DNA of 64,000 nucleotides, from assembly GCA_965637545.1 (NCBI GenBank), contig OZ281494.1, positions 26,536,001 through 26,600,000 on the forward strand. The letters are read 5' to 3'. The position numbers and the translations under genes were made by a program. This document shows, piece after piece, positions 1 through 64,000 of the stretch. Source of the DNA: Phallusia mammillata. Taxonomy: Eukaryota. Below the pieces are notes generated by a model. The model saw only the letters and a program-made list of their open reading frames with translations, ran no database searches and was not told the origin of the DNA. The first letter of the stretch is position 1. Each line of letters begins with the position of its first letter.

Positions 1-578
1 ACGGGCTTCCATTCCAACCAAGGAGCAGTCGATGTGAGAGTGTGATTGACACGCTATATACAGTTCTTGTACATTTGTTTTTGTACGTTATGAGGAGTTA
101 TTGTGTTGTGACGTACTTGAAAAGTTGTTTTGAAATTGCCGGACTGGCTAAAATTATGTAGCTGACCCAACTATAATGTTGCGTTTCGGCTTAATTAGTA
201 GAAACCATGTTTTCGTTTTATGCTTTATTTTATGATATTGAAAACCTTTATTTTATTTTTGTTTGTCAGTTTTACTTCTTAATAATTTTGAATGGTGGTA
301 CGCTTAAAATGTCGCTACGTATCATGAATTTTGTATTTTATAACAATCGCAATACATTTTACACTGATCTAGCTTTGTTACTAACTTACGATTATTATAT
401 AGCTTTACCTTTATCCTAGCGTATTTTAAACCCCAACTATCACTAATGCTAAAGAGAAAGAGTAACAGCCAAAAATGAGGCACCCAAAACGTGAGTTTCA
501 TGGCGAACACTATTTATGATAAGTTTGCGCTTTTCCAAATCCGTGAAGATTATAATGTTTGCTAAAAAAAGCAATTTT

Positions 579-2840
579 TTAGGCTCTGCCCCAGCATTCA
601 AGTTTTCCAAGCGTATGCCATCCGAACTCGGCAGGATCACCTGCATCTCCGAAATGCATTTCACTGACAGGAAGGTCACTCTTGTTTGTCAGATAACCCT
701 CGTCGGCTGTTACGTACGATTCGGAGTTTGCATCACAGTTGCACTTTTTTTTTGTCTACGCACGTTCCTATGCAACAAAAGTTACACTTAGCTAGCTCAT
801 GACGTGCATTCAGTGGCATGAGATAAGTACCCACTTACATGTGTAACACAACAACATAATACTTGTCTTTAGCCTAATCGTTTAACCCATTTAATTATTA
901 CACCAATTCAAATTTACAGCCATTTAAATTGTTACAGTCATTTAAATTTTCCGCCAGCCAATTTTAGGACATAAATCTTGATATTCAAAGATCAACGTTG
1001 AGACCATACTAAAGACTATTTGCCAGTTTGTGCCCCTAAATATAAAATACCATTTCCCCAAAACAACCGATATTTTCAAACATTAGTTTGTGAACGTTCG
1101 ATCGATTTTTAAGACCAACCTGTCTCTCCACATGCACAGTAATTATCTCTCTCGCTTCCACCCCAGTTAAGCCTCAGTGTCCCGTTTCTTGATAACCAGG
1201 CACCACGGGGTTCGTCTTGTTTCCAGTGCAGAACGGATCCCCGGCATCGAAACTGGAAACAAAATTTGATCCTAACGTTTTGTCGAAGATATTTTTCTTG
1301 GCAATAGAGAAAAATATAAAGCAATTGGTACAATATAAAAGGTAGGAGCATGAATGGTTTTAATTAGACACCTTGAGTGGATGCCATTCGGTTTGTCATA
1401 AATGTTAAAATGTGGTTGCCCAACGATATATAGCAGCCTTAAAACAATATGTTAGTGGTTTGATCGACGCAAACTTTATTACACGACAGCATTATACATT
1501 GGGAACCAAACATGTTAAAAAAACAAAATTACCCAAAGATAAGAGACAGCAAAAAAGCTAAAATGTACTTGTATTTACAAATTGGATCCGCCCTGAAGCT
1601 CCTACCTTAATAAACTGCCTACAGTGAGCAGAGGCATCAATCAATTGTACGATTTTCCGCATGGGGACGCTGTAGGTAACTCTTCTTTTATAGCATCGAG
1701 GGTTTTCGCAATTGTTCATTTGGATTTCCTTTTCACTGTCATGGTCAATTAATGTCTTTGTTACCATCGTCCAGCTTCCGTTAGCAGTCGACACTGAACA
1801 TGACAAGTGGTTTGTGGCAAGAGATCGGCAAACTATTCAAAGTAAATGATCCGACAACTTGCACAAACTGTATATACAACGTCTAGGTATGGCGAAATGT
1901 TTTCAAGTATATTTTCGAGATGCGTTTGACATGGTAAAGTTGCAAACAACGGACAATGCGAGCAATATCAGAAAATGCAAAGAATGTTAGTTTTTTGGCT
2001 GGTTGCACAGAACAATTGAGATGACCTATATTTTACTAACCGTTAGCGATTTTGCAATATGCAAAGAATGGAATTTCCTCGCGACCTGAGGGGGAAATGA
2101 GATGATATCCCATCGTGCCGGTCACAGAGTCACATGAAGTTGGTGGATTGTTAACTACAAAACAAAACAAAACAAAAAACACAGTAGTATTTTGCACAAT
2201 CATGTACGTTTGGTGTTTTCTCAAATACCTGTGTTTTTCAGATTTTCCAATTCAGAGCGCAATTGAAGGATCTCTGCATCTGCTTGATCAGCTTCTCCCT
2301 TGTCACCCTTTGTGCCCAATTCTCCCTGTATATTTGCTATAGGTTAGAATTACCTTTAAAAAGCTTTTGGACTTTAGAAAAGGTTTTGGACTGTTGTCAC
2401 TAAATAGCAGATACTCTTTTACAATTTTATGTTTCGAGAAACTTAATTTTTTGAGCCTGCATGTCAGTGTATGGTTTACTATACGTTTTTTTTTATTACA
2501 ACAGATTTATGATGTTTCCTTTAGGGTGCTTTTCTTTCATCTATGTGCTGCATCACACAGCATTTTAATTGATGCTTTACAGCAGTAAGTACAAAGGACA
2601 AATAAAAGTATCATAGATTATATTAACCTTTTGTCCTTTTGATCCAGGATACCCTGAAGGTCCAGCTTTACCTGGAAGACCTGCCGGACCTCTTTCAGAT
2701 ACACCAACCGTTTCCGTTTGTGGCCTATCATTGCCGAAGTACTGGACAATGGTTGTACCCTTGCAGTTACTGGAAGCTTCGTTTTGAGTTGCGACTTCTT
2801 TTGTAATAATCATCAGGGACAGCACGAGAAATATTAACAT
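579..2840 (-). CDS. Paralogue A: secreted short-collagen + coiled-coil + Caspr-type fibrinogen-related domain protein (most divergent copy; one apparent 1-nt homopolymer frameshift in last exon)
   Basis: Exons (minus) 2840-2628, 2325-2229, 2154-2041, 1793-1606, 1252-1120, 767-579, all GT-AG. Signal MLIFLVLSLMIIT, 11 Gly-X-Y triplets, neck AEILQLRSELENLK, PTSC..YC exon, then DHDS..CRQFIK/FRCRGS..NWGGSERDNYCACGETG/CNCD..DEGYLTNK..GWHTLGKLECW. The A9 run at 745-753 puts the last exon out of frame (total 934 nt). Confidence 0.85.
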
Positions 2841-3900
2841 TTTGAATGTTTCGTGTCTCAACTAAAGGTTGTGAAATTTGTAGCAAATGCAAGCAATGCG
2901 CTATGTAACATAAACCGTATTACAAAATTGCTCACTGAACTTTTAACATAGACCGTGTTACAAAATCCCTCACTGCACTTAATTGGTTTTGTAACGAGAA
3001 AACACTCAACACCTTTTGCATGTTTTTTAATGATATTTGCATTGCATTCTGTGTAAAATTTACTGACTGGAACAGGTATATCAAAGTAATAAAGGCTACT
3101 ACTAATATCGTGTCTTCACTATACCTATGTTACAAATATTAATGCCTTTTTCATCAGTGTGTATAGCTGTCAAATAGTTCCTATTAGAATCCTAACATTT
3201 TTCGAAAACATTACAACCTATAGCAAGCAAATACCAGCTTACAAATCACACTGTCTTTAGCAAACCGACTTATTGAAATCGCCTGCAGATATTGAACAGT
3301 CATTGAACTTACCGATCGCTGGAGAAAAGTTATTTAAGTCCGCCCTTCGGCGTAAAAGTTAGTTTAGGTTTTTGCTATATGCTGCAAGTGAAAAAGAAAT
3401 GACTGTTTGAAAATACATCAAATTTGTAAACATAAAATAACTGCTTGGTAAAAAACATTTCCGAAAAAATGTAAGGTATAATCAAACTTAATATCACACA
3501 TATTTTTTTTTGGATTCCCAAAAGCACATTTGGCACAAAATGTTACACCCTTGATAGTAAAGAAAAAATCACGTATTACTCCCTCGTTAAGCATAATTTC
3601 CGTTTTGACAAACGACTCATTCCTGGTGGGAATGTCTCAAATTACGTAAGCTGAAGTATTTTGATTGTGACGGAAATTAAATGCCTTGGCTGTAATACAA
3701 ACGTTTTCGATACGCGTGACAAAAAATGTTTATGTTTGTGAGATACGTGGCATTTTTATTGCAATGGCAGGAGCGATCGCAAGACCGTCCTAAACATTTG
3801 GCATGAAGGCAAGTCTGCAAGTGGTTGCATATACAAACATGAAAATACGTTTTACAGATTGCACCAAGCAAACTGCGCATATAAAAAGCTGCTGTAAAAA

Positions 3901-6328
3901 ATGATTTGTTTGCTGCTAACGCTGCTGTTGGCAGCGCAAAGTGTATCACAGGATTCTTCATCTACTGGCTGCAAAGGAAGCATAATTAACCAGTATTTTG
4001 GAAGTGACCAGCATTTGATTCAGCATTCAGTTGTTCCATCAGGGCGTGAGGCACCAGGACCACCCGGAAAAAGAGGACCTATTGGCCACATGGGAACAAT
4101 TGGCCCTAAGGTAAAAACGAACAATTTATTAAATTGTTTTTGTTTTTGTGGTTGTAGATTTAACCACGGTGTTTTTAAAAAAATAATGTTTTAAAGTAAT
4201 TAAAAATCAGGAAATTTTCGTTCAAAATTATGAAACTTATTGTGCCCGTTAGTGTTTTATAACAGAAATAAAATAAACGTTTTTTTTTGCTCAACCAGCA
4301 GTAATACAACTCGCCGCCTTTTCAATGTCTCATTCGGGCGTCTTTATCTGTTGCTGTGATTGCTAATGGTTTGTGGGAAACGAGTTTTTTAGAGTCGTGA
4401 AACGTTTACGCGCGTGCTAGCACCACGAACGTAAAAAAAAACTGATACCGACTTGCCGCTATCGGTCGCTTTTACACCTCTAACACTAAAGTATTTATCA
4501 CCGTTTTATAACACTGTGTTTGTACCACTTTCCTTCCGCACACTGTGTTACATGATATAAGAAGGGTTGTATAAGGCTTTGTGCCATTTTTTTGATGAAG
4601 ACGCCTCAAATCAAAACTTTGTATGAGTTATATACAGTTGGCCGTTAAGCAAAAGAAAAGTCAAGGAAATGTGCCTGGCGACACCAGTTATGTTTAAGCT
4701 CGCGAGTTTTTCAATTTATTTTAGCGTTTACACAACTTTTGCTGGTTGCTTGGTTTTTATGTTTCCAAATAAAATTTCACTGAAAGATTTAATATACCTT
4801 ACTCGGGAACGGTGTATATTTGGCAGGGCGATCCGGGTGTAAAAGGCCAAAAAGGAGAACCTGTTCTTGCTTCGACAATTCTAGAACTTAAAAGAGCGAT
4901 AAATCGATTGGAAAATTCAGGTATTATGGAACAGATTAACGCTTCTACTTTGGACAAATACAATTGCGTTATTGCGTTTAGTAGCAGTTATATTAATCCT
5001 TAACACAATTGTACTGCGTAGTTCTGTGATGTTAACACTTTTTTTTGTCAGTAAATGCCATTGTACCAGCCACCTGCAAACACGTGGCTTTATCGCCAGG
5101 ATCTTATCCTATCTTACCCCTTGGACTTGATGGAACACCATTCTACGCCTACTGTGAAGGTCAGGTGTTACGCTTTAAAAGTTAAATTTGGATTAAATGG
5201 TATTGTGTTGCAAAACAGAAAGTCCCACTGGCGTGAGAAAGACATTGATTGGTCACGACAGCGAAACTGAAATTGCGGCTGATAATTGTGAAGCTCCCAG
5301 ATGTTACAGAAGAAAAGTAACATACGACGTCAGCATGGAAGACATTGTACGTCTTATTGATGCATCCCAGCAATGCAGACAATTTATTCAGGTATTTCTG
5401 CGAGCCAAAAAATCTGGTATTAAAATGGAAATAAGTAAAACGGAAATAACTTGTGTTCGCTTGCAAATGACACGAACATGAAAAATGGGACCCGAAAAGT
5501 TTTTTTTGCTATTATTTCTGGATACAAATCATTTTGTGTACAATACCTGGCTAACTGGATGCAGCACAAACGAACGCATAATATGTATAGATTATAGAAG
5601 GATTGTGAAAAAACTCTTTTGTTGGGAATAAATATATAGTTTTGTGCAACATGGAGCCTAATAACAGTAGTATGTTGATTTGCTATCAAATTCTTCTTAA
5701 TGTAGAGTCTTATTGTTTCATTCTGCCACCGTTAAAGAGTTTATGACAAATTTTACTGGTGTAAATATATTGCTTTCAGTTTCGATGCAGAGGCTCCCTG
5801 CTGCACCAACGTAAAGATGTTTATGGAGCTTGGTTATCAAGAAACGGAACGTTAAAACTCAACTGGGGTGGAACTAAAAAAGACTACTATTGCGCCTGCG
5901 GAGAGACTGGTATAAACCTCCATTTGTTTTTGGACCTGTAACCAATTATAGTGTTAGCTTACACAAAGATTCAGCAATTTGTGGACTTTTGTGGGCATAC
6001 TGTTATTTACATGACTTTGTCGTGATCGCTGGTCTGCATAGACGCTTTAGGGCTGATCCCAGTTGTAAATTAATGTTCTTCTTGCACTTGGGAGTGTCGA
6101 ACACTGAAAACATAATCATTTAAATAACTAAAGCTTGCAACGTTGACAGGCACTTGCATTGACAATACGCACAAGTGCAACTGCGACCAGAACGGACCAA
6201 TTGATACATCAGATGAAGGTTATCTGACAAACAAAGAAGATTTGCCAGTAACTGAAATGCATTTTGGAGACATGGCAGACAGTTCGGAGTTTGGCTGGCA
6301 TACACTCGGAAAACTTGAATGTTGGTAA
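3901..6328 (+). CDS. Paralogue B: intact 6-exon collagen/coiled-coil/Caspr-type FReD protein (297 aa)
   Basis: Exons 3901-4110, 4827-4920, 5052-5159, 5219-5391, 5780-5909, 6150-6328 (894 nt, open frame, GT-AG). Retains the PATC..FYAYC exon. Confidence 0.9.
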
Positions 6329-7451
6329 AAACAGCTTATATGCCGACGTTAAATGAACGCATCAAGTTTATCATCATCTTATACGCACAGTCAATTTTCA
6401 AACACCGTTTTTATCCTTTTCCTTACATGGCCTATATTCCCCTGTTGTACATTAGTACTGCATTACCCTTTTATTATCCGCATTTTTCTCACACGCACCC
6501 ACGCGTATCTTGTTGGTGGAACCTTAATGCTACTTTGCAAACGGGGATTTATATGATTAAGTGTTGCATTTCATAGTTGTGTTCCGCGGCACTGATACCA
6601 TACCAACCCCTTAACATTTTGTCAGTTTTAAACAATAATATAAACAAAATAAGAATTTGTTTACTGTTGCATTATCGTTTCTGTGTTGTGTATTATTTCA
6701 ATGATTGGACCGTGCATAAGAACTCGCTTTAACTTCAAACGGCATTACACTACATACTGTATATAGATTACAATCCAATGAGTGCTTGCGTGAATACAAC
6801 ATTGTGTCAGAAGTGGGATCAAACCTCAGTCTCCATTCAAGACCTATTTATTAAGTTTAACATAAACTTTAACTCAAGGAATTTCACTGAATCCACAATT
6901 CGAATCTTTAACAGATTTCAGTAAAAAATGCCACCAACCGTTACGTGAAGTTACAGGATGTAATTCAAATTTGCAGCAATGGCATTTAGAGTTAAAATTT
7001 GGAAACATGCCTATTGCCTCCATTCGTCGACTAAGTTTTGAAAACTTGAATGTACAGTGCATGCCGCTGGGCTGCTTTGTAGGTTTGCTGAAAAAAATTG
7101 CAGTGTTGCTAAAAACAGGTTTTGCAACCCTTTTGATGAACTCTATTTTAGGTCTAAAATGCAAACAAATGGATAAAATTCTGCTTGTAAGTACTTTTTA
7201 TCCTGGGGTTGTAAGTAGGACCGAAGCCGAAATACACTGTTCAATTACAAAGTATTTCAAGTTTTCAAGACTGGTCGTTCGACATTTTTAGTCAGACGTC
7301 AATGTAAATTGTAAACTCGATCAGTAGAGTTTAACCAGGTAGTTGATGTGCAGCAACAGTGGGGCCTTGCAGGATTACTGCAAACAATAACTTTTTCCGC
7401 AGTTTGAACTATCCGTACACGTAACAGATCAGTTTATAATTTATTGATGAA

Positions 7452-9630
7452 ATGGAGAAAATCATATGTTTGCTGCTAACGCTGCTGTTGTTAACTCAAT
7501 GTGCATCACAAGACTCTTCGTCCACCGGTTGTAAGGGAAGCACAATCATTCAGTATTTCGGGAGTGATCAGCATTTGACTCAACATCAGTTGCGTCCAGT
7601 TGGTCCGTCAGGTCGTGGAGCACCTGGGCCACCCGGAAAAAGAGGACCAGTTGGCCAAATGGGACCAGTCGGTTTGAAGGTTAATAAACAAAAAATAAAA
7701 ATAATACACAACACTCTTTTTAAAGATGTTATGTTAAAGATTATTTTGTGTTAATTTCACTGCAGTCACATTTTTTACTGTTTTTGTTAGGGGGATACGG
7801 GCAGCAAGGGTCAAAAAGGAGAACCTGCTCTTTCTGCGACAATCCTTGAATTGAAAAGAGCAGTTCACGAACTAGAAAATTCAGGTATTGTTAAGATTTG
7901 CAACAGGTAAGCAGTTTTAATGTATCAGCTCCAACATAGCTGCAATTTGCAGCAGAATATAAATGTCGGCTCGGAATATCTCAACTAATTTTAGATTCGG
8001 GCTTAATCGAAATTCTGCATCGAAAAATCTGCTGCCTAATCAGAATGATGGTTTTTCATTTTATTTAATTTTGTGTATGTTTTTCAGTCATGAGAATGAC
8101 ATCGATTGGCCACGACAGCGAATCTGAAATTGAAGTGAACAAATGTGAGCCTAACAGATGTTACCAAAGAACAGTAACATACAACACCAGCATGGATAAT
8201 ATAGTTCGTCTTATTAGTGCATCCCATCACTGCAGACAATTTATTAAGGTAATTGTTAAATACTTTTGTTCATTTTCATGAGGCAAATAATGATTTGTTT
8301 AAGGTTTTGCTTAATATAGAACTGTTGGATATAAAAGTTTCGTTTTTTCCTACCAAAACTATCACAAGTTTTAAACAAGTTTTACTTTAGTACCGATGTC
8401 GAGGTTCTGTGCTATTCCACAATGGAAATGATTATGCAGCTTGGGTGTCCAGGAATGGAATGCTGAAACACAACTGGGGAGGAAGTGAAAGAGAATACTA
8501 CTGCACCTGTGGAGAAACTGGTCGGGCTGCTGTTGTTTGTTTTTGGGCGTATGGGAAGCAAGTTTGAAATAGTGATGTACCGAATATTAGGTTTACCTAA
8601 TTTATTCGACCGGGCATTTTTTAAGTCAGGCATTTTTACAAAGATTCGATTTCGGGAAAGTAGGGTGTATAGCGTTACAAACGAAACTGATTTTTTTACG
8701 AACACAGTTTTAAAGCGTAAAAGGTTCCTTTCCTTGTCTACTTTAATGGACACCACACAATCTTTTAAACTTAACAATAACTTAGCGTCAACAATTACTA
8801 TGTTCAAACCATTGTTGTTTTGTACAGCCAGACAAAAAAATCAACTGTTCGTTCACAAGCTAGCAACGACAGACGAGGCAGCCACAAAACCGACGTTACT
8901 AGGATGCTAATGAAATCCAAATATTATACTAGAAAAACTTTTCGGGAAGCACATTGCTACGTGTGACGTCCTTAATGATGCGGTTGATTCGGCCGAATTG
9001 ATTTGCTTTTGGATCGAATCTAATTTAGCGAGTATAAAACTCATATGTTAAACTCAGTGGTTCTCAAAGTATGGGTCGCGACCCACACATGGGTCGCACA
9101 GGGCAAAAAAATGGGTCGCGCACACAATAGCCTTCCCACTATACTGTTTCGCACATGGCAATTGTAACGTCCTACCACGGGAAATAGGATAAGCTAATCT
9201 TGCGTTAACTGAACTTGGCCATGTGAAAGTTAGCGTTAGAGTATGAGTAAGTATTCGTACAAGGAAATAAAATGCAATGTTTGTTGTTTGAGGCTTGGGT
9301 CGTCAGGTGTTTATAAAACTCAGATTTGGGTCGCGCTCAAAAAAGTTTGAGAACCACTGTGTTAAAGCGTGCTATAGCTCGCTTTTTTAGCACTAAAAAA
9401 CGTTTGTTTCGTAATATGGAGAATAAACATATCCTTTGTTTTGCTTAGGTACATGCATCGACAACGATCACAAATGCAACTGTGATCAGAACTCAGATAC
9501 TGTAACTACATCGGACGAAGGATACCTAACAAACAAAGGTGATCTACCTGTAACTGAAATGCATTTTGGAGACAATGGGGGCGATCTGGAACGTGGTTGG
9601 CACACCCTGGGAAAACTTGAATGCTGGTGA
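7452..9630 (+). CDS. Paralogue C: intact 5-exon form (264 aa), lacks the PxxC..YC exon
   Basis: Exons 7452-7679, 7791-7884, 8088-8248, 8391-8520, 9449-9630 (795 nt, open frame). Confidence 0.9.
9055..9359. mobile_element. hAT (Buster/Charlie-like) MITE in last intron of C
   Basis: Ends CAGTGGTTCTCAAA / TTTGAGAACCACTG. Flanks tgttaaac(t) and tgttaaag are a near-match 8-bp TSD. Confidence 0.75.
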
Positions 9631-10414
9631 ATGCAATATCTAGTGATTGATTTTTCATATAAGATGTTACACAACAACAAATGCATAAAATTGTTAAAAA
9701 CCTGTACATACACTCTTCTGATCAGTTGTCTATTCCTGCTGTAACGTACTGCAATAATTTTGTAAACATCTTATAGCTTTTCTTTCCAAGTACTTTTTCG
9801 AGACACGCAATGAAAACAAATGGCCCCTTCATACGATGTGTAATACGAAATACTAGTGATTGTCATGAGTGCAAAATCATAAAGTTTCTATGCTGTGTAA
9901 TGTACTTGCGCCCTGTTTAGAAATTCATGCGCACAGAAATCAGAAAATAGTTTTTAAACCGAACTTAAAACCTGAAGTGTAAATTTATTGGACTGGTTTT
10001 ATATTGTCCTTTACTACTGCGATCGTTGCCATACAACTGTCGAACTGCGAAGTTTTTGTCTACTCCTAAACCATACTCTTTTTCTATTAGTCCCAAATTT
10101 GTCCAAATCACTGAATCATTAGATATGAATTAATACATATTTCTGATGTAAGTTAGTTGCAATCATGAATGATTCATATTAATGCTGAGACCCCAGATAT
10201 TGTAATCTTAAACTTAAGGTTGTTTGCGGTTTTAAGCATCAACCTGCACCTGTTTCTATGTGTATTATTACTCTTTGCCATGTTACTTAATTCAGGCGAT
10301 GTCGTGAACATGTCAAGTTGTTGCTTGCTCTTATATCTACGAAGTATCATCATTAAAATGCACTACCCCCCAAAAAAACTGTTTGTGCCATAGATTTTTT
10401 TCTATCCTATAGCA

Positions 10415-10837
10415 CAGCGGTTCCCAAACTGGGGTCCGCGGTCCTTTAGGGGTCCGTGAGGCAATTTTGGGGGGGACCGCGAAGCGGTTGAAGTAATTCT
10501 ATAATCTTATTTGGCGTCAGTTTGTGCCACTAAATAAGTTTAAATCAAAGTAGAATTGAGAATCGACTGTCTCCATTGCTAAACAATGGCCTTTATTGAA
10601 TGACAACTATATCAAAAATGCAATTGTTCGCGCAAAATCGTAATGTTTTTGTCCTGTTTGTGATGTCACATGCTGTCTTTGGATGATTGTTATGCGCAAT
10701 TTTGCATAACTAGCTAAAATCCTGCAATCAACTTTCATTTTTATGAAATACACATTTAGGCTTAAGGACCGCGAGCCCTCGAAATAATGGCAAAGGGACC
10801 GTTTTGAAAAAAATATGAAAAAGTTTGGGAACCACTG
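10415..10837. mobile_element. hAT MITE
   Basis: TIR CAGCGGTTCCCAAACT / AGTTTGGGAACCACTG; TSD ctatagca/ctatagcg (7/8). A related inverted copy lies at 21147-21496. Confidence 0.8.
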
Positions 10838-12312
10838 CTATAGCGTATAGACCTTATCTAAAATTTAATATCATTATGTTGGTCCCGGAATCCAATGTTT
10901 TAAAGACCAATGGCGTACTTGCATCAACCTGGAAGGATTCTACCAACATTTTTTTTAAGTATTATCATATATTTTACTACTGCAATTTGCAGTTTTGGAA
11001 AAATTGCAGCCCCAAACGTTACTCGCAGTGACAGGAAGTACTTCAAATTTGCAAAACAGGCAACACGAGGTTAATAACCAGAGAGGCTCAAATGCCTTGT
11101 CAATTCAGTTTCGACAAGACTGTTATTGCACTACAAGTCATGTGACTCCTAAAAAACATATGCCATCGAAGGTTTGCTGGAACTAGCGTTGCTACAGATT
11201 TCTGTGTACAGATTCATTCCTATAGACCAGTGCTCTTCAACCGGTGTGCACGGTGCACCCTAGGGTGCACCAAAATATGCAGGGGATGCACCAGTAGAAA
11301 GGGGTGCATCACAAACTTTTAATGAACCATTAATATTTGACTTTCAGGATATTAGAAAAAAGATCTAGGTTTCAACTGATGTATAAATGAAGCTCTGTCA
11401 TTTTTTTGAATACATGTTTTACTTGTATTTGATGACTAGTTATACTCCGTTTGCATGAAAAGTTGTTTTTTGAGAATGCCTTATTCTCTTTGCTTGACAC
11501 ACGAGGTCAGGAATAATATGTTTGACAACGATTTATATCAACATCGTTCGTATAATGTTTTATTCAGGACTTGTTTTACAATTTTTAGTTTTTTATAACT
11601 CATACAATTTTCCTGCCAAGTGGCATGTAGTTCTAATTAACCCCGAACACTGTTTATTGCGTATCAACCAGTTGTTTAAAATCCTTTTTTGACGTGATGT
11701 AAGAATGTCTGCCATTTTCTAACTTTAAAAGAATACTGAAATGTTTGGTTGTGAAGATATATAATCAACTTGCACGTTGAAAATCCTTTGATTCACACCT
11801 AGTGCTAGAGCAGCGGTCAGCAACCATCTTCAAAAAGTTTATTACCGGGCCGTATACTTTTTAGGTTAAATGGTTCAATGACTTACGTAATACGATCCTT
11901 GTATACAGACGCCTAATTGCAAGTCGAAGTACATTTGTTGGTTTTTGATGGCGGGTCCGCGTTAAAATTTCAGTTTTGAAACGGTCTGCAGTGCACTCCT
12001 GGGCTAGAGTCCAAAGTTTGCATAACCATTTTTGTTGTTGACTCATTGTATTACCCAATCACTTGAATTCGATTTACAAACAATTGTTGTCACTCAGACT
12101 TTTACTTGCGGTGCAGGAAGTACTTAATTTAAAAGGCAGGCAGATTTTAATTGCCAAATGTGCATTAAACTTCGATACCTTTGGTCATGTTTTCTACTGC
12201 AATGCGAATTATTTTGCAGCATTGCAACATTTGGCACGTGTTTTAAACAAACTACAAATATGAGTTATATTACAGATTGATCCATAGTTGAACTTCAACC
12301 AGTTACAGTAAA

Positions 12313-14449
12313 ATGATCTTTGCGTTGATAATGCTTTTGTTAATAAGTCAAAGTGCATCCCATGACTCTTCAGCCACCGGTTGCAAGGGAAGCACAATTA
12401 ACCAGTATTTTGGAAGTGACCAGCATTTGTTTCAGCATTCAGTTGGACCATCAGGGCGTGGAGCACCTGGGCCACCCGGAAAAAGAGGACCTGTTGGCCA
12501 TATCGGATTAATCGGTCCTAAGGTAAAAACAAAAATTATTAAAAAAATCCACAACGATCCACGAAATAACTGTGGATTAGGCTGTGTTCTATTATACGGA
12601 ACGACTAGGGCTTGTTCTGCAAAGATTTCATTGGCCCTCAAGGGTTATTCCTGACTACCCTTGTACACTTGAATGTTGTGTTTCTTTAAACCGGTAGTTG
12701 ATTTTCATGCTTGACAGGGTGATGGGGGCAACAAAGGTCAAAAAGGCGAACCAGCTCCTGATTCAACCATCATGGAATTGAAACAAGCCCTTAACCGTTT
12801 GGAAAATTCAAGTAGTTTTTTAATGCATTAATTTATCTATTTCAAATACAGAGACACTCATAAACGTTGCCGTGCAAACCAAAACAAGCTTTAGAAATAA
12901 TTTTTATCTTGTTTTTTTTACATCTCACTTTCTAACTTCAATAATTTTTATATTAGATTCGTAACCATCGTGAACCACGTGTTTTAAGAATCGTGGGAGA
13001 AAATTCATTTTTCCGTTTACAAACTAATAACTAAGCACTAAATCAGTGGTTCTTAAAATGGGTGATACTGTCCGCCTCTGGACGTTTGTGATAATGAATA
13101 GGGCTCTGGACGTAATTAAGGTGCTGCAATAAATCTTGGCAGACAAAACATGTGAAATTACATGTAAAAAGTTAAAACTTTAAATACTCATTTTGTACAT
13201 TTTTCAGTTACGTTGATTGGCCACGACAGCGAACATGAAATTACAGTTAATAAATGTGAACCTGATAGATGTTACAGAAGGACAGTTACATACACCACCA
13301 GCATGGAAAACATTATTCGTCTCATTAATGCATCACAACACTGCAGACAATTTATCCAGGTATTTGTCAATTACTTTTGTTAATTTTAAAGATGAACATA
13401 TATTCATAACTTGGATCAGCCCTGAAGCGTCTATAAGCAGACCAGCGATCACGGCACACTCATATGTAAATCACAGTACGCTAGGCCTATTGAAGGCGCC
13501 ATCCCGAATCAGCCGGTCACCAAGCATTCACCACTATATGGCAGGGCATAGGCTAGAACAATCTAGCCTGCGGTGGGATTCTAACCCAGGACAGAAGTCT
13601 AGGCTATGGCAAGGCATCTAGCCTAGACTCCTCCCACCACAGGCTAGATTTTTCTAGCCTATGTCTTGCCATTTGGTGGTGAATGCTTGGTGACCGGCTA
13701 GTGCGGTATGGCGCCTTCAATGGGCCTAGCGTACTGTGATTTTGATTTTACAGAAGCAATTACTTCTTGATTTAGGTTATGCTGAATATAGAAATGTTGT
13801 GTAGGCCTATATATGTAGGCCTATATATATCCCTTTTTTTCTATCAATAAATAAACAGTGTACAATGGCCAAAGGAAAGTATTATTATTAATGCATAGTT
13901 GACTGACCAAATATGTTTTATTTCAGTACCGATGTCGAGGTTCTATGCTATTCAAAAATGGAAATGATTTCGCAGGTTGGGTGTCCAGAAATGGAGTGAT
14001 AAAACACAACTGGGGCGGAAGTGAAACAGAATACTATTGCGCCTGTGGAAAAACTGGTCAGTTCCTTATTGTATATTTTTAGACTTGTGAGCAGCTACTA
14101 GTTTGTATCTTAGGCAGTTCTGTGTAGTTTGAATTATTTTAAACACTTGATTGTGGCTAAGCATGTGAATGTTCGCGTCATTTGTAAAGCGTTTGGGACT
14201 GTTAAAAAAGTTTGCTTATTGTAATGTTTACCTATTGCAGAGAATTCAAAAATCTTTTTTTTTTCAGGTACATGCATTGACAATGATTACAAATGCAACT
14301 GCGATCAGAACTCAGATACTGTGAGTACATCAGACGAAGGATACCTAACAAACAAAGATGATCTACCAGTAACTGAAATGCATTTCGGAGACACTGGAGG
14401 CGATCCGGAACGTGGTAGGCACACCCTGGGAAAACTTGAATGCTGGTGA
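12313..14449 (+). CDS. Paralogue D: intact 5-exon form (255 aa)
   Basis: Exons 12313-12522, 12718-12811, 13208-13359, 13927-14056, 14268-14449 (768 nt, open frame). The otherwise invariant GWHTLG is GRHTLG here. Confidence 0.88.
13472..13738. mobile_element. Fold-back MITE with CAC..GTG ends (EnSpm/CACTA-like) in intron of D
   Basis: Almost wholly palindromic: cacagtacgctaggcctattgaaggcgccat ... atggcgccttcaatgggcctagcgtactgtg, flanked by AT on both sides. Confidence 0.65.
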
Positions 14450-15160
14450 ATGCAAAACGCAGTGATTGATTTTTTGCATAAGATTGCTATGATCACTATC
14501 ACATGTGCATAAACGTTATTTCTTCTGTCGTTCAATTTAATATAATTTTGATAAAGTGAACTTAGTTTTTTGCATCATGCAGCTAATTTGATTCTCGGGT
14601 TCAATCAAATGGTTCCATTAACGTTTTCCCCACATTCGCGTTTTACTCGCATTGCACCAAACTCACTCTCACATGAGCTCCCGTCACATTAGGTTGTATA
14701 ATATAGCGTAGCTTTTTTTGAATGCGGTGTAGATGCAACTAATTTAGTTGAACGACCAATTGTGCCATCCACAGTTTTGCGCTCCAAAACGTTGTAAAGT
14801 TGAGCAGCTGCTGTTTCCGTAATTTTTTTAGTGTCATTGTGTCGCTATATGTTGTCTTTCCCAAGCGAAATAAACTCAACCCATTTGTATACCAAATTTC
14901 GCCTACATTTCGCGTTTGATTTTCATTGCTGGTGTTAAAATTTCTCAATTTTAATATAAAGTTCATGAGTACCGTTTATCTCTTCTTGTATGGACAATAT
15001 TTGTAAAAACATGCTTAGTTTTCTCTTTTTAAATAATAATCAAACAAAAAGAAGAAGCAAATTCGTACGGCAAAAGTCTATCACTTATAATCAGTTTGGC
15101 ACTACCGTATTCTGTAGTTGCCTTTTGTTAAGTTATTAAGGAACTAGCGTTTTTTATCAG

Positions 15161-15306
15161 AATCTACACAAATGCGACCAGAACAGAAGGATAAACACAT
15201 GTAGAAAATACTTACAAACCTGTAACTGATTGCATTTTGGGAACTGAGGGGCGATAAAGAAGTTACATGATTTGCATGGCAATCGGAGAATCCTAATTGC
15301 TAATAA
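15161..15306 (+). pseudogene. Decayed orphan copy of the family's last exon
   Basis: After ttttatcag: tgcgaccagaac (CDQN), gaaggata (EG), cctgtaactga-tgcattttgg (PVTE.HFG), ggggcgat (GD), separated by deletions. Confidence 0.6.
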
Positions 15307-16935
15307 AGACAAATCGATTTAATTCTTTGCAAAACGTATGTTGAAATACAGTACAATCCAACTTAATTGCATTTAATATTTTTCATTTTGTGTGTGTTTT
15401 GTGTGATGTAGGAAATAAGCTAAAAGTAAAGAATACGAAACTAATTTTCACCAGAAGGAAATAAAAGCAAACTCGTGGTGAATAGGACAAAAGACAAAAC
15501 AACAAGTTTAAACGCTCCAGTAGGAGCATTAATTCACGTTTCAGACTTTTCTAGAGATTAAAGGTATTTTAGAAAACTTTAAGAAAAGTCAGAAACCAAT
15601 GACCGATAGCACTAACGCATATATTCCAATGGGAAAATTGGTAAGTAACGCTAACAAATGTATTCACAAGAGAATTTGCGCAGAACATGAAACAGGAGAA
15701 CGAATTAAACTAGACTGAGAATAAAAAGGGGTTATCTTACAAATAATAAGTTATGTAATAATTGGCAAATAACTGGCGATGCTTGAAAAGTATAGAAAAA
15801 CAAACCATCAAACTTTATTTCCGGCCGAAAAATCTGACTATTAAGTCCAGCCGAGACGAATTTGGCAACAAGAAATTATTCAGTAAACTCAATAATCAAG
15901 GGACTCCAAGTATTTGCCGAGCGCCCTGAGACCGGAGCGAAGGGAAAATAACAAATATCAAGTGTTTTCGGAAAACTCCTATCCAGGCTGTAAGAATAAA
16001 AGCGGTGGCGAAAAGTGAAGCATTCTTGATTGCAGTTTTAGTCAGCAGTTGGAGACATTGCAGCATTCGAATGCACAAAAAAGTCTATACGTGGGAGGTT
16101 CCTCACGCTCTGAGGTGAAACAGCGAGCCAGGGCCCGATAAGCAAAAAAAAACGCAGAATAAAAAAGGACGAGAATCGATGGGAGGGACTGATGTTGCCA
16201 AAACTTAATAAGAAAAGGGAAGATAAGGGAAGTAGCTACGCGACTGCCAGCGTGTTCCATGCTCATTTCAACAAATGTTAACCTTGACCTTCTCAACATA
16301 AAAAAAGACAGTCGAAACTGGTTGACGAAAAAAACAATGATTGACTTTCCTAATGAGCAGTTTACATAGACGGATAGACAGAGCAGGAACAAAAAGTTCG
16401 GACTAAGACTAGTGGGGTTATCGGGTTCGAAAATTGGAATAACAAGATAATGTGGCGTGTTCCTTAATAATGATGTCTCGGGGGATTAAACTAGCGACTA
16501 TCCAATAAAACTGCTGCATAACATGAAACTTGAATTCACACAAGGTGTTAATATCCCTGTAGAGAGCAAAGCCTTGCTAAACGAAAACAACAATGTGTTT
16601 GTTGGATGTTAAGATTAAATTATCTTTTCTTTATTAAATAAGCGTCTGAAAATCATGAGAGGAACAAATAGTTTTAAAACATCCGCAAGTTATTTCGAGA
16701 AAGTGCTCACTTTTTCGTGCATACATGCTTTATAAATACCACAAACTATTGCGCGCAGTAAATAATAGTACTTAAATTTGCGAGACCGAAAACAAAAAGA
16801 TAAATTCGACAGACATTTTTCTGACGACAACTCGCCTAACTTGTCTACTTTCTCCGTTTTTGCGACGGTTTAAATGGACAGGATATTAAAAAAAAGATTG
16901 CAGATCTAAACAGTTTTCAAATACGAAACAGTAAA

Positions 16936-19900
16936 ATGATCTGTGTGTTGCTAATGCTGGTGTTGATAGCTCAAAGTGTATCCCAGGACTCACTATCCAC
17001 TGGTTGCAAGGGAAGCATAATTAATCAGTATTTTGGAAGTGATCAGCATTCGGTTGGTCTATCAGGTCGTGGAGCCCCTGGACCACCCGGCAAAAGAGGC
17101 CCTGTTGGCCACATTGGGCAAATTGGCCTTAAGGTAAATTAAAATTCAACTTAAGAGTGTGTGAACTTTTTTGATTTGGGAGTAAAATGCGCAGTGAGAA
17201 GTTTTACAAATAAGTGTCTGCAAAACGCAACAATATGAATTTCGCATACACTTTTTCACAAAACTGGCATTTTTTTACAAACGGGGGTGCAGTGCCACTT
17301 AGAGTTGACTCTGCTGTGATTTTGCTTGACTTTGGGTTGTAATCAACAAACTTGAGTATGCAGATCCAACAAACGCAGCAACAACTATGTGATGGCAGGT
17401 GTACCACATTTTGCATAACATTTGGCCTTAACAAGTTGGTTTGAATGATGCAAAACTTTGTGCTTACTATAAGAGACAAGGGCACATAAAGGGATTAGCT
17501 ACTGATCATGCTTACATTTTGAGAAAGCGCTTATAAACGCCGGAATACAGGCATCTCTTAAAATGCTAAACAACCATTCGCACTACAGCAAAGATTAAAC
17601 GATGTTTTATTAAAAACAATAATTTGCTTGGCAGGGTGATACGGGCAGGAAAGGTCAAAAAGGAGATCCAGCTATTTCTTCAACTATTCTGGAATTGAAA
17701 AGAGCCGTGGATCGATTAGAAAACTCAAGTAACGTCTAAATGCACAGTTAATCAAGCTGTTTTGCAGAACATCAGTGTTCTTAAACACTGCCACGTAAAG
17801 TTAACAAACTTGAAAATATGTTTTGTTTAGTTTAAATCAGTTTTGTAGTTGTGTTTTTTTGTGAATTACTAGGCATCATATTCTAAATAATCCCGACCTT
17901 GACACAATTTGAAAAGCTGGTTATATTTAAAACTTTATTTTTTACGAGCAACCAATCGATGTTGTTTTGTTTCACAATAACTTGATCCATTTTCTAGTTA
18001 CCTCCATTGGCCACGACAGCGAACATGAAATTGAAGCAGGTAACTGTGAACCAGCCAGATGTTACAAAAGGGCGATAATATACACCACCGGCATGGAGAA
18101 TATTATTCGCCTTATTGATGCATCACAACACTGCAGACAATACATCAAGGTATTTAGTAAAATAATTTTAGGCCAACCTTTTATGTAAACCCACTTGCAA
18201 TTGTGGCTATAGGTTAATTATGTTTGGTTTAGTACAGGGGCGGGCAACATACGGCCCGCGGGCCGGATCCGGCCCGCGACGGGATTTTGAGCGGCCCGCA
18301 GACACTTTCTGGTCTTACATGAGTACTTGCTTACTACGTCAAATTATAGTTGTAACAGACAGTAACGCTCCCCAATAGCAAAAAACTTTCCCGCCTTTGT
18401 TACCATTGCACCATACATCTATTGTTACGACATAACCGCCAACCTTGTGTGTGGCCTGCTTTCACGGCTTCCTTTGTTTCCACACATGTAGCCTAGTTAG
18501 TGTTTCAGCAATATCTAAGTCTGTGGTGTATGCATTCAATTTGCTGTGGTAAATAATTTTATGTTGTATCAGTTAGATTGTTTGGACTGTATTGTAATTG
18601 TGACGTTCTTGATTGTATTTGGTTTAGGACGTTTAAGTGGTCAAAAATCCGCTTTAAATCACTGGATAAATACGCGATTAATGTACCGACTCGGGTATCC
18701 GGCCCGCCAAGTACTTCATTTTCCCATATCAGGCCCGCCGACTGGAGAAGTTGCCCGCCCCTGGTTTAGTATCATTGGCTACATGCGTTTCGTCCTGTTG
18801 TCCAAATGTGGTTTATGACGGAACATATAAATTAATCTTACATGTTTAACCATAAAACGCTTTGCCTGTATGTAAAAATTACTAGGAAATAGTAGAAAAA
18901 GTGCTTTTTAGGAAAGGAAAGAATCCACTATTTTTTAATAATATAAGCTATTTTGATATCGATACAATTCCACAGAATTAAATATCTTATTAATAAGTTT
19001 TAATTCCTGCACGGTTGAACGATCAATAGTATCGAAATATTGCCTATTTTGATCAAAAATGTTTTATTTTGTTTACAATATGTGCAACTCAATGATGTCG
19101 CGTAAGCAATACCCACAAACTATTGTATCAAACCAACCACTGACAAATCGCTAAAGATAGAAAAAAACATATCCTGAATTTAGCCACATTGTTTTTTGCA
19201 AATATTTTTGTTTATAGTACCGGTGCCGAGGCTCCTTACTATTTAGGCCTGCAGATATTCGTGCAGCTTGGGTGTCTAGAAACGGAACTCTGAAATACAA
19301 CTGGGGTGGAAGTGAAAGAAACTACTATTGTGCTTGTGGAGAAACTGGTGAGTCTGAGACAATCATTTAGGCTCCTTCTTTGTGCCGGTCCGCGAGGAGT
19401 TCGTTATACTTTTTCAGGTTAAACGCTTTGAAACATGTTCCCCATGCATCCTGTGGATGATAAACTAATTTAAGCGTTTTTATTGCTAAATATTTGCAGT
19501 TTTTCGAAGGCCGGTCCGCGATAAAATTTCAGGTTCAAAACCGGTCCGCAGTGTAAAAAAGGTTGCCGACCCCTGTGTTAGGTAACGAAGATTTTAACCA
19601 TTTTTTACTTTCACGCCGGCTTGTTTGCTTGTGATAAACCTGTATGTCGAAATGTTTACATTGCAGTGAATACCACATCTCGGATACAACTATTTGTCTC
19701 CAGAATACTCAGCGAATCATTTTGGATCTGGCCCTATTTAATTTCATAATTGTGGTGATTAAATTTCTATTTTTTTTTAATGTAGGAACATGCATTGACA
19801 ATAGTCACAAATGTAACTGCGACCAGAACTCAAATGATAAAACAACATCGGATGAAGGATATCTGACAAATAAAGATGATCTACCAGTAACCGCAATCCA

Positions 19901-19967
19901 ATTTGGAGACCTTGGGGACAGTGGAGAGTATGGTTGGCACACTTTGGGGAAACTTGAATGTTGGTAA
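16936..19967 (+). CDS. Paralogue E: intact 5-exon form (251 aa)
   Basis: Exons 16936-17133, 17635-17728, 17998-18149, 19218-19347, 19786-19967 (756 nt, open frame). Confidence 0.9.
18235..18763. mobile_element. hAT (Charlie-like) MITE in intron of E
   Basis: TIR CAGGGGCGGGCAAC / GTTGCCCGCCCCTG, subterminal GGCCCGC repeats, perfect TSD gtttagta. Confidence 0.9.
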
Positions 19968-21146
19968 AGACATTTTTCTAGGTGATGGTCAAATGACTGC
20001 CTAAGTTTGTTCTCATCTTGTATATACAGACTTTTTTATCTGGCTTATCGTTTCCATTGAAAAATCGCTTTTTTGTGCGATGCGACATATGACATTTGCA
20101 TTTTACACGACTAAAGTGATTCTAAATGTCCACAGCGTGTTTTTCTCATTTCATCTAAAAATCTCACACGCAGAGACAGCTACAAGGTAAATTGTGGATA
20201 AATGTATTTCCTAAGGTGCCTTGTAAACCGACCTGATGGCCTATAGTTAACCGATTAAGCAATAAAAAACGCTTATATGTTTGTTTTTGTATTTCAGATG
20301 TGTTTTTGTCGTTGTAGCAGTTTTTGGTCGTTGTACTATTACATTGACGCTTATTATTCTCTTCTACTTATTTGGCATAGGAATTCTAACACAGAGCACA
20401 CATTTATTGCTGTTTTTTTTTTTTATAATAAGACACAACACTACTTCTTTTTTTGTCACGCGGGACCTTGGTTAACCAAAAAGACTTCTCTCTAAACCTT
20501 CGTGTCTTGCAGAGAGGATTTTAGACGTTTTGTTGTTGGCAGATTAAAACCTTTGTTTTGCAAGTTCTTATCGACAATTAAGTTTTTTACACACTCTTTT
20601 TCTGCACACTACATCACACCGCTTATTTCGGGAGGAGTTATTATCTTTACTCTATTGCAATTGTTAATGCTCGATGTTACGTTTTAGGTGGTATGTCGGC
20701 ACGATAGTAAAAAAGCATTTTAGAGTTTTAAATTAACAGTAATTTTATTTTACAAATTTTCACGGCAGCAAAAAAACAAACAATTTTGGGCCACAATTAT
20801 GCTACAAAAGTTTTCCAACTACCAGTGACAAAATCAGACGAAAGTTCAATATTCGACTGTGCAAATATTCGTTCAAAAACGTTTGTTTCGTTTCGTATGA
20901 AAAGTTAGTTTTTCGGTTGTCCTTATTTTTGGTTTCATGTCGATGGCAACCCTGTGTATAGGCATAGCGTACAATTATTCACATTTTCATAGATTATCGA
21001 AATAGATATCAATATAACATTACATCCATGAGGCAAATTACTCAGTTCTAAACCCTGTAATTTACTTTGAGTCGGACTTCTATACTGGGGTTGCCATATT
21101 TTATAATACACAATCCCTGACAAAATTCATCTCGGTTGCGTTAACC

Positions 21147-21496
21147 CAGTTTTTCTCAAACTTTTAAGACTAAATGTGTTTTTCAGAAAAACGAAAGTTG
21201 ATTGCAGGATTTTAGCTAGTTATGTAAAATTGCGCATAACAATGATCCAAATCTGACATCACAGACAAGACAAAAACATTACAATTGTGCACAAACAATT
21301 GCATTTTTGTTAGTTGTCATGCAATAAAGCCTATTGTTTAGCAATGGAAACGGTCGATTCTCACTTTCACTTTGATTTAAACTTATTTAGTTGCACAAAC
21401 TGACGCCAAATAAGAATATAGGATTACTTCCACCTTTTCGCGGTCCCAGCAAAATGCCCTAAAGGACCGCGGACCCCCGCAGTTTAGGAACCACTG
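21147..21496. mobile_element. hAT MITE, inverted relative of 10415-10837
   Basis: Ends cagtttttctcaaact / agtttaggaaccactg, perfect TSD cgttaacc, internal sequence is the reverse complement of the 10.4-10.8 kb copy. Confidence 0.85.
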
Positions 21497-23618
21497 CGTT
21501 AACCATTTTTGCGATCCAAACACTTCTATTCCGGAATAAATTTAGAATATTCGGAAGTCACATGGACGGCGACACGAGAAAACGTTAGATACGATACTCT
21601 GATCCTTGTCAAATAACTTTGTGCGTAGGCTTCTGTTTAGTTAAGTTTATTAGGCTAAGCTCACTACTCTTACTATCCTTGAAACAATAAGCACATATAT
21701 CAGGGGTCGCCAACCTGTACCACTCTAAAACCATTCGGATTTCACACAGAAATAACAAAAGACCTTTTTAAATTTAAAATAAAATGCCATTGAAAAAATG
21801 TTTCTATGTCTCATGACATTCGACTTTTCGTTGTTAGTTAGTTTCTCGCATATTAGGTACACACCCAGACGAAAATTATCTACCCTTTACGCTCGGCCGT
21901 TGGACTCTTGGGCACGATTATCTGTTGCATATGTACCAAACGGCCAATGAACGGCAGCCCCAAACTTTTCCCATTCATATAAGTTTAGATTTTCTAACGG
22001 ATTTCCATACCTGGTCCTGACTTGGAATAATCATACACTGCCCTCGTCCGGTTATTAATGGCGGTCTGGTACAATTGATTATGGTATGAAAAGACAAGCA
22101 TGGCCACGTCACAATTTTGTACGGCGCCACAGATGTTGCTTGTGAACACTACATTTTTTATCGTTTCGATTCACGTCACATAAAGACAGAAAGTTTGGCA
22201 ATTAGGAAAAAAGTACTAATCTCTAATGGAATAACATAACATGTAGGCTAGTTATAATTAAATATTTGCTTATAAAATGAATTTTCTGTTATCCTAGAAT
22301 GAATTAAGTATACTTATAAAGTTAGGTGTTGAATTGAATTGATGGTTTGCATAAACGTAAAAAAAGTTTTTGTTTTGTCATTCCATCGACACTTGTTAAG
22401 AGATCGCCTGAATGGTGCTTAACTGTTTATGCAGTTTTAAAGATTTATGTATCAACCGTATGTTTTTTGCCGTAAGTGACGCACCCCGCTGGCAGCTACA
22501 AAAGCCGACCATCGCACAGTTTTGAGACGTCGATCAATCATGCCTTTGAAGTTTTGCTCTCCCTTTTCGCGCCACAGTGCAACTTTCGAACAAAGGCGCG
22601 TTTAAGCTCAAGCAGTGCTATTGGCCAAGTGACGATGAAAAAGGAACTTAGTTTAGTGGTATTACTTGGCTGTGTGGCCACATTGTGTTAATGTGGAAGT
22701 TTGAGTTGTTGAGGCAGCATGCGTTACTTAAGCTTTCCAGTTAAGTCTACTTTTCGGAATACACCTTAGGAATATACTTTATTCTGTCTCATCGAACTGC
22801 AACATGTTACTGGACGTCGACTTATTCATGTATGAAAAGGTAAGCACTTGTTGTCCTATTGATTTCGTTGTATCTTTATTTGTACCGTAAAATTTTCTAC
22901 ATTTGCATGCGAGCCATCATTTGAAATAGCGAAAAGTATTTAAACGGTAAATAGTTTTGAAAAACTACTGCGCATTTTCATGTTTTGTAAAATCGATTAA
23001 ATCTATTTTATTTATTGTTTAGATATCTTTCATGGGCGCACGTCAAAGTTCAGCGGGAAAGTAAAAATGTGAACGATTGAGATTTTCCTAAAACCTTCAT
23101 CAACAACAAGTTGCAACCGCTCGCCGAAATCGAACATTGTGCGTCGACGTTAAATAACGGTATTTCGTATGTTTAACTTTGTTGATTTTCCCTTTTGCGT
23201 TCGTATTTGTGGCAATAAAATTAAGAAAAAAAGCAATGTGTGAGTCATATTCCGTACATCTCCGGAAAGCCGATAGAAAAACTAGCAAGGTGGGTGTTCG
23301 GTGCATGTTAGGCAAAGTGTGGCGTAACAACGCAACAAGCTAGGGATTGTCAGCCATGGACCAGACAAGGGTACAATTGTATGGCCGTTGGTACGGAACG
23401 TACATGGACCAAACATAATCCTGAGGTACGCCCCATGTATGGGGGTGTTTCAATGTCAATAAGGTTGAGACACGGTTGTCATGTCTGACCCAGACTTGGT
23501 TGCACCTGTAAGCCATACGTATTTGGACACGGCCCGGACATAAATTTTTGCTTGGGCAGTTAAAGCAAATGAATTTTTTATTTGTGTATTTAACGCGTGT
23601 TGTCAGACAACTAATAAC

Positions 23619-24125
23619 TAGTGATGTACCGAATCGGCTAAATTTCGATTCGGCCGCAACCGAATATTCGGCGGTTTTGACGAATAAATTCGGCCGAATC
23701 AACCGAATCATTTATGGCGTCACGCGAAGTCGTACGCTACGCGTTTGACATGAAAAAATGTTTATCTACCAGGCAATTAGTGCAGGATAGTTGTGTTTCG
23801 TCCTTGTTTCAGTTCTGTGGGGTTTAAAATTGCCTCAAGCATGATTGGCAAACTGTCAATCAATTAAAAAAAAATAGACCACAGCGGGAAAAACGATAAT
23901 GTGTTAAAAAAAAAATTGACGCGATTTTCGTTAGGTTTTGGCTTTTCAAAGATTGCGTGATACCTTAATAAGCAGAAAAGACACGTTTAGCGCTTTAAAT
24001 TTGTGTTCGTAAAAGATTCGGTTTCGGCCGAATCGCAACAAATTAATCGGCCGAAACCGAATCTTTGCAAAAATGACCGATTCGGCCGAATAAATTCGGC
24101 AAACCGAATATTCGGTACATCTCTG
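23619..24125. mobile_element. hAT (Ac-like) MITE with CCGAAT/ATTCGG subterminal repeats
   Basis: Ends TAGTGATGTACCGAAT / ATTCGGTACATCTCTG, perfect TSD ctaataac. Sister of the copy at 24787-25253. Confidence 0.88.
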
Positions 24126-24786
24126 CTAATAACAAACAGGTATTGTTACGCGTGTATACACACTGCAAAACGAAACAGTAACCTTGTACGTTAACCTGCC
24201 CGCCGCCAGTTTACCTCTTTAAGTTTCATGGTATAGACGCGGTTGTAGCTAACTACTAGAAACTTCGTTGGAACATTAATTTCATGGTATATCTATATTT
24301 ATTTCTTAAATTCCTGACTTTTGAGTACATTTTAACATTTCTCCCTGACGCAGATTTAAACACTAAATTCCCTGACATGTCAGGGAAAATCCTGACGTAT
24401 GGCAACCCTATTCTATACACTAACATTTACGGTTTACCTTAAATACCGCCAAACATTTTCATGCAGTGAATTACAGTAAACGTTTGCTAAAATGCATGGT
24501 AAGTCGACTGTAATTGCCATTCGTGAAAAACCTTTTGTCAGTTCGGTTTTAATATTGCACTGTAAGTTATTTCACAGCGTTTTTTGTAGGTAAAAAGCAA
24601 TGATACTGTTTCTAAGGGCAGCCTAATTTTGCGACTGGTAAAACAAACTAGAAATACACATTCATCTTACAGCTCTGTTAAAAAATTAATCTAAAAAAAA
24701 CAACTGTAAAAATGATTTGCCTGTTGCTAACGCTGGCGTTGATAACCCAAAGTGTATCCCAAGACACTTCATCAACTGGTTGCAAG

Positions 24787-25253
24787 TAGTGATGTACCGA
24801 ATCGGCAAAATTTCGATTCGGCCGAAACCGAATATTCGGCGGTTTTGCCGAATAAATTCGGCCGAATCAACCGAATCATTTATGACGTCACGCGAAGTCG
24901 TACCCTACGCGTTTGACATGAAAAACATAAGTTTATCTACCAGGCAATTAGTGCAGAATGGTTGTGTTTCGTCCTTATTTTAGTTCTGTGGAGTTTAACA
25001 TTGCCTCAAGCATGTTGCCAACCCGACAATGAAATACTATTTTTTGTCTGCACTAGGAAAAGCGTCAATGTGTTAAAAAGTATAAAGATTAACGCGATTT
25101 TCGTTGACAATAAGCAGAAAAGACGCATTTAACGCTTTAAAAGATTCGGTTTCGGCCGAATCACAACAAATTATTCGGCCGAAACCGAATCTTTGCAAAA
25201 GTGGCCGATTCGGCCGAATATATTCGGCAAACCGAATATTCGGTGCATTTCTA
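24787..25253. mobile_element. hAT (Ac-like) MITE inserted in coding exon 1 of F
   Basis: Ends TAGTGATGTACCGAAT / ATTCGGTGCATTTCTA, perfect 8-bp TSD gttgcaag. Removing it with one TSD copy restores TGCKGSTINQYF. Confidence 0.92.
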
Positions 25254-26473
25254 GTTGCAAGGGAAGCACAATTAATCAGTATTTCGAAAGTGATCATTCG
25301 TTGATTCAAGACCAGTTGCGTCCAGTTGGTCCATCAGGTCGTGGAGCGCCTGGGGCACCCGGAAAAAGAGGACCAGTTGGCCAGATGGGTCCAATCGCCC
25401 CTAAGGTAAATTAAAACATACTTTATGAAATACTCAGTAAAGATTTGTTGATTTTTTAGAAAAGATGTTCAGGCATATTTTATTCATACTAACCCCTTTT
25501 CTGATTTGTGCTAAAGAACAACGATTTGTTAACTTTGTTCATTTCATCACCAATAATAGTAAAGAAGATTACGAACAAAAATTGAAAGTAGATTTAAATA
25601 AACTTGTAACGCCTAACTGTGTGCTCGCAGGTGTAATACATTTTTCATAACATATGGCCATAACAATATAGTTGGTTCGATGCAAAGCTTGCTGGAAAAG
25701 CACCTGAGATTTAGATATTAGGTGGTATCTCGTTTAAAATAGAGTACAAAACTATTAATGTTAGCACTAATAAAGTTTTAGCTATAACCATTCGTACTGT
25801 ATTAAACAATATGAGGCATTTTATTAAAAATCAGTAATTTGGTTTGTTTGCTTGGCAGGGTGATACAGGCAGCAATGGTAAAAAGGAGATCCTGCCCCTT
25901 CTTCGACGATTCTGGAATTGAAAAGAGTCTTGGACCGATTAGAAAACTCAAGCATTTACGATGTTTTACACAGAAGCAATGCTCACAAACACTGCCACAC
26001 AAACAATAAACTTAAAGTATAATTTGTTTAGTTTAAGTTAGTTTGGTAACTGTGTTTTGTGATTTTGTTGATTCACGAAACATCATGTTCTAAATTATTC
26101 CGAAAACTTATCCCGACCTCAACCCAACACAAATAAGTTTGATTTACAGCTTTGTTTTTTACGAGCCTTTAATCGTTTGGATGTTGTCTTATTTCACAAA
26201 ACCTTTACCCGTTTTCTAGTTACGTCAATTGGCCACGACAGCGAATATGAAATTGAAGCAGGTAACTGCGATCCACCCAGATGTTACAAAAGAGTAGTAA
26301 CATACACCACCAGCATGAAAAACATTGTGCGTGTTATTAATGCATCAAAACACTGCAGACAATTCATCAAGGTATTTGTAACATAATATGTATGCTTACC
26401 ATTTTGCAAATCCACGTACAATTTGTGGCTGGTTTAAGCTTGAGTAAAGTTTTGCTTTGTTTTATGTTGTAAG

Positions 26474-27235
26474 CAGGGTTGGGTAACGAGTCCTATCAGT
26501 CGAGTCTCAAGTCAAGTCAAGTCTGTAGGGGTTCGAGTCCCAAGTCAAGTCACAAGAGGTTCGAGTCTCAAGTCGAGCCGAGTCAAATGGGGTTCGAGTC
26601 TCAAGTCGAGTCAAGTCATTAGCGGTTCGAGTCAAGGCAAGTCTCAAAACGTGTTGCAAGGAAAGGTGAAAAGTTTAGATAGTTAATCTATTCTAATGGT
26701 TCATCGCGCCTTTTTTGCCTTAAAAACGGACACCGCTTCATTACAGTGAACATATCCCATCAACGTCCCTTTCTTAGAGTAGGGTCAACTTTAATGAAAC
26801 ACGTTAATTGACACTCATTAAACAGCGTGGAAAAAACGTCAATCTGTTCAAAGGAGTTTTTAAAAACCAAAAATTAATATTTTATTGCATGCGCTAGAGC
26901 GTTTGTTCAGTAATATAAGCGCCTAAAAACGAATACTTGGCCTTGAACGCTTAATGCCAGCTCAAAAAAGTTTGTGTATGTAGCAGCGACTTCGTTACGT
27001 AAAATTAAGCAAAAATAACTTTGCATAGCACAGTAAATTGCTGCTGTTGTTTGGTTGAAGCCAACTGAACAGGTTATTAGTTACGAAAAATTTCCGTTTT
27101 GTTGGTGAAATAACGAGTCCGAGTCCGAGTCGAGTCCCTACTAAGACGAGTCCAAGTCAAGTCGAGTCTTTTCATAGCTGGGACTCGAGTCAAGTCAAGT
27201 CTTTTAAAAAGGTGACTCGAGTCTCCCCATCACTG
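26474..27235. mobile_element. hAT (Ac-like) non-autonomous element with CGAGTC/CAAGT subterminal arrays
   Basis: Ends CAGGGTTGGG / CCCATCACTG, perfect TSD gttgtaag, dense cgagtc-caagt repeats at both ends. Confidence 0.88.
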
Positions 27236-29511
27236 GTTGTAAGCGCTTACACATAAATCAAAACATGTTTATATTATCACGTTTCGACACCCATGCAGCA
27301 CTGTTATAGAGATTAGGCAAATAGTATGACCACAATATGATAAAGATAAAGAAGGATAAAGAAATCGCTTTAAATTTAAGTTTGGCTACATTGTATTTTC
27401 GCAAAAAATTTGTTTGTTCTAGGACCGATGTAGAGGTTCAATGTTATTCCAAAGTTCGGTTCGATTTGCAGCATGGGTGTCTAGAAACGGAACTCTGAAA
27501 TACAATTGGGGTGGAAGTGAAAGAAACTATTATTATGCGTGTGGAGAAACTGGTAATCCGCTGTCATTTGTTTAAGCCTGCAAAAACCACCTTCTTTATA
27601 AATCTTGTAGTTTTTCCGTGTTTTTTGTTTGTTTGATCTTTTTCATTTCATTTTTCTGCATAATTTTTCACTTTAGTTTTTTGCTTGCACAAAAAATGCT
27701 GACGATCTTGCAGTGAAAAACTACACGTCGAAATAATGTTATAACACACTTAAACATTCCAATTTTACTCTAGCGCCTAGTTTTTGTGAGTGTAGTAACT
27801 GAATTTGTATTTTTCCTTATTGTAGGAACATGCATCGAAAATAGTCATAAATGCAACTGCGACCAGAACTCAAATAGCTTAACTACATCGGATGAAGGAT
27901 ATCTGACAAACAAAGATGATCTACCATGCAGTAACTGGAATGCATTTCGGAGATCTTGGGGACAGTGGCGAGTATGGTTGGCACACTCTGGGAAAACTTG
28001 AATGCTGGTAAAGACTTCTCCTTGCCAATGGTCAAATGAATGCATAAATTATTGCCATCTTGTGCACAAATTAATTTCGTATTGAAAGTAGGCTACTGTA
28101 ATAATGTAAAAACGTGTCTGGTGTCTTCTTTTCCAAAAAAAAAATGGTTACAAAGAGCCATCTTAACTTGTGGACAATCATATTGAAAAGAAAGTGTGCA
28201 GAACCGAACCGATGGCCTTAAACTTTTTCAAAAATATTTTGTAGATTGTAATGATTTTGTGTACAGCACAAAGTAAGAACGTGATAAAAAATAATGTACA
28301 ACTAAAAAACGAATTTTGCGTAAGTACGAGCATAAATGCATCGCTACCATTTGTATGTGGATGTGTATATATTGCAATGTTGCCTATCATACATTTTTGG
28401 TGCTGTAATTAAAATTGAGCATTTTACTTATGGTAGTACATTAGTAGTAGTACACTATGTACAAACTGTCTGCCTTTGCACGAATATTTAATGGAAACAA
28501 ATCAATGGAACAGACAAGAATTTGGAAGTCGAATTCTAGTGCGTGTTTTCAGTGTAGCCTATAGTTGTGCTAACTTTGCACTAAACACGGCATTTTGTGC
28601 ATGCTAGCCTTTTTTCAAAAATTTTCAATCAAAAGGCGAAAAAAAAATCAATTCAACTTTTTTCGTTTTTATTCTGGGGGTGAAAACTTTGACAAGTTTG
28701 AAGTCATCCACCGTTTTATTTAGACATATATATTTCACTTAAGTAATAGGCATCTTACTGTTGGGGTTTCATGTTTATGTACTTTGTTATGACACGATTA
28801 GGGGCCACGCGTAACCTTTAACTTCATTATTGCTGCGCATTGGAATTAAAAGTGCAAAAAAATCACACAGCATTTGTTTGACAACCTGCGACGTCAGTTA
28901 CAGCGATGTTATCTGCTGTTACCATTGCCAAAAGTGCGCTGACGACAGTGATAAGGAATCCACTTGATTAAACAAGAACATATACGTTGCAGGTAAAGCA
29001 TCCGGAAACCATATCATGTGTAATGTCGAGAATTTGGGCGCCACAGCATGTGATGTGACGTAGGTACAAGGTCGAGTGAGTTACGATGGCAAAACATGCC
29101 AAGAACAATCTTTAGCTATCAGATACCGCGTATAAGCAAGAAACGCAGTAACTGATAATGTGTGTAAAGGGTGTTTTTTGAAATGAGGAATAGTGTATGC
29201 CTTGCGTTATGTAAAAAGCATTATCTCCAAATAACTAGTTATTGCGCAAACCTGATGCATTTATGTACAATTTAATGTCACGAACAATTTCTGTACGACA
29301 AAAATGGACTGAAATACATTTGCTTGGTTTTCCAATTGCACTGCAGTGCATTTTGTCAATGAAACAAGCTAGTTGTTTCATACGAGTCATTTTTTGAATC
29401 GCAAAAGTAGTGACAAGGGTTCCAGAAACAATTTTTGCAGCTGTTTTAAGAAACGATCATTACCCTGCCGGAAACACAACTAAAATAGTGTTTCAAAATT
29501 GTGGTAAAAAC

Positions 29512-31718
29512 ATGTTTTGTCAGCTGCTAACACTGCTGTTTATAAGTCAAAGTGCATCTCAGGACTCTTCATCGACCGGTTGCAAAGGAAGCACAATTAT
29601 TCAGTATTTCGGAAGTGACCATTCATTGATTCAAGACCAGTTGCACCCAGTTGGTCCATCACGTCATGTAGCACCTGGGGCACCAGGAAAAAGAGGACCT
29701 GTTGGCGAAATGGGCCCAACCGGCCCTAAGGTAAATTAAATCATAAAATGCACGTCAAAATTTGTGATATTTTTAGTAGGGATGTTCAGCGTTATAACAA
29801 CATAAGTTATATTCTGTTTATCCTAATTCCTGTTTTAGGTTTGTGTAAAACAGCAAAGAATTGTTAACTTTGTTCATTTAATCACCGATAATGGTGGAGA
29901 GTGTTACCAATAAAATTTGAAAGCAGACTTAACCAAACCTGTAAAACCTAATTGTGTACTGGCAGGTGTATAAAGTAGTATCACGTTTAAAATAAAATAC
30001 AAAACTTGTTTGCGCTAATAAAAGTTTTAGCTACATTATATTAGCCTTAAATTTTGTGAAAGCTCTTATTTACGCTTGGGTTTGAGCATCACTTAAATGC
30101 TTTTCGGACTTTGTTCATTCAGACTTCACTAAAGATTGTTAGGCATTTTATCAAAAAATAATAATTTAATTTGTTTGATTGGCAGGGTGATAGGGGAACC
30201 AAAGGTCAAAAGGGAGAACCTGCCCTTTCTTCGACAATCCTGGAATTGAAAAGAGCAGTTCACGAATTAGAAAACTCAGGTATGGTTAAGATTTGCAACC
30301 GTTTTGGTAATCTAAATTTACCAGGTGTAATGGTCCTAAGCGAATCAAAACGAATATCAGTTGCGATCAGTCCCCATCTCAGGCACTAATCCAACTTGAA
30401 ACAAACATTGATTTGAATGTATAATAAAGACGGAATGCACAAAAGTTTAATTAATGTAATACTATGATCCCTGCAGAAGATTTTTTTAAAGTATAATGTA
30501 CCTCACATTTTTTCAGTCATGAGAATGACATCGATTGGGCACGACAGCGAGTCTGAAATTGAGGCAGGTAACTGCGATCCAGCAAGATGTTACAAAAGAG
30601 CGGTAACATACACCACTAGCATGGAAAACATTGTTCGTCTTATTAGTTCATCTCAACACTGCAGACAATTTATCAAGGTATTTGGGAAAATCCTTTATTA
30701 TCTACCACTATGTAAATCCGCAGGAAATGTTTGGGTCATATTTGGTTTAGTATTTTTGGCTGTAGGTTAGTACATGCGTTTCACGCTGCGGTTGAAGGAA
30801 TACATTTTCGTGGCACGTAACTAAACAATGAATTAGTCTGGCAGGTTAAACCATCTTCCAGTAAGTAAAACTTGTAAGAAAATTGCAAAAAGACCATTTT
30901 TTATTTTTTCGAAAGCAAAGACGCCACATTTTTTCACTAACATAGGCTATTTTAATGTCGGGACATTTCCAATAAACCGTGTGTTTTAAAGATTGGAGGG
31001 TAAATAAAGATTTTGTACAAATGTGTGCAAAACAAACACAAACGTTGTATTATATACAATAGCCACAACCCTTAAAACCAATTAGCGCCTTGTAAAAAGG
31101 GCAGAATATGTAAATAACACCTAAAACTTGAGTTTGGCCACATTGTGATTTCACAAACATTTTTTTTATAGTACCGGTGCCGAGGTTCCTTTCTATTTAG
31201 GAATGGAAATATTTTTGCAGCTTGGGTGTCTAGAAACGGAACCCTGAAATACAACTGGGGTGGAAGCGAAAGAAACTACTATTGTGCGTGTGGGGAAACT
31301 GGTGAGTCCGAGTCAATTATTTCAGCCTGCAGAAAATCACTTTCGTTATATATTGTGCTCTTCCCGTGTTTTTGACATTCTTCACATCCGTCTTTTGCTT
31401 GCACTAAAGCATGCTGACGACCTTGCAGTAAAAAACCACACGTCGAAATAATTTTTAACCCACTTAAAGATTCCAATTTTGGTCTAGCGCCTAGTTTGTG
31501 TGATTGTAGTGTTTGAATTTGCATTTTTCTTTGTTGCAGGAACATGCATTGACAATAGTCACAAATGTAACTGCGACCAAAACTCAGGTAGTATAACTAC
31601 ATCGGATGAAGGATATCTGACAAACAAAGCTGATCTACCAGTAACTGGAATGCATTTTGGAGACCTTGACGGTGGCGAGTATGGTTGGCACACTCTGGGG
31701 AAACTTGAATGCTGGTAA
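29512..31718 (+). CDS. Paralogue G: intact 5-exon form (260 aa)
   Basis: Exons 29512-29730, 30186-30279, 30517-30677, 31172-31301, 31540-31718 (783 nt, open frame). Confidence 0.9.
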
Positions 31719-32367
31719 AGTCATCTTCTCATTGCCAATGTTCGAATAAATGCATGAATTATTGTCATCTTGTGCACAGATTAATTTTCCTCAAAAGTAG
31801 TGTAATAATGTGAAAACGTGTCTGGTTTCTTCTTTTCACCAAAAAAAATCGTTGCAAAGAGTCATCTTAACTTGTTGACAATCGTATTGAAAAGAAAGTG
31901 TGCAGAACCGAACCGATCGCCTTAAACTTTTTCAAAAATGTTTTGTACATTGTAATGATTTTGTATACAGAAACAATGTAAGAACGTGATAAAATATATA
32001 TGCACAACTAAAAAACGAATCGAGCATAAATGCATGGCTACCATTTGTATGTGGATGTATATATATTGCAATGTTGCCTATCATACATTTTTGGTGCTGT
32101 AATTAAAATTGAGCAATTTACTTATGGTAGTACATTAGTAGTAGTACACTATGTACAAACTGTCTGCCTTTGCACGAATATTTAATGGAAACAAATCAAT
32201 AGAACAGTCAAGAATTTGGAAGTCGAATTCTAGTGCGTGTTTTCAGTGTAGCCTATAGTTGTGCTAACTTTGCACTGAACACGGCATTTTGTGCATGCTA
32301 GCCTTTGGCTGCTAATAACAAATTTGGCGAATCCTCCTCTTTCTGAGTAAGACAACAAATGAACCAC

Positions 32368-32693
32368 GGTAGAGCTACTAACACGATACGTTTCTCCTGA
32401 TCCAAAAGTGCTTAATTTTCGATAGGTGGCGTAAAGAGCTGAATTATTTATTTAGCGGCTGTAAATGGGCAGGGTTAGGAAATATTTACATAAAATTTTT
32501 ACATTAGTAACTAATTTTTTGGGTTAGTTTTATTGAATTTTAAGTGCTAATACCTTACCCCAACCCTAATAGCCCTAACCGTTAGCATTTTTTGAGATAT
32601 ACCGTTTTAAATGAAAAAAGTGCTCTTTGCGCCACCTGTCGAAAATTAAGCACTTTTGGATCAGGAGAAACGTATCGTGTTAGCAGCTCTACC
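32368..32693. mobile_element. MITE with ~64-bp TIRs and 9-bp TSD (Merlin- or MULE-like)
   Basis: TIR ggtagagctactaacacgatacgtttctcctgatccaaaagtgcttaattttcgataggtggcg (2 mismatches), TSD atgaaccac on both sides. Superfamily inferred from GG ends and 9-bp TSD. Confidence 0.85.
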
Positions 32694-34170
32694 ATGAACC
32701 ACAGTGTAACATCGTAAATCACTCAACCGTAACCTACGTCACATCTTGTATGGTGTGATTGCACCATAGATTACTTATGATAGATTGCCAGCGATTGTCT
32801 TCGTCACGGTTGAGTAACACTTTATTTTTGCATGTGTAACATGCAGACATCGTACGAAAAGAGTAAACAGTGATCAATACGTCAGGTATTTGGCAAGATT
32901 TACCACTGGAAGTAAGTAACGACCTTCTTATGGTTGACTTTGAACCAGACGACGATGAGTCTGAAATGTTTTGTACAGTCAAAATTCCGCCGAACAATTC
33001 TGTAAGAAATCTTGGCAAAAATGGAAGCCAACATTGAACTAACTTCTCACGGATATAAAGTCTTGGGAGAGTGGAATAAAAAATTTGAAAAAAATAACAA
33101 CCCCAACGTTCTCTACACGGAGTGTGCGCGATGTTGCGGAAACGCACTAAGCTTTTTTAAAACTGATTTGCCCAACAGACATGCGGGCAAATTTCTTTTA
33201 GACATAAAAGTTATAAAACGTCTGGTAGATAGCGCACCGACTTAAAAAAATCTGCCAACAGTGTTCAAATATGTAATTTGAAAATAAAATACAAAAATTC
33301 ATGTTTGATGTGTTTATTTATTTTGAACATTTTGGCATTGGTTCTTCACACAAATGTGTCCAGGCATTGACTGAACCATGTGTTGTATTGCCTTCCTTAA
33401 TTTTTTTATAACTTTTCTTTGGTTGATGTTTTGAACAATGTAGCCAAATTGATTGACATCTGGATTTGTCATTCTTCTACACATCTCTCTCTATAAATAA
33501 AGGTCTTAAAATGTATATGCTGCTGGAAATGTATTTTTTAACACTTACGGAGTTTCCAAAAAATGCTTCCAAGCAATCCTGCGTAAAACTTCCCAAGCAA
33601 ACGTATGAAATAGAATTAAGTAAGTCTTCGTCATTTCAAATAAGTTTAGAGTCGTAAATAAGTCCTTCAAAAGTAGGAAGAGCCAATATCCTCTTAAATT
33701 CACCTTTATGGTTTGTATCGACACAATCCTAAAAAGCAACAACTTTTGTAAATAGTGCAATACCTGTAGCTTCTAATAGTGGATGGAGATGGGAGGAAAA
33801 CCATTTTGCTTGTACGAACATGATCATATGCAGCAGGGGACCTAAGTTCTATTGCCAATCGAATAAAGTCTGTATGATAACCATGTGCATATGGTAGAAC
33901 ATCTCTGTTGTGCAGCTGGTTTTAATGCATCATTTTAAGCCACTCATTTAACTTCTAAAATGACACAGCAACCTTAATATGTGTGCAAATTAATGATACA
34001 AAACACACTCACAGGTTCTGTTTGTTCATATGACTTCAGCTCTTCCCCTTCAAGATTAACTACATTAGCTTCTTGTTCACATTGAAATTGTGTGCATGCA
34101 TCACATTGATTAGTTACCGCTGTTTAAATATGTATGGAAAATAATTACAAAAAATGCCATAGTTTTGCAC

Positions 34171-35714
34171 TATGGGGCGCCGTTGTCGAATAAATTAAGT
34201 TGCCGCAAGATAGCTAAGTTGCAGCAAGATAGCTAACCTGCAACGAAACATAGCTAACTTGCAGCAAGTTAGCTAACTTGCAACGCTAAGTTGCGGCAAG
34301 ATGGCTAACTTGCAACGCTAAGTTGCGGCAAGATAGCTAACTTGCGACGCTAAGTTGCCGCAACTTAGCTAACTTGCAACGCTAAGTTGCGGCAAGATAG
34401 CTAACTTGCGACGCTAAGTTGCCGCAACTTAGCTAACTTGCGACGCTAAGTTGCGGCAGGATAGCTAACTTGCGACGCTAAGTTGCGGCAAGATAGCTTT
34501 CTTGCGTCGCAAGTTACCCGGTGCATTGTGGGACATCTCCATACATTTAGATATGAATTTCCCACAATGCACCGGGTAACTTGCGACGCTAAGTTGCCGC
34601 AACTTAGCTAACTTGCGACGCTAAGTTGCCGCAACTTAGCTAACTTGCAACACTAAGTTGCGGCAAGATAGCTATCTTGCGTCGCAAGTTACCCGGTGCA
34701 TTGTGGGAAACTGAAACTGGTTCCAGCAACGTGGTTGTAATACCCGCGAAATATGATGTTTAATCCTTTTGCTCATTCATATCGTTTCATTGCACTTGAG
34801 TGCGTATGTATTCTGCTATAAATACATAATAATAGCGGTTTGGATTGTATGATGGAATCCAACGATAAATACGTGCAATTAGACTTGCAAGAAGTTGTAA
34901 ATCAGTTGACTTCAGTTGTTACTACACTATCAAGGCAACAAACCGGACGCGTTAGTGCTAATACTTGTAGAACTCTTACTGGACAATCAACTTCCAGGAG
35001 TGGACAGGTGCATCACCAGGGGACAAGGCAGACAAATAATGTATGTAAAATCACATGCTATAGATTGCTAAGCATGTTTGTATCTGTTTATACCTGGGGT
35101 TCCTGCGCCAAAATGCTTTTGCTTTATATGATATTTGTGATGTATTGGCAGAATCCAACTTTTGATAATGACAAAAATGAACCAAGTCATTCCACTCTAA
35201 CCGATAGTGATGATGAATTTCAACCTGTAAGCTTGCATGTTTACATTTGTATTTGGATACATGTAAAAAATATTATACATGGTTTTTGCCTGTTTCGATA
35301 GGAGCGAAAGAAAGTTTTCCGTCCATTTAATTCATACACAGGAAAAAGATACACACCAACTGCAATCAAAGGAGGTCGTAAACTATCTCTTAAAAATAAA
35401 CAAAAACAACGGTACTGTTCAAGGACTGTGGTGTGCATACCACTTCAAGAGTTTTCCCAAACAATACAAATAATGAATGGTGAATGGTTTATGGCTATAC
35501 CAAGATGCCAAAACAAATTAAAAACAATGGGTTTGCACCATGTTTTGCAAATTAACAATGCATGGAACATGACTGAAATGAAAACAGCAATCATCAACGC
35601 TTTTGGAGAATGCTTTTTGCAAGTTTTTTGTTTGTTTTCAAAACGGCCTTAAGGCGCCGTTGTCGAAAAAATTAAGTTGCGGCAACTTAATTTTTTCGAC
35701 AACGGCGCCCCATA
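34171..35714 (+). mobile_element. TIR element with TAT..ATA ends and 6-bp TSD (IS3EU-like by terminal signature) nested in the P-like element
   Basis: TIR tatggggcgccgttgtcgaa(t/a)aaattaagttgccgc, TSD ttgcac on both sides. Carries an apparently spliced ORF remnant (34852-35620). Superfamily call rests only on recalled terminal/TSD signature. Confidence 0.7.
34196..34710. repeat. Subterminal array of ~31-bp repeats in both orientations
   Basis: Repeats of gctaacttgcgacgctaagttgcggcaagata and variants, plus an internal palindrome ccggtgcattgtggga..tcccacaatgcaccgg. Confidence 0.9.
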
Positions 35715-37452
35715 TTGCACAATGGTACAAATTTATTATACCTGAAACTTTACAATTGGGGGATTGAACAATGGTGGTTTCCACAAGTTTGTCACAATTC
35801 CAATAAATTAGCAGATGCAGGTTTGTGTTGAAACTAGTTTGTGCAACTCCAAGGAAAGATTTAGATTCTCTAATTTGCCTAAAACAATGTAACATTGAAA
35901 TTGTATTACTTTCTGTATTAAAATAATAAGACCAACATTTTACACACCCAAAGTAGTGCACAATGATTCATGCATACTATGAACATCCAGTCTTTTAACA
36001 TCAACTTTCCAACCTGACATTGAAACTTCTGTAATATTTGCTGACTTTTCTGTAATATTTGCTGACCTTTTGCACATGAATATATTTACACCACTGAGAG
36101 AATCATTTCACTGCAATGTGTAAAAACCTTATAGCTGGAACTAAGTTGCCATTTTTGAGGTCTGCAGTCAGCTGCTCCCTACTCCTATAAAATACACTTG
36201 TCTGCAAATCAGTAAAATGTGTCATGCATATTTTACTGAACATTGATAAAAAAGAAACAAGATATACCATGGAAAGCACCAGACAATTTCGCAGCTGTCT
36301 TTTCCAAGTCCTGCAAACACTTGTACAACCTCTTTTCAAGTAACTTATTTTTGACTGTTGCTTTTCTTTTGTTTGCTATGGTTTGTACAAACTGCTTGTT
36401 TTTGGAAGGTTTTTGCATGGCAAAGCTCCCAGTTTCAAACTTTTTCTGCTACCTCTTTGTACCACATCATCTTCATTAAAATGAAGTTCACATATAGCAG
36501 CACTGAAATTGGAAAATGTACATTATGCAAGCACAGTCATACATGACAAAACAACTATAACTTGCGATTTAGGAATATCGCATGGACAACAAAAAACGTT
36601 TAAGCTGCCCTCAAAGTGCCCCTCTTTCGCAGTTTTCGCTAATTCTGGCCTTCTGATGGTAAAAAGCGTTTTCCTTTCATTTTTTCGAAGAGACTGATTG
36701 CATTTTGGTACAGCGGGGTGCCATTTCAATCAAGAAACTGCAATGCGACAAACGAGCGATTCAGCACAACGTAAAGGCTTATTCAACCATGACCGACGTG
36801 ACGTAACAATTGGTTGGCGTTCTATGTTTAGTATTCTATGATTGCACCACAATGCCAGAATCCCCTATGACGTAACAATATCATTGTAGTTTATTTCTCT
36901 ATGCTGTGCTTTTGGCCATTTAGTATTGAGTTTAGTTTGAACCACGTGTAGTTCGTTAGTTGCTGACTTGAATTTGCAGCCGTTAGATAAAGTAATGAAA
37001 GTGACTAATTATAATTTGTTTGTCATTAATAGATGGTAGTGCTTTATAAACTTAAAAACTCTGACGAAAAGGAATAATGTTGCCTTTGCAAGGTAAGCTT
37101 GATTTGCATTTTAGTTGCCCGACTTGCCGTACATTTCAATTATCGTTTTTCATGTGTGTAGAATGCTTTCTGACGATTTCAAGATATTTGATAGGCTACC
37201 CTGGTCCAAAACTCTGGTAAGCTTTATTTCTGCCGGCATAAAATTAATTTCTGTTTCCCATTTTTGAGTGAATGTTCTCTTTGCAGAAAACCGTGATCGT
37301 GATCGTGTCGTGTCTACCGTGAACGTGACGTGATTACCGTGTCGTGTTGAACCGTGTTGACGTGTAAAATAAATTCACGCGTTTCCAGAAATTGGACTTC
37401 TCTAGTGTGACGCCAGCGCGGTACCAGGCGCGCAAATTCCTGACGTTACATT

Positions 37453-37540
37453 AAAGTTTTCAGAGTTTGCTGAAAATAAAGTTTTCAGAGTTTGCTGAAA
37501 ATAAAGTTTTCAGAGTTTTCTGAAAATAAAGATTCCAGAG
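37453..37540 (+). repeat. 3.5 x 25-bp tandem hairpin repeat at the PBS position
   Basis: AAAGTTTTCAGAGTTTGCTGAAAAT x3 starting 3 nt after the 5' LTR end. Each unit contains TTTTCAG..CTGAAAA. Confidence 0.9.
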
Positions 37541-37566
37541 TTATCTATAAAGTGAATTTCGCCACG

Positions 37567-40500
37567 ATGGCTGAAGATTTGGAAAAGACACCGTCTCCGA
37601 TGGAATCGCCGGTGCCTACACGTTTGAGACCATTTGCTGCACAACCGGTCCCAATCTACGCCGATGTGCAGATAAATTGAATAGCTGGTATGTTGTGGCT
37701 GAAACTGGCATTCTAAATAAAGAGCACTCCACGTTGCGAGTGGCTCAAAAACAAATTGACGAAAACTACACGATACTTCACAGTATGTACGATGCATTTA
37801 TTAATTCATGTAACGACCCAGAGAAACTTGCTGCTTCCAAAGAAGATTTAAAATCTCTTGAACACAGCAAACTTGAATTCGAAAATAGAGTATCAGAGCT
37901 ACCGCCTTCCAAAATGCCTGACTCACTGCCAGAACTTGTGCTAAGTCCGCAGTTCAGGGCCCCTACTGTTGTCTCTAATAGGACATCACGGTCTGGCCGC
38001 TCACGTATATCTAGCGCGAGCACATTCGCTTCTGCGAGAAGTCGCCGAGAGGCTAAGGTAGAGCCGGAGCTGGCATTACTTCGCCTCAAACAAGTCGATG
38101 AGGAAAACGAGCTTGCCAAGCGCGAAGCTCTAGGAATTGAAGAGCAGCGACAAATTGCGCTGGAAAGGAAGGAAAAACAGAGAATAGCAGAGCTAGAACA
38201 GATTGCACTACGAGCGGAAAGGCGCAAACTACAGGCAAAATACGAGTTTCAGGCTGCCGACGCTAGAGCTAGAATCCTAAATGAAGACGACGATGGTTTA
38301 TCACAAATGGACAAAAGGTCCAACGACGATCAGGCTCCAGACGTAGTGACGGTTTTTCCGGATGATGCCTCCAATGACGGTCTCATGACGTCCTCTTCTG
38401 CTAGGAACTGTACGTTTCCTATCCGAGATAGAGAAGAACCACAGGAAAGAATGCGTCCTAATGTACGTGTTCCTGTGACTAAAACCCATTCAGTTGTTAA
38501 AGTGAACGAAGAAAACCCAGCTGTGCTTCCATGCATAGTGAAGGCAGTTGGAGAGGGCATGAGTATGCCGAAGCCCGATCACATGACGTTCTCGGGCAAT
38601 CCTACAGATTATTGGATGTTTGTACGCTACTTTGAATCAAATCTCGAATGCAAAACACGAAGCGATGATATACGACTAACACTGCTTATAAACCAGTGCA
38701 AAGGAAAAGCGAGGTCTTTAATTGCACATTGCTCTGTTCTAGATACGGAAGAAGGTTATACCAAGGCAAGAAGCATTCTTTATGGGAACTTCGGTAAGCC
38801 CTGCATAGTTGCTAGAGGTTTTGTTGAAGAGTTAACTTAGGGTCCGAACTTAAAACCGGACGATGCTACTGGTATGCGCACTTATGCGCAGACTATGAGG
38901 AAATGTCTGCTGGTACTTCGCCACCTAGGGAATTTTGCTGATCTTAACACAGTTGACCGTTTAGTGGCTCTTGCCAATAGGCTCCCGTACGAGTCGCAAA
39001 AGCTTTGGCGCCGCCGAGTCGCGCAGACTGTAAGGAAAACTGGAAGAGAAGCGGATTTTGCCGATCTCGTTGAGTTCGTCGAAGAAGAGTCTGCCGTTGT
39101 AAATAATTTACCTGGTCAATTGTGTGTTTTCCGTGTCACCAATAAGCTGCCCGTGTTGTAAACGAAATCACGTGTTGGAAAGATGTGAAGTGTTCGGCAG
39201 AAAGTCCACGGTGCAGAGAAGAGAGTTTTGAAGAGATAAGTTTATGTGCTTTAACTGTTTTGGTTATCGACATACGCCAAGGGTGTGTACCCAGCCCAGT
39301 GCCTGTACTGTGAGAGGTTGCAACCTTTCACACCACACGTTGCTACATGAAAATATGCAAAATTCCGTGCGTTCCCGGACATACGCACATGCTCCTGAGA
39401 GATACAACGGAGCTCCGCGCAGCGAACCTCCTAATGGACAGACATCAAGTTCTACAGCCAGGTGCAACGCGATAAAGAACTGTCATTCATCGTACTTTTC
39501 TGTTATTCCAGTAAAAATTCGGTCGAACGGTCAGGAGATCATAACGTACGCGTTCCTCGACCAAGGGTCTGACACAAGCTTCTATGACAAAAGGTTGGCA
39601 GATCTGCTTCCAATAAGTGGAAGACCAAAACAAGTTACGATGTCCAGCGTCGGAAGAAGACCGGCGAACTATAGCGGAATAAGCGCAAGTTTTAGCGTTT
39701 TGTCACTAGATGAAAATGAAGAGATTAGTGTCGACAACGCTCTGTCCATCGACACCATACCGGTTGAGCCAAATCCGACGCCAACGAAGTCAGAGGTGAA
39801 CAGGTTTCCACACCTCCAGGGTTTGGAATTTCCTGAGTTGGACGAAGGAGAGGTGCTTCTACTTATCGGCACTGACGTCCCATATGCACATAGAGTACTG
39901 GAAATGAGAACAGGGGAACGCATGCAAGCAACCCTTTGCTGCGAGAACCCCGCTTGGATGGTCGCTTGTTGGCCCATCCGTCTGCTATCCTGCTGTTGAT
40001 AATATTTCGGTAAACTTCTTTAGAAGCAAAGAGACCCAGGAACTAAGCGGTGATTGTTGGATGGACGAATTTATGCAAGACCCGAACGACTTGCCCTTTC
40101 CTACGTCAGTTGAAGATCGAAAGGTGCTACGCATGATGAAGAGCTCAGTGAAACACACGGACGGACATTTTTGTTTGCCTCTTCCGTGGCGAAGTGATGT
40201 TACCTTACCGCAAGACGGCCGTCACATGACTGAGCGACGGCTCTGGTCGCTGAAGAAACGCTTTTCGCGCGATGTCTCTCTTAAAGACAAGTGCAAGACT
40301 ACATTGATGAGGGATACGCAGAAGAAGTTACAAATGAAGAAGCCGAGGACGCTTCAGGCAAAACTCAATGGTATTTGCCGCATCATCCAGTTTGCCACCC
40401 GCGCAAACCCGAAAAGGTACGCATCGTTTTTGATTGCGCAGCGCAGCACAGAGGATTGTCTCTTAACGACGCATTGCTGCAAGGTCCCGATTTGGTTAAT

Positions 40501-43336
40501 AGTTTAATCGGTGTCTTGGAACGATTTCGTATGAACAGTATTGCTCTGGTAGCGGACGTGGAAGCAATGTTCCATCAGGACGCCCACCGTTCATCGTATG
40601 CTCGTGCACATTTTTGGGGCTACGTCATCGCCCAGCTGCGCCACATTCTGCTTGCGTGAAACCGCGGAGCAGTTTGAAAAAATGTTTGATAAAGATGTTG
40701 GGGACATCGTCCGCAATGATTTTTACGTAGACGATTGTTTGACGTCAGCCGAAACAGTCGAGCGCGCCACCGAGTTGGTGACGCAACTACGTGCCTTGCT
40801 GAAGAAGAGAGGATTTCGCCTGACCAAATGGCTATCTAACAACCAATGCGCCTTGGATCAAATCCCAGAGGCGGAAAGAGCAAAATCGCTGACCGATGTA
40901 AACTTGGACGCTTCCGTAAAAGAGCGCGTTCTAGGTGTATACTGGCGGGTACAGAGTGACGAATTTGGTTTCAGCATAACTGACACGATGCAAGGCAAGA
41001 AATATACCCGACGTAATATTTTATGTGCTGTTAACACGCTTTATGACCCTTTGGGTTTTGCCGCACCTGTAACTTTGATTGCTAAGGTGTTACAACTAGA
41101 AATACTCCGACAGAAGCTGGGGTGGGTTGACGAGCCGCCCAAAGAAGACATTGACGGATGGCGACGCTGGCTTTCTCAATTGCCGGAGCTCGAGAAGTTA
41201 ACACTTCCCCGCTGCTTTAAGCCTCCTACTTTCGGCTCAGTGGCGAAGTGCGAGATGCACCATTTTTCGGATGCTTCAACTCAAAGCTATGGAATTGTGT
41301 CCTACCTTCGTCTGGAAGATGTTGATGGACAAGTCCACTGCTCGTTTCTATTTGGCAAATCGAAGGTGACACCCCCGAAAACTGAAAGCATTCCGAGGCT
41401 TGAACTTGCTGCTGCTGTCTTAGCTGTAAAAGCGGACAAATGGCTTCGACGCCAACTAAAATTTGATAACTGCGAGTCCGTGTTTTGGATAGACTCGTGT
41501 GCCGTCCGACAAAGTATTTACAACCAAAGTAAACGCTTTGGTACGTTTGTTGCCAACATGTTGGCCGAAATTCATCGACAGACAAGTCCTGATCAATGGA
41601 GGCACGTAAATTCCCAGCTAAGCCCCGCCGATGATGCTTCGCGAGGTTTGTCCGTGCACAAGCTAATCCGCTCTCGATGGCTGACTGGTCCAAAGTTTCT
41701 TTGGCAAACTAAAGATCGATGGCCAACCCCGCCGGAGTTGAAGACTTAGCTTCCTCCAGAGTTCCAGCCAGCTGAGCGGAAGAGGATTGTTGTAAACGTT
41801 TCTGCACAGTCAGGGTCAACCGATCGTTTGCTGAATCGATATTCATCTCTTCATAACCTGAAGACAACGGTCGCATGGCTGCTGCGTTTTAAGTCGTTCC
41901 TGCGCTCAAAGATTTCTGTGCCCACCGGCAAGCTGAGCGTGGATGAGCTGAAGGATGCGGAGTTAGAGATAACAAAGTATGTGCAACGCCAGTGTTTCGC
42001 TCCTGTTATCGACGTTTTGTCCAGCGATGGGCAATCCGATAGGGAGCTGCAAAGGAAAATGAAGAAATCGCGACACGCTAATTCGCTGGCGAAACTTAGC
42101 CCCCAGGTTTTTAATGGTCTACTTCGAATTGGGGGGAGATTGGAAAAAGCGCCCATTGCCTTTGACGCAAAACACCCGATTATACGGCCATATGATCACA
42201 ACCTAACAAGAATGATTATTCAGACCCATCATCACGAAGTTGGCCATTGTGGAACTGCTCATACCTGGACGTCATTGCGCCAGCGCCTCTGGATTATTAA
42301 GGGAGGCGCCGCTGTCAGGAAGGAACTTAGCAATTGCAAGCTGTGTCGCAAGAGAATCGTACGACGAGGACAACAGCAAATGGCAGAACTGCCATTCGCC
42401 CGATTGAAGCCTGATGAGCCACCGTTTACTTACGTTGGCATTGACTACTTCGGTCCATTCATGGTGAAGCGAGGAAGAAGTGAAACGCAAAGATATGGGT
42501 GCATATTCACCTGCTTGACTATGCGAGCTGTACACATCGAGGTGGCACCTGATTTATCCACTGATGCATTTATCAATGCCCTGCGTCGATTCATAGGAAG
42601 AAGAGGCCGACCGAAGGAGATGTACAGCGATAATGGCACGAACTTCGTTGGTGCTGAAAGAGTTTTGCGTGAAGCCCTACAAGGTCTCCAGCAGTCCCGA
42701 CTAGAGTCGTACTTCAAACGACAAGACATCAAGTGGAAATTTAATTGTCCCGCTGCTTCCCACATGGGAGGTTCGTGGAAGAGGATGATAAGATCTATTC
42801 GTCAAATTCTGAATGCGATGCTAACAAGAAACCAAACGATCGGTGCGGACATGTTGCAAACTTTGATGATCGAAGTGGAAAGCATTTTAAATTCCAGACC
42901 GTTGACACCGATCAGCTTCACTTCTACTGAAGATGAGCCACTGACGCCCAACCATTTGTTGTTGGGGCGTGCTTCTGACAGTGTACCAGTGGGACTTATC
43001 AATCCAAAGGACTGCTATAGCCGAAGACGATGGAAACAAATTCAACTTCTCGCCGATGATTTCTGGAGGAGATGGTCTCGGGAATATTTGCCCACAATTG
43101 CCTTACGCCAAAAGTGGCCCGACCGACAACGCAATTTCCAACCGGGAGATGTGGTGATGATCGTTGATGAGACTCAGCCTCGACGTCGATGGGAGATTGG
43201 ACGCGTTCTGCACGCGTTTCCGGACAAACACGGTGTTGTCCGCCAAGTCAACGTTAAAACGCAATCTGGTTCCACGTACAGACGGCCGATTGCAAAATTG
43301 TGCTTGCTCTGCGAGGCAAGCACCAAATGCCAATAA
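37567..43336 (+). pseudogene. BEL/Pao gag-pol polyprotein, disrupted
   Basis: Gag (FSGNPTDYW; CFNCFGYRH..C..C..C..HHTLLH), protease AFLDQGS, RT WYLPHH..IVFD..LQGPDL..DVEAMFHQ..FGATSSP..YVDD, RNase H FSDAS, integrase GIDYFGP/SDNGTNF. In-frame stops at 38840 and 41749, several frameshifts, RT deletion near 40577, and GGSWKRM where WERM is expected. Confidence 0.93.
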
Positions 43337-45290
43337 GTGCATCCGACGCATTCAGGCCACGCAGTCGTCGAACTGGCCCAGAATTGCGGTGCACAAGATC
43401 CTGGTGCTGATGAACGAAGAAATATCATGGACGCTATGCTGTTTGCTGCATTACACATGCCGCACTCTGAAATTCGCCAGGTTGGAGCTTTGCTCACCAA
43501 CGGCGTTTCGCGACGCGACTGTTTAGCTTTCGTGTGTGTTTGCGTTGTTTCGTGATTCGATGTTTTCTTGGTTTGTTTGTAAATGTGTTTGAAGTGTAAG
43601 CACACATTTAGAGGGGAGAATGTAACATCGTAAATCACTCAACCGTAACCTACGTCACATCTTGTATGGTGTGATTGCACCACAATGCCAGAATCCCTTA
43701 TGACGTAACAATATCATTGTAGATTATTTCTCCATGCTGTGCTTTTGGCCATTTAGTATTGAGTTTAGTTTGACCCACGTGTAGTTCGTTAGTTGCTGAC
43801 TTGAATTTGCAGCCGTTAGATAAAGTAATGAAAGTGACTAAATATAATTTGTTTGTCATTAATGGATGGTAGTGCTTTATAAACTTAAAAACTCTGACGA
43901 AAAGGAATAATGTTGCCTTTGCAAGGTAAGCTTGATTTGCATTTTAGTTGCCCGACTTGCCGTACATTTCAATTATCGTTTTTTATGTGTGTAGAATGCT
44001 TTCTGACGATTTCAAGATATTTGTATCTTTGATAGGCTACCCTGGTCCAAAACTCTGGTAAGCTTTATTTCTGCCGGCATAAAATTAATTTCTGTTTCCC
44101 ATTTTTGAGTGAATGTTCTCTTTGCAGAAAACCGTGATCGTGATCGTGTCGTGTCTACCGTGAACGTGACGTGATTACCGTGTCGTGTTGAACCGTGTTG
44201 ACGTGTAAAATAAATTCACGCGTTTCCAGAAATTGGACTTCTCTAGTGTGACGCCAGCGCTGTACCAGGCGCGCAAATTCCTGACGTTACACACAGGTCT
44301 GCCAGGTGGTAAACATACTAAAAGTGTGCAAGTTAACTGCATGCCACGTGCTGCGTTACGGTCAGGTTATTAAGGTTTTTTGTATCTAATGACATCGTTC
44401 AGTTAAAAAAAATTCAATGTCAAGCGAAAACAAATCAATTTAACTTTTTTCGTGTTTATTGTGGGGGTGAAAACTTTGACAAGTTAGAAGTCATCCACCG
44501 TTTTATTTAGACATATATATTTAACCCAAGTAATAGGCATCTTATTGTTGGGGTTTCATGTTTATATGCTTTGTTATGACATGATTACGGACCACGCTTT
44601 ACCTTTAAATCCATTATTGCTGCGCATGTACATTAAAAGTGCAAAGAAAAAAAGTACACAATATTTTGTTTGACAACCCCCGATTTAAGTGACAGCGATG
44701 TTCTCTGGTACCATTGCCAACACTGCGCTGACGACAGTAATAAGAAATCCACTTGATAAAACAAAAACATATTGTCTGAAACGCATCTGGAAACCATATC
44801 ATGTGTAATGTCGAGAATTTGCGCGCCACAACATGTGATGTGACGTAGGTAATAGGTCGAGTGAGTTACGGCGGCGAAACAAGTTTAAAGCAAACTCCAG
44901 CTATCAGATACCTGCGTATTAGCAAAATACGCACTAACATGGTAACGTGTGCAAAGAGTGTTTTTTTATAATGCAATGGTGTATGCCTCGCGTTTTGTAA
45001 TAAACTTTATCTCCAAATAACTAGTTATTGCGCAAACTCGATGCATGTATGTACAATTAAGTGTCACGAATAATTTCTGTACGTGACAAAAATGGACAGA
45101 AATACATTTGCTTGGTTTTCCAATTGCACTGCAGTGCATTTTGTCATTGCAACATGCTAGTTGTTTCATACGAGTCATTTTTTTGAATCGCAAAAGTGGT
45201 GACAAGAGTTCCAGAAACAATTTTTGCAGCTGTTTTAAGAAACGATCATTACCCTGCCGGAAACACACCTAAAATAGTATGTCTTTAAGC

Positions 45291-46542
45291 ATGATTTGTC
45301 TGATGCTTACACTGCTGCTTATAAGTCAAAGTGTATCTCAAGACTTGTCATCAACTGGTTGCAAGGGAAGTACAATTATTCAGTATTTCGGGAGTGATCA
45401 GCAATTGACTCAACATCAGTTGCATCCAGTTAGTCCATCAGGTCGCGGAGCACCTGGAGCACCCGGAAAAAGAGGACCCGCTGGCCAAGTGGGACTAATT
45501 GGTCCAAAGATAAATACTTTTTAGGGAGAAAGCTGTACAGTGTTTGTTATTGTTTTTACGGAACCTTTGCAACGGCAGCGTTGTCTTTTAGTTAAAAACA
45601 CGAATCTTGTAAGTTTAAGTAACGGTAGCCTATATTTAAGATAATATTGTAACGCAAGTGGCATTTTGCTTTTATTGTGACTTGGACACGAGTCCATATT
45701 TTTAATTAGAGTTTAGAAACACATTTTGCGAAGTACAATTATTTCTAATCAGAATATTTAGCCTTGTTCGTTTTCTTGATTTAGATGTACCTTTATGGTG
45801 ATTTTGTGGGATTAAAAACGACAGGGTTTGTTCATAGTACGTTTTAGCACATACTTAACCACCGTCACTGTATGAAAAGGATAAAAATCATGTTTAGAGA
45901 ATGCCAACCTTTCACTTCATGACGGTGACAAAGGTTAATTGTAGCTCGTGTGTAAAGGCGTGATTAGAACTGAATACGGACCTTAAATTGGAAACCTGGT
46001 CCGACTAAGCACTTTAATTGCTAACAACGCCACAAATTTGTACGTAGCGTGTCAAACTACACACTGCAAAATGTTATTGGAAGCATGCGTGTCTTGTAGA
46101 TACTCTAATGGCTGACGTTTCCACTTCCAAAACATTTCAAGCTTTGAAAAAAGTATTTTTGTATGTGGTTTTGATTTGAAACCATTGATTAATTATGAGA
46201 TACATTCACAAACGTATACAAAATTTTGCCACCGACAATAAAGTTTTTATCATATTTTTGAATAGGGTGAACTAGGCAGCAAGGGCCAAAAAGGAGAACC
46301 TGCGTCTGTTTCTACAATCAGGGAATTAAAAAAGACAATTTCCCGTTTGGAACGCTCTGGTATTTAGGATTGCTAGCATTTTGCTGTTTTGTGTATCAGT
46401 TACAGGCCCACAAAGTTTAATTTTTTGTCTTGTTTAGTAAATGCTGTGTCCACCAATTGCAATGAAGCTGCATTGTCGTCAGGATATTATCTTATTTCAC
46501 CTCTGGGGCTTCAGGGAATCCACTTCTACGTTTACTGCAAGG
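45291..46542 (+). pseudogene. Paralogue H: 3'-truncated pseudogene (exons 1-3 only)
   Basis: Exons 45291-45509 (donor GT mutated to AT: ccaaag|ataaat, stop four codons later), 46266-46359, 46438-46542. Homology to I ends near 46682 (gtaagctaacttcc). Confidence 0.85.
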
Positions 46543-47728
46543 GTAAAAACATCAAAAAAAGTTAAAAAAATATTAAATACCTTCAAATAAACCGGAAATA
46601 AACCCAGCTAAATATTTAAAAATTTGCGTGAACTATTGTGTCACTGGTTGATACCACTTTAATGCAGGTAAGCTAACTTCCTAACTGAGCTACAAAAGCT
46701 TATTGGTGAACCCGCCGAAAGTCGAATGACATGAGCTTTTAACGAATGGCGTAAACGGCAATTAAGTTTTAATCAAGTAATTGATAAACATTTTTTTTCT
46801 GAAGTTTTTAAAAATCTACTTTCCATTCATGTTTTATCTGCTGTCGGTTTAACAAAATCATAGATTTATGAGCCAGCTGTGATTTCCAGCCGCCTTTCTC
46901 TTTTTAACACAAATTCACTGTTGTGCACTTAAACCAGGGGTGGGCAAACTTTTCAGTGCAAGGGCCGCATTCAAAAGTTCTTAATCTTATCGGGCCGCAT
47001 AGTATTTCACCAACGGCCGCCAATTGCTTGCTTGTTTTTGTTTTAAAATAACTGGTGCAAAGAATTTGATTTGCATCATATATTTATACCATTTAAAGCC
47101 ACCTAAAATGCTCAGATTAATAATTTCTAACTTGGTGCATAAGTTTAGCTAAACGATGCTCACTGTTTATGATGTCATAATGTGTATTGTGACGATTGCG
47201 GTGCCTGTTTTTTCGCATTGTTTGCGCACAATAAGCGGATGAAAAGCCTGACGCATATAGTTACTAGGCACAAACTTGTCTCCGAGGCCGCAGGTTGTGC
47301 ACGCCTGATCTAGCTCAAAATATTGACATAGCATATTTTCAGCTATGTGCAAATAAGTTTGTTGTCACTTGATTGGACAAACATGGGTTGAAATTGAAAC
47401 GCTACATTTGTAATTGTTTCAAACTAAACTAGCATTTAAACAACCACGTTTTTGGTTAATAAATTCCTTGCGCCAACATTAAACAAGGCGAGCCGCTTTT
47501 AGCATCCATCTTTAGGTCTTGTGCGGGTCTGTGTTAACGATTCTGAAGCCGTTTTTTTTGTCCGTTTGCAACTGCAACGACCTAAACTTGATCCAAAGTG
47601 ACCAAAGTTTTGGCGTCAAAAGTGCAAATTCGGCTGTATTTGAAAACGTGAATCGCTTTTACTTTTATCGAACGAAGAAAAAAAGACCCTGACAAAAAAG
47701 GGTACTGATTTTATTTAAAGGATAAATC

Positions 47729-47914
47729 AGGGGTTCTTAAACAGGGCTGCACGCACCCCCAAGGGATGCGAGAACTGTTCCTAGGGAGTGCGGGGGTGCT
47801 ACATCATCAAAGTTGGTTAGGTCTATTCTATATAAATACAAAAACCCAGGGGGTGCGAAAATTGGTTGGTTATTTGAAATGAGTGCAGCAAGGAAAAAAG
47901 GTTAAGAACCACTG
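47729..47914. mobile_element. hAT MITE upstream of J (second copy ~57097-57283)
   Basis: Ends CAGGGGTTCTTAA / TTAAGAACCACTG. TSD gtataaac is perfect in the second copy and diverged (ggataaat) on the left of this one. Confidence 0.75.
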
Positions 47915-48323
47915 GTATAAACTATAGTCCGGAATTTCCCAGACATATCTGGAATTTCTGTGAAAAATCTATGCCCGACAATAAAGTTATAATTAACCAA
48001 GTTTGAAAATTAAACAATTCATACCATTTTAAAGCACCTACATTTTGAAAACAAATCAAGCACTCGTGATCACAAGGTTCACTAAGAGGTTATTTTGTAA
48101 CCTTTTTCACACGGTAACAGCAGCCTTGTGTTTCTTGCTAAAACACAGGTATCAGGTCGACACAAATGCTTGTGACATGTTAGTCGGCGGATGTATATCA
48201 GACAAGGTACGTTATGTTTAAATCGAAAATCGAATGAAATAAATTTCTTCTCAGTGTCATTAGCGCAGCATAGAGAGTGGTAACAGTGTACCCTCCCATT
48301 TACTTCGAAAATTGTCCAACAAA

Positions 48324-51300
48324 ATGTCGTGGACTTTTTTCTTGGCTTTTTTGATCTGTATGAGAACCAGTCATGGATTCGAAGGTAAAACGGATATATT
48401 TTTTAAAACTATATAAATATTTGTGCTTTTGCAAAAAGATTTTGGCATAATTCGATGACTAAATTTTGTAAGCATTGGTGACGCAACATTTACTTTTATT
48501 TTTTATTATTTTACTCACTGTTGACTTAGTGGGCGCCTTATTAAGTCGTGTGTGCAATTTAAAGCAGGACTGGTGATTGATAACAATTTCTCGAAATATA
48601 TATATTTTTTTGGTTGCAGTGACGTGCGAAACCGAGTTTTCTGAATTGAAACATTCCATCACAAAACTTCTGTGCCCTGATAACTGCTGGAGGCAACATT
48701 CAACTTTGTGTGGTGACCGTGTTTACTCCAGGGGTCCGGTGTGTCTAGCTGCTATGCAGGACCAATGGATTGACGGTAGGTGACATCGTTCGTTTAGCTT
48801 TTACCCTGCCTTTTAAGTATTCTACCATGGCTGTCCTAAAAAGGAAATACGGATACCTCTTTTATCCATACAACTAAATTATTGTGTAAACTAATAGCTT
48901 GTTGTTTTTGAGTTTCTCCTCATGTTGATATGTGGTTTTGAGCGGGTCCAACTTTTAGACTTAAAACTGGCCTGATTCCAAAAATATAAGCCCGAAACCT
49001 ACCAAACTCAAACATTTAACAAATTCTAACTATTCCCATACTCCCGTGATTCCCGCTTAAACCAAACTAAGTATTATGACAAAACATGCATTGTTGAGAT
49101 GTAAAAAGCAACAAATCTGCCATTTTTTGCATAGTTTGTAATCAGGCATAGTTTGAAATTAGAAATTTTTGCTAAGTTGAAAATCATGCATCTAAACGTT
49201 GTTTTCAAAAAACTCCTAGGCCCATACCCGAAACGGTGGTTGTCGGTGGCGCGGGTTACAACTCGGACACAAAGACACACAAACAAATAGCATAACTAAG
49301 TGGACGTTCTTGTCCTTTTATTCCTCACTTTGTAGGTGGTGGTGGACCAGTGGTTGTTTTTCGAAATCCAAATAGCAATCGCAATCATTACAGTGGAGGA
49401 AATCGAAATGCAGTGACGAGTAATTCATGTTCTGCCTCTGGAAGCTCCTACTCCTTTGAAAGTAAGTGATAAAATCCAAACATCCGTAACGTTAAATTTG
49501 GCTAACAAGTTTTGAAATTGCCTTTGACAAAAATGTTGCGTTCTTCAAACACAGAACCCTAATACGAATCCCGATCAGTGTTTTAGCGTTGTAATATGGG
49601 TTACTGAGATTGGCCCACAATGCGGGAGAAAAGGTGACGGAACCAATATTATCATAAAATTATTGAACACATCGGTATGTGGTGTTTCTATTTATAATAA
49701 TGTCGGCAGTCAATGGTCCAGAGGTGTAGGCATAAGCCACACCCTTCTTGCGTAGATCATGTGAACAATTTCTGTCATATAACAACGATTTTCGACTTTT
49801 TGTCGAGTAATTAAGTAATAACTTAACACACACAAAATCTTAGGGAAAAAAGGTGCTTGGTTTTAACGCAAACATAACTTGTTTAGTGACATGCTCGACT
49901 CGGGGTGACTCGGCATCATCAGTCACTAGTGTATGGTGTCCAGCTGCTTGCGGAAATGAACCGGTCTACGGGTCGGTAATGTACAGTGTCAAGTCATCGG
50001 TATGTAGAGCTGCAATACATGCTGGAAAAATTTCAGGTAAGAGAATCAAGCTATCGCAAAACCATCTGCTGCGGTTTTGGATGTCGAAAAACTTTAGGGC
50101 TTTGGTATCAACGCTTGATTCGCCCAACGCACGAAGCAAAAATTTTCTTCGTAATAGTAGGCTGCTTTAGAATTTGTTGCAAAGCATGTTTTCTGTAAAA
50201 CAACACTGCGCATAACGCTTGTGCTTAACACTGTCATGTGTAAAACTCCTACCAAAAACGTTGTAACGTCAACAATTAGACCTGATCTTGATTTACGTAA
50301 ACCTAAAAAAGAGTCTCAAAGCCAAATTAAACCCTTCTCAAACCCGGCTTCAGTTTGAATAAAACAGTTGATTTGTTTTTGACTTTACGCCAGGCAACAT
50401 TTGTGTTTTTGGTCAAACTAACTTTCGGGTTATAAAGTGGCATTTCCTCCTAATCTTTTGTCATGCACTGCCGAGTGCTTCCGCTGAAAATAATTATGGC
50501 AAAAACAGTGGTTTGTTTTCGCATTAATTTGGTTAATCATAAGACCTACTTTATTATCAGTATTTGGGGGTGTTTGACCTTCTTAAATTGACCTAACAAC
50601 ATGTGTGTCATTTTTGTTCCTTTCAGAAGGAGGAGGATTCGTCAGATTCTTTGCAGCTAAAAGTCAACATGTTTTTATCGGTTCGTTATCAAATGGAATT
50701 GTAAGCAATTCTTCTGAAGAGATTGGTTCTGCGTTTAGCTTTACAAGTAAGATATGAATACTAACACAGCCGTGTTAAATGGGAACAAGCCCCTAGCAAA
50801 CTTTTTAGCATATTTTCTCAATTTTATAGAAGAGTCGTGTTTGATGGCGTCTGGAGACAAAAGACCAGGCCTGTAATTAGTAAACTCTGTTCCAAAGTGA
50901 AAGTTAAATCGGCAAAACATTAACACTCTGTTTGAAAATTAATTTTTAAAGCCCAACCAAACAATACCATTCTCATTTGACACATCAAGCGGGTTTAAAC
51001 GCTGGTCGCTTTTTGTACAAAACCCGATTCTATTCTGTTTGTACGTGGTTTAAGAGCAGTGGTTCTCAAACCTTTTTATTGTCGGGGCCAAATGATATTT
51101 TTTAAGTGTGTAGGGAGCCGCAAAAAAAACACGAAACCTTGAGAAAATCACTAAAGAAGATGACTTTGAAAGCTAAAATAGCAATGTTTGGTGGATTTCT
51201 GAGGTCTGGTGCGAGCCGCAAAATAAGTAGTTGGGAGCCGCATGCGGCCCCGAAAACCGAGTTTGAGAACCACTGTTTAAGAGCAAGTTCCAACCATTTT

Positions 51301-53053
51301 AAAAGATGCCTAAAATCTAACGTTGTATGCCGTTGCTCGTTTACCAGCCGTAACATTGCATTGTTTGAATTTTGCAGATAAAGACGAATGTGAAGGTAAT
51401 CCATGCATGCATGGCGGCACTTGTGTGAACGGACTAGAGGAGCATTTTTGCCTGTGCAGGCCACTTTATACAGGAAAAAAATGCGAAATAGGTGTGTTAA
51501 ACAAATCGTGTTGGTAAAACTGGCGTACGATTGTAAAATTGCAAAACATTTGGTGCCTTTTTAGGTTAAAACTATGTGATAAATAATTCTAAACCGTACG
51601 CATTCATTTAGGTGGCAATATATTCAAATTAAACTAAAATTAACTTAATCACTAGCTTAAACCCAAGTCGAAATAACCTTTTCGCTAACTTATCATAAAA
51701 GTTATGGTTCTAAGCGAATCAAAACGAATATCAGTTGCGATCATCTCCCATCTCAGGCCCTAATGATTTGAATCCATAATAAGACGGAATGAACAAAAAG
51801 TTTAATTATTGTAATACTATGATCCCTGCCAAAAAAATTTTTTTTTGTGTAACATATTTTTAAGCAGTTAGAATGACGTCGATTGGGCACGACAGCGAAT
51901 ATGAAATTGAGGCAGGTAACTGCGAACCAGCAAGATGTTACAAAAGAATCGTAACATACAACACCAGCATGGAAAACATTGTTCGTCTTATTAGTTCATC
52001 TCAACACTGCAGACAATTCATGAAGGTATTAAGTAAAATAATTTATATGCCCTCTCACAATATATATGCCTGCATGCGTTTCATGCTACGGTTGGAATGA
52101 CATCTTGAGGTGACATATAGCTAAACATATCAATTATTCTTTCAGGTTAAACCTTAAAACGCCTACCAGCAAGCAAAACTTGCAAGGAAATGGCAGAAAA
52201 AAACACTGCTATCTTTTTACTAATATTGTCATTTTGATACTGAGACAATTTCAAATAATTAAAAACCTACAATTAAGTTTTGATTCTGGCATGATTGGAA
52301 GATTAATGGCACCCTAATATTACGTAATTGGATACCCAGCACTTTTCAAAAGTTTCAAGGGTGAAAAAAGGTTTGTTTTATTTTGTTCAAAATGTGTGCA
52401 AAACCAATTTAACGATGTCTTATAAGCAAAAAGTCACAAGCTATGTATAAAACGGGCAAAAGGTGTAAAAAACGCCCCAAAAACTTTCACGAACATTTTT
52501 GTTTATAGTACCGGTGCCGAGGTTCCGTTCTATTCTGGAATGGAGATTTTTATGCTGCTTGGGTGTCTAGAAACGGAACCCTGAAATACAACTGGGGTGG
52601 AAGTGAAAGAAACTACTATTGTGCGTGTGGAGAAACTGGTGAGTCCGAGTCAACTATTTAGGCCTGCAGAAAATCACTTTCGTTATATATTGTGCTTTTC
52701 CCGCGTTTTTTCATTCTTCACATCCGTCTTTTGCTTGCACTAAAGCATGCTGACTACCTTGCAGTGATAAACACACGTCGAATCAATTTTTAACCCACTT
52801 AAACATTCCAATTTCGTTCTAGTGCCTAGTTTTTGTTTTTGTACTGATTAAATTTATATTTTTCTTTAATGTAGGAACATGCATCGACAATAGTTACAAA
52901 TGTAACTGCGACCAGAATTCAAAGTATATAACTACATCGGATGAAGGATACCTGACAAACAAAGATGATCTACCAGTAACTGAAATGCATTTTGGAGACC
53001 TTAGCACTGGCGAGTATGGTTGGCACTCTCTGGGAAAACTTGAATGCTGGTGA
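48324..53053 (+). CDS. Gene J1: chimeric secreted protein signal-LCCL-LCCL-EGF-Caspr-type FReD (397 aa)
   Basis: Exons 48324-48384 (MSWTFFLAFLICMRTSHG), 48620-48775 + 49336-49461 (LCCL1: TC..CPDNC..GDRVY..VCLAA / GGPVVV..YSGGNRNAV), 49887-50036 + 50627-50746 (LCCL2: CPAAC..VYGSVMYSVKSSVCRAAIHAGKI / GGFV..FIGSLSNGIVS), 51378-51491 (EGF DECEGNPCMHGGTCVN..CLCRPLYTGKKCE), 51868-52025, 52509-52638, 52875-53053. 1194 nt, open frame, all GT-AG. Confidence 0.88.
51057..51275. mobile_element. hAT MITE in intron of J1 (second copy ~60421-60639)
   Basis: CAGTGGTTCTCAAAC / GTTTGAGAACCACTG, perfect TSD tttaagag. Confidence 0.88.
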
Positions 53054-53816
53054 AGGCATTATACTCACAGTAATGTTTGATTTTGTTGCATGAGTTTGTT
53101 GTCATTTTATAAACACACGTTTTTAGTTGGCTCATATCATAGTGTTGCTGTAAATTAAAGACGGGACTCTGTTCCCCTTTTCCATTGAAAATACGCTATT
53201 TTACAACCGACGCACACGCCTATTAATTAAAAAGATTCAAAGTGCCCAAAATGTGGCCTGTAGTTAATCGATTTGCAAAAAAGGCGATAAAACAATTATC
53301 TGTTTGTTGTATCTGTATTTCAAGCTTTCGCATTCAACGTTTATCTTTCTTTCAACGTTTACAGTATAAGACGGTCACACATTTGAAGCCATTTGTTTTA
53401 TAATAAGACACAATACTACTCTACACTGGCAAAATTAAAGCTCTTTTTTGTACTGTGATTTTGTTGGTCTTGATAAACTTGTATTTTTTTGCTTTTTATT
53501 GTAACAAATCATTGCTGTATGCCTCTCGTCATGCAAGTAGCATTTGCTTCAAATAATTAGTTCTGACGCAAAATTGATAGATTTATACACACAGTAAAGG
53601 CACGAAATCGTTCTGTGCGTGACAATGCTACAAATATCCTTGCCTGGTTTCCAATCGTTTTTGCCATTTGAACAAGTTAGGTATTTCAGACTACTTTGCC
53701 GAGTCGCAAACGTAGTGACAAAAGTTTGAGAAGCATTTATTGCAACTGTTTAAACAAAGATATACCTTACTGTATACACAACAACAACAATGTATTTCAA
53801 AGTTGTTTCGAAAAAC

Positions 53817-56021
53817 ATGATTTGTCTGCCGCTTACACTACTGTTGATAAGTGAAAGAAAATCTCAAGACTCGTCATCCACTGGTTGCAAGGGAAGTACA
53901 ATTATTCAGTATTTTGGGAGTGATTAGCATTTGACTCAACATCAGTTGCATCCAGTTGGTCCGTCAGGTCGTGGAGCACCTGGGTCACCCGGAAAAAGAG
54001 GACCTGTTGGCCAAGTGGGACCAATCGGTCCAAAGGTGCATACTTTTTAGGAAGAAAATCTGTACGGTGTGTTTGTTATTGTTTTTACGGAACCTTTGCA
54101 AGTGCAGCGTTGTCCTTTAGTTAAAAAATGAATCATGTGAGTTTAAGTAACGATATTTAGGATAATATAGTAACGCAAGTTGCATTTTGCCCATACCGTG
54201 ACTTGACACTAGTCCAAGTTTTTAATAAGAGTTTAAAGACACATTTTGATAGGCTCTGATTAGCTAACAATTTGTACGTGTAGTATGCTAAACTACACAC
54301 TTAAAGTGATAATAGTAGCATGCTTTGTAGATACTCTAATGGCTGACGTTTCCACTTCCAAAACGTTGTTTTTCAAGCTTTGAAAAAAGTATTTAAAACT
54401 GCGGCTTTGATTTGAAACCATTGATGCTGGGATACATTCAAGAATGTATGCAAAATGTTGCTACCCGCAATAAAGTTTTCATCTTATGTTTCAATAGGGC
54501 GAACCAGGCAGCAAAGGCCAAAAGGGAGAACCTGCGTCTGTTTCTACAATCAGGGAATTAAGAAACACAATTTCCCGCTTGGAACGCTCTGGTATTTTAT
54601 GATTGCTGGCATTTTTCTGTTTTGTGTATATCAGTTTTTCCACAAAGTTTAATTTTTTGCTTGTTTAGTAAATGCTGCGCCCACCAATTGCAATGAAGCT
54701 GCAGTGTCGTCAGGATATTATCTTATTTCACCTCTGGGGCTTCAGGGAATCCCCTTCTACGTTTACTGCAAAGGTAAAAAATTTAGTTGTTAAATACCTT
54801 CAAATGAACCGGAAATAAACCAAGCTACTTAATTGCGTATATTATTACGTTACTGATTTGTATCACTTTAATGCAAGTAAGCTAACTTCCTTCGTTTCAA
54901 TAATCGTCACACTTAATTTACTTAGCTGGTTCTAGCGTTTCATCTGTGAAACGAGCATCGATTGGCCACGACAGTGAATCTGAAATTGCGACACAAAAAT
55001 GCGAACCACATAGATGTTACAGAAGGACAGTAACATACGACATAAGCATGGAAAATATTGTTCGCCTCTCAACACTGCAGACAATATATTAAGGTAACTG
55101 GTAAATAAGTAAATTCAGTAAGGCCGGCCCTTATATGGATGGCATAACACCAAATCAAGCTGATCTCCCAAGCATTTTCATATAGCAAGTGCGGTGGCAC
55201 TCTAACCCACGACAAGAGCCTTTTCGGGGATCGCGTTTTACCAACTGAGCCACGCAGGCTCATTGGCGAGCCCACCGAAAGTCCAATCACATGCGCGTTA
55301 AACGAATGACGTAAACAGCAATCAGGTATTAATCAAGTAATGTTTAACAAATCGTAGGTTTTTTGAGCCGGCTTTGATTTCCTGGCGTCTTTCTTCTTAA
55401 TCGCCACAAACACACTGTTATCCATCGTTAAACCATCCAATGGCTTAACATTTTGCATGTTAATCCGATTACTACGTTGATGGTTCATAATATCTACGTT
55501 AAGTTTTCAAAAATTGAAACCAGTTAATCTGTTTAGTATCGGTGTAAAGGATCTCATCTATGCAATACCAAACATGTTTACGCAGCCTGGGTGTCAAGAA
55601 ACGGAATACTGAAATACAACTGGGGTGGAAGTGAGAGAGACAGCTATTGCGCGTGTGGGGAAACCGGTAAGTCTATGGTCTATTTCTTTCATTGAATTTA
55701 AATGTATTTTTTGTCGAGTTGACACACAGTATATATGTCACCCACAATTCCTCTGCACCTTAACAAAATAAACACGTTTTTAATTTCGGATTTGTTTTTA
55801 CTAATTGCTTTGAACAAAATCATTCTTTATTTGATCAAGGAACGTGCATCGACAATAACTACAAATGTAACTGTGATAAAAATTCAAATGATATAACTAC
55901 TTCGGATGAAGGATACCTGACAAACAAAGATGATCTACCAGTAACTGAAATGCATTTCGGAGACACTGGGGGCAGTGGCGAGCGTGGTTGGCACACTCTG
56001 GGAAAACTTGAATGCTGGTGA
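53817..56021 (+). pseudogene. Paralogue I: 6-exon form, pseudogene
   Basis: Exons 53817-54035 (TAG at 53925, codon 37, CAG in paralogues), 54498-54591, 54669-54773, 54926-55093 (11-nt deletion frameshift near 55068), 55537-55666, 55840-56021. Confidence 0.88.
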
Positions 56022-56196
56022 AAAGAATGCTTAGATAGATATAATCGAACTATAATGCCCGCATGTAGATGTACTGACTCGTATATTCTATCCTTTTAAC
56101 TGCTATTTCAAATCATATTATACGTCCCACGAATTATCTCCCATTTTCGTATTGCATTGAAAATCGGCACACAAATCCTAAACAAAAATCACAAGG

Positions 56197-56291
56197 ATCG
56201 GTTATATATATATCGGTTATATATCGGTTATATATCGGTTATATATCGGTTATATATCGGTTATATATATCGGTTATATATCGGTTATATA
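56197..56291. repeat. Minisatellite (ATCGGTTATAT)n with variable TA number
   Basis: About 8 copies of an 11-13 bp unit. Confidence 0.9.
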
Positions 56292-57689
56292 GGGTATGGA
56301 TATTGTACAATATCATATTGCTGACATTTGTTTTGGCCAAAGTACCATAGAAAATCTATGACAATGACACAGTTAAGCATGTCCAACAATCATTAAATTA
56401 TTGTTGCTGCATAAGTTTTGCAATCGCGCTGACCTTTGCAAAATGTATTGCTCATCTTGCTTAAGAGGCTGCATGGAATTAAACGTGACGCGAAAAATCT
56501 TGGTCTAAGGTCATATTTTAGTGTAAAGAATTTGAGTGGCGTTGCGATTGCGTCGGAGAAGAAATAAATTTAATGCCATGAAGCTGCATTTTCTTGTTTT
56601 ATTTTCATATGGACTGTTATCATTTAGTGTTAAAATGCAAAGAAAGCTCGTTTTACTTTATTTGGAAAACATAAAAGTACAATGACAAGCGAACACTATG
56701 AAAATGTATAACCCCGAAGTTCTACCCGAATCCGAATCTTTTTTTTAGCATTCCGTTTGGGCCCGAAGGTTTTATTGACAGGTCTACATTAAAACTAAAC
56801 AATAGTGGGCAATGGCTTTACCTGGACGTTTAATGGCTGTTTGGCATTACGTTAAGTCCAGCTACTATCCGCTAAGCTAGGTAATTTGTATTTTTTGTTA
56901 AATTATGGAAACAGAATGGGAAGTCAGGGCCGAATCAAGTCCGTTTGTTAAAAAAAATCTAAGTCTGAACCAGATCCGGAAAGCCTGGCCCGACCTGACT
57001 TAAACACACGTAATCCTGTTAGTAGACAATACTATTGCCCACAAGACACAAAAGAACCTGACAAAAAAGGGTACTGATTTTATATAAAGTATAAACCAGG
57101 GGTTCTTAAACAGGGCTGCACGCACCCCCAAGGGATGCGAGAACTGTTCCTAGGGGGTGCGGGGGTGCTACATCATCAAAGTTGGTTAGGTCTATTCTAT
57201 ATAAATACAAAAACCCAGGGGGTGCGAAAATTGGTTGGTGATTTGAAATGAGTGCAGCAAGGAAAAAAGGTTAAGAACCACTGGTATAAACTATAGTCCG
57301 GAATTTCCCAGACATATCTGGAATTTCTGTGAAAAATCTATGCCCGACAATAAAGTTATAATTAACCAAGTTTGAAAATTAAACAATTCATACCATTTTA
57401 AAGCACCTACATTTTGAAAACAAATCAAGCACTCGTGATCACAAGGTTCACTAAGAGGTTATTTTGTAACCTTTTTCACACGGTAACATCCTTGTGTTTC
57501 TTGCTAAAACACAGGTATCAGGCCGACACAAATGCTTGTGACATGTTAGTCGGCGGATGTATATCAGACAAGGTACGTTATGTTTAAATCGAAAATCGAA
57601 TGAAATAAATTTCATCTCAGTGTCATTAGCGCAGCATAGAGAGTGGTAACAGTGTACCCTCCCATTTACTTCGAAAATTGTCCAACAAA

Positions 57690-60600
57690 ATGTCGTGGAC
57701 TTTTTTCTTGGCTTTTTTGATCTGTATGAGAACCAGTCATGGATTCGAAGGTAAAATGGATATTTTTTTTAAAACTATATAAATATTTGTGCTTTTGCAA
57801 AAAGATTTTGGCATAATTCGATGACTAAATTTTGTAAGCATTGGTGACGCAACATTTACTTTTATTTTTTATTATTTTACTCACTGTTGACTTAGTGGGC
57901 GCCTTATTAAGTCGTGTGTGCAATTTAAAGCAGGACTGGTGATTGATAACAATTTATCGAAATATATATGTTTTTTGGTTGCAGTGACGTGCGAAACCGA
58001 GTTTTCTGAATTGAAACATTCCACGACAAAACTTCTGTGCCCTGCTAACTGCTGGAGGCAACATTCAACTTTGTGTGGTGACCGTGTTTACTCCAGGGGT
58101 CCGGTGTGTCTAGCTGCTATGCAGGATCAATGGATTGACGGTAGGTGACATCGTTCGTTTAGCTTTTACCCTGCCTTTTAAGTATTCTACCATGGCTGTC
58201 CTATAAAGGAAATACGGATACCTCTTTTATCCATACAACTAAATTATTGTGTAAACTAATAGCTTGTTGTTTTTGAGTTTCTCCTCATGTTGATATGTGG
58301 TTTTGAGAGGGCCAACTTTTAGACTCAAAACTGGCCTGATTCCAAAAATATAAGCCCGAAACCTACCAAACTCAAACATTTAACAAATTCTAACTATTCC
58401 CATACTCCCGTGATTCCCGCTTAAACCAAACTAAGTATTATGACAAAACATGCATTGTTGAGATGTAAAAAGCAACAAATCTGCCATTTTTTGCATAGTT
58501 TGTAATCAGGCATAGTTTGAAATTAGAAATTTTTGCTTAGTTGAAAATCATGCATCTAAACGTTGTTTTCAAAAAACTCCTAGGCCCAGACCCGAAACGG
58601 TGGTTGTCGGTGGCGCGGGTTACAACTCGGACACAAAGACACACAAACAAATAGCATAACTAAGTGGACGTTCTTGTCCTTTTATTCCTCACTTTGTAGG
58701 TGGTGGTGGACCAGTGGTTGTTTTTCGAAATCCAAATAGCAATCGCAATCATTACAGTGGAGGAAATCGAAATGCAGTGACGAGTAATTCATGTTCTGCC
58801 TCTGGAAGCTCCTACTCCTTTGAAAGTAAGTGATGAAATCCAAACATCCGTAACGTTAAATTTGGCTAACAAGTTTTGAAATTGCCTTTGACAAAAATGT
58901 TGCGTTCTTCAAACACAGAACCCTAATACGAATCCCGATCAGTGTTTTAGCGTTGTAATATGGGTTACTGAGATTGGCCCACAATGCGCGAGAAAAGGTG
59001 ACGGAACCAATATTATCATAAAATTATTGAACACATCGGTATGTGGTGTTTCTATTTATAATAATGTCGACAGTCAATGGTCCAGAGGTGTAGGCATAAG
59101 CCACACCCTTCTTGCGTAGATCATGTGAACAATTTCTGTCATATAACAACGATTTTCGACTTTTTGTCGAGTAATTAAGTAATAACTTAACACACACAAA
59201 ATCTTAGGGAAAAAAGGTGCTTGGTTTTAACGCAAACATAACTTGTTTAGTGACATGCTCGACTCGGGGTGACTCGGCATCATCAGTCACTAGTGTATGG
59301 TGTCCAGCTGCTTGCGGAAATGAACCGGTCTACGGGTCGGTAATGTACAGTGTCAAGTCATCGGTATGTAGAGCTGCAATACATGCTGGAAAAATTTCAG
59401 GTAAGAGAATCAAGCTATCGCAAAACCATCTGCTGCGGTTTTGGATGTCGAAAAACTTTAGGGCTTTGGTATCAACGCTTGATTCGCCCAACGCACGAAG
59501 CAAAAATTTTCTTCGTAATAGTAGGCTGCTTTAGAATTTGTTGCAAAGCATGTTTTCTGTAAAACAACACTGCGCATAACGCTTGTGCTTAACACTGTCA
59601 TGTGTAAAACTCCTACCAAAAACGTTGTAACGTCAACAATTAGACCTGATCTTGATTTACGTAAACCTAAAAAAGAGTCTCAAAGCCAAATTAAACCCTT
59701 CTCAAACCCGGCTTCAGTTTGAATAAAACAGTTGATTTGTTTTTGACTTTACGCCAGGCAACATTTGTGTTTTTGGTCAAACTAACTTTCGGGTTATAAA
59801 GTGGCATTTCCTCCTAATCTTTTGTCATGCACTGCCGAGTGCTTCCGCTGAAAATAATTATGGCAAAAACAGTGGTTTGTTTTCGCATTAATTTGGTTAA
59901 TCATAAGACCTACTTTATTATCAGTATTTGGGGGTGTTTGACCTTCTTAAATTGACCTAACAACATGTGTGTCATTTTTGTTCCTTTCAGAAGGAGGAGG
60001 ATTCGTCAGATTCTTTGCAGCTAAAAGTCAACATGTTTTTATCGGTTCGTTATCAAATGGAATTGTAAGCAATTCTTCTGAAGAGATTGGTTCTGCGTTT
60101 AGCTTTACAAGTAAGATATGAATACTAACACAGCCGTGTTAAATGGGAACAAGCCCCTAGCAAACTTTTTAGCATATTTTCTCAATTTTATAGAAGAGTC
60201 GTGTTTGATGGCGTCTGGAGACAAAAGACCAGGCCTGTAATTAGTAAACTCTGTTCCAAAGTGAAAGTTAAATCGGCAAAACATTAACACTCTGTTTGAA
60301 AATTAATTTTTAAAGCCCAACCAAACAATACCATTCTCATTTGACACATCAAGCGGGTTTAAACGCTGGTCGCTTTTTGTACAAAACCCGATTCTATTCT
60401 GTTTGTACGTGGTTTAAGAGCAGTGGTTCTCAAACCTTTTTATTGTCGGGGCCAAATGATATTTTTTAAGTGTGTAGGGAGCCGCAAAAAAAACACGAAA
60501 CCTTGAGAAATTCACTAAAGAAGATGACTTTGAAAGCTAAAATAGCAATGTTTGGTGGATTTCTGAGGTCTGGTGCGAGCCGCAAAATAAGTAGTTGGGA

Positions 60601-62416
60601 GCCGCATGCGGCCCCGAAAACCGAGTTTGAGAACCACTGTTTAAGAGCAAGTTCCAACCATTTTAAAAGATGCCTAAAATCTAACGTTGTATGCCATTTC
60701 TCGTTTACCAGCCGTAACATTGCATTGTTTGAGTTTTGCAGATAAAGACGAATGTGAAGGTAATCCATGCATGCATGGCGGCACTTGTGTGAACGGACTA
60801 GAGGAGCATTTTTGCCTGTGCAGGCCACTTTATACAGGAAAAAAATGCGAGATGGGTGTGTTAAACAAATCGTGTTGGTAAAACTGGCGTACGATTGTAA
60901 AATTGCAAAACATTTGGTGCCTTTTTAGGTTAAAACTATGTGATAAATAATTCTAAACCGTACGCATTCATTTAGGTGGCAATATATTCAAATTAAACTA
61001 AAATTAACTTAATCACTAGCTTAAACCCAAGTCGAAATAACCTTTTCGCTAACTTATCATAAAAGTTATGGTTCTAAGCGAATCAAAACGAATATCAGTT
61101 GCGATCATCTCCCATCTCAGGCCCTAATGATTTGAATCCATAATAAGACGGAATGAACAAAAAGTTTAATTATTGTAATACTATGATCCCTGCCCAAAAA
61201 AATTTTTTTGTGTAACATATTTTTAAGCAGTTAGAATGACGTCGATTGGGCACGACAGCGAATATGAAATTGAGGCAGGTAACTGCGAACCAGCAAGATG
61301 TTACAAAAGAATCGTAACATACAACACCAGCATGGAAAACATTGTTCGTCTTATTAGTTCATCTCAACACTGCAGACAATTCATGAAGGTATTAAGTAAA
61401 ATAATTTATATGCCCTCTCACAATATATATGCCTGCATGCGTTTCATGCTACGGTTGGAATGACATCTTGAGGTGACATATAGCTAAACATATCAATTAT
61501 TCTTTCAGGTTAAACCTTAAAACGCCTACCAGCAAGTAAAACTTGCAAGGAAATGGCAGAAAAAAACACTGCTATCTTTTTACTAATATTGTCATTTTGA
61601 TACTGAGACAATTTCAAATAATTAAAAACCTACAATTAAGTTTTGATTCTGGCATGATTGGAAGATTAATGGCACCCTAATATTACGTAATTGGATACCC
61701 AGCACTTTTCAAAAGTTTCAAGGGTGAAAAAAGGTTTGTTTTATTTTGTTCAAAATGTGTGCAAAACCAATTTAACGATGTCTTATAAGCAAAAAGTCAC
61801 AAGCTATGTATAAAACGGGCAAAAGGTGTAAAAAACGCCCCAAAAACTTTCACGAACATTTTTGTTTATAGTACCGGTGCCGAGGTTCCGTTCTATTCTG
61901 GAATGGAGATTTTTATGCTGCTTGGGTGTCTAGAAACGGAACCCTGAAATACAACTGGGGTGGAAGTGAAAGAAACTACTATTGTGCGTGTGGAGAAACT
62001 GGTGAGTCCGAGTCAACTATTTAGGCCTGCAGAAAATCACTTTCGTTATATATTGTGCTTTTCCCGCGTTTTTTCATTCTTCACATCCGTCTTTTGCTTG
62101 CACTAAAGCATGCTGACTACCTTGCAGTGATAAACACACGTCGAATCAATTTTTAACCCACTTAAACATTCCAATTTCGTTCTAGTGCCTAGTTTTTGTT
62201 TTTGTACTGATTAAATTTATATTTTTCTTTAATGTAGGAACATGCATCGACAATAGTTACAAATGTAACTGCGACCAGAATTCAAAGTATATAACTACAT
62301 CGGATGAAGGATACCTGACAAACAAAGATGATCTACCAGTAACTAAAATGCATTTTGGAGACCTTAGCACTGGCGAGTATGGTTGGCACTCTCTGGGAAA
62401 ACTTGAATGCTGGTGA
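57690..62416 (+). CDS. Gene J2: second copy of the LCCL-LCCL-EGF-FReD chimera (397 aa)
   Basis: Exons 57690-57750, 57985-58140, 58700-58825, 59251-59400, 59991-60110, 60742-60855, 61231-61388, 61872-62001, 62238-62416. Differences from J1 seen by eye: I>T, D>A, I>M, E>K and one silent change. Confidence 0.88.
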
Positions 62417-63178
62417 AGGCATTATACTCACAGTAATGTTTGATTTTGTTGCATGAGTTTGTTGTCATTTTATAAACACACGTTTTTAGTTGGCTCATGT
62501 CATAGTGTTGCTGTAAATTAAAGACGGGACTCTGTTCCCTTTTCCATTGAAAATACGCTATTTTACAACCGACGCACACGCCTATTAATTAAAAAGATTC
62601 AAAGTGCCCAAAATGTGGCCTGTAGTTAATCGATTTGCAAAAAAGGCGATAAAACAATTATCTGTTTGTTGTATCTGTATTTCAAGCTTTCGCATTCAAC
62701 GTTTATCTTTCTTTCAACGTTTACAGTATAAGACGGTCACACATTTGAAGCCATTTGTTTTATAATAAGACACAATACTACTCTACACTGGCAAAATTAA
62801 AGCTCTTTTTTGTACTGTGATTTTGTTGGTCTTGATAAACTTGTATTTTTTTGCTTTTTATTGTAACAAATCATTGCTGTATGCCTCTCGTCATGCAAGT
62901 AGCATTTGCTTCAAATAATTAGTTCTGACGCAAAATTGATAGATTTATACACACAGTAAAGGCACGAAATCGTTCTGTGCGTGACAATGCTACAAATATC
63001 CTTGCCTGGTTTCCAATCGTTTTTGCCATTTGAACAAGTTAGGTATTTCAGACTATTTTGCCGAGTCGCAAACGTAGTGACAAAAGTTTGAGAAGCATTT
63101 ATTGCAACTGTTTTAACAAAGATATACCTTACTGTATACACAACAACAACAATGTATTTCAAAGTTGTTTCGAAAAAC

Positions 63179-63950
63179 ATGATTTGTCTGCCGCTTACAC
63201 TACTGTTGATAAGTGAAAGAAAATCTCAAGACTCGTCATCCACTGGTTGCAAGGGAAGTACAATTATTCAGTATTTTGGGAGTGATTAGCATTTGACTCA
63301 ACATCAGTTGCATCCAGTTGGTCCGTCAGGTCGTGAAGCACCTGGGTCACCCGGAAAAAGAGGACCTGTTGGCCAAGTGGGACCAATCGGTCCAAAGGTG
63401 CATACTTTTTAGGAAGAAAATCTGTACGGTGTGTTTGTTATTGTTTTTACGGAACCTTTGCAAGTGCAGCGTTGTCCTTTAGTTAAAAAATGAATCGTGT
63501 GAGTTTAAGTAACGATATTTAGGATAATATAGTAACGCAAGTTGCATTTTGCCCATACCGTGACTTGACACTAGTCCAAGTTTTTAATAAGAGTTTAAAG
63601 ACACATTTTGATAGGCTCTGATTAGCTAACAATTTGTACGTGTAGTATGCTAAACTACACACTTAAAGTGATAATAGTAGCATGCTTTGTAGATACTCTA
63701 GCTGACGTTTCCACTTCCAAAACGTTGTTTTTCAAGCTTTGAAAAAAGTATTTAAAACTGCGGCTTTGATTTGAAACCATTGATGCTGGGATACATTCAA
63801 GAATGTATGCAAAATGTTGCTACCCGCAATAAAGTTTTCATCTTATGTTTCAATAGGGCGAACCAGGCAGCAAAGGCCAAAAGGGAGAACCTGCGTCTGT
63901 TTCTACAATCAGGGAATTAAGAAACACAATTTCCCGCTTGGAACGCTCTG
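63179..63950 (+). pseudogene. Paralogue I2 (duplicate of I, truncated by window edge)
   Basis: Exons 63179-63397 (same TAG at 63287) and 63857-63950. Confidence 0.85.
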
Positions 63951-64000
63951 GTATTTTATGATTGCTGGCATTTTTCTGTTTTGTGTATATCAGTTTTTCC

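Follow-up and report, generated by a model that had tools for sequence, protein, structure and literature searches.

A tandem array of collagen-stalked genes with Caspr-type heads in Phallusia mammillata

Which kind of molecule is encoded by a row of genes that join a short collagen stalk to a cysteine-rich head, and how many of these genes are in working order? The window analysed here (the whole stretch of 64,000 nucleotides) had been interpreted in a sequence-only reading as containing ten paralogues, ending at position 56021, of a ficolin/collectin-like pattern-recognition family with a Caspr-type head. All motifs quoted in that reading were found in the sequence by a six-frame motif scan and an exon tblastn search, and gene models were obtained by spliced protein-to-genome alignment.

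Extent and state of the array

Positions 579-64000 of the window constitute a lineage-specific tandem array of collagen-stalk/Caspr-head genes, which contains the following features:

579-2840, minus strand: G0, collagen-type with additional head exon; exons 2840-2628, 2325-2229, 2154-2041, 1793-1606, 1252-1120 and 767-579 (spliced alignment); readable only with a +1 frameshift within the A9 run (about 757-749)
3901-6328, plus strand: G1, intact, 297 aa, with additional head exon; exons 3901-4110, 4827-4920, 5052-5159 (the additional head exon), 5219-5391, 5780-5909 and 6150-6328, confirmed by spliced RNA contigs
3901-3951, plus strand: signal-peptide-like leader of G1, MICLLLTLLLAAQSVSQ, hydrophobic, assigned by eye
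3970-3978, plus strand: N-terminal Cys-Lys-Gly of G1 (CKG, residues 24-26), in which C24 is a candidate for an interchain disulfide
4057-4110, plus strand: first collagen part of G1, six Gly-X-Y triplets, with a phase-0 exon end after a Y-position Lys
4827-4920, plus strand: junction exon of G1, four further Gly-X-Y triplets (4827-4862) followed by the heptad neck VLASTILELKRAINRLENS (4863-4920)
7452-9630, plus strand: G2, intact, 264 aa, without additional head exon; exons 7452-7679, 7791-7884, 8088-8248, 8391-8520 and 9449-9630 (spliced alignment)
12313-14449, plus strand: G3, intact, 255 aa; exons 12313-12522, 12718-12811, 13208-13359, 13927-14056 and 14268-14449 (spliced alignment)
16936-19967, plus strand: G4, intact, 251 aa; exons 16936-17133, 17635-17728, 17998-18149, 19218-19347 and 19786-19967 (spliced alignment)
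24712-28011, plus strand: G5, pseudogene, exon 1 interrupted at about 24786-25261 by a MITE-like insertion with inverted repeats
29512-31718, plus strand: G6, intact, 260 aa; exons 29512-29730, 30186-30279, 30517-30677, 31172-31301 and 31540-31718 (spliced alignment)
45291-46542, plus strand: G7a, 5′ exons only (signal/CKG/collagen, junction and additional head exon), without head exons of its own
48324-53053, plus strand: G7b, a different gene with the same head, consisting of a signal exon, LCCL, LCCL, EGF and head
53817-56021, plus strand: G8, collagen-type with additional head exon, pseudogene
57043-64000, plus strand: second copy of a duplication, with another LCCL-type head (61231-62413) and, from 63179 onwards, the start of a G8 copy that is cut off by the end of the window

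Five collagen-type genes (G1, G2, G3, G4 and G6) retain full reading frames, canonical splice sites and every cysteine, so the count of ten paralogues was too high: the others are frameshifted, pseudogenic, headless, or the head of the LCCL-type gene. Besides the frameshift, G0 shows a retained fibrinogen-like ANGSWTMV behind the YC of its additional exon, and its C-terminus reads ...KLECWGRA. Further lesions in G5 comprise a 1-nt deletion in the junction exon, a 4-nt insertion in the last exon and a Cys-to-Tyr change in YYYACG, and in G8 exon 1 is interrupted by an in-frame TAG at about 53924-53926, while the GHDS exon has lost 11 nt at about 55066. The exon-1 donor of the headless 5′ remnant G7a reads AAG|AT, and the head exons of G7b lie at 51868-52025, 52509-52638 and 52875-53053, every junction read being in phase 1. 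About half of the copies in the array are thus damaged, indicating decay in part of the family. The array also continues beyond the end previously assigned to it, since 47675-54641 recurs at 57043-64000 with 99.25% identity, a tandem duplication of 9.37 kb that copies the LCCL-type head gene.

Two subtypes are distinguished by an additional exon (PTxC...GxYxI.P...PFxxYC) that codes for the initial ~36 head residues and is present in G0, G1, G7a and G8 and missing from G2-G6. Head-only forms without the first ~37 residues also exist in cnidarians, and their predicted fold is unchanged, which makes the shorter subtype plausible. The heads of the window form one clade in the phylogeny (support 88/92), pointing to a local expansion, and identity to their nearest relative in the database is no more than 42-46%.

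Transcription and splicing were observed for G1, which is the only gene with RNA support: one contig of 1319 nt matches it with zero mismatches, contigs from three other runs agree, the joints are GT..AG and agree exactly with the gene model, the runs come from three studies overall, and the 3′ UTR extends to about 6637. Pairwise dN/dS values among the five intact genes range from 0.06 to 0.45 over leader, collagen, neck and head, typically ~0.2; those of the head (0.1-0.45) are the same as those of the stalk, and no part shows a sign of diversifying selection. The five intact genes are therefore under purifying selection. It is highly improbable that the array is mostly dead DNA, composed of decaying duplicates with only residual transcription of G1. 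The disabling changes in G5, G8, G7a and possibly G0 would fit such a state, as would the lack of a G2 contig among the four runs examined, although contigs cannot prove absence; against it stand the five complete copies, dN/dS well under 1 in each part, the correct splicing of G1 in all three studies, and the survival of orthologous families in three further orders of tunicates.

Fold and kinship of the head

An intact chain consists of a hydrophobic leader (assigned by eye), one N-terminal Cys, a collagen part, a coiled-coil neck and a disulfide-rich head of 150-190 residues. The layout described earlier (signal, N-terminal CKG, about 10 Gly-X-Y triplets, heptad neck, Cys-rich head) was recovered in the G1 sequence and the paralogue alignment. 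The triplets are uninterrupted (10 in G1, 11 otherwise) and are split by a phase-0 intron; signal, CKG, linker and first collagen part share one exon, in which all indels between paralogues are multiples of 3. The neck comprises two to three heptads (STILELKRAxxxLENS), and the head, with 10 or 12 Cys, terminates in KLECW. Among collagen-type relatives, 18 of 19 have 6-13 triplets and one has 27.

No Pfam model exists for the head itself, and its fold was assessed with a model of the head of a Ciona relative (46-57% identical to the window heads; pLDDT 96.3). This model superimposes on a chordate CNTNAP cluster with a TM of 0.91 and an rmsd of 1.8 Å over 192 of 198 residues, both sides being predicted structures; the cluster is annotated in the ESM Atlas as 'contactin-associated protein-like 5', Chordata (Laminin_G 100%, EGF 87%). 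Automatic NCBI names of tunicate relatives agree ('contactin-associated protein-like' or 'neurexin-4-like'). When a 1383-residue relative was used in a region search, a method that relies on shared 5-residue words, no CNTNAP was returned. Among solved structures, the C-propeptides of procollagens I and III were the only full-length matches to the Ciona model in Foldseek and VIA: C-propeptides make up all of the 17 best Foldseek matches (E 3e-8 to 3e-6), and VIA aligned 5K31_A (procollagen I C-propeptide) with Z 15.2 and rmsd 3.6 Å over 180 of 198 residues, the next match having Z 7.0. The Pfam COLFI model (PF01410) is passed by two relatives (P0036, 67.7 bits; P0001, 44.9 bits); the nearest collagen-type relatives fall below threshold (P0033, 25.1 bits against a cut-off of 26.2) or do not match, and no match was obtained for the window genes scanned exon by exon. 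Judged from the predicted structure, the head is a domain of the CNTNAP/Caspr/neurexin IV type with the fold of a fibrillar-procollagen C-propeptide (COLFI). The sequence-only reading was thus right to call the head Caspr-type and akin to COLFI, a kinship that these structural matches make stronger than had been supposed, and its term "ficolin-like" applies to the layout only.

Canonical fibrinogen domains gave only a partial Foldseek match (TM 0.27-0.29, ~125 columns), and fibrinogen, ficolin and angiopoietin structures were missing from the VIA top 50 for the Ciona head model. Pfam Fibrinogen_C was matched in a few relatives only, at positions 3-47 or 2-55 of 221, and alignments of the head profile to fibrinogen-related PDB chains were limited to the first ~55 residues. 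On these structural matches the heads do not group with canonical ficolin or fibrinogen domains.

A canonical fibrinogen-related domain was considered as a candidate for the head and ruled out, because neither sequence nor fold matches over the whole ~220-residue domain.

The COLFI fold raises the prospect that the products are mini-procollagens, in which neck and head would choose three chains, align them and start helix formation at the C-terminal end. The head would perhaps be removed later, so that the mature product would be a short collagen with a structural part in tunic, matrix or mucus net; several paralogues would permit heterotrimers. The full-length matches to C-propeptides and the relatives that pass COLFI are in keeping with this, as is the neck, which occupies the position of the C-propeptide stalk. 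Introns between intact triplets (phase 0) are the rule in fibrillar collagen genes, and the collagen-part intron of the window genes conforms to it. However, Cys1 and Cys4 are the only ones with a retained equivalent in the alignment, and Cys2 and Cys3, which we take from published C-propeptide structures to be the interchain cysteines, are missing from the family consensus. The motif IDPNQGC..D, which belongs to the calcium site of those structures, is not kept either (the window genes read ILPLGLDG, ISPSGREE and ISPLGLQG), and G2-G6 lack the whole N-terminal subdomain that holds this region. Moreover, the head is far closer to the CNTNAP domain, which works within multidomain proteins that are monomeric, as well as in tandem arrays, and no BMP1-type Ala/Gly-Asp cleavage site was seen by eye in the neck. 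We therefore regard the mini-procollagen reading as unlikely.

Proposed assembly and possible role of the products

The product is most likely a secreted trimer displaying three binding heads; secretion, trimerisation, oligomerisation and any binding are what we infer. With modest confidence we favour the reading that the collagen-stalked array encodes such trimers, in which the Caspr-type/COLFI-fold heads serve as a multivalent extracellular binding unit. Neck and collagen segment would bring three chains into register, the N-terminal Cys would join chains, or trimers, and the three heads would be displayed jointly in matrix, mucus or body fluid, their partner being conserved and not fast-evolving. 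In the Ciona relative the neck is a predicted helix of 21 residues, and the collagen part is disordered in the monomer model, as expected. The same head also occurs, single or in tandem, alongside Ig, LamG/EGF, C-type lectin, F5/8C, SUEL, CUB-Xlink-SRCR, Sushi, C1q, Kunitz and LCCL domains, so that it folds and acts without being the core of a trimer, which fits a binding role. Against the trimer reading, 10-11 triplets poor in imino acids amount to a marginal triple helix, RNA support is confined to G1, and about half of the copies are damaged. Named relatives with a collagen stalk were found in tunicates only (Ciona, Styela, Clavelina), and no description of tunicate collagen-stalk/Caspr-head proteins was found in the literature.

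A narrower reading takes the products for defence collagens, that is, soluble oligomeric pattern-recognition proteins like ficolins, collectins and C1q, whose Caspr-type head binds a microbe or glycan. The layout is that of collectins and ficolins, tandem lineage-specific expansion is common among immune genes, and elsewhere the head joins C-type lectin, SUEL, F5/8C, SRCR and C1q domains. A weak lead comes from the endostyle transcriptome of Styela clava, in which 'contactin-associated protein 4', a candidate family member only, is among the marker genes beside intelectins and mucin (PMC9953650). Against this reading, the fibrinogen P subdomain, which holds the ligand site of ficolins, is unmatched in the head, of which only the first ~55 residues align and for which structures match only in part (TM 0.28); dN/dS is ~0.2 and no higher in the head than in the stalk, and the CNTNAP domain is not known to have lectin activity. 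The pattern-recognition role proposed earlier is thus not supported, and we judge it improbable. It is equally doubtful that tunicates possess a further collagen-stalked recognition class beside collectins, ficolins and C1q, with a Caspr-type COLFI-fold domain as its head. If they did, a domain type widespread among metazoans, to which the 'fibrinogen-like' domain of CNTNAP also belongs, would gain a role in ligand binding, and a small soluble protein would be available for testing it.

Comparison with known systems

CNTNAPs are single-pass membrane proteins of ~1300 residues. Their domain is of the same type as the window head by predicted structure and automatic names, a comparison made through predicted models; in CNTNAPs it is one of many domains, whereas in the window genes it forms the C-terminal head of a presumably secreted chain of 250-300 residues, after a collagen stalk.

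The procollagen C-propeptide (COLFI, PF01410; 5K31, 4AE2) shares its fold with the whole head and likewise directly follows a collagen helix plus short coiled coil; its N-terminal subdomain and the strand '...S..C.Q.IKY.C..S' are recognisable in the sequence of the head, although identity is 13-18%. The main helix of a fibrillar collagen has about 338 triplets and forms fibrils, in contrast to the 10-11 triplets of the window genes, and the window heads carry added disulfide-rich motifs (NWGG, YCACG.TGTC, CNCD), unlike the C-propeptide. The earlier remark that such a head is not normally credited with this role holds in part only, because fibrillar procollagens natively place a COLFI-fold domain after a collagen helix, so that relatives of the head do cap such helices.

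Ficolins, collectins and C1q share with the window proteins the order of signal peptide, N-terminal Cys, short collagen and neck, followed by what would be three globular heads, a resemblance upheld by the G1 sequence, the paralogue alignment and the neck helix predicted in the Ciona relative. The window head, however, is not a canonical fibrinogen-related, C-type lectin or C1q domain, and the ligand-binding subdomain of ficolins has no counterpart in it.

CTHRC1 is a small secreted protein, as the window proteins presumably are; its collagen segment is short, at about 12 Gly-X-Y triplets, its globular C-terminal domain is conserved, and invertebrates have multiple paralogues (PMC7058181). Its C-terminal domain is reported to be most similar to C1q/NC1 domains and less so to COLFI (PMC7058181), whereas the window head is a COLFI-fold domain of the CNTNAP type with no C1q match.

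Copies of the array and the anatomy of the chain

The window consists of AT-rich eukaryotic DNA (GC 0.36–0.39) whose genes contain introns. The motifs GHDS, NWGG, CNCD and KLECW and the Gly-X-Y runs recorded by the sequence-only reading recur in a six-frame motif scan, all on the plus strand save for one minus-strand copy at the window's left end. The 5′ exons of each copy were placed by tblastn with exon peptides, and gene models were built using a purpose-written spliced protein-to-genome aligner that allows GT..AG introns in three phases as well as frameshift states. Ten paralogues had been counted earlier; five are intact (G1, G2, G3, G4 and G6), and the further copies, which are indeed present, are frameshifted (G0), dead or partial.

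Copies of the tandem array and the gene sharing its head
579–2840, minus strand: G0, intact save for a frameshift in an A9 run
3901–6328, plus strand: G1, intact, 297 aa, RNA-confirmed
7452–9630, plus strand: G2, intact, 264 aa
12313–14449, plus strand: G3, intact, 255 aa
16936–19967, plus strand: G4, intact, 251 aa
24712–28011, plus strand: G5, dead (exon 1 interrupted by an inverted-repeat insertion; 1 nt deleted, 4 nt inserted; one Cys changed to Tyr)
29512–31718, plus strand: G6, intact, 260 aa
45291–46542, plus strand: G7a, 5′ exons only, exon-1 donor AAG/AT
48324–53053, plus strand: G7b, a separate gene (signal, LCCL, LCCL, EGF; phase-1 junctions) that owns the head at 51868–53050
53817–56021, plus strand: G8, dead (exon 1 with an in-frame TAG; 11 nt deleted)

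The frameshift in the A9 run of G0 could be an assembly error. The insertion in G5 (24786–25261, about 480 nt) is MITE-like, with terminal and internal inverted repeats, is TTCGGCCGAA-rich and lies just after the TGCAAG of exon 1. Two subtypes are distinguished by an extra head exon ('..P.TC.....G.Y.I.P.G...PF..YC'), which is present in G0, G1, G7a and G8 and missing from G2–G6, the heads of which hence have two cysteines fewer. Micro-exons in the initial G2–G6 models were an aligner artefact of a reference carrying residues that these copies lack, and were dropped for simpler models.

RNA contigs from three studies of the same organism (four public runs) were compared with the region 3800–9700. 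They show that G1, with its 297 codons, is transcribed and spliced: a 1319-nt contig runs from the 5′ UTR to about 6637 with zero mismatches and five GT..AG joints, four of which are also confirmed by shorter contigs of other runs. Four introns of the G1 model agree with the RNA, and one was corrected to give an exon at 5052–5159 and a next exon from 5219. G2 had zero contigs in the four runs, a result that contigs cannot turn into absence of expression, and the RNA evidence for array copies is limited to G1. High-depth contigs also cover three stretches within introns of G1 and G2 (6021–6063, 9054–9103 and 9314–9364), running into unrelated sequence on both sides; these stretches are probably dispersed repeats transcribed elsewhere.

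Parts of the G1 chain
Residues 1–17: leader MICLLLTLLLAAQSVSQ, a signal peptide as judged by eye
C24: the Cys of CKG
After CKG: linker (IINQYFGSDQHLIQHSV)
G53–P82: collagen part, ten uninterrupted Gly-X-Y triplets
Residues 83–101: neck VLASTILELKRAINRLENS, with I/L/V/L at a and d positions
To residue 297: head, 12 Cys, KLECW ending

Most paralogues have eleven uninterrupted triplets, compared with ten in G1. Exon 1 of G1 encodes the signal, CKG, the linker and the first six triplets, undivided; a phase-0 intron then separates intact triplets within the collagen part, and the following 'junction' exon supplies the final triplets and the neck. A 57–60-nt 'intron' splitting exon 1 between CKG and the collagen part was rejected, because most paralogues have no GT at its start and the indels in this stretch are all multiples of 3; those in the linker measure 9 and 21 nt. 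At 53896–53955, a GT after GGAA would allow a 60-nt GT..AG intron in G7a, G8 and G9 only, the splicing of which would remove the linker, together with the in-frame TAG of G8, and keep the frame; a possible case of intron creation is suggested by this arrangement.

The LCCL-EGF gene, the tandem duplication and a retrotransposon

A single gene spanning 45291–53050, joining G7a to the head at 51868–53050, was considered and rejected when LCCL and EGF exons were found in between. These belong to G7b, for which Pfam reports LCCL (E 4.5e-5), LCCL (1.3e-8) and EGF (9.4e-9). All G7b junctions that were read are of phase 1, the phase of the neck-to-head junction in the collagen-type genes, and its head differs from that of G6 by a dS of 0.155. 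G7b lies just downstream of G7a, an order that looks as though the head of G7 had been taken over by the LCCL-EGF exons. A second copy of G7b is located at about 57692–62416.

A tandem duplication of about 9.37 kb (47675–54641 = 57043–64000, 99.25% identical) carries the LCCL-type gene and begins a second G8, including its in-frame TAG. The duplication is very recent, and later than the formation of the G8 pseudogene, because the TAG is present in both G8 copies. On the plus strand, 37677–43336 is taken up by an LTR retrotransposon of the BEL/Pao type that has long open frames (Pfam: Pao retrotransposon peptidase, 3.8e-41; integrase zinc-binding and core domains; DUF5641), and the GC content rises there to 0.43–0.48.

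Fold and relatives of the head

No Pfam model spans the head, the first ~50 residues of which weakly match COLFI or Fibrinogen_C; a few database relatives pass the COLFI model (P0036, 67.7 bits; P0001, 44.9 bits). Single head exons had zero matches in Pfam, the last-exon profile had zero among PDB sequences and one exon had zero in an ESM Atlas feature search, these pieces being too short. Searches used single exons from the window and database relatives, and the protein modelled in three dimensions was a Ciona relative (P0009). A head profile of 76 sequences (A2) matched fibrinogen-related chains and procollagen C-propeptides in the PDB over its first ~55 residues only (E 2e-7 to 1e-4), with a weak second COL1A1 stretch at '...S..C.Q.IKY.C..S'.

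The AlphaFold2 model of P0009 residues 94–291 with A2, which represents the Ciona relative and not a window protein, reached pLDDT 96.3 and pTM 0.90. Its best 17 Foldseek matches in the PDB were, without exception, C-propeptides of procollagen III or I (E 3e-8 to 3e-6, TM 0.55–0.62). VIA-align against 48,161 representative chains placed 5K31_A first (Z 15.2, rmsd 3.6 Å, 180 residues; next Z 7.0), and the ESM Atlas returned a cluster of true chordate CNTNAPs (LamG 100%, EGF 87%) at TM 0.91 (rmsd 1.8 Å, 192 residues). Clusters of 165–169 residues from cnidarians matched model residues 38–198 alone, the equivalent of a head that lacks the extra exon. On the strength of the profile, Foldseek, VIA-align and ESM Atlas results, the head is assigned to the CNTNAP type, and this domain type is predicted to have the COLFI fold, not the canonical fibrinogen fold. 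The Caspr-type, COLFI-related head proposed from the sequence is thereby borne out; a canonical ficolin or fibrinogen type, the outcome that would have spoken against it, is disfavoured, as fibrinogen and angiopoietin domains came next in Foldseek at a TM of just 0.27–0.29.

The last-exon profile (alignment A1), searched against 1.84 billion cluster representatives, retrieved 883 protein clusters at E ≤ 1e-3, of which 222 reach E ≤ 1e-10; they range from cnidarians to vertebrates. A short collagen run precedes the head in 19 of the best 150 (6–13 triplets, one with 27; chains of 250–430 residues); those among them with species names are all from tunicates (Ciona intestinalis, Styela clava and Clavelina lepadiformis), and those without names are from ~1-kb contigs. 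The P0009 gene is compact (1.9 kb) and lies between inward-rectifier K+ channel and HLH genes in Ciona intestinalis (AP043577.1, 3263300–3285181 region), with no tandem array found within ±10 kb. Elsewhere, a single or repeated head is combined with C-type lectin, F5/8C, SUEL lectin, EGF arrays, Sushi, C1q, Kunitz or Ig domains. It is also part of an Xlink-CUB-SRCR protein, so far uncharacterised, that is found in sharks, ray-finned fishes and amphibians. This protein (P0023, P0006, P0010, P0049 and relatives; sharks, bichir, sturgeon, gar, eel, salamander and frogs) has 1100–1800 residues and two heads, with zero mammalian or bird members among the matches listed. Only Xlink-CUB-SRCR and cnidarian/mollusc proteins came up when a 1383-residue relative was used for a region search; this search is word-dependent and does not count against CNTNAP kinship.

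It is established in general terms that COLFI domains are not confined to fibrillar collagens (PMC3308698, PMC5353611), and the tunicate genes are already present in NCBI under automatic names only: 'contactin-associated protein-like 1/4/5', 'neurexin-4-like' and 'EGF and laminin G domain-containing protein-like' (EGFLAM-like). In the literature, most subscription journals excepted, we found no paper on collagen-stalked proteins with this CNTNAP-type head and no statement of a C-propeptide fold for the CNTNAP domain. The domain is widespread, lacks a Pfam model of its own and is labelled 'fibrinogen-like' in CNTNAPs as against the procollagen C-propeptide fold, and the automatic names of the collagen-stalked proteins mislead, inviting wrong functional readings. 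An endostyle study of the ascidian Styela lists a 'contactin-associated protein 4' among its marker genes and treated the gene as neuronal (PMC9953650); going by its name alone, this gene may belong to the head family.

Selection and possible mode of action

The window heads form one clade (support 88/92) in a tree with tunicate and other relatives, with G0+G1 and G2+G3 as supported pairs, and the nearest database cluster representatives share 42–46% identity over the full length. Among the five intact genes, dN/dS is 0.06–0.45 in every part (Nei-Gojobori; dS 0.15–1.6), the head being the same as the stalk. The single clade, the low dN/dS and the distant nearest relatives show that the array expanded locally and is under purifying selection; several of its members are decaying. 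Within 64 kb, the cluster displays the evolution of one domain: copies arise and decay, a subdomain exon is lost and the head is apparently transferred to an LCCL-EGF gene.

The pattern-recognition role favoured by the sequence-only reading has no direct support: the ligand-binding subdomain of ficolins is without a counterpart in the head, and no diversifying selection was seen in the dN/dS of the five intact genes. The reading preferred here is a secreted trimer displaying three binding heads. That the chains would trimerise is suggested by their Gly-X-Y run, their heptad neck and an analogy with both collectins and procollagens. In the full-length model of the Ciona relative, the neck is a 21-residue helix and the collagen part has no ordered structure, as one would expect of a chain modelled singly. 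A soluble trimer of 250–300-residue chains would be convenient for finding the binding partner of the head, which bears on CNTNAP biology.

A serious rival is a mini-procollagen, in which the head itself would be the trimerisation core. The head as a displayed binding module is rated above this alternative, because two features of the procollagen C-propeptide are absent, the interchain cysteines from the head family and the calcium-site motif from the genes of the window, and because the domain is found in monomeric and tandem contexts elsewhere.

What the first reader, a model, noticed from the sequence alone, without database searches (positions are those of the whole stretch)
5780..56021. 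Three hypervariable loops in an otherwise conserved head domain
Seen, loop after CRGS: A VLHWKQDEPRG, B LLHQRKDVYG, C VLFHNGNDYA, D MLFKNGNDFA, E LLFRPADIRA, F MLFQSSVRFA, G FLFRNGNIFA, J VLFWNGDFYA, I HLCNTKHVYA. Loop after CD.N: SESYVT, GPIDT, SDTVTT, SNDKTT, SGSITT, SKYITT. Loop after FGD: AGDPAEF, MADSSEF, NGGDLER, TGGDPER, LGDSGEY, LDGGEY, LSTGEY, TGGSGER. The framework around them (WVSRNG, NWGGS, SDEGYLTNK, HTLGKLECW) is almost invariant. Inference: a diversifying ligand-binding surface, as in immune recognition repertoires.
Basis: partly seen in the sequence, partly recalled or inferred. Interest (0 to 1): 0.72.

Follow-up and report, generated by a model that had tools for sequence, protein, structure and literature searches.

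The report
Collagen-stalked gene family with variable loops
A sea-squirt chromosome carries about 28 tandem copies of a gene for a secreted protein with a short collagen stalk and a head folded like the collagen C-propeptide. Three loops of that head differ strongly between copies, but only two loop positions show statistical signs of selection for change, so an immune-type recognition role is plausible and not shown.

Summary
The three loops have three times the column entropy of the rest of the head (permutation p = 5e-5).

The head is not a typical fibrinogen domain. A model of the closest full-length homologue (Ciona) matches fibrillar procollagen C-propeptide trimers at Z 15.6, against Z 6-7 for ficolins and fibrinogen. 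The protein is a mini-procollagen: signal peptide, about 10 Gly-X-Y triplets carrying P-G-K-R-G-P, a coiled-coil neck, then the head. Copy g1 is transcribed and spliced exactly as modelled.

Framework dN/dS is 0.1-0.2. The loops as a whole run at about 1 (pN/pS 1.33, not significantly above 1), with no rise in synonymous rate. My own M1a/M2a and M7/M8 tests favour a small positive class (p = 0.002-0.015), but the signal sits in two loop-1 codons. Loops 2 and 3 and exon 4 look neutral or constrained.

A predicted homotrimer places the loops outside the chain interface. One shared face is inferred, not shown. An immune role is untested. I found no paper describing this family.

The parts
Exons are 3901-4110 (signal peptide, N-terminal Cys, Gly-X-Y), 4827-4920 (Gly-X-Y plus coiled-coil neck), 5052-5159 (base subdomain), and 5219-5391, 5780-5909 and 6150-6328 (petal).
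   Evidence: The ORF has GT..AG at all five introns. A 1319-base contig of run X1 joins the exons at exactly these sites with 0 mismatches, with partial support in X2, X7 and X4.
5798..5827 (+). Loop 1 of g1: the 10 codons after CRGS. The equivalent stretch in g2 is 8409-8438. The two codons with posterior above 0.95 for omega > 1 are the 1st and 4th of this loop (g2: 8409-8411 and 8418-8420).
   Evidence: Highest entropy window of the head. Site posteriors from M2a and M8.
6194..6208 (+). Loop 2 of g1, after CNCDQN. It is 5-6 residues long and varies in length between copies.
   Evidence: One site reached posterior above 0.95 under M8 on the single-tree analysis, but the exon-6 test is not significant.
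6272..6292 (+). Loop 3 of g1, after FGD. It is 6-7 residues long and varies in length between copies.
   Evidence: pN/pS is 0.85 and no site exceeds omega 1.
Exon 6 has an apparent 1-base frameshift in an A9 run.
7452..9630 (+). g2 (C): intact 5-exon ORF of 264 aa that lacks exon 3 (the base subdomain).
   Evidence: No RNA contigs in four runs.
12313..14449 (+). g3 (D): intact 5-exon ORF of 255 aa without exon 3.
16936..19967 (+). g4 (E): intact 5-exon ORF of 251 aa without exon 3.
24712..28008 (+). g5 (F): pseudogene. Exon 1 is split by an insertion, and exon 6 is frameshifted after 'DDLP'.
29512..31718 (+). g6 (G): intact 5-exon ORF of 260 aa without exon 3.
45291..46556 (+). Stalk and base exons (e1-e3) of a copy with no head exons directly downstream.
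51864..53053 (+). Duplicated at 61227-62416.
53817..56021 (+). g8 (I): pseudogene with an in-frame stop in exon 1 and the 3' end of exon 4 replaced. The duplicate, g10, starts at 63179.
61227..62416 (+). Second copy of head J, inside the 99.25% segmental duplication 47675-54641 = 57043-64000.

Best explanation
The window covers the start of a 240-kb tandem array in a sea-squirt genome, with about 28 copies (G000 C1 26.536-26.778 Mb).

Each gene encodes a small secreted 'mini-procollagen':
- a signal peptide;
- one N-terminal cysteine;
- about 10 Gly-X-Y triplets containing P-G-K-R-G-P;
- a coiled-coil neck;
- a roughly 190-residue head with the fold of the fibrillar-procollagen C-propeptide (a base subdomain plus a 'petal').

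Three chains most likely assemble through the neck, the base and the C-terminus. This would put one petal per chain on the outside.

The three hypervariable stretches are loops that flank beta-strands in the petal (two of them hairpin turns). They lie outside the predicted chain interface and, by strand topology, probably meet at the distal tip of the petal.

The framework is under strong purifying selection. The loops evolve at about the neutral rate, and two loop-1 positions are under positive selection.

The most likely reading is a family of trivalent binding proteins whose exposed petal tips have diverged between paralogues to give different binding specificities. In layout this resembles collectins and ficolins, but the head is of a different kind.

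Shown: gene structure, expression of g1, fold, the rate contrast, and the site-model result.

Inferred: trimer geometry, a shared loop surface, ligand binding, and any immune role.
For: Gene models and array:
- Gene models with canonical splice sites.
- The g1 transcript is joined exactly as modelled.
- 42 exon-6 matches in the genome, 28 of them in one cluster.

Fold and assembly:
- The AlphaFold model of the 42%-identical Ciona homologue P0009 has head pLDDT above 95.
- It matches procollagen III and I C-propeptides at Foldseek E = 3e-8. VIA Z is 15.6, rmsd 3.3 A, 171 residues, spanning model 101-290, against Z 6-7.4 for fibrinogen and ficolin domains.
- Predicted homotrimer of P0009 76-293: score 0.78, best of 3 controls 0.00. 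That mark was reached by 21 of 30 proteins solved as pairs of one chain and by 0 of 23 solved as single chains.
- The three runs agree in 100% of their contacts, and partner pLDDT is at least 92.
- The interface residues are 78-102, 107-110, 114, 123-124, 182 and 291-292. None lies in loops 196-206, 248-251 or 273-279.

Rates and selection:
- Entropy contrast, p = 5e-5.
- Framework dN/dS 0.06-0.23 against about 1 in the loops.
- pN/pS 1.33 against 0.21, Fisher p = 5e-7, with similar pS.
- M2a vs M1a with all branch lengths optimised: p = 0.0018 for exons 5+6 and 0.015 for the whole head.
- M8 vs M7 p = 0.005, and M8 vs M8a p = 0.0018.
- My M0 likelihood equals IQ-TREE's, -2281.239.

Stalk motif:
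- P-G-K-x-G-P is present in 17 of 18 exon-1 copies and in 13 of 26 collagen-bearing homologues.
- It has the register and the lysine of the MASP-binding motif of MBL and ficolins (PMC2856262).
Against: - The loops as a whole are not significantly above neutrality (p = 0.26).
- The positive-selection signal comes from two codons in exon 5 only.
- The exon-4 tree conflicts with the whole-head tree by 22 lnL units. Gene conversion therefore occurs in the array and can inflate site tests.
- The same loops are variable and indel-prone across distant species (consensus of A2), as expected for loops that are simply unconstrained.
- The structure and trimer are of a Ciona homologue, not of a window protein. 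The trimer pass may come from the model's memory of solved C-propeptide trimers. On eukaryotes the mark was reached by 17 of 29 such proteins (animals 7 of 16), but by only 1 of the 7 with no older solved relative.
- No coordinates were available, so I could not measure whether the loops form one surface.
- There are no ligand data, no tissue or challenge expression data, and no population data.
- Xaa in the stalk motif is Arg, not the usual aliphatic residue.
Confidence: 0.5

Rival explanations
1. Neutral drift. The three stretches are surface loops with little structural constraint. After repeated tandem duplication they simply accumulated substitutions and indels at the mutation rate. There is no diversified binding function, and the few 'selected' sites are artefacts of gene conversion and a small sample.
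For: - Loop pN/pS is 1.33, not different from 1. Loop 3 is 0.85.
- The exon-6 and exon-4 tests are not significant.
- Length variation occurs in loops 2 and 3.
- The same positions are unconserved across 46 distant homologues.
- Topological conflict between exons shows recombination.
- Several copies are pseudogenes.
Against: - The exon-5 test on its own tree still gives p = 0.0024 with omega 6.8 at two sites. M8 vs M8a, whose null allows neutral sites, gives p = 0.0018.
- The most recently diverged pairs show loop dN up to about twice dS, at 1.5-2.1.
Confidence: 0.3
2. Chain-selection code. As with the chain recognition sequence of procollagen C-propeptides, the variable residues decide which paralogous chains can trimerise together. 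This would keep the many co-expressed paralogues from forming mixed trimers, or would program particular mixtures.
For: - The head has the C-propeptide fold. In that family a hypervariable discontinuous sequence in the petal controls chain choice (PMC5353611).
- Many paralogues with near-identical necks sit in one array.
- Residue 182 of the homologue is in the predicted interface. By motif comparison from my memory of the collagen III sequence, not by a tool alignment, it sits where Arg142 of the short chain recognition sequence sits in procollagen III, a residue listed in the supplementary interface table.
Against: - None of the three loops is in the predicted interface.
Exon 4 shows no omega > 1 class.
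- In homotrimeric procollagen I the interface is almost wholly in the base.
Confidence: 0.08
3. Structural matrix protein family. The proteins are short-chain collagens of the tunic or another matrix, and the head serves only as a trimerisation and registration domain, as the C-propeptide does. Loop variation would then be irrelevant to function.
For: - C-propeptide fold and predicted trimer.
- The related domain occurs next to matrix-type modules (Xlink, CUB, Kunitz) in other proteins.
Against: - Ten triplets are far too few for a fibril-forming helix.
- Four intact paralogues have lost the base subdomain, which makes the head-to-head contacts in the predicted trimer, yet keep the petal under strong purifying selection. 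This argues that the petal does more than nucleate a trimer.
- The domain also sits beside recognition modules: C-type lectin, SUEL lectin, F5/8 type C, SRCR and C1q.
Confidence: 0.12

Closest known systems
Fibrillar procollagen C-propeptide (COLFI domain, PF01410; structures 4AE2, 5K31, 6FZV)
   Same: - Coiled-coil stalk, base and petal, with the fold matched over the whole head (Z 15.6, rmsd 3.3 A, 171 residues).
- Predicted trimer through the stalk, base and C-terminus.
- It follows a collagen triple helix.
- The Cys pair of the base looks conserved, and so does a C-terminal 'D-x5-6-E-F/Y-G...G-x-L-E-C' motif. This is by motif comparison with collagen sequences as I recall them, not by a tool alignment.
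   Different: - Only about 10 triplets instead of about 340.
- Nothing suggests that the head is cleaved off.
- The base has only two cysteines, so there is no inter-chain Cys47-Cys64 pair, and the stretch where the calcium loop would lie is shorter.
- Pfam scores of the short-stalk members stay below the family cut-off (20-25 bits against 26.2).
- The petal is undetectable by sequence against solved chains.
- Some paralogues lack the base altogether.
Collectins and ficolins (MBL, L-/M-/H-ficolin): defence collagens of the lectin complement pathway
   Same: Signal peptide, N-terminal Cys, short collagen stalk, neck, trimeric globular head, and multigene expansion in invertebrates. [quoted passage not shown]
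   Different: - The head is neither a C-type lectin nor a true fibrinogen-related domain (ficolin heads give Z 6.2-6.5 with about 90 aligned residues).
- Xaa is Arg rather than aliphatic.
- The stalk is shorter.
- No evidence of sugar binding or MASP binding.
The 'fibrinogen-like' region of contactin-associated proteins (CNTNAP/Caspr)
   Same: Public annotation names the closest relatives 'contactin-associated protein 1-like', 'contactin-associated protein-like 4' and 'EGF and laminin G domain-containing protein-like' (Ciona, Styela). Automatic naming therefore places the head with that region.
   Different: There is no discoidin, laminin-G or EGF module and no membrane anchor. I did not compare it directly with a CNTNAP sequence or structure.
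Diversified invertebrate recognition families (snail FREPs, amphioxus and Ciona VCBPs, bivalve C1q-domain proteins); named from my own knowledge, not tested here
   Same: Large lineage-specific tandem arrays of secreted proteins with a conserved scaffold and variable loops.
   Different: I have no evidence here of somatic diversification, of extreme allelic polymorphism or of induction by infection. Positive selection is limited to two codons.

Membership tests
COLFI / procollagen C-propeptide fold | Three-dimensional fold of base plus petal shared over the whole domain | tested here: met
   Model of homologue P0009 against 4AE2_C: Z 15.6, rmsd 3.3 A, 171 aligned, model 101-290 to chain 37-245. 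The next family scores Z 7.4. Foldseek E = 3e-8.
COLFI / procollagen C-propeptide fold | Sequence match to PF01410 above the curated cut-off (26.2 bits) | tested here: not met
   Short-stalk homologues score 20.1 and 25.1 bits or nothing. Single window exons give no hit. Some multidomain relatives pass, at 44.9 and 34 bits.
COLFI / procollagen C-propeptide fold | Trimerises through a coiled-coil stalk and the base | tested here: met
   Prediction only: score 0.78, best of 3 controls 0.00. The mark was reached by 21 of 30 proteins solved as pairs of one chain and by 0 of 23 solved as single chains. The runs agree in 100% of contacts and pLDDT is at least 92. The pass may come from memory of solved C-propeptide trimers.
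COLFI / procollagen C-propeptide fold | Lies at the C-terminus of a long fibril-forming triple helix and is removed by a C-proteinase | tested here: not met
   About 10 Gly-X-Y triplets in g1. Cleavage is not testable here.
COLFI / procollagen C-propeptide fold | Inter-chain disulfide (Cys47-Cys64) and a calcium site in the base | tested here: inconclusive
   Exon 3 encodes only two cysteines. By position these match the intra-chain Cys41-Cys73 pair described in PMC5353611. There is no residue-level structural alignment to confirm this.
Collectin/ficolin-type defence collagen | Signal peptide, N-terminal Cys, collagen stalk, neck and trimeric globular head | tested here: met
   g1 model and transcript; neck helix 79-99 in the model; predicted trimer.
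Collectin/ficolin-type defence collagen | [quoted passage not shown] | tested here: inconclusive
   P-G-K-R-G-P is present in 17 of 18 copies, and Lys is strongly preferred at this position in homologues (13 of 20). However, Xaa is Arg, Lys, Gln or His. Motif definition from PMC2856262.
Collectin/ficolin-type defence collagen | Head is a C-type lectin or a fibrinogen-related domain with a known sugar or acetyl-group site | tested here: not met
   There is no Lectin_C hit. A profile of the family matches fibrinogen chains only over the N-terminal subdomain (5e-9, profile positions 51-142). The fold matches ficolins at Z 6.2-6.5.
Collectin/ficolin-type defence collagen | Binds microbial ligands and activates complement | not testable with these tools
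   Needs recombinant protein.
Diversifying recognition repertoire | Large tandem multigene family with a conserved scaffold | tested here: met
   42 exon-6 matches, 28 of them in one 240-kb cluster. Framework dN/dS 0.06-0.23.
Diversifying recognition repertoire | dN/dS above 1 at the variable sites | tested here: inconclusive
   Two loop-1 codons have posterior above 0.95. The loops overall give 1.33, p = 0.26. Loops 2 and 3 are not significant. Recombination is present.
Diversifying recognition repertoire | Variable residues form one exposed surface | not testable with these tools
   The tools return no coordinates. Indirect evidence: the loops are absent from the predicted interface, and the loop ends of the two long strands are the ends opposite residues 182 and 291-292, which are in the interface.
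Diversifying recognition repertoire | High allelic polymorphism or immune-induced expression | not tested

The most novel reading that the evidence does not exclude
Sea squirts, and probably other invertebrate deuterostomes, have turned the collagen C-propeptide fold into the recognition head of a collectin-like defence collagen. It carries a MASP-type docking lysine in the stalk and a petal tip diversified by positive selection across about 30 tandem paralogues, including 'base-less' forms made by loss of one symmetric exon. This would be a third kind of head, beside C-type lectin and fibrinogen-related domains, for lectin-pathway-style recognition molecules.
Probability: 0.2. Interest if true: 0.75.

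Novelty: new variant of a known kind. Interest (0 to 1): 0.5.

Why it matters
Collagen-stalked trimeric recognition proteins (C1q, collectins, ficolins) are a recurring design of innate immunity, and each known class uses a different head. Here the same design carries a head with the fold of the procollagen C-propeptide, a domain otherwise known as a trimerisation and chain-selection device.

The domain has no adequate Pfam model. It is filed in databases under misleading names such as 'contactin-associated protein-like', yet a search with the exon-6 profile found 879 cluster representatives.

If the petal tips bind ligands, the family would show how a collagen assembly domain was re-used for recognition. 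The natural series of paralogues with and without the base subdomain offers a built-in experiment on what the base contributes.

If the loops are merely unconstrained, the array is an ordinary lineage-specific expansion.

Tried and rejected
- **Pfam on single exons:** no meaningful hit for head exons e3-e6; only the unrelated LCCL exon scored.
- **Exon-6 profile against solved-structure sequences:** only a chance cytochrome c match.
- **Petal of P0009 alone against solved-structure sequences:** nothing. The C-propeptide relation for the petal is therefore visible only by fold.
- **Exon 3 in g2-g6:** searched for between exons 2 and 4 in all frames and not found.
- **Counting substitutions on reconstructed ancestors (SLAC-type):** I did not attempt it by other means and used likelihood site models and independent pairs instead.
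- **Joined gene models:** built only inside scripts, for ORF checks, a local BLAST against proteins already fetched, and codon analysis. No database, family or structure tool was given a joined model; those searches went exon by exon by reference. For that reason the structure and trimer are of the Ciona homologue P0009.
- **RNA evidence for the exon-3-less copy g2:** no contigs in four runs, which is not proof of silence.
- **Literature:** two full-text searches for a description of this family found none. A Styela endostyle paper lists 'contactin-associated protein 4' among expressed genes without analysing it.
- **Chain-recognition reading of the three loops:** considered and ranked low, because the loops are outside the predicted interface.

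Full report
**What is in the window.** The sequence is 38% G+C animal DNA with no gaps. Earlier notes on this genome call it a sea squirt. This agrees with the closest named homologues, which are from Ciona and Styela.

Translated searches with the exons of one copy found a repeated gene of six exons:
- e1: signal peptide, one Cys, and the start of a Gly-X-Y run.
- e2: the end of the Gly-X-Y run and a heptad-like neck.
- e3: 'C...G.Y.I.P...PF.VYC'.
- e4: 'IGHDSE...CRQFIK'.
- e5: 'YRCRGS', loop 1, then 'AWVSRNG..NWGGS..CACGET'.
- e6: 'TCIDN..KCNCDQN', loop 2, 'TSDEGYLTNK.DLPVT.MHFGD', loop 3, then 'GWHTLGKLECW' and the stop.

All introns are GT..AG and their phases are conserved.

The copies in the window are:

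| Copy | Position | State |
|---|---|---|
| g0 | minus strand, 591-2840 | apparent 1-base frameshift in exon 6 |
| g1 | 3901-6328 | intact, six exons |
| g2, g3, g4, g6 | see parts | intact, five exons |
| g5 | 24712-28008 | pseudogene |
| stalk-only set | 45291-46556 | e1-e3 with no head exons directly downstream |
| head J | 51864-53053, again at 61227-62416 | head exons e4-e6 only, downstream of an LCCL exon; duplicated |
| g8, g10 | 53817-56021; from 63179 | pseudogenes |

The duplication 47675-54641 = 57043-64000 is 99.25% identical. Genome-wide, an exon-6 profile finds 42 matches. Twenty-eight of them lie in one cluster at C1 26.536-26.778 Mb, of which this window is the start.

Among 12 distinct lineages of the cluster, the three loops average 1.68 bits of column entropy. 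The exon-5/6 framework averages 0.43. Random placement of three windows of the same lengths reached the observed sum once in 20001 trials.

There are two qualifications. Exon 4 is moderately variable too (0.76 bits). Four of the nine 'variants' come from broken or duplicated copies.

**g1 is a real, expressed gene.** Its joined ORF is 297 aa. A 1319-base contig of run X1 covers 3800-6637 and skips exactly the five modelled introns, with no mismatch. Shorter contigs in three other runs from two further studies share four of the five joints between them. These are contigs of runs only guessed to be RNA, but five intron-less GT..AG joints are hard to explain otherwise. No contig lay on g2.

**What the head is.** Single exons gave no Pfam hit. 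A profile of exon 6 found 879 cluster representatives among 1.84 billion proteins. The closest full-length one is P0009 from Ciona (293 aa). It has the same layout and is 42% identical to g1 over its whole length (local BLAST inside a script).

Public names for these relatives are 'contactin-associated protein 1-like' and 'EGF and laminin G domain-containing protein-like'. Pfam sees only a sub-threshold COLFI match and a short collagen stretch.

An AlphaFold model of P0009, built with 46 homologues, has head pLDDT above 95. Foldseek puts procollagen III and I C-propeptide trimers first, at E = 3e-8. VIA-align gives Z 15.6, rmsd 3.3 A and 171 residues over model 101-290. Fibrinogen, angiopoietin-like and ficolin heads follow at Z 6-7.4.

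By sequence profile, only the N-terminal subdomain matches fibrinogen chains (5e-9), and it also matches the collagen I C-propeptide (2.5e-6). The head is therefore a C-propeptide-type domain, distantly related to fibrinogen-related domains. The whole protein is a miniature procollagen.

In other proteins the same head sits beside C-type lectin, SUEL lectin, F5/8 type C, SRCR, CUB, Xlink, C1q and Kunitz modules. It is thus a mobile extracellular module.

**Assembly.** A predicted homotrimer of P0009 residues 76-293 scored 0.78, and the best of 3 controls scored 0.00. That mark was reached by 21 of 30 proteins solved as pairs of one chain and by 0 of 23 solved as single chains. The three runs agree in 100% of their contacts, and the partner's pLDDT is at least 92.

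On eukaryotes the mark was reached by 17 of 29 such proteins (animals 7 of 16), but by only 1 of the 7 with no older solved relative. Because C-propeptide trimers are solved, the pass may reflect memory of that likeness.

The confident interface residues are 78-102 (neck), 107-110, 114 and 123-124 (base, encoded by e3), 182, and 291-292 (C-terminus). The loops of P0009 are at 196-206, 248-251 and 273-279, and none of these is listed.

This pattern matches what is reported for homotrimeric procollagen I, where the contacts are almost all in the base and the C-terminal residue lies near the interface (PMC5353611).

**Do the loops share a face?** No tool returned coordinates, so this is inference only.
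- In the model, loop 1 follows the long strand 181-193 and loop 3 precedes the long strand 279-292.
- Residue 182 and residues 291-292 are both in the interface. The two strands therefore probably run antiparallel, with those ends near the trimer axis.
- That would place loops 1 and 3 together at the far end of the petal.
- Loop 2 opens strand 251-257. The next strand, 267-270, runs straight into loop 3. If those two strands pair as a hairpin, loop 2 lies next to loop 3.

A distal-tip cluster is therefore plausible but unmeasured.

**Selection.** Pairwise Nei-Gojobori estimates give framework dN/dS of 0.06-0.23. Loop dN over whole-head dS is about 1: 0.45-2.1 for pairs with dS below 1, and highest (1.5-2.1) in the most recently diverged pairs.

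In four phylogenetically independent pairs:

| Region | Nonsynonymous differences | Synonymous differences | pN/pS | pS |
|---|---|---|---|---|
| Loops | 57.5 | 13.5 | 1.33 (binomial p = 0.26 against 1) | 0.21 |
| Framework | 76.1 | 90.9 | 0.21 | 0.30 |

The contrast between loops and framework is strong (Fisher p = 5e-7). The synonymous rate is no higher in the loops, so local hypermutation is not the cause.

I wrote a Goldman-Yang codon likelihood with F3x4 frequencies. Its M0 value equals IQ-TREE's, -2281.239. Results on 15 sequences of the core clade:

| Data | Test | Result | p |
|---|---|---|---|
| Whole head | M8 vs M7 | 2dlnL = 10.5 | 0.005 |
| Whole head | M8 vs M8a | 6% of sites at omega 2.4 | 0.0018 |
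| Whole head | M2a vs M1a, all branch lengths optimised | 2dlnL = 8.4 | 0.015 |
| Exons 5+6, own tree | M2a vs M1a, all branch lengths optimised | 2dlnL = 12.65; 4.5% of sites at omega 4.8 | 0.0018 |
| Exon 5, own tree | M2a vs M1a | signal at the 1st and 4th residues after CRGS | 0.0024 |
| Exon 6, own tree | M2a vs M1a | not significant | 0.16 |
| Exon 4, own tree | M2a vs M1a | not significant | 0.91 |

The exon-4 tree fits exon 4 better than the whole-head tree does by 22 lnL units. Exchange between copies therefore happens, which is a known source of false positives. The posteriors are naive empirical Bayes values.

In summary, purifying selection on the scaffold is clear. The loops are near neutral on average, and positive selection is credible only for two loop-1 positions.

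**Clues to function.**
- *Stalk motif.* All paralogues with a readable exon 1 except one frameshifted copy carry P-G-K-R-G-P, as do half of the collagen-bearing homologues elsewhere. Lys is by far the commonest residue in that slot. [quoted passage not shown] Xaa there is usually aliphatic, whereas here it is Arg (PMC2856262).
- *Base-less copies.* g2, g3, g4 and g6 are intact ORFs that lack exon 3, the base subdomain that carries the head-to-head contacts in the predicted trimer. Exon 3 is phase 1-1, so its loss keeps the frame. Their petals remain under dN/dS of 0.1-0.2. A petal kept under selection without its base suggests that the petal has a function of its own beyond nucleating a trimer.

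**Comparison and verdict.**
- The family works most like a collectin or ficolin in layout. It is not a member of either, because the head is of another fold class.
- It shares the fold and probable assembly mode of the procollagen C-propeptide. It is not a fibrillar procollagen, because the stalk has only about ten triplets and the Pfam score is below threshold.
- Plain relaxed constraint on surface loops is the main rival.
- A chain-selection code, suggested by the fold, is unlikely for these particular loops.
- I found no paper on this family in the held library.

I rate it a new variant of a known kind, of moderate interest.

Noticed in passing
window 7452-9630, 12313-14449, 16936-19967, 29512-31718: Four intact paralogues (251-264 aa) have lost exon 3, the base subdomain with its Cys pair and the predicted head-to-head trimer contacts. 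The exon is phase 1-1, so the frame is kept. Their remaining head exons are under dN/dS of 0.1-0.2. This gives a natural with-base and without-base series inside one array.
   Followed up: partly
window exon 1 of every copy, e.g. g1 about 4060-4080: The collagen stalk carries P-G-K-R-G-P in 17 of 18 copies. This is the same register and lysine as the MASP-binding motif of MBL and ficolins, but with Arg at Xaa.
   Followed up: partly
window 47675-54641 and 57043-64000: A segmental duplication, 99.25% identical over at least 6.97 kb. It carries an LCCL exon (49853-50170; Pfam LCCL 5.6e-12), the head exons e4-e6 and a g8-type pseudogene. The same unit recurs further along the cluster (loci L008-L011, L017-L018).
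   Followed up: partly
window 45291-46556: Exons e1-e3 (stalk and base) of a copy with no head exons directly after them. The next head exons lie 5.3 kb downstream, beyond LCCL exons.
   Followed up: no
window 37677-43336 (+): Gag-pol ORFs of an LTR retrotransposon (387, 383 and 502 aa, with protease, reverse transcriptase and integrase-like stretches) in a 47% G+C island, set in a 37% G+C background.
   Followed up: no
window about 760-775 (minus strand): Exon 6 of g0 has an A9 run that leaves 10 instead of 12 bases between the 'D' codon and the 'CNC' cysteine. This is either a true frameshift or a homopolymer error of the assembly.
   Followed up: partly
window 53817-56021; L001, L009, L011, L018: The g8-type pseudogene has a stop in exon 1 ('GSD*HL') and a replaced 3' end of exon 4. 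It exists in five near-identical copies, so a dead gene is being copied along with its live neighbour.
   Followed up: partly
L021:3535-4299 (G000 C2 32.011 Mb): In a more distant paralogue on another chromosome, the second half of exon 4 ('DVTYNANMNQI..CRQYIKV') is repeated in tandem about six times in one open frame.
   Followed up: no

What the first reader, a model, noticed from the sequence alone, without database searches (positions are those of the whole stretch)
48324..53053. Exon shuffling caught in the act: LCCL-LCCL-EGF module grafted onto the cluster's fibrinogen-like head in place of the collagen stalk
Seen: an open 9-exon, 397-aa model. Its last three exons are nearly the same as gene G's, and the intron before them (51705-51867, ..ctaagcgaatcaaaacgaatatcagttgcgatca..) matches intron 2 of G (30330-30516). 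This places the junction inside that intron. The upstream exons are a new signal peptide, two LCCL domains and one EGF exon, and every junction among them is phase 1, matching the phase-1 intron they joined. Known: LCCL (Limulus factor C/cochlin/Lgl1) domains occur in secreted proteins implicated in innate defence, and phase-1 symmetric exons are the classic shuffling substrate. Inference: a trimer-stalk opsonin-like gene gave rise to a new multidomain secreted protein. I do not recognise the architecture LCCLx2-EGF-Caspr-type FReD, and it has already been duplicated.
Basis: partly seen in the sequence, partly recalled or inferred. Interest (0 to 1): 0.9.

Follow-up and report, generated by a model that had tools for sequence, protein, structure and literature searches.

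The report
Young chimeric LCCL-EGF-procollagen-head gene
In a sea-squirt array of genes for small collagen-stalked proteins, one transcribed member had its stalk exons replaced, by a break inside an intron, with exons for two LCCL domains and an EGF domain; this is a clean, young case of exon shuffling, not a new principle.

Summary
48324-53053 is an open nine-exon GT-AG gene: signal peptide, two LCCL domains, one EGF, and the array's three-exon Cys-rich head. Exons 2-6 are phase 1-1. The 3' part of intron 6 matches intron 2 of gene G (E 4e-36); its 5' part and everything back to 46937 match nothing else in the window. Intron-free contigs from four probably-RNA runs join the EGF exon to the head exon.

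Corrections:
- The head is not a canonical fibrinogen domain. It is the C-terminal petal of a fibrillar-procollagen C-propeptide (COLFI) fold (Z 11.4 to 5K31).
- The head is 91% identical to G in DNA, not nearly the same.
- The head nests inside the local array on a tree, so the fusion is lineage-specific, unless gene conversion reset it.

No LCCL was found in 187 head relatives, including Styela, Ciona and Clavelina proteins. The donor was not found. This scan noted LCCL-LCCL-EGF-fibrinogen gene clusters on other pieces of this genome; they are the obvious donor candidates but were not tested here. The spliced protein could not be sent whole to any database tool. Interest is moderate.

The parts
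46937..51700 (+). Foreign block. It carries the 5' flank, exons 1-6 and the 5' part of intron 6 of H1.
   Evidence: No similarity to any other array gene in the window; it matches only its own recent duplicate from 47675 on. Left edge: homology of the dead gene O to gene I stops at 46936. Right edge: homology to G intron 2 starts at 51701.
48324..48384 (+). H1 exon 1: start codon and signal peptide
   Evidence: Hydrophobic core followed by a small-residue cleavage motif, read from the translation. No RNA contig covers it.
48620..49461 (+). H1 exons 2 (48620-48775) and 3 (49336-49461): LCCL domain 1, both exons phase 1-1
   Evidence: Pfam LCCL 6.4e-5 on exon 2. Colinear alignment of the joined exons with an uninterrupted LCCL-LCCL protein. 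No RNA contig covers them.
49887..50746 (+). H1 exons 4 (49887-50036) and 5 (50627-50746): LCCL domain 2, both exons phase 1-1
   Evidence: Pfam LCCL 9.7e-11 on exon 4. Exon 4-5 joint seen in three runs. Colinear alignment.
51378..51491 (+). H1 exon 6: EGF domain with six cysteines, phase 1-1
   Evidence: Pfam EGF 8e-9. Joints to exon 5 and to exon 7 seen in contigs.
51701..51864 (+). 3' part of intron 6, homologous to G intron 2 (30327-30516). The recombination junction lies just upstream.
   Evidence: 78.7% identity over 164 columns, E 4e-36.
51865..53053 (+). H1 head: exons 7 (51865 or 51868 to 52025), 8 (52509-52638) and 9 (52875-53053). COLFI-type petal domain of about 155 aa.
   Evidence: 91.4% nt identity to G's head. 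Keeps 30 of 30 positions conserved in at least 90% of the family. Joints 7-8 and 8-9 seen in contigs. Fold inferred from a 57%-identical Ciona relative.
57690..62416 (+). H2: second copy of the chimeric gene, open, with 7 exonic differences from H1
   Evidence: All diagnostic letters in the RNA-like contigs are those of H2.
47675..57042 (+). Tandem duplication unit (H plus dead gene I), period 9368 nt. The second unit starts at 57043 and runs off the window.
   Evidence: 99.25% identity over 6968 nt.
45291..46936 (+). O: dead remnant of a stalk-type gene just upstream of the foreign block
   Evidence: Exon 1 frame is open but its donor reads AT instead of GT. Exon 2 is present, head exon 1 is deleted, and homology to I ends inside I's intron 3.
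53817..56021 (+). I: stalk-type pseudogene between H1 and H2
   Evidence: In-frame stop in exon 1. An 11-nt deletion shifts the frame in head exon 1.
29512..31718 (+). G: closest intact stalk-type paralogue. 260 aa: signal peptide, 10 Gly-X-Y triplets, short coiled-coil neck, head.
   Evidence: Five-exon open model; intron 2 is phase 1.
51057..51275 (.). MITE-like insert in intron 5 of H1 with perfect 15-nt terminal inverted repeats
   Evidence: High contig depth with loose ends shows it is transcribed from other loci.

Best explanation
H is a real, transcribed, lineage-specific chimeric gene of an ascidian. The window holds a tandem array of about ten genes for small secreted proteins built as signal peptide, about 10 Gly-X-Y triplets, a short coiled-coil neck, and a 155-aa Cys-rich head. 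The head has the fold of the petal of the fibrillar-procollagen C-propeptide.

In one G-like member, a DNA-level rearrangement replaced everything from the neighbouring gene O's intron 3 to about 47 nt into the member's own intron 2. The replacement is a 4.8-kb foreign block (46937-51700) with its own 5' flank, a signal-peptide exon, four exons for two LCCL domains and one EGF exon. It was not retroposition, because the block has introns. All block exons are phase 1-1 and the recipient intron is phase 1, so splicing EGF to head exon 1 keeps the frame.

The product is a secreted SP-LCCL-LCCL-EGF-head protein of 398 aa. It has no collagen and no neck, so it has probably lost the array's means of trimerising. 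Later the unit (H plus dead gene I) duplicated in tandem (0.75% divergence).

Inferred function: an extracellular binding protein in which the LCCL domains supply ligand binding and the retained head supplies whatever contact the array's heads make.

Shown: gene structure, domains, breakpoints, splicing of exons 4-9, and nesting of the head within the array. Inferred: direction of transfer, one-step origin, secretion, function.
For: - Open nine-exon model with the stated phases; LCCL, LCCL and EGF by Pfam and by colinear alignment.
- Spliced contigs join exons 4 through 9, including EGF to head. The acceptor used sits at the position homologous to G's.
- Intron-level homology to G begins at 51701 and runs through introns 7 and 8. 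The block 46937-51700 is unrelated to the rest of the array.
- H sits in array position and orientation, between dead stalk genes O and I.
- On a tree, the seven window heads form one clade (99/87), sister to a Ciona protein. H1 and H2 nest with B, E and G (100/93).
- H's head keeps 30 of 30 family-conserved positions. dN/dS between H and G is 0.41.
- No LCCL in 150 head relatives from 1.84 billion representatives, nor in 43 more from word searches seeded with Styela and Ciona heads, nor in a 29-kb Styela locus.
Against: - Exons 1-3 have no transcript support. One contig ends one base upstream of exon 4 with a G, where exon 3 would supply an A.
- All transcript letters fit H2, none H1.
- On the H branch the head shows 14 non-synonymous to 4 synonymous changes, against 6 to 9 on the G branch (Fisher p about 0.03-0.04). 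This fits relaxed constraint as well as adaptation.
- Gene conversion from G would produce the same intron-bounded homology and the same nesting.
- The donor was not identified, and the full-length protein was never searched as one sequence.
- The four runs are labelled RNA only as a guess.
Confidence: 0.7

Rival explanations
1. The fusion is old and gene conversion makes it look young. An LCCL-LCCL-EGF-head gene has sat in the array for a long time. A conversion tract from G, running from mid-intron 6 to the 3' end, recently overwrote its head. The homology boundary at 51701 would then be the edge of the tract, not the shuffling junction.
For: Tandem arrays convert often (general knowledge). 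Identity to G is uneven along the head region: intron 8 is 89%, the shared part of intron 6 is 79%, and intron 7 aligns only in patches at 74-77%. The orphan O is itself a mosaic, G-like in exon 1 (84.7%) and I-like in exon 2 (82.5%).
Against: No LCCL-bearing relative of the head was found in Styela, Clavelina or Ciona proteins. The left edge of the foreign block coincides with the truncation of neighbour O, as one replacement event would give.
Confidence: 0.15
2. H is a young chimeric transcript with no function, drifting towards a pseudogene like its neighbours O, I and F.
For: The non-synonymous to synonymous ratio on the H branch is near the neutral expectation (14:4). H1 and H2 differ as much in exons as in introns. 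At least three array members are dead. Contig depth is low, about 4-6.
Against: Both copies keep a 398-codon open frame, all 16 splice sites, all cysteines and 30 of 30 conserved head positions. dN/dS against G is 0.41, below 1.
Confidence: 0.1
3. The 'already duplicated' state is an assembly artefact: H1 and H2 are two haplotypes of one locus laid in tandem.
For: 0.75% divergence lies within ascidian heterozygosity (general knowledge). Transcripts show only H2 letters. The two DNA runs hold only 0.85 of H1's sampled words.
Against: The window has no gaps. The repeat unit has a defined left edge at 47675/57043 inside unique sequence, and a full dead gene lies between the copies. Such tandem units are ordinary in this array.
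Confidence: 0.15
4. The direction is reversed: a head cassette copied from G was inserted behind an LCCL-EGF gene that already resided here.
For: Homology data alone cannot give direction.
Against: H lies in array register and orientation. Its 3' flank continues into array-type spacer (53510-53655 resembles the region upstream of G and of O). A truncated array gene abuts the block on the left.
Confidence: 0.05

Closest known systems
Fibrillar procollagen C-propeptide (Pfam COLFI PF01410; PDB 5K31, 4AE2, 6FZW)
   Same: The head of the closest public relative (Ciona P0015 residues 137-290, 57% identical to H's head) folds with pLDDT 96.5. It matches only these structures: Foldseek E 5e-6 with the top 17 hits all procollagen, and VIA-align Z 11.4, rmsd 3.1, 139 residues aligned, with the next hit at Z 7.4. 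29 of 91 relatives match COLFI. In the array genes it follows a collagen segment and a coiled coil, as in procollagens.
   Different: Only chain residues 77-246 are matched, so the N-terminal stalk and base that make the procollagen trimer are absent. H's own exons give no Pfam hit singly. In H there is no collagen at all.
Ascidian short collagens that NCBI names 'contactin-associated protein-like' (Styela clava XP_039248885, Ciona intestinalis XP_078491785, Clavelina lepadiformis XP_076809182)
   Same: Same head at 50-59% identity. Most carry a short collagen segment before it. The window's stalk genes G, B, C, D and E belong here, and H's head nests among them.
   Different: None of 187 collected members carries LCCL. 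They are not Caspr proteins; the name reflects similarity of one domain only.
LCCL-LCCL-EGF-fibrinogen gene clusters noted by this scan on other pieces of the same genome (s1-375383, s1-411728, s1-355936, s1-385390)
   Same: Same stated N-terminal order: signal peptide, two LCCL domains, one EGF.
   Different: Their C-terminal domain is described as fibrinogen-type with ligand-pocket loops, whereas H's is a COLFI-type petal.
Cochlin, CRISPLD1/2 (Lgl1) and Limulus factor C (LCCL proteins)
   Same: LCCL domains in secreted proteins; CRISPLD proteins have two LCCL domains in tandem (general knowledge).
   Different: Their partner domains are vWA, CAP or protease modules, not EGF plus a COLFI-type head.
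Coral EGF plus COLFI protein (Montipora capricornis XP_068722449)
   Same: EGF directly before a head of this family; aligns with H residues 187-397 at 33% identity.
   Different: No LCCL. It has the full-length COLFI-like domain (profile positions 29-220). Its head branches far from H's on the tree, so the EGF-head adjacency arose independently.

Membership tests
LCCL domain (PF03815) | Profile match above Pfam's gathering score | tested here: met
   Exon 2: 23.5 bits against a 22.6 cut-off. Exon 4: 42.1 bits. Only the first half of each domain was scored, because each domain is split by an intron.
LCCL domain (PF03815) | Complete domain, both halves in order | tested here: met
   Joined residues 20-204 align colinearly with two uninterrupted tandem LCCL domains on L002 and L004 (E 6e-15 and 4e-10). 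Exons 3 and 5 alone gave no Pfam or PDB hit.
EGF domain (PF00008) | Profile match above the gathering score, and six cysteines | tested here: met
   36.1 bits against a 21.5 cut-off. Six cysteines are read in the exon 6 translation.
COLFI, fibrillar collagen C-terminal domain (PF01410) | Profile match | tested here: inconclusive
   H's head exons give no hit singly, and the joined head could not be submitted. Relatives match: 29 of 91, best E 1.2e-18. P0129 matches profile positions 29-220.
COLFI, fibrillar collagen C-terminal domain (PF01410) | Fold of the C-propeptide | tested here: met
   Tested by proxy on Ciona P0015:137-290. 5K31_A gives Z 11.4 with 139 residues aligned; the top 17 Foldseek hits are all procollagen C-propeptides.
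COLFI, fibrillar collagen C-terminal domain (PF01410) | N-terminal stalk and base that form the trimer | tested here: not met
   The alignment covers chain residues 77-246 only. The window's heads begin after the GxYxIxP...FxVxC segment of the family consensus.
Canonical fibrinogen-related domain (PF00147) | Profile match or fold match to fibrinogen, ficolin or angiopoietin C-domains | tested here: not met
   No hit for H's exons. 6 of 91 relatives match; the one inspected matches only profile positions 2-52, a part that H lacks. No fibrinogen-type chain appears among Foldseek hits with E up to 0.05 or in the top 50 by VIA-align.
Caspr / contactin-associated proteins | Discoidin, laminin-G, EGF and fibrinogen-like domains plus a transmembrane segment | tested here: not met
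   H is 398 aa with LCCL, LCCL, EGF and head only. The name comes from automatic annotation of relatives.
Collectin/ficolin-like collagen-stalked proteins (the array's type) | Gly-X-Y stalk before the head | tested here: not met
   A Gly-X-Y run lies before the head of every stalk gene but not within H; the nearest one belongs to dead gene O.
Gene made by exon shuffling | Symmetric exons in the phase of the recipient intron | tested here: met
   Exons 2-6 are phase 1-1. G's intron 2 is phase 1.
Gene made by exon shuffling | Breakpoint inside an intron, with homology to the recipient family on one side only | tested here: met
   Homology to G starts at 51701 and there is none upstream.
Gene made by exon shuffling | Chimeric joint present in mature transcripts | tested here: met
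   Contigs in X2 and X3 join exon 6 to exon 7, and one runs on into exon 8. The runs are RNA by inference from intron-free coverage.
Gene made by exon shuffling | Donor gene identified | not testable with these tools
   The rest of this genome cannot be searched from the session. Searches with LCCL exons found no close relative. Earlier notes give candidates.

The most novel reading that the evidence does not exclude
In this ascidian the SP-LCCL-LCCL-EGF cassette is a reusable phase-1 module. It has been joined to two unrelated kinds of C-terminal head within one genome: canonical fibrinogen domains in clusters elsewhere, and a procollagen-type petal here. H's procollagen-type head may still dock onto its stalk-type paralogues, adding LCCL arms to their assemblies or capping them.
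Probability: 0.3. Interest if true: 0.65.

Novelty: new variant of a known kind. Interest (0 to 1): 0.45.

Why it matters
Both breakpoints of the rearrangement can still be read in the DNA. One is inside a phase-1 intron of the recipient gene; the other truncates the upstream neighbour. The recipient family is still next door, transcripts use the new joint, and a fresh duplicate exists. That makes this a compact, teachable case of how secreted multidomain proteins arise in a close relative of vertebrates.

It also corrects the label of a whole ascidian family that databases call 'contactin-associated protein-like': these are short collagens ending in a procollagen-C-propeptide-type petal.

If the cassette proves to be shared with the LCCL-EGF-fibrinogen clusters elsewhere in this genome, it would show one N-terminal module paired with alternative heads. 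That bears on how invertebrate chordates diversify recognition proteins.

It is not a new mechanism. No function is known for H or for the array.

Tried and rejected
- The spliced 397/398-aa protein has no reference, so it was never sent whole to Pfam, to the protein databases or to structure prediction. Exons were searched apart and the joined sequence was used only in local scripts.
- Exon 9 alone and a seven-paralogue profile of it against PDB sequences: nothing relevant. A 47-member head profile against PDB sequences: no hit at E up to 1.
- ESM Atlas with exon 9: no usable hit. With exon 4: generic LCCL clusters only.
- Word-index protein search with LCCL exon 4: no candidate, as expected from the length filter.
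- Metagenome scan with exon 4: three loci. Two are LCCL-LCCL proteins that read through TAA/TAG, probably ciliate. One is a lone LCCL exon at about 40% identity. None is a donor.
- Styela clava locus of the closest-scoring head gene, 29 kb: no LCCL exon.
- Terminal repeats or transposon ends at the edges of the foreign block: none found. The only clear element is a MITE inside intron 5.
- The idea that orphan O's stalk exons are the original 5' half of H: rejected. O is I-like through its intron 3 and has its own decayed head region, while H's head and intron are G-like.
- Literature searches for LCCL with ascidian or fibrinogen terms found no paper on such a protein.
- Look-ups of earlier findings by sequence were blank.


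Full report
**What is there**

The window is AT-rich animal DNA with no gaps. Introns 1-6 are phase 1, and exons 2-6 are each a multiple of three in length.

- Scanned exon by exon, exon 2 and exon 4 match Pfam LCCL (6.4e-5 and 9.7e-11, both above the gathering score). Exon 6 matches EGF (8e-9).
- Exons 3 and 5 give nothing alone. The joined residues 20-204, however, align colinearly with two uninterrupted tandem LCCL domains on metagenome contigs L002 and L004 (E 6e-15 and 4e-10). Exons 2+3 and 4+5 are therefore two whole LCCL domains.
- Exon 1 reads as a signal peptide.

**The array**

The last three exons recur ten times in the window. Each copy other than H1 and H2 is preceded by a short Gly-X-Y exon. 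Gene G is a five-exon, 260-aa model: signal peptide, ten Gly-X-Y triplets, a short coiled-coil neck, then the head. Its intron 2, before the head, is phase 1.

**Transcripts**

Four small runs of the same species hold about a tenth of the stretch's sampled words. Their contigs cover exons and skip introns, so I take them for RNA although the tool only guesses that. They show GT..AG joints for exons 4-5, 5-6, 7-8 and 8-9, and a joint between exon 6 and exon 7.

That last joint was reported with four extra letters. This is explained by the second copy, whose exon 6 ends differently, and by use of the upstream AG of an AAG|CAG acceptor. Exon 7 then begins at 51865 (61228 in copy 2) and is 161 nt, exactly the length of G's exon 3. 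The protein is 398 aa.

- One contig runs from the EGF exon through head exon 1 into head exon 2.
- No contig covers exons 1-3. One contig stops one base before exon 4 with a G where exon 3 would give an A. The 5' end is therefore unverified.
- Every diagnostic letter in the contigs is that of copy 2.

**Breakpoints**

- The 3' part of intron 6 (51701-51844) matches G's intron 2 (30327-30487) at 78.7%, E 4e-36. Introns 7 and 8 also match G, intron 8 at 89%.
- The 5' part of intron 6, introns 1-5 and the 1.4 kb upstream of the start codon match nothing else in the window except the recent duplicate.
- To the left lies O, a dead stalk gene. Its exon 1 is open but the donor is mutated. Exon 2 is present and head exon 1 is deleted. 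Its homology to gene I stops at 46936, inside what is I's intron 3.
- The foreign block is thus 46937-51700. One replacement event that removed the end of O, the spacer, and the first two exons of a G-like gene would account for both edges.
- No transposon ends mark the edges.

**Order along the window**

G, a BEL/Pao retrotransposon (37167-44291), O, H1, I, H2, I2. I carries an in-frame stop and a frameshift. The unit H plus I is repeated with a 9368-nt period at 99.25% identity. H2 is open and differs from H1 at seven exonic sites.

**What the head is**

- A phmmer search with exon 9 against 1.84 billion representatives gave 378 hits. The best identity was 71%.
- Named relatives are ascidian proteins (Styela clava, Ciona intestinalis, Clavelina lepadiformis). 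NCBI calls them contactin-associated protein-like or similar. This shows that the genome is an ascidian's and that this species' own proteins are not in the library.
- Of 91 relatives scanned, 29 match COLFI, 8 Collagen and 6 Fibrinogen_C. The head also occurs with SRCR, PAN, discoidin, Ig, C-type lectin, EGF, CUB and C1q domains.
- A model of the Ciona relative's head (57% identical to H's) has pLDDT 96.5. It matches only procollagen C-propeptides: the top 17 Foldseek hits are all procollagen (best E 5e-6), and VIA-align gives Z 11.4 to 5K31 over chain residues 77-246, with the next hit at Z 7.4. No canonical fibrinogen-type chain appears.
- The one Fibrinogen_C hit inspected among relatives lies in an N-terminal segment that the window's heads lack.
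- The head is therefore the petal part of a COLFI-type domain. The array genes are miniature collagens with a procollagen-like C-terminal domain rather than ficolin-like proteins.

**Age and fate**

- H's head is closest to G: 91.4% nt identity, dS 0.165, dN/dS 0.41.
- On a maximum-likelihood tree with 47 public heads, the seven intact window heads form one clade (99/87), sister to a Ciona protein. H1 and H2 nest with B, E and G (100/93).
- The fusion therefore post-dates part of a lineage-specific expansion, unless gene conversion reset the head.
- H keeps all 30 positions conserved in at least 90% of the family.
- Polarised with outgroups, the H branch has 14 non-synonymous to 4 synonymous changes against 6 to 9 on the G branch (p about 0.03-0.04). 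This means relaxed or altered constraint after loss of the stalk.

**Is the architecture known?**

No LCCL was detected in any of these sets:

- the 150 listed relatives (BLAST, a local LCCL profile, Pfam on 91);
- the 43 further proteins from word searches seeded with the Styela and Ciona heads, whose precomputed Pfam lists show no PF03815;
- a 29-kb Styela locus.

Literature searches found nothing.

However, this scan's earlier notes report LCCL-LCCL-EGF-fibrinogen genes, some in tandem clusters, on other pieces of this same genome. I could not reach those sequences. They are the obvious donor candidates for the cassette. They also mean that the N-terminal half of the architecture is probably not new here.

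**Limits**

- The joined protein could not be submitted to any database tool because it has no reference.
- The genome outside the window cannot be searched.

**Verdict**

This is a real, spliced, young chimeric gene made by intron-located DNA rearrangement. Its core interpretation is supported, its domain label is corrected, and 'in the act' is softened. Interest is moderate: a well-resolved example of a known process giving a domain combination not seen in the relatives examined.

Noticed in passing
window 37167-44291: BEL/Pao-type LTR retrotransposon between G and O. ORFs match Pao peptidase A17, integrase and DUF5641. The flanking repeats 37167-37450 and 44000-44291 are 97% identical. This explains the GC-rich stretch at 38-44 kb. 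Described only.
   Followed up: partly
window 27825-28011 (gene F, head exon 3): A 4-nt insertion shifts the frame of F's last exon, so F looks dead or misassembled at that point.
   Followed up: partly
window 53817-56021 (I) and 63179 onward (I2): The stalk gene between the two H copies has an in-frame stop in exon 1 and an 11-nt deletion in head exon 1. Its recent duplicate I2 carries the same exon-1 stop.
   Followed up: yes
window 51863-51870 and 61226-61233: Tandem AAG|CAG acceptor before head exon 1. Transcripts use the upstream AG, the position homologous to G's acceptor. Use of the downstream AG, which would drop one Ala, was not seen but is not excluded.
   Followed up: yes
window 51057-51275: MITE-like element in intron 5 with perfect 15-nt inverted ends. 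Contigs cover it at about 35-50x with loose ends running into other sequence, so copies elsewhere are transcribed. A related end occurs at 47894-47921.
   Followed up: partly
window 49886: One RNA-like contig ends exactly one base upstream of exon 4 with the genomic G, not the A expected from exon 3. It may be an unspliced molecule, another upstream exon or chance.
   Followed up: no
window 44595-44748 and 48243-48392: A 150-nt stretch upstream of O resembles, in reverse orientation (69%, E 1e-10), the stretch holding H's 5' UTR, exon 1 and the start of intron 1. It may be a shared repeat.
   Followed up: no
L002 and L004 (metagenome contigs): Two contigs encode tandem LCCL-LCCL proteins that read open only if TAA/TAG are sense codons, suggesting ciliate origin. 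They show that the LCCL pair is an old arrangement outside animals.
   Followed up: partly
window 579-56021 (whole array): Public relatives of the array's head are named contactin-associated protein-like, neurexin-4-like, or EGF and laminin G domain-containing. By profile and fold they are short collagens with a procollagen C-propeptide-type domain, so the names mislead.
   Followed up: yes
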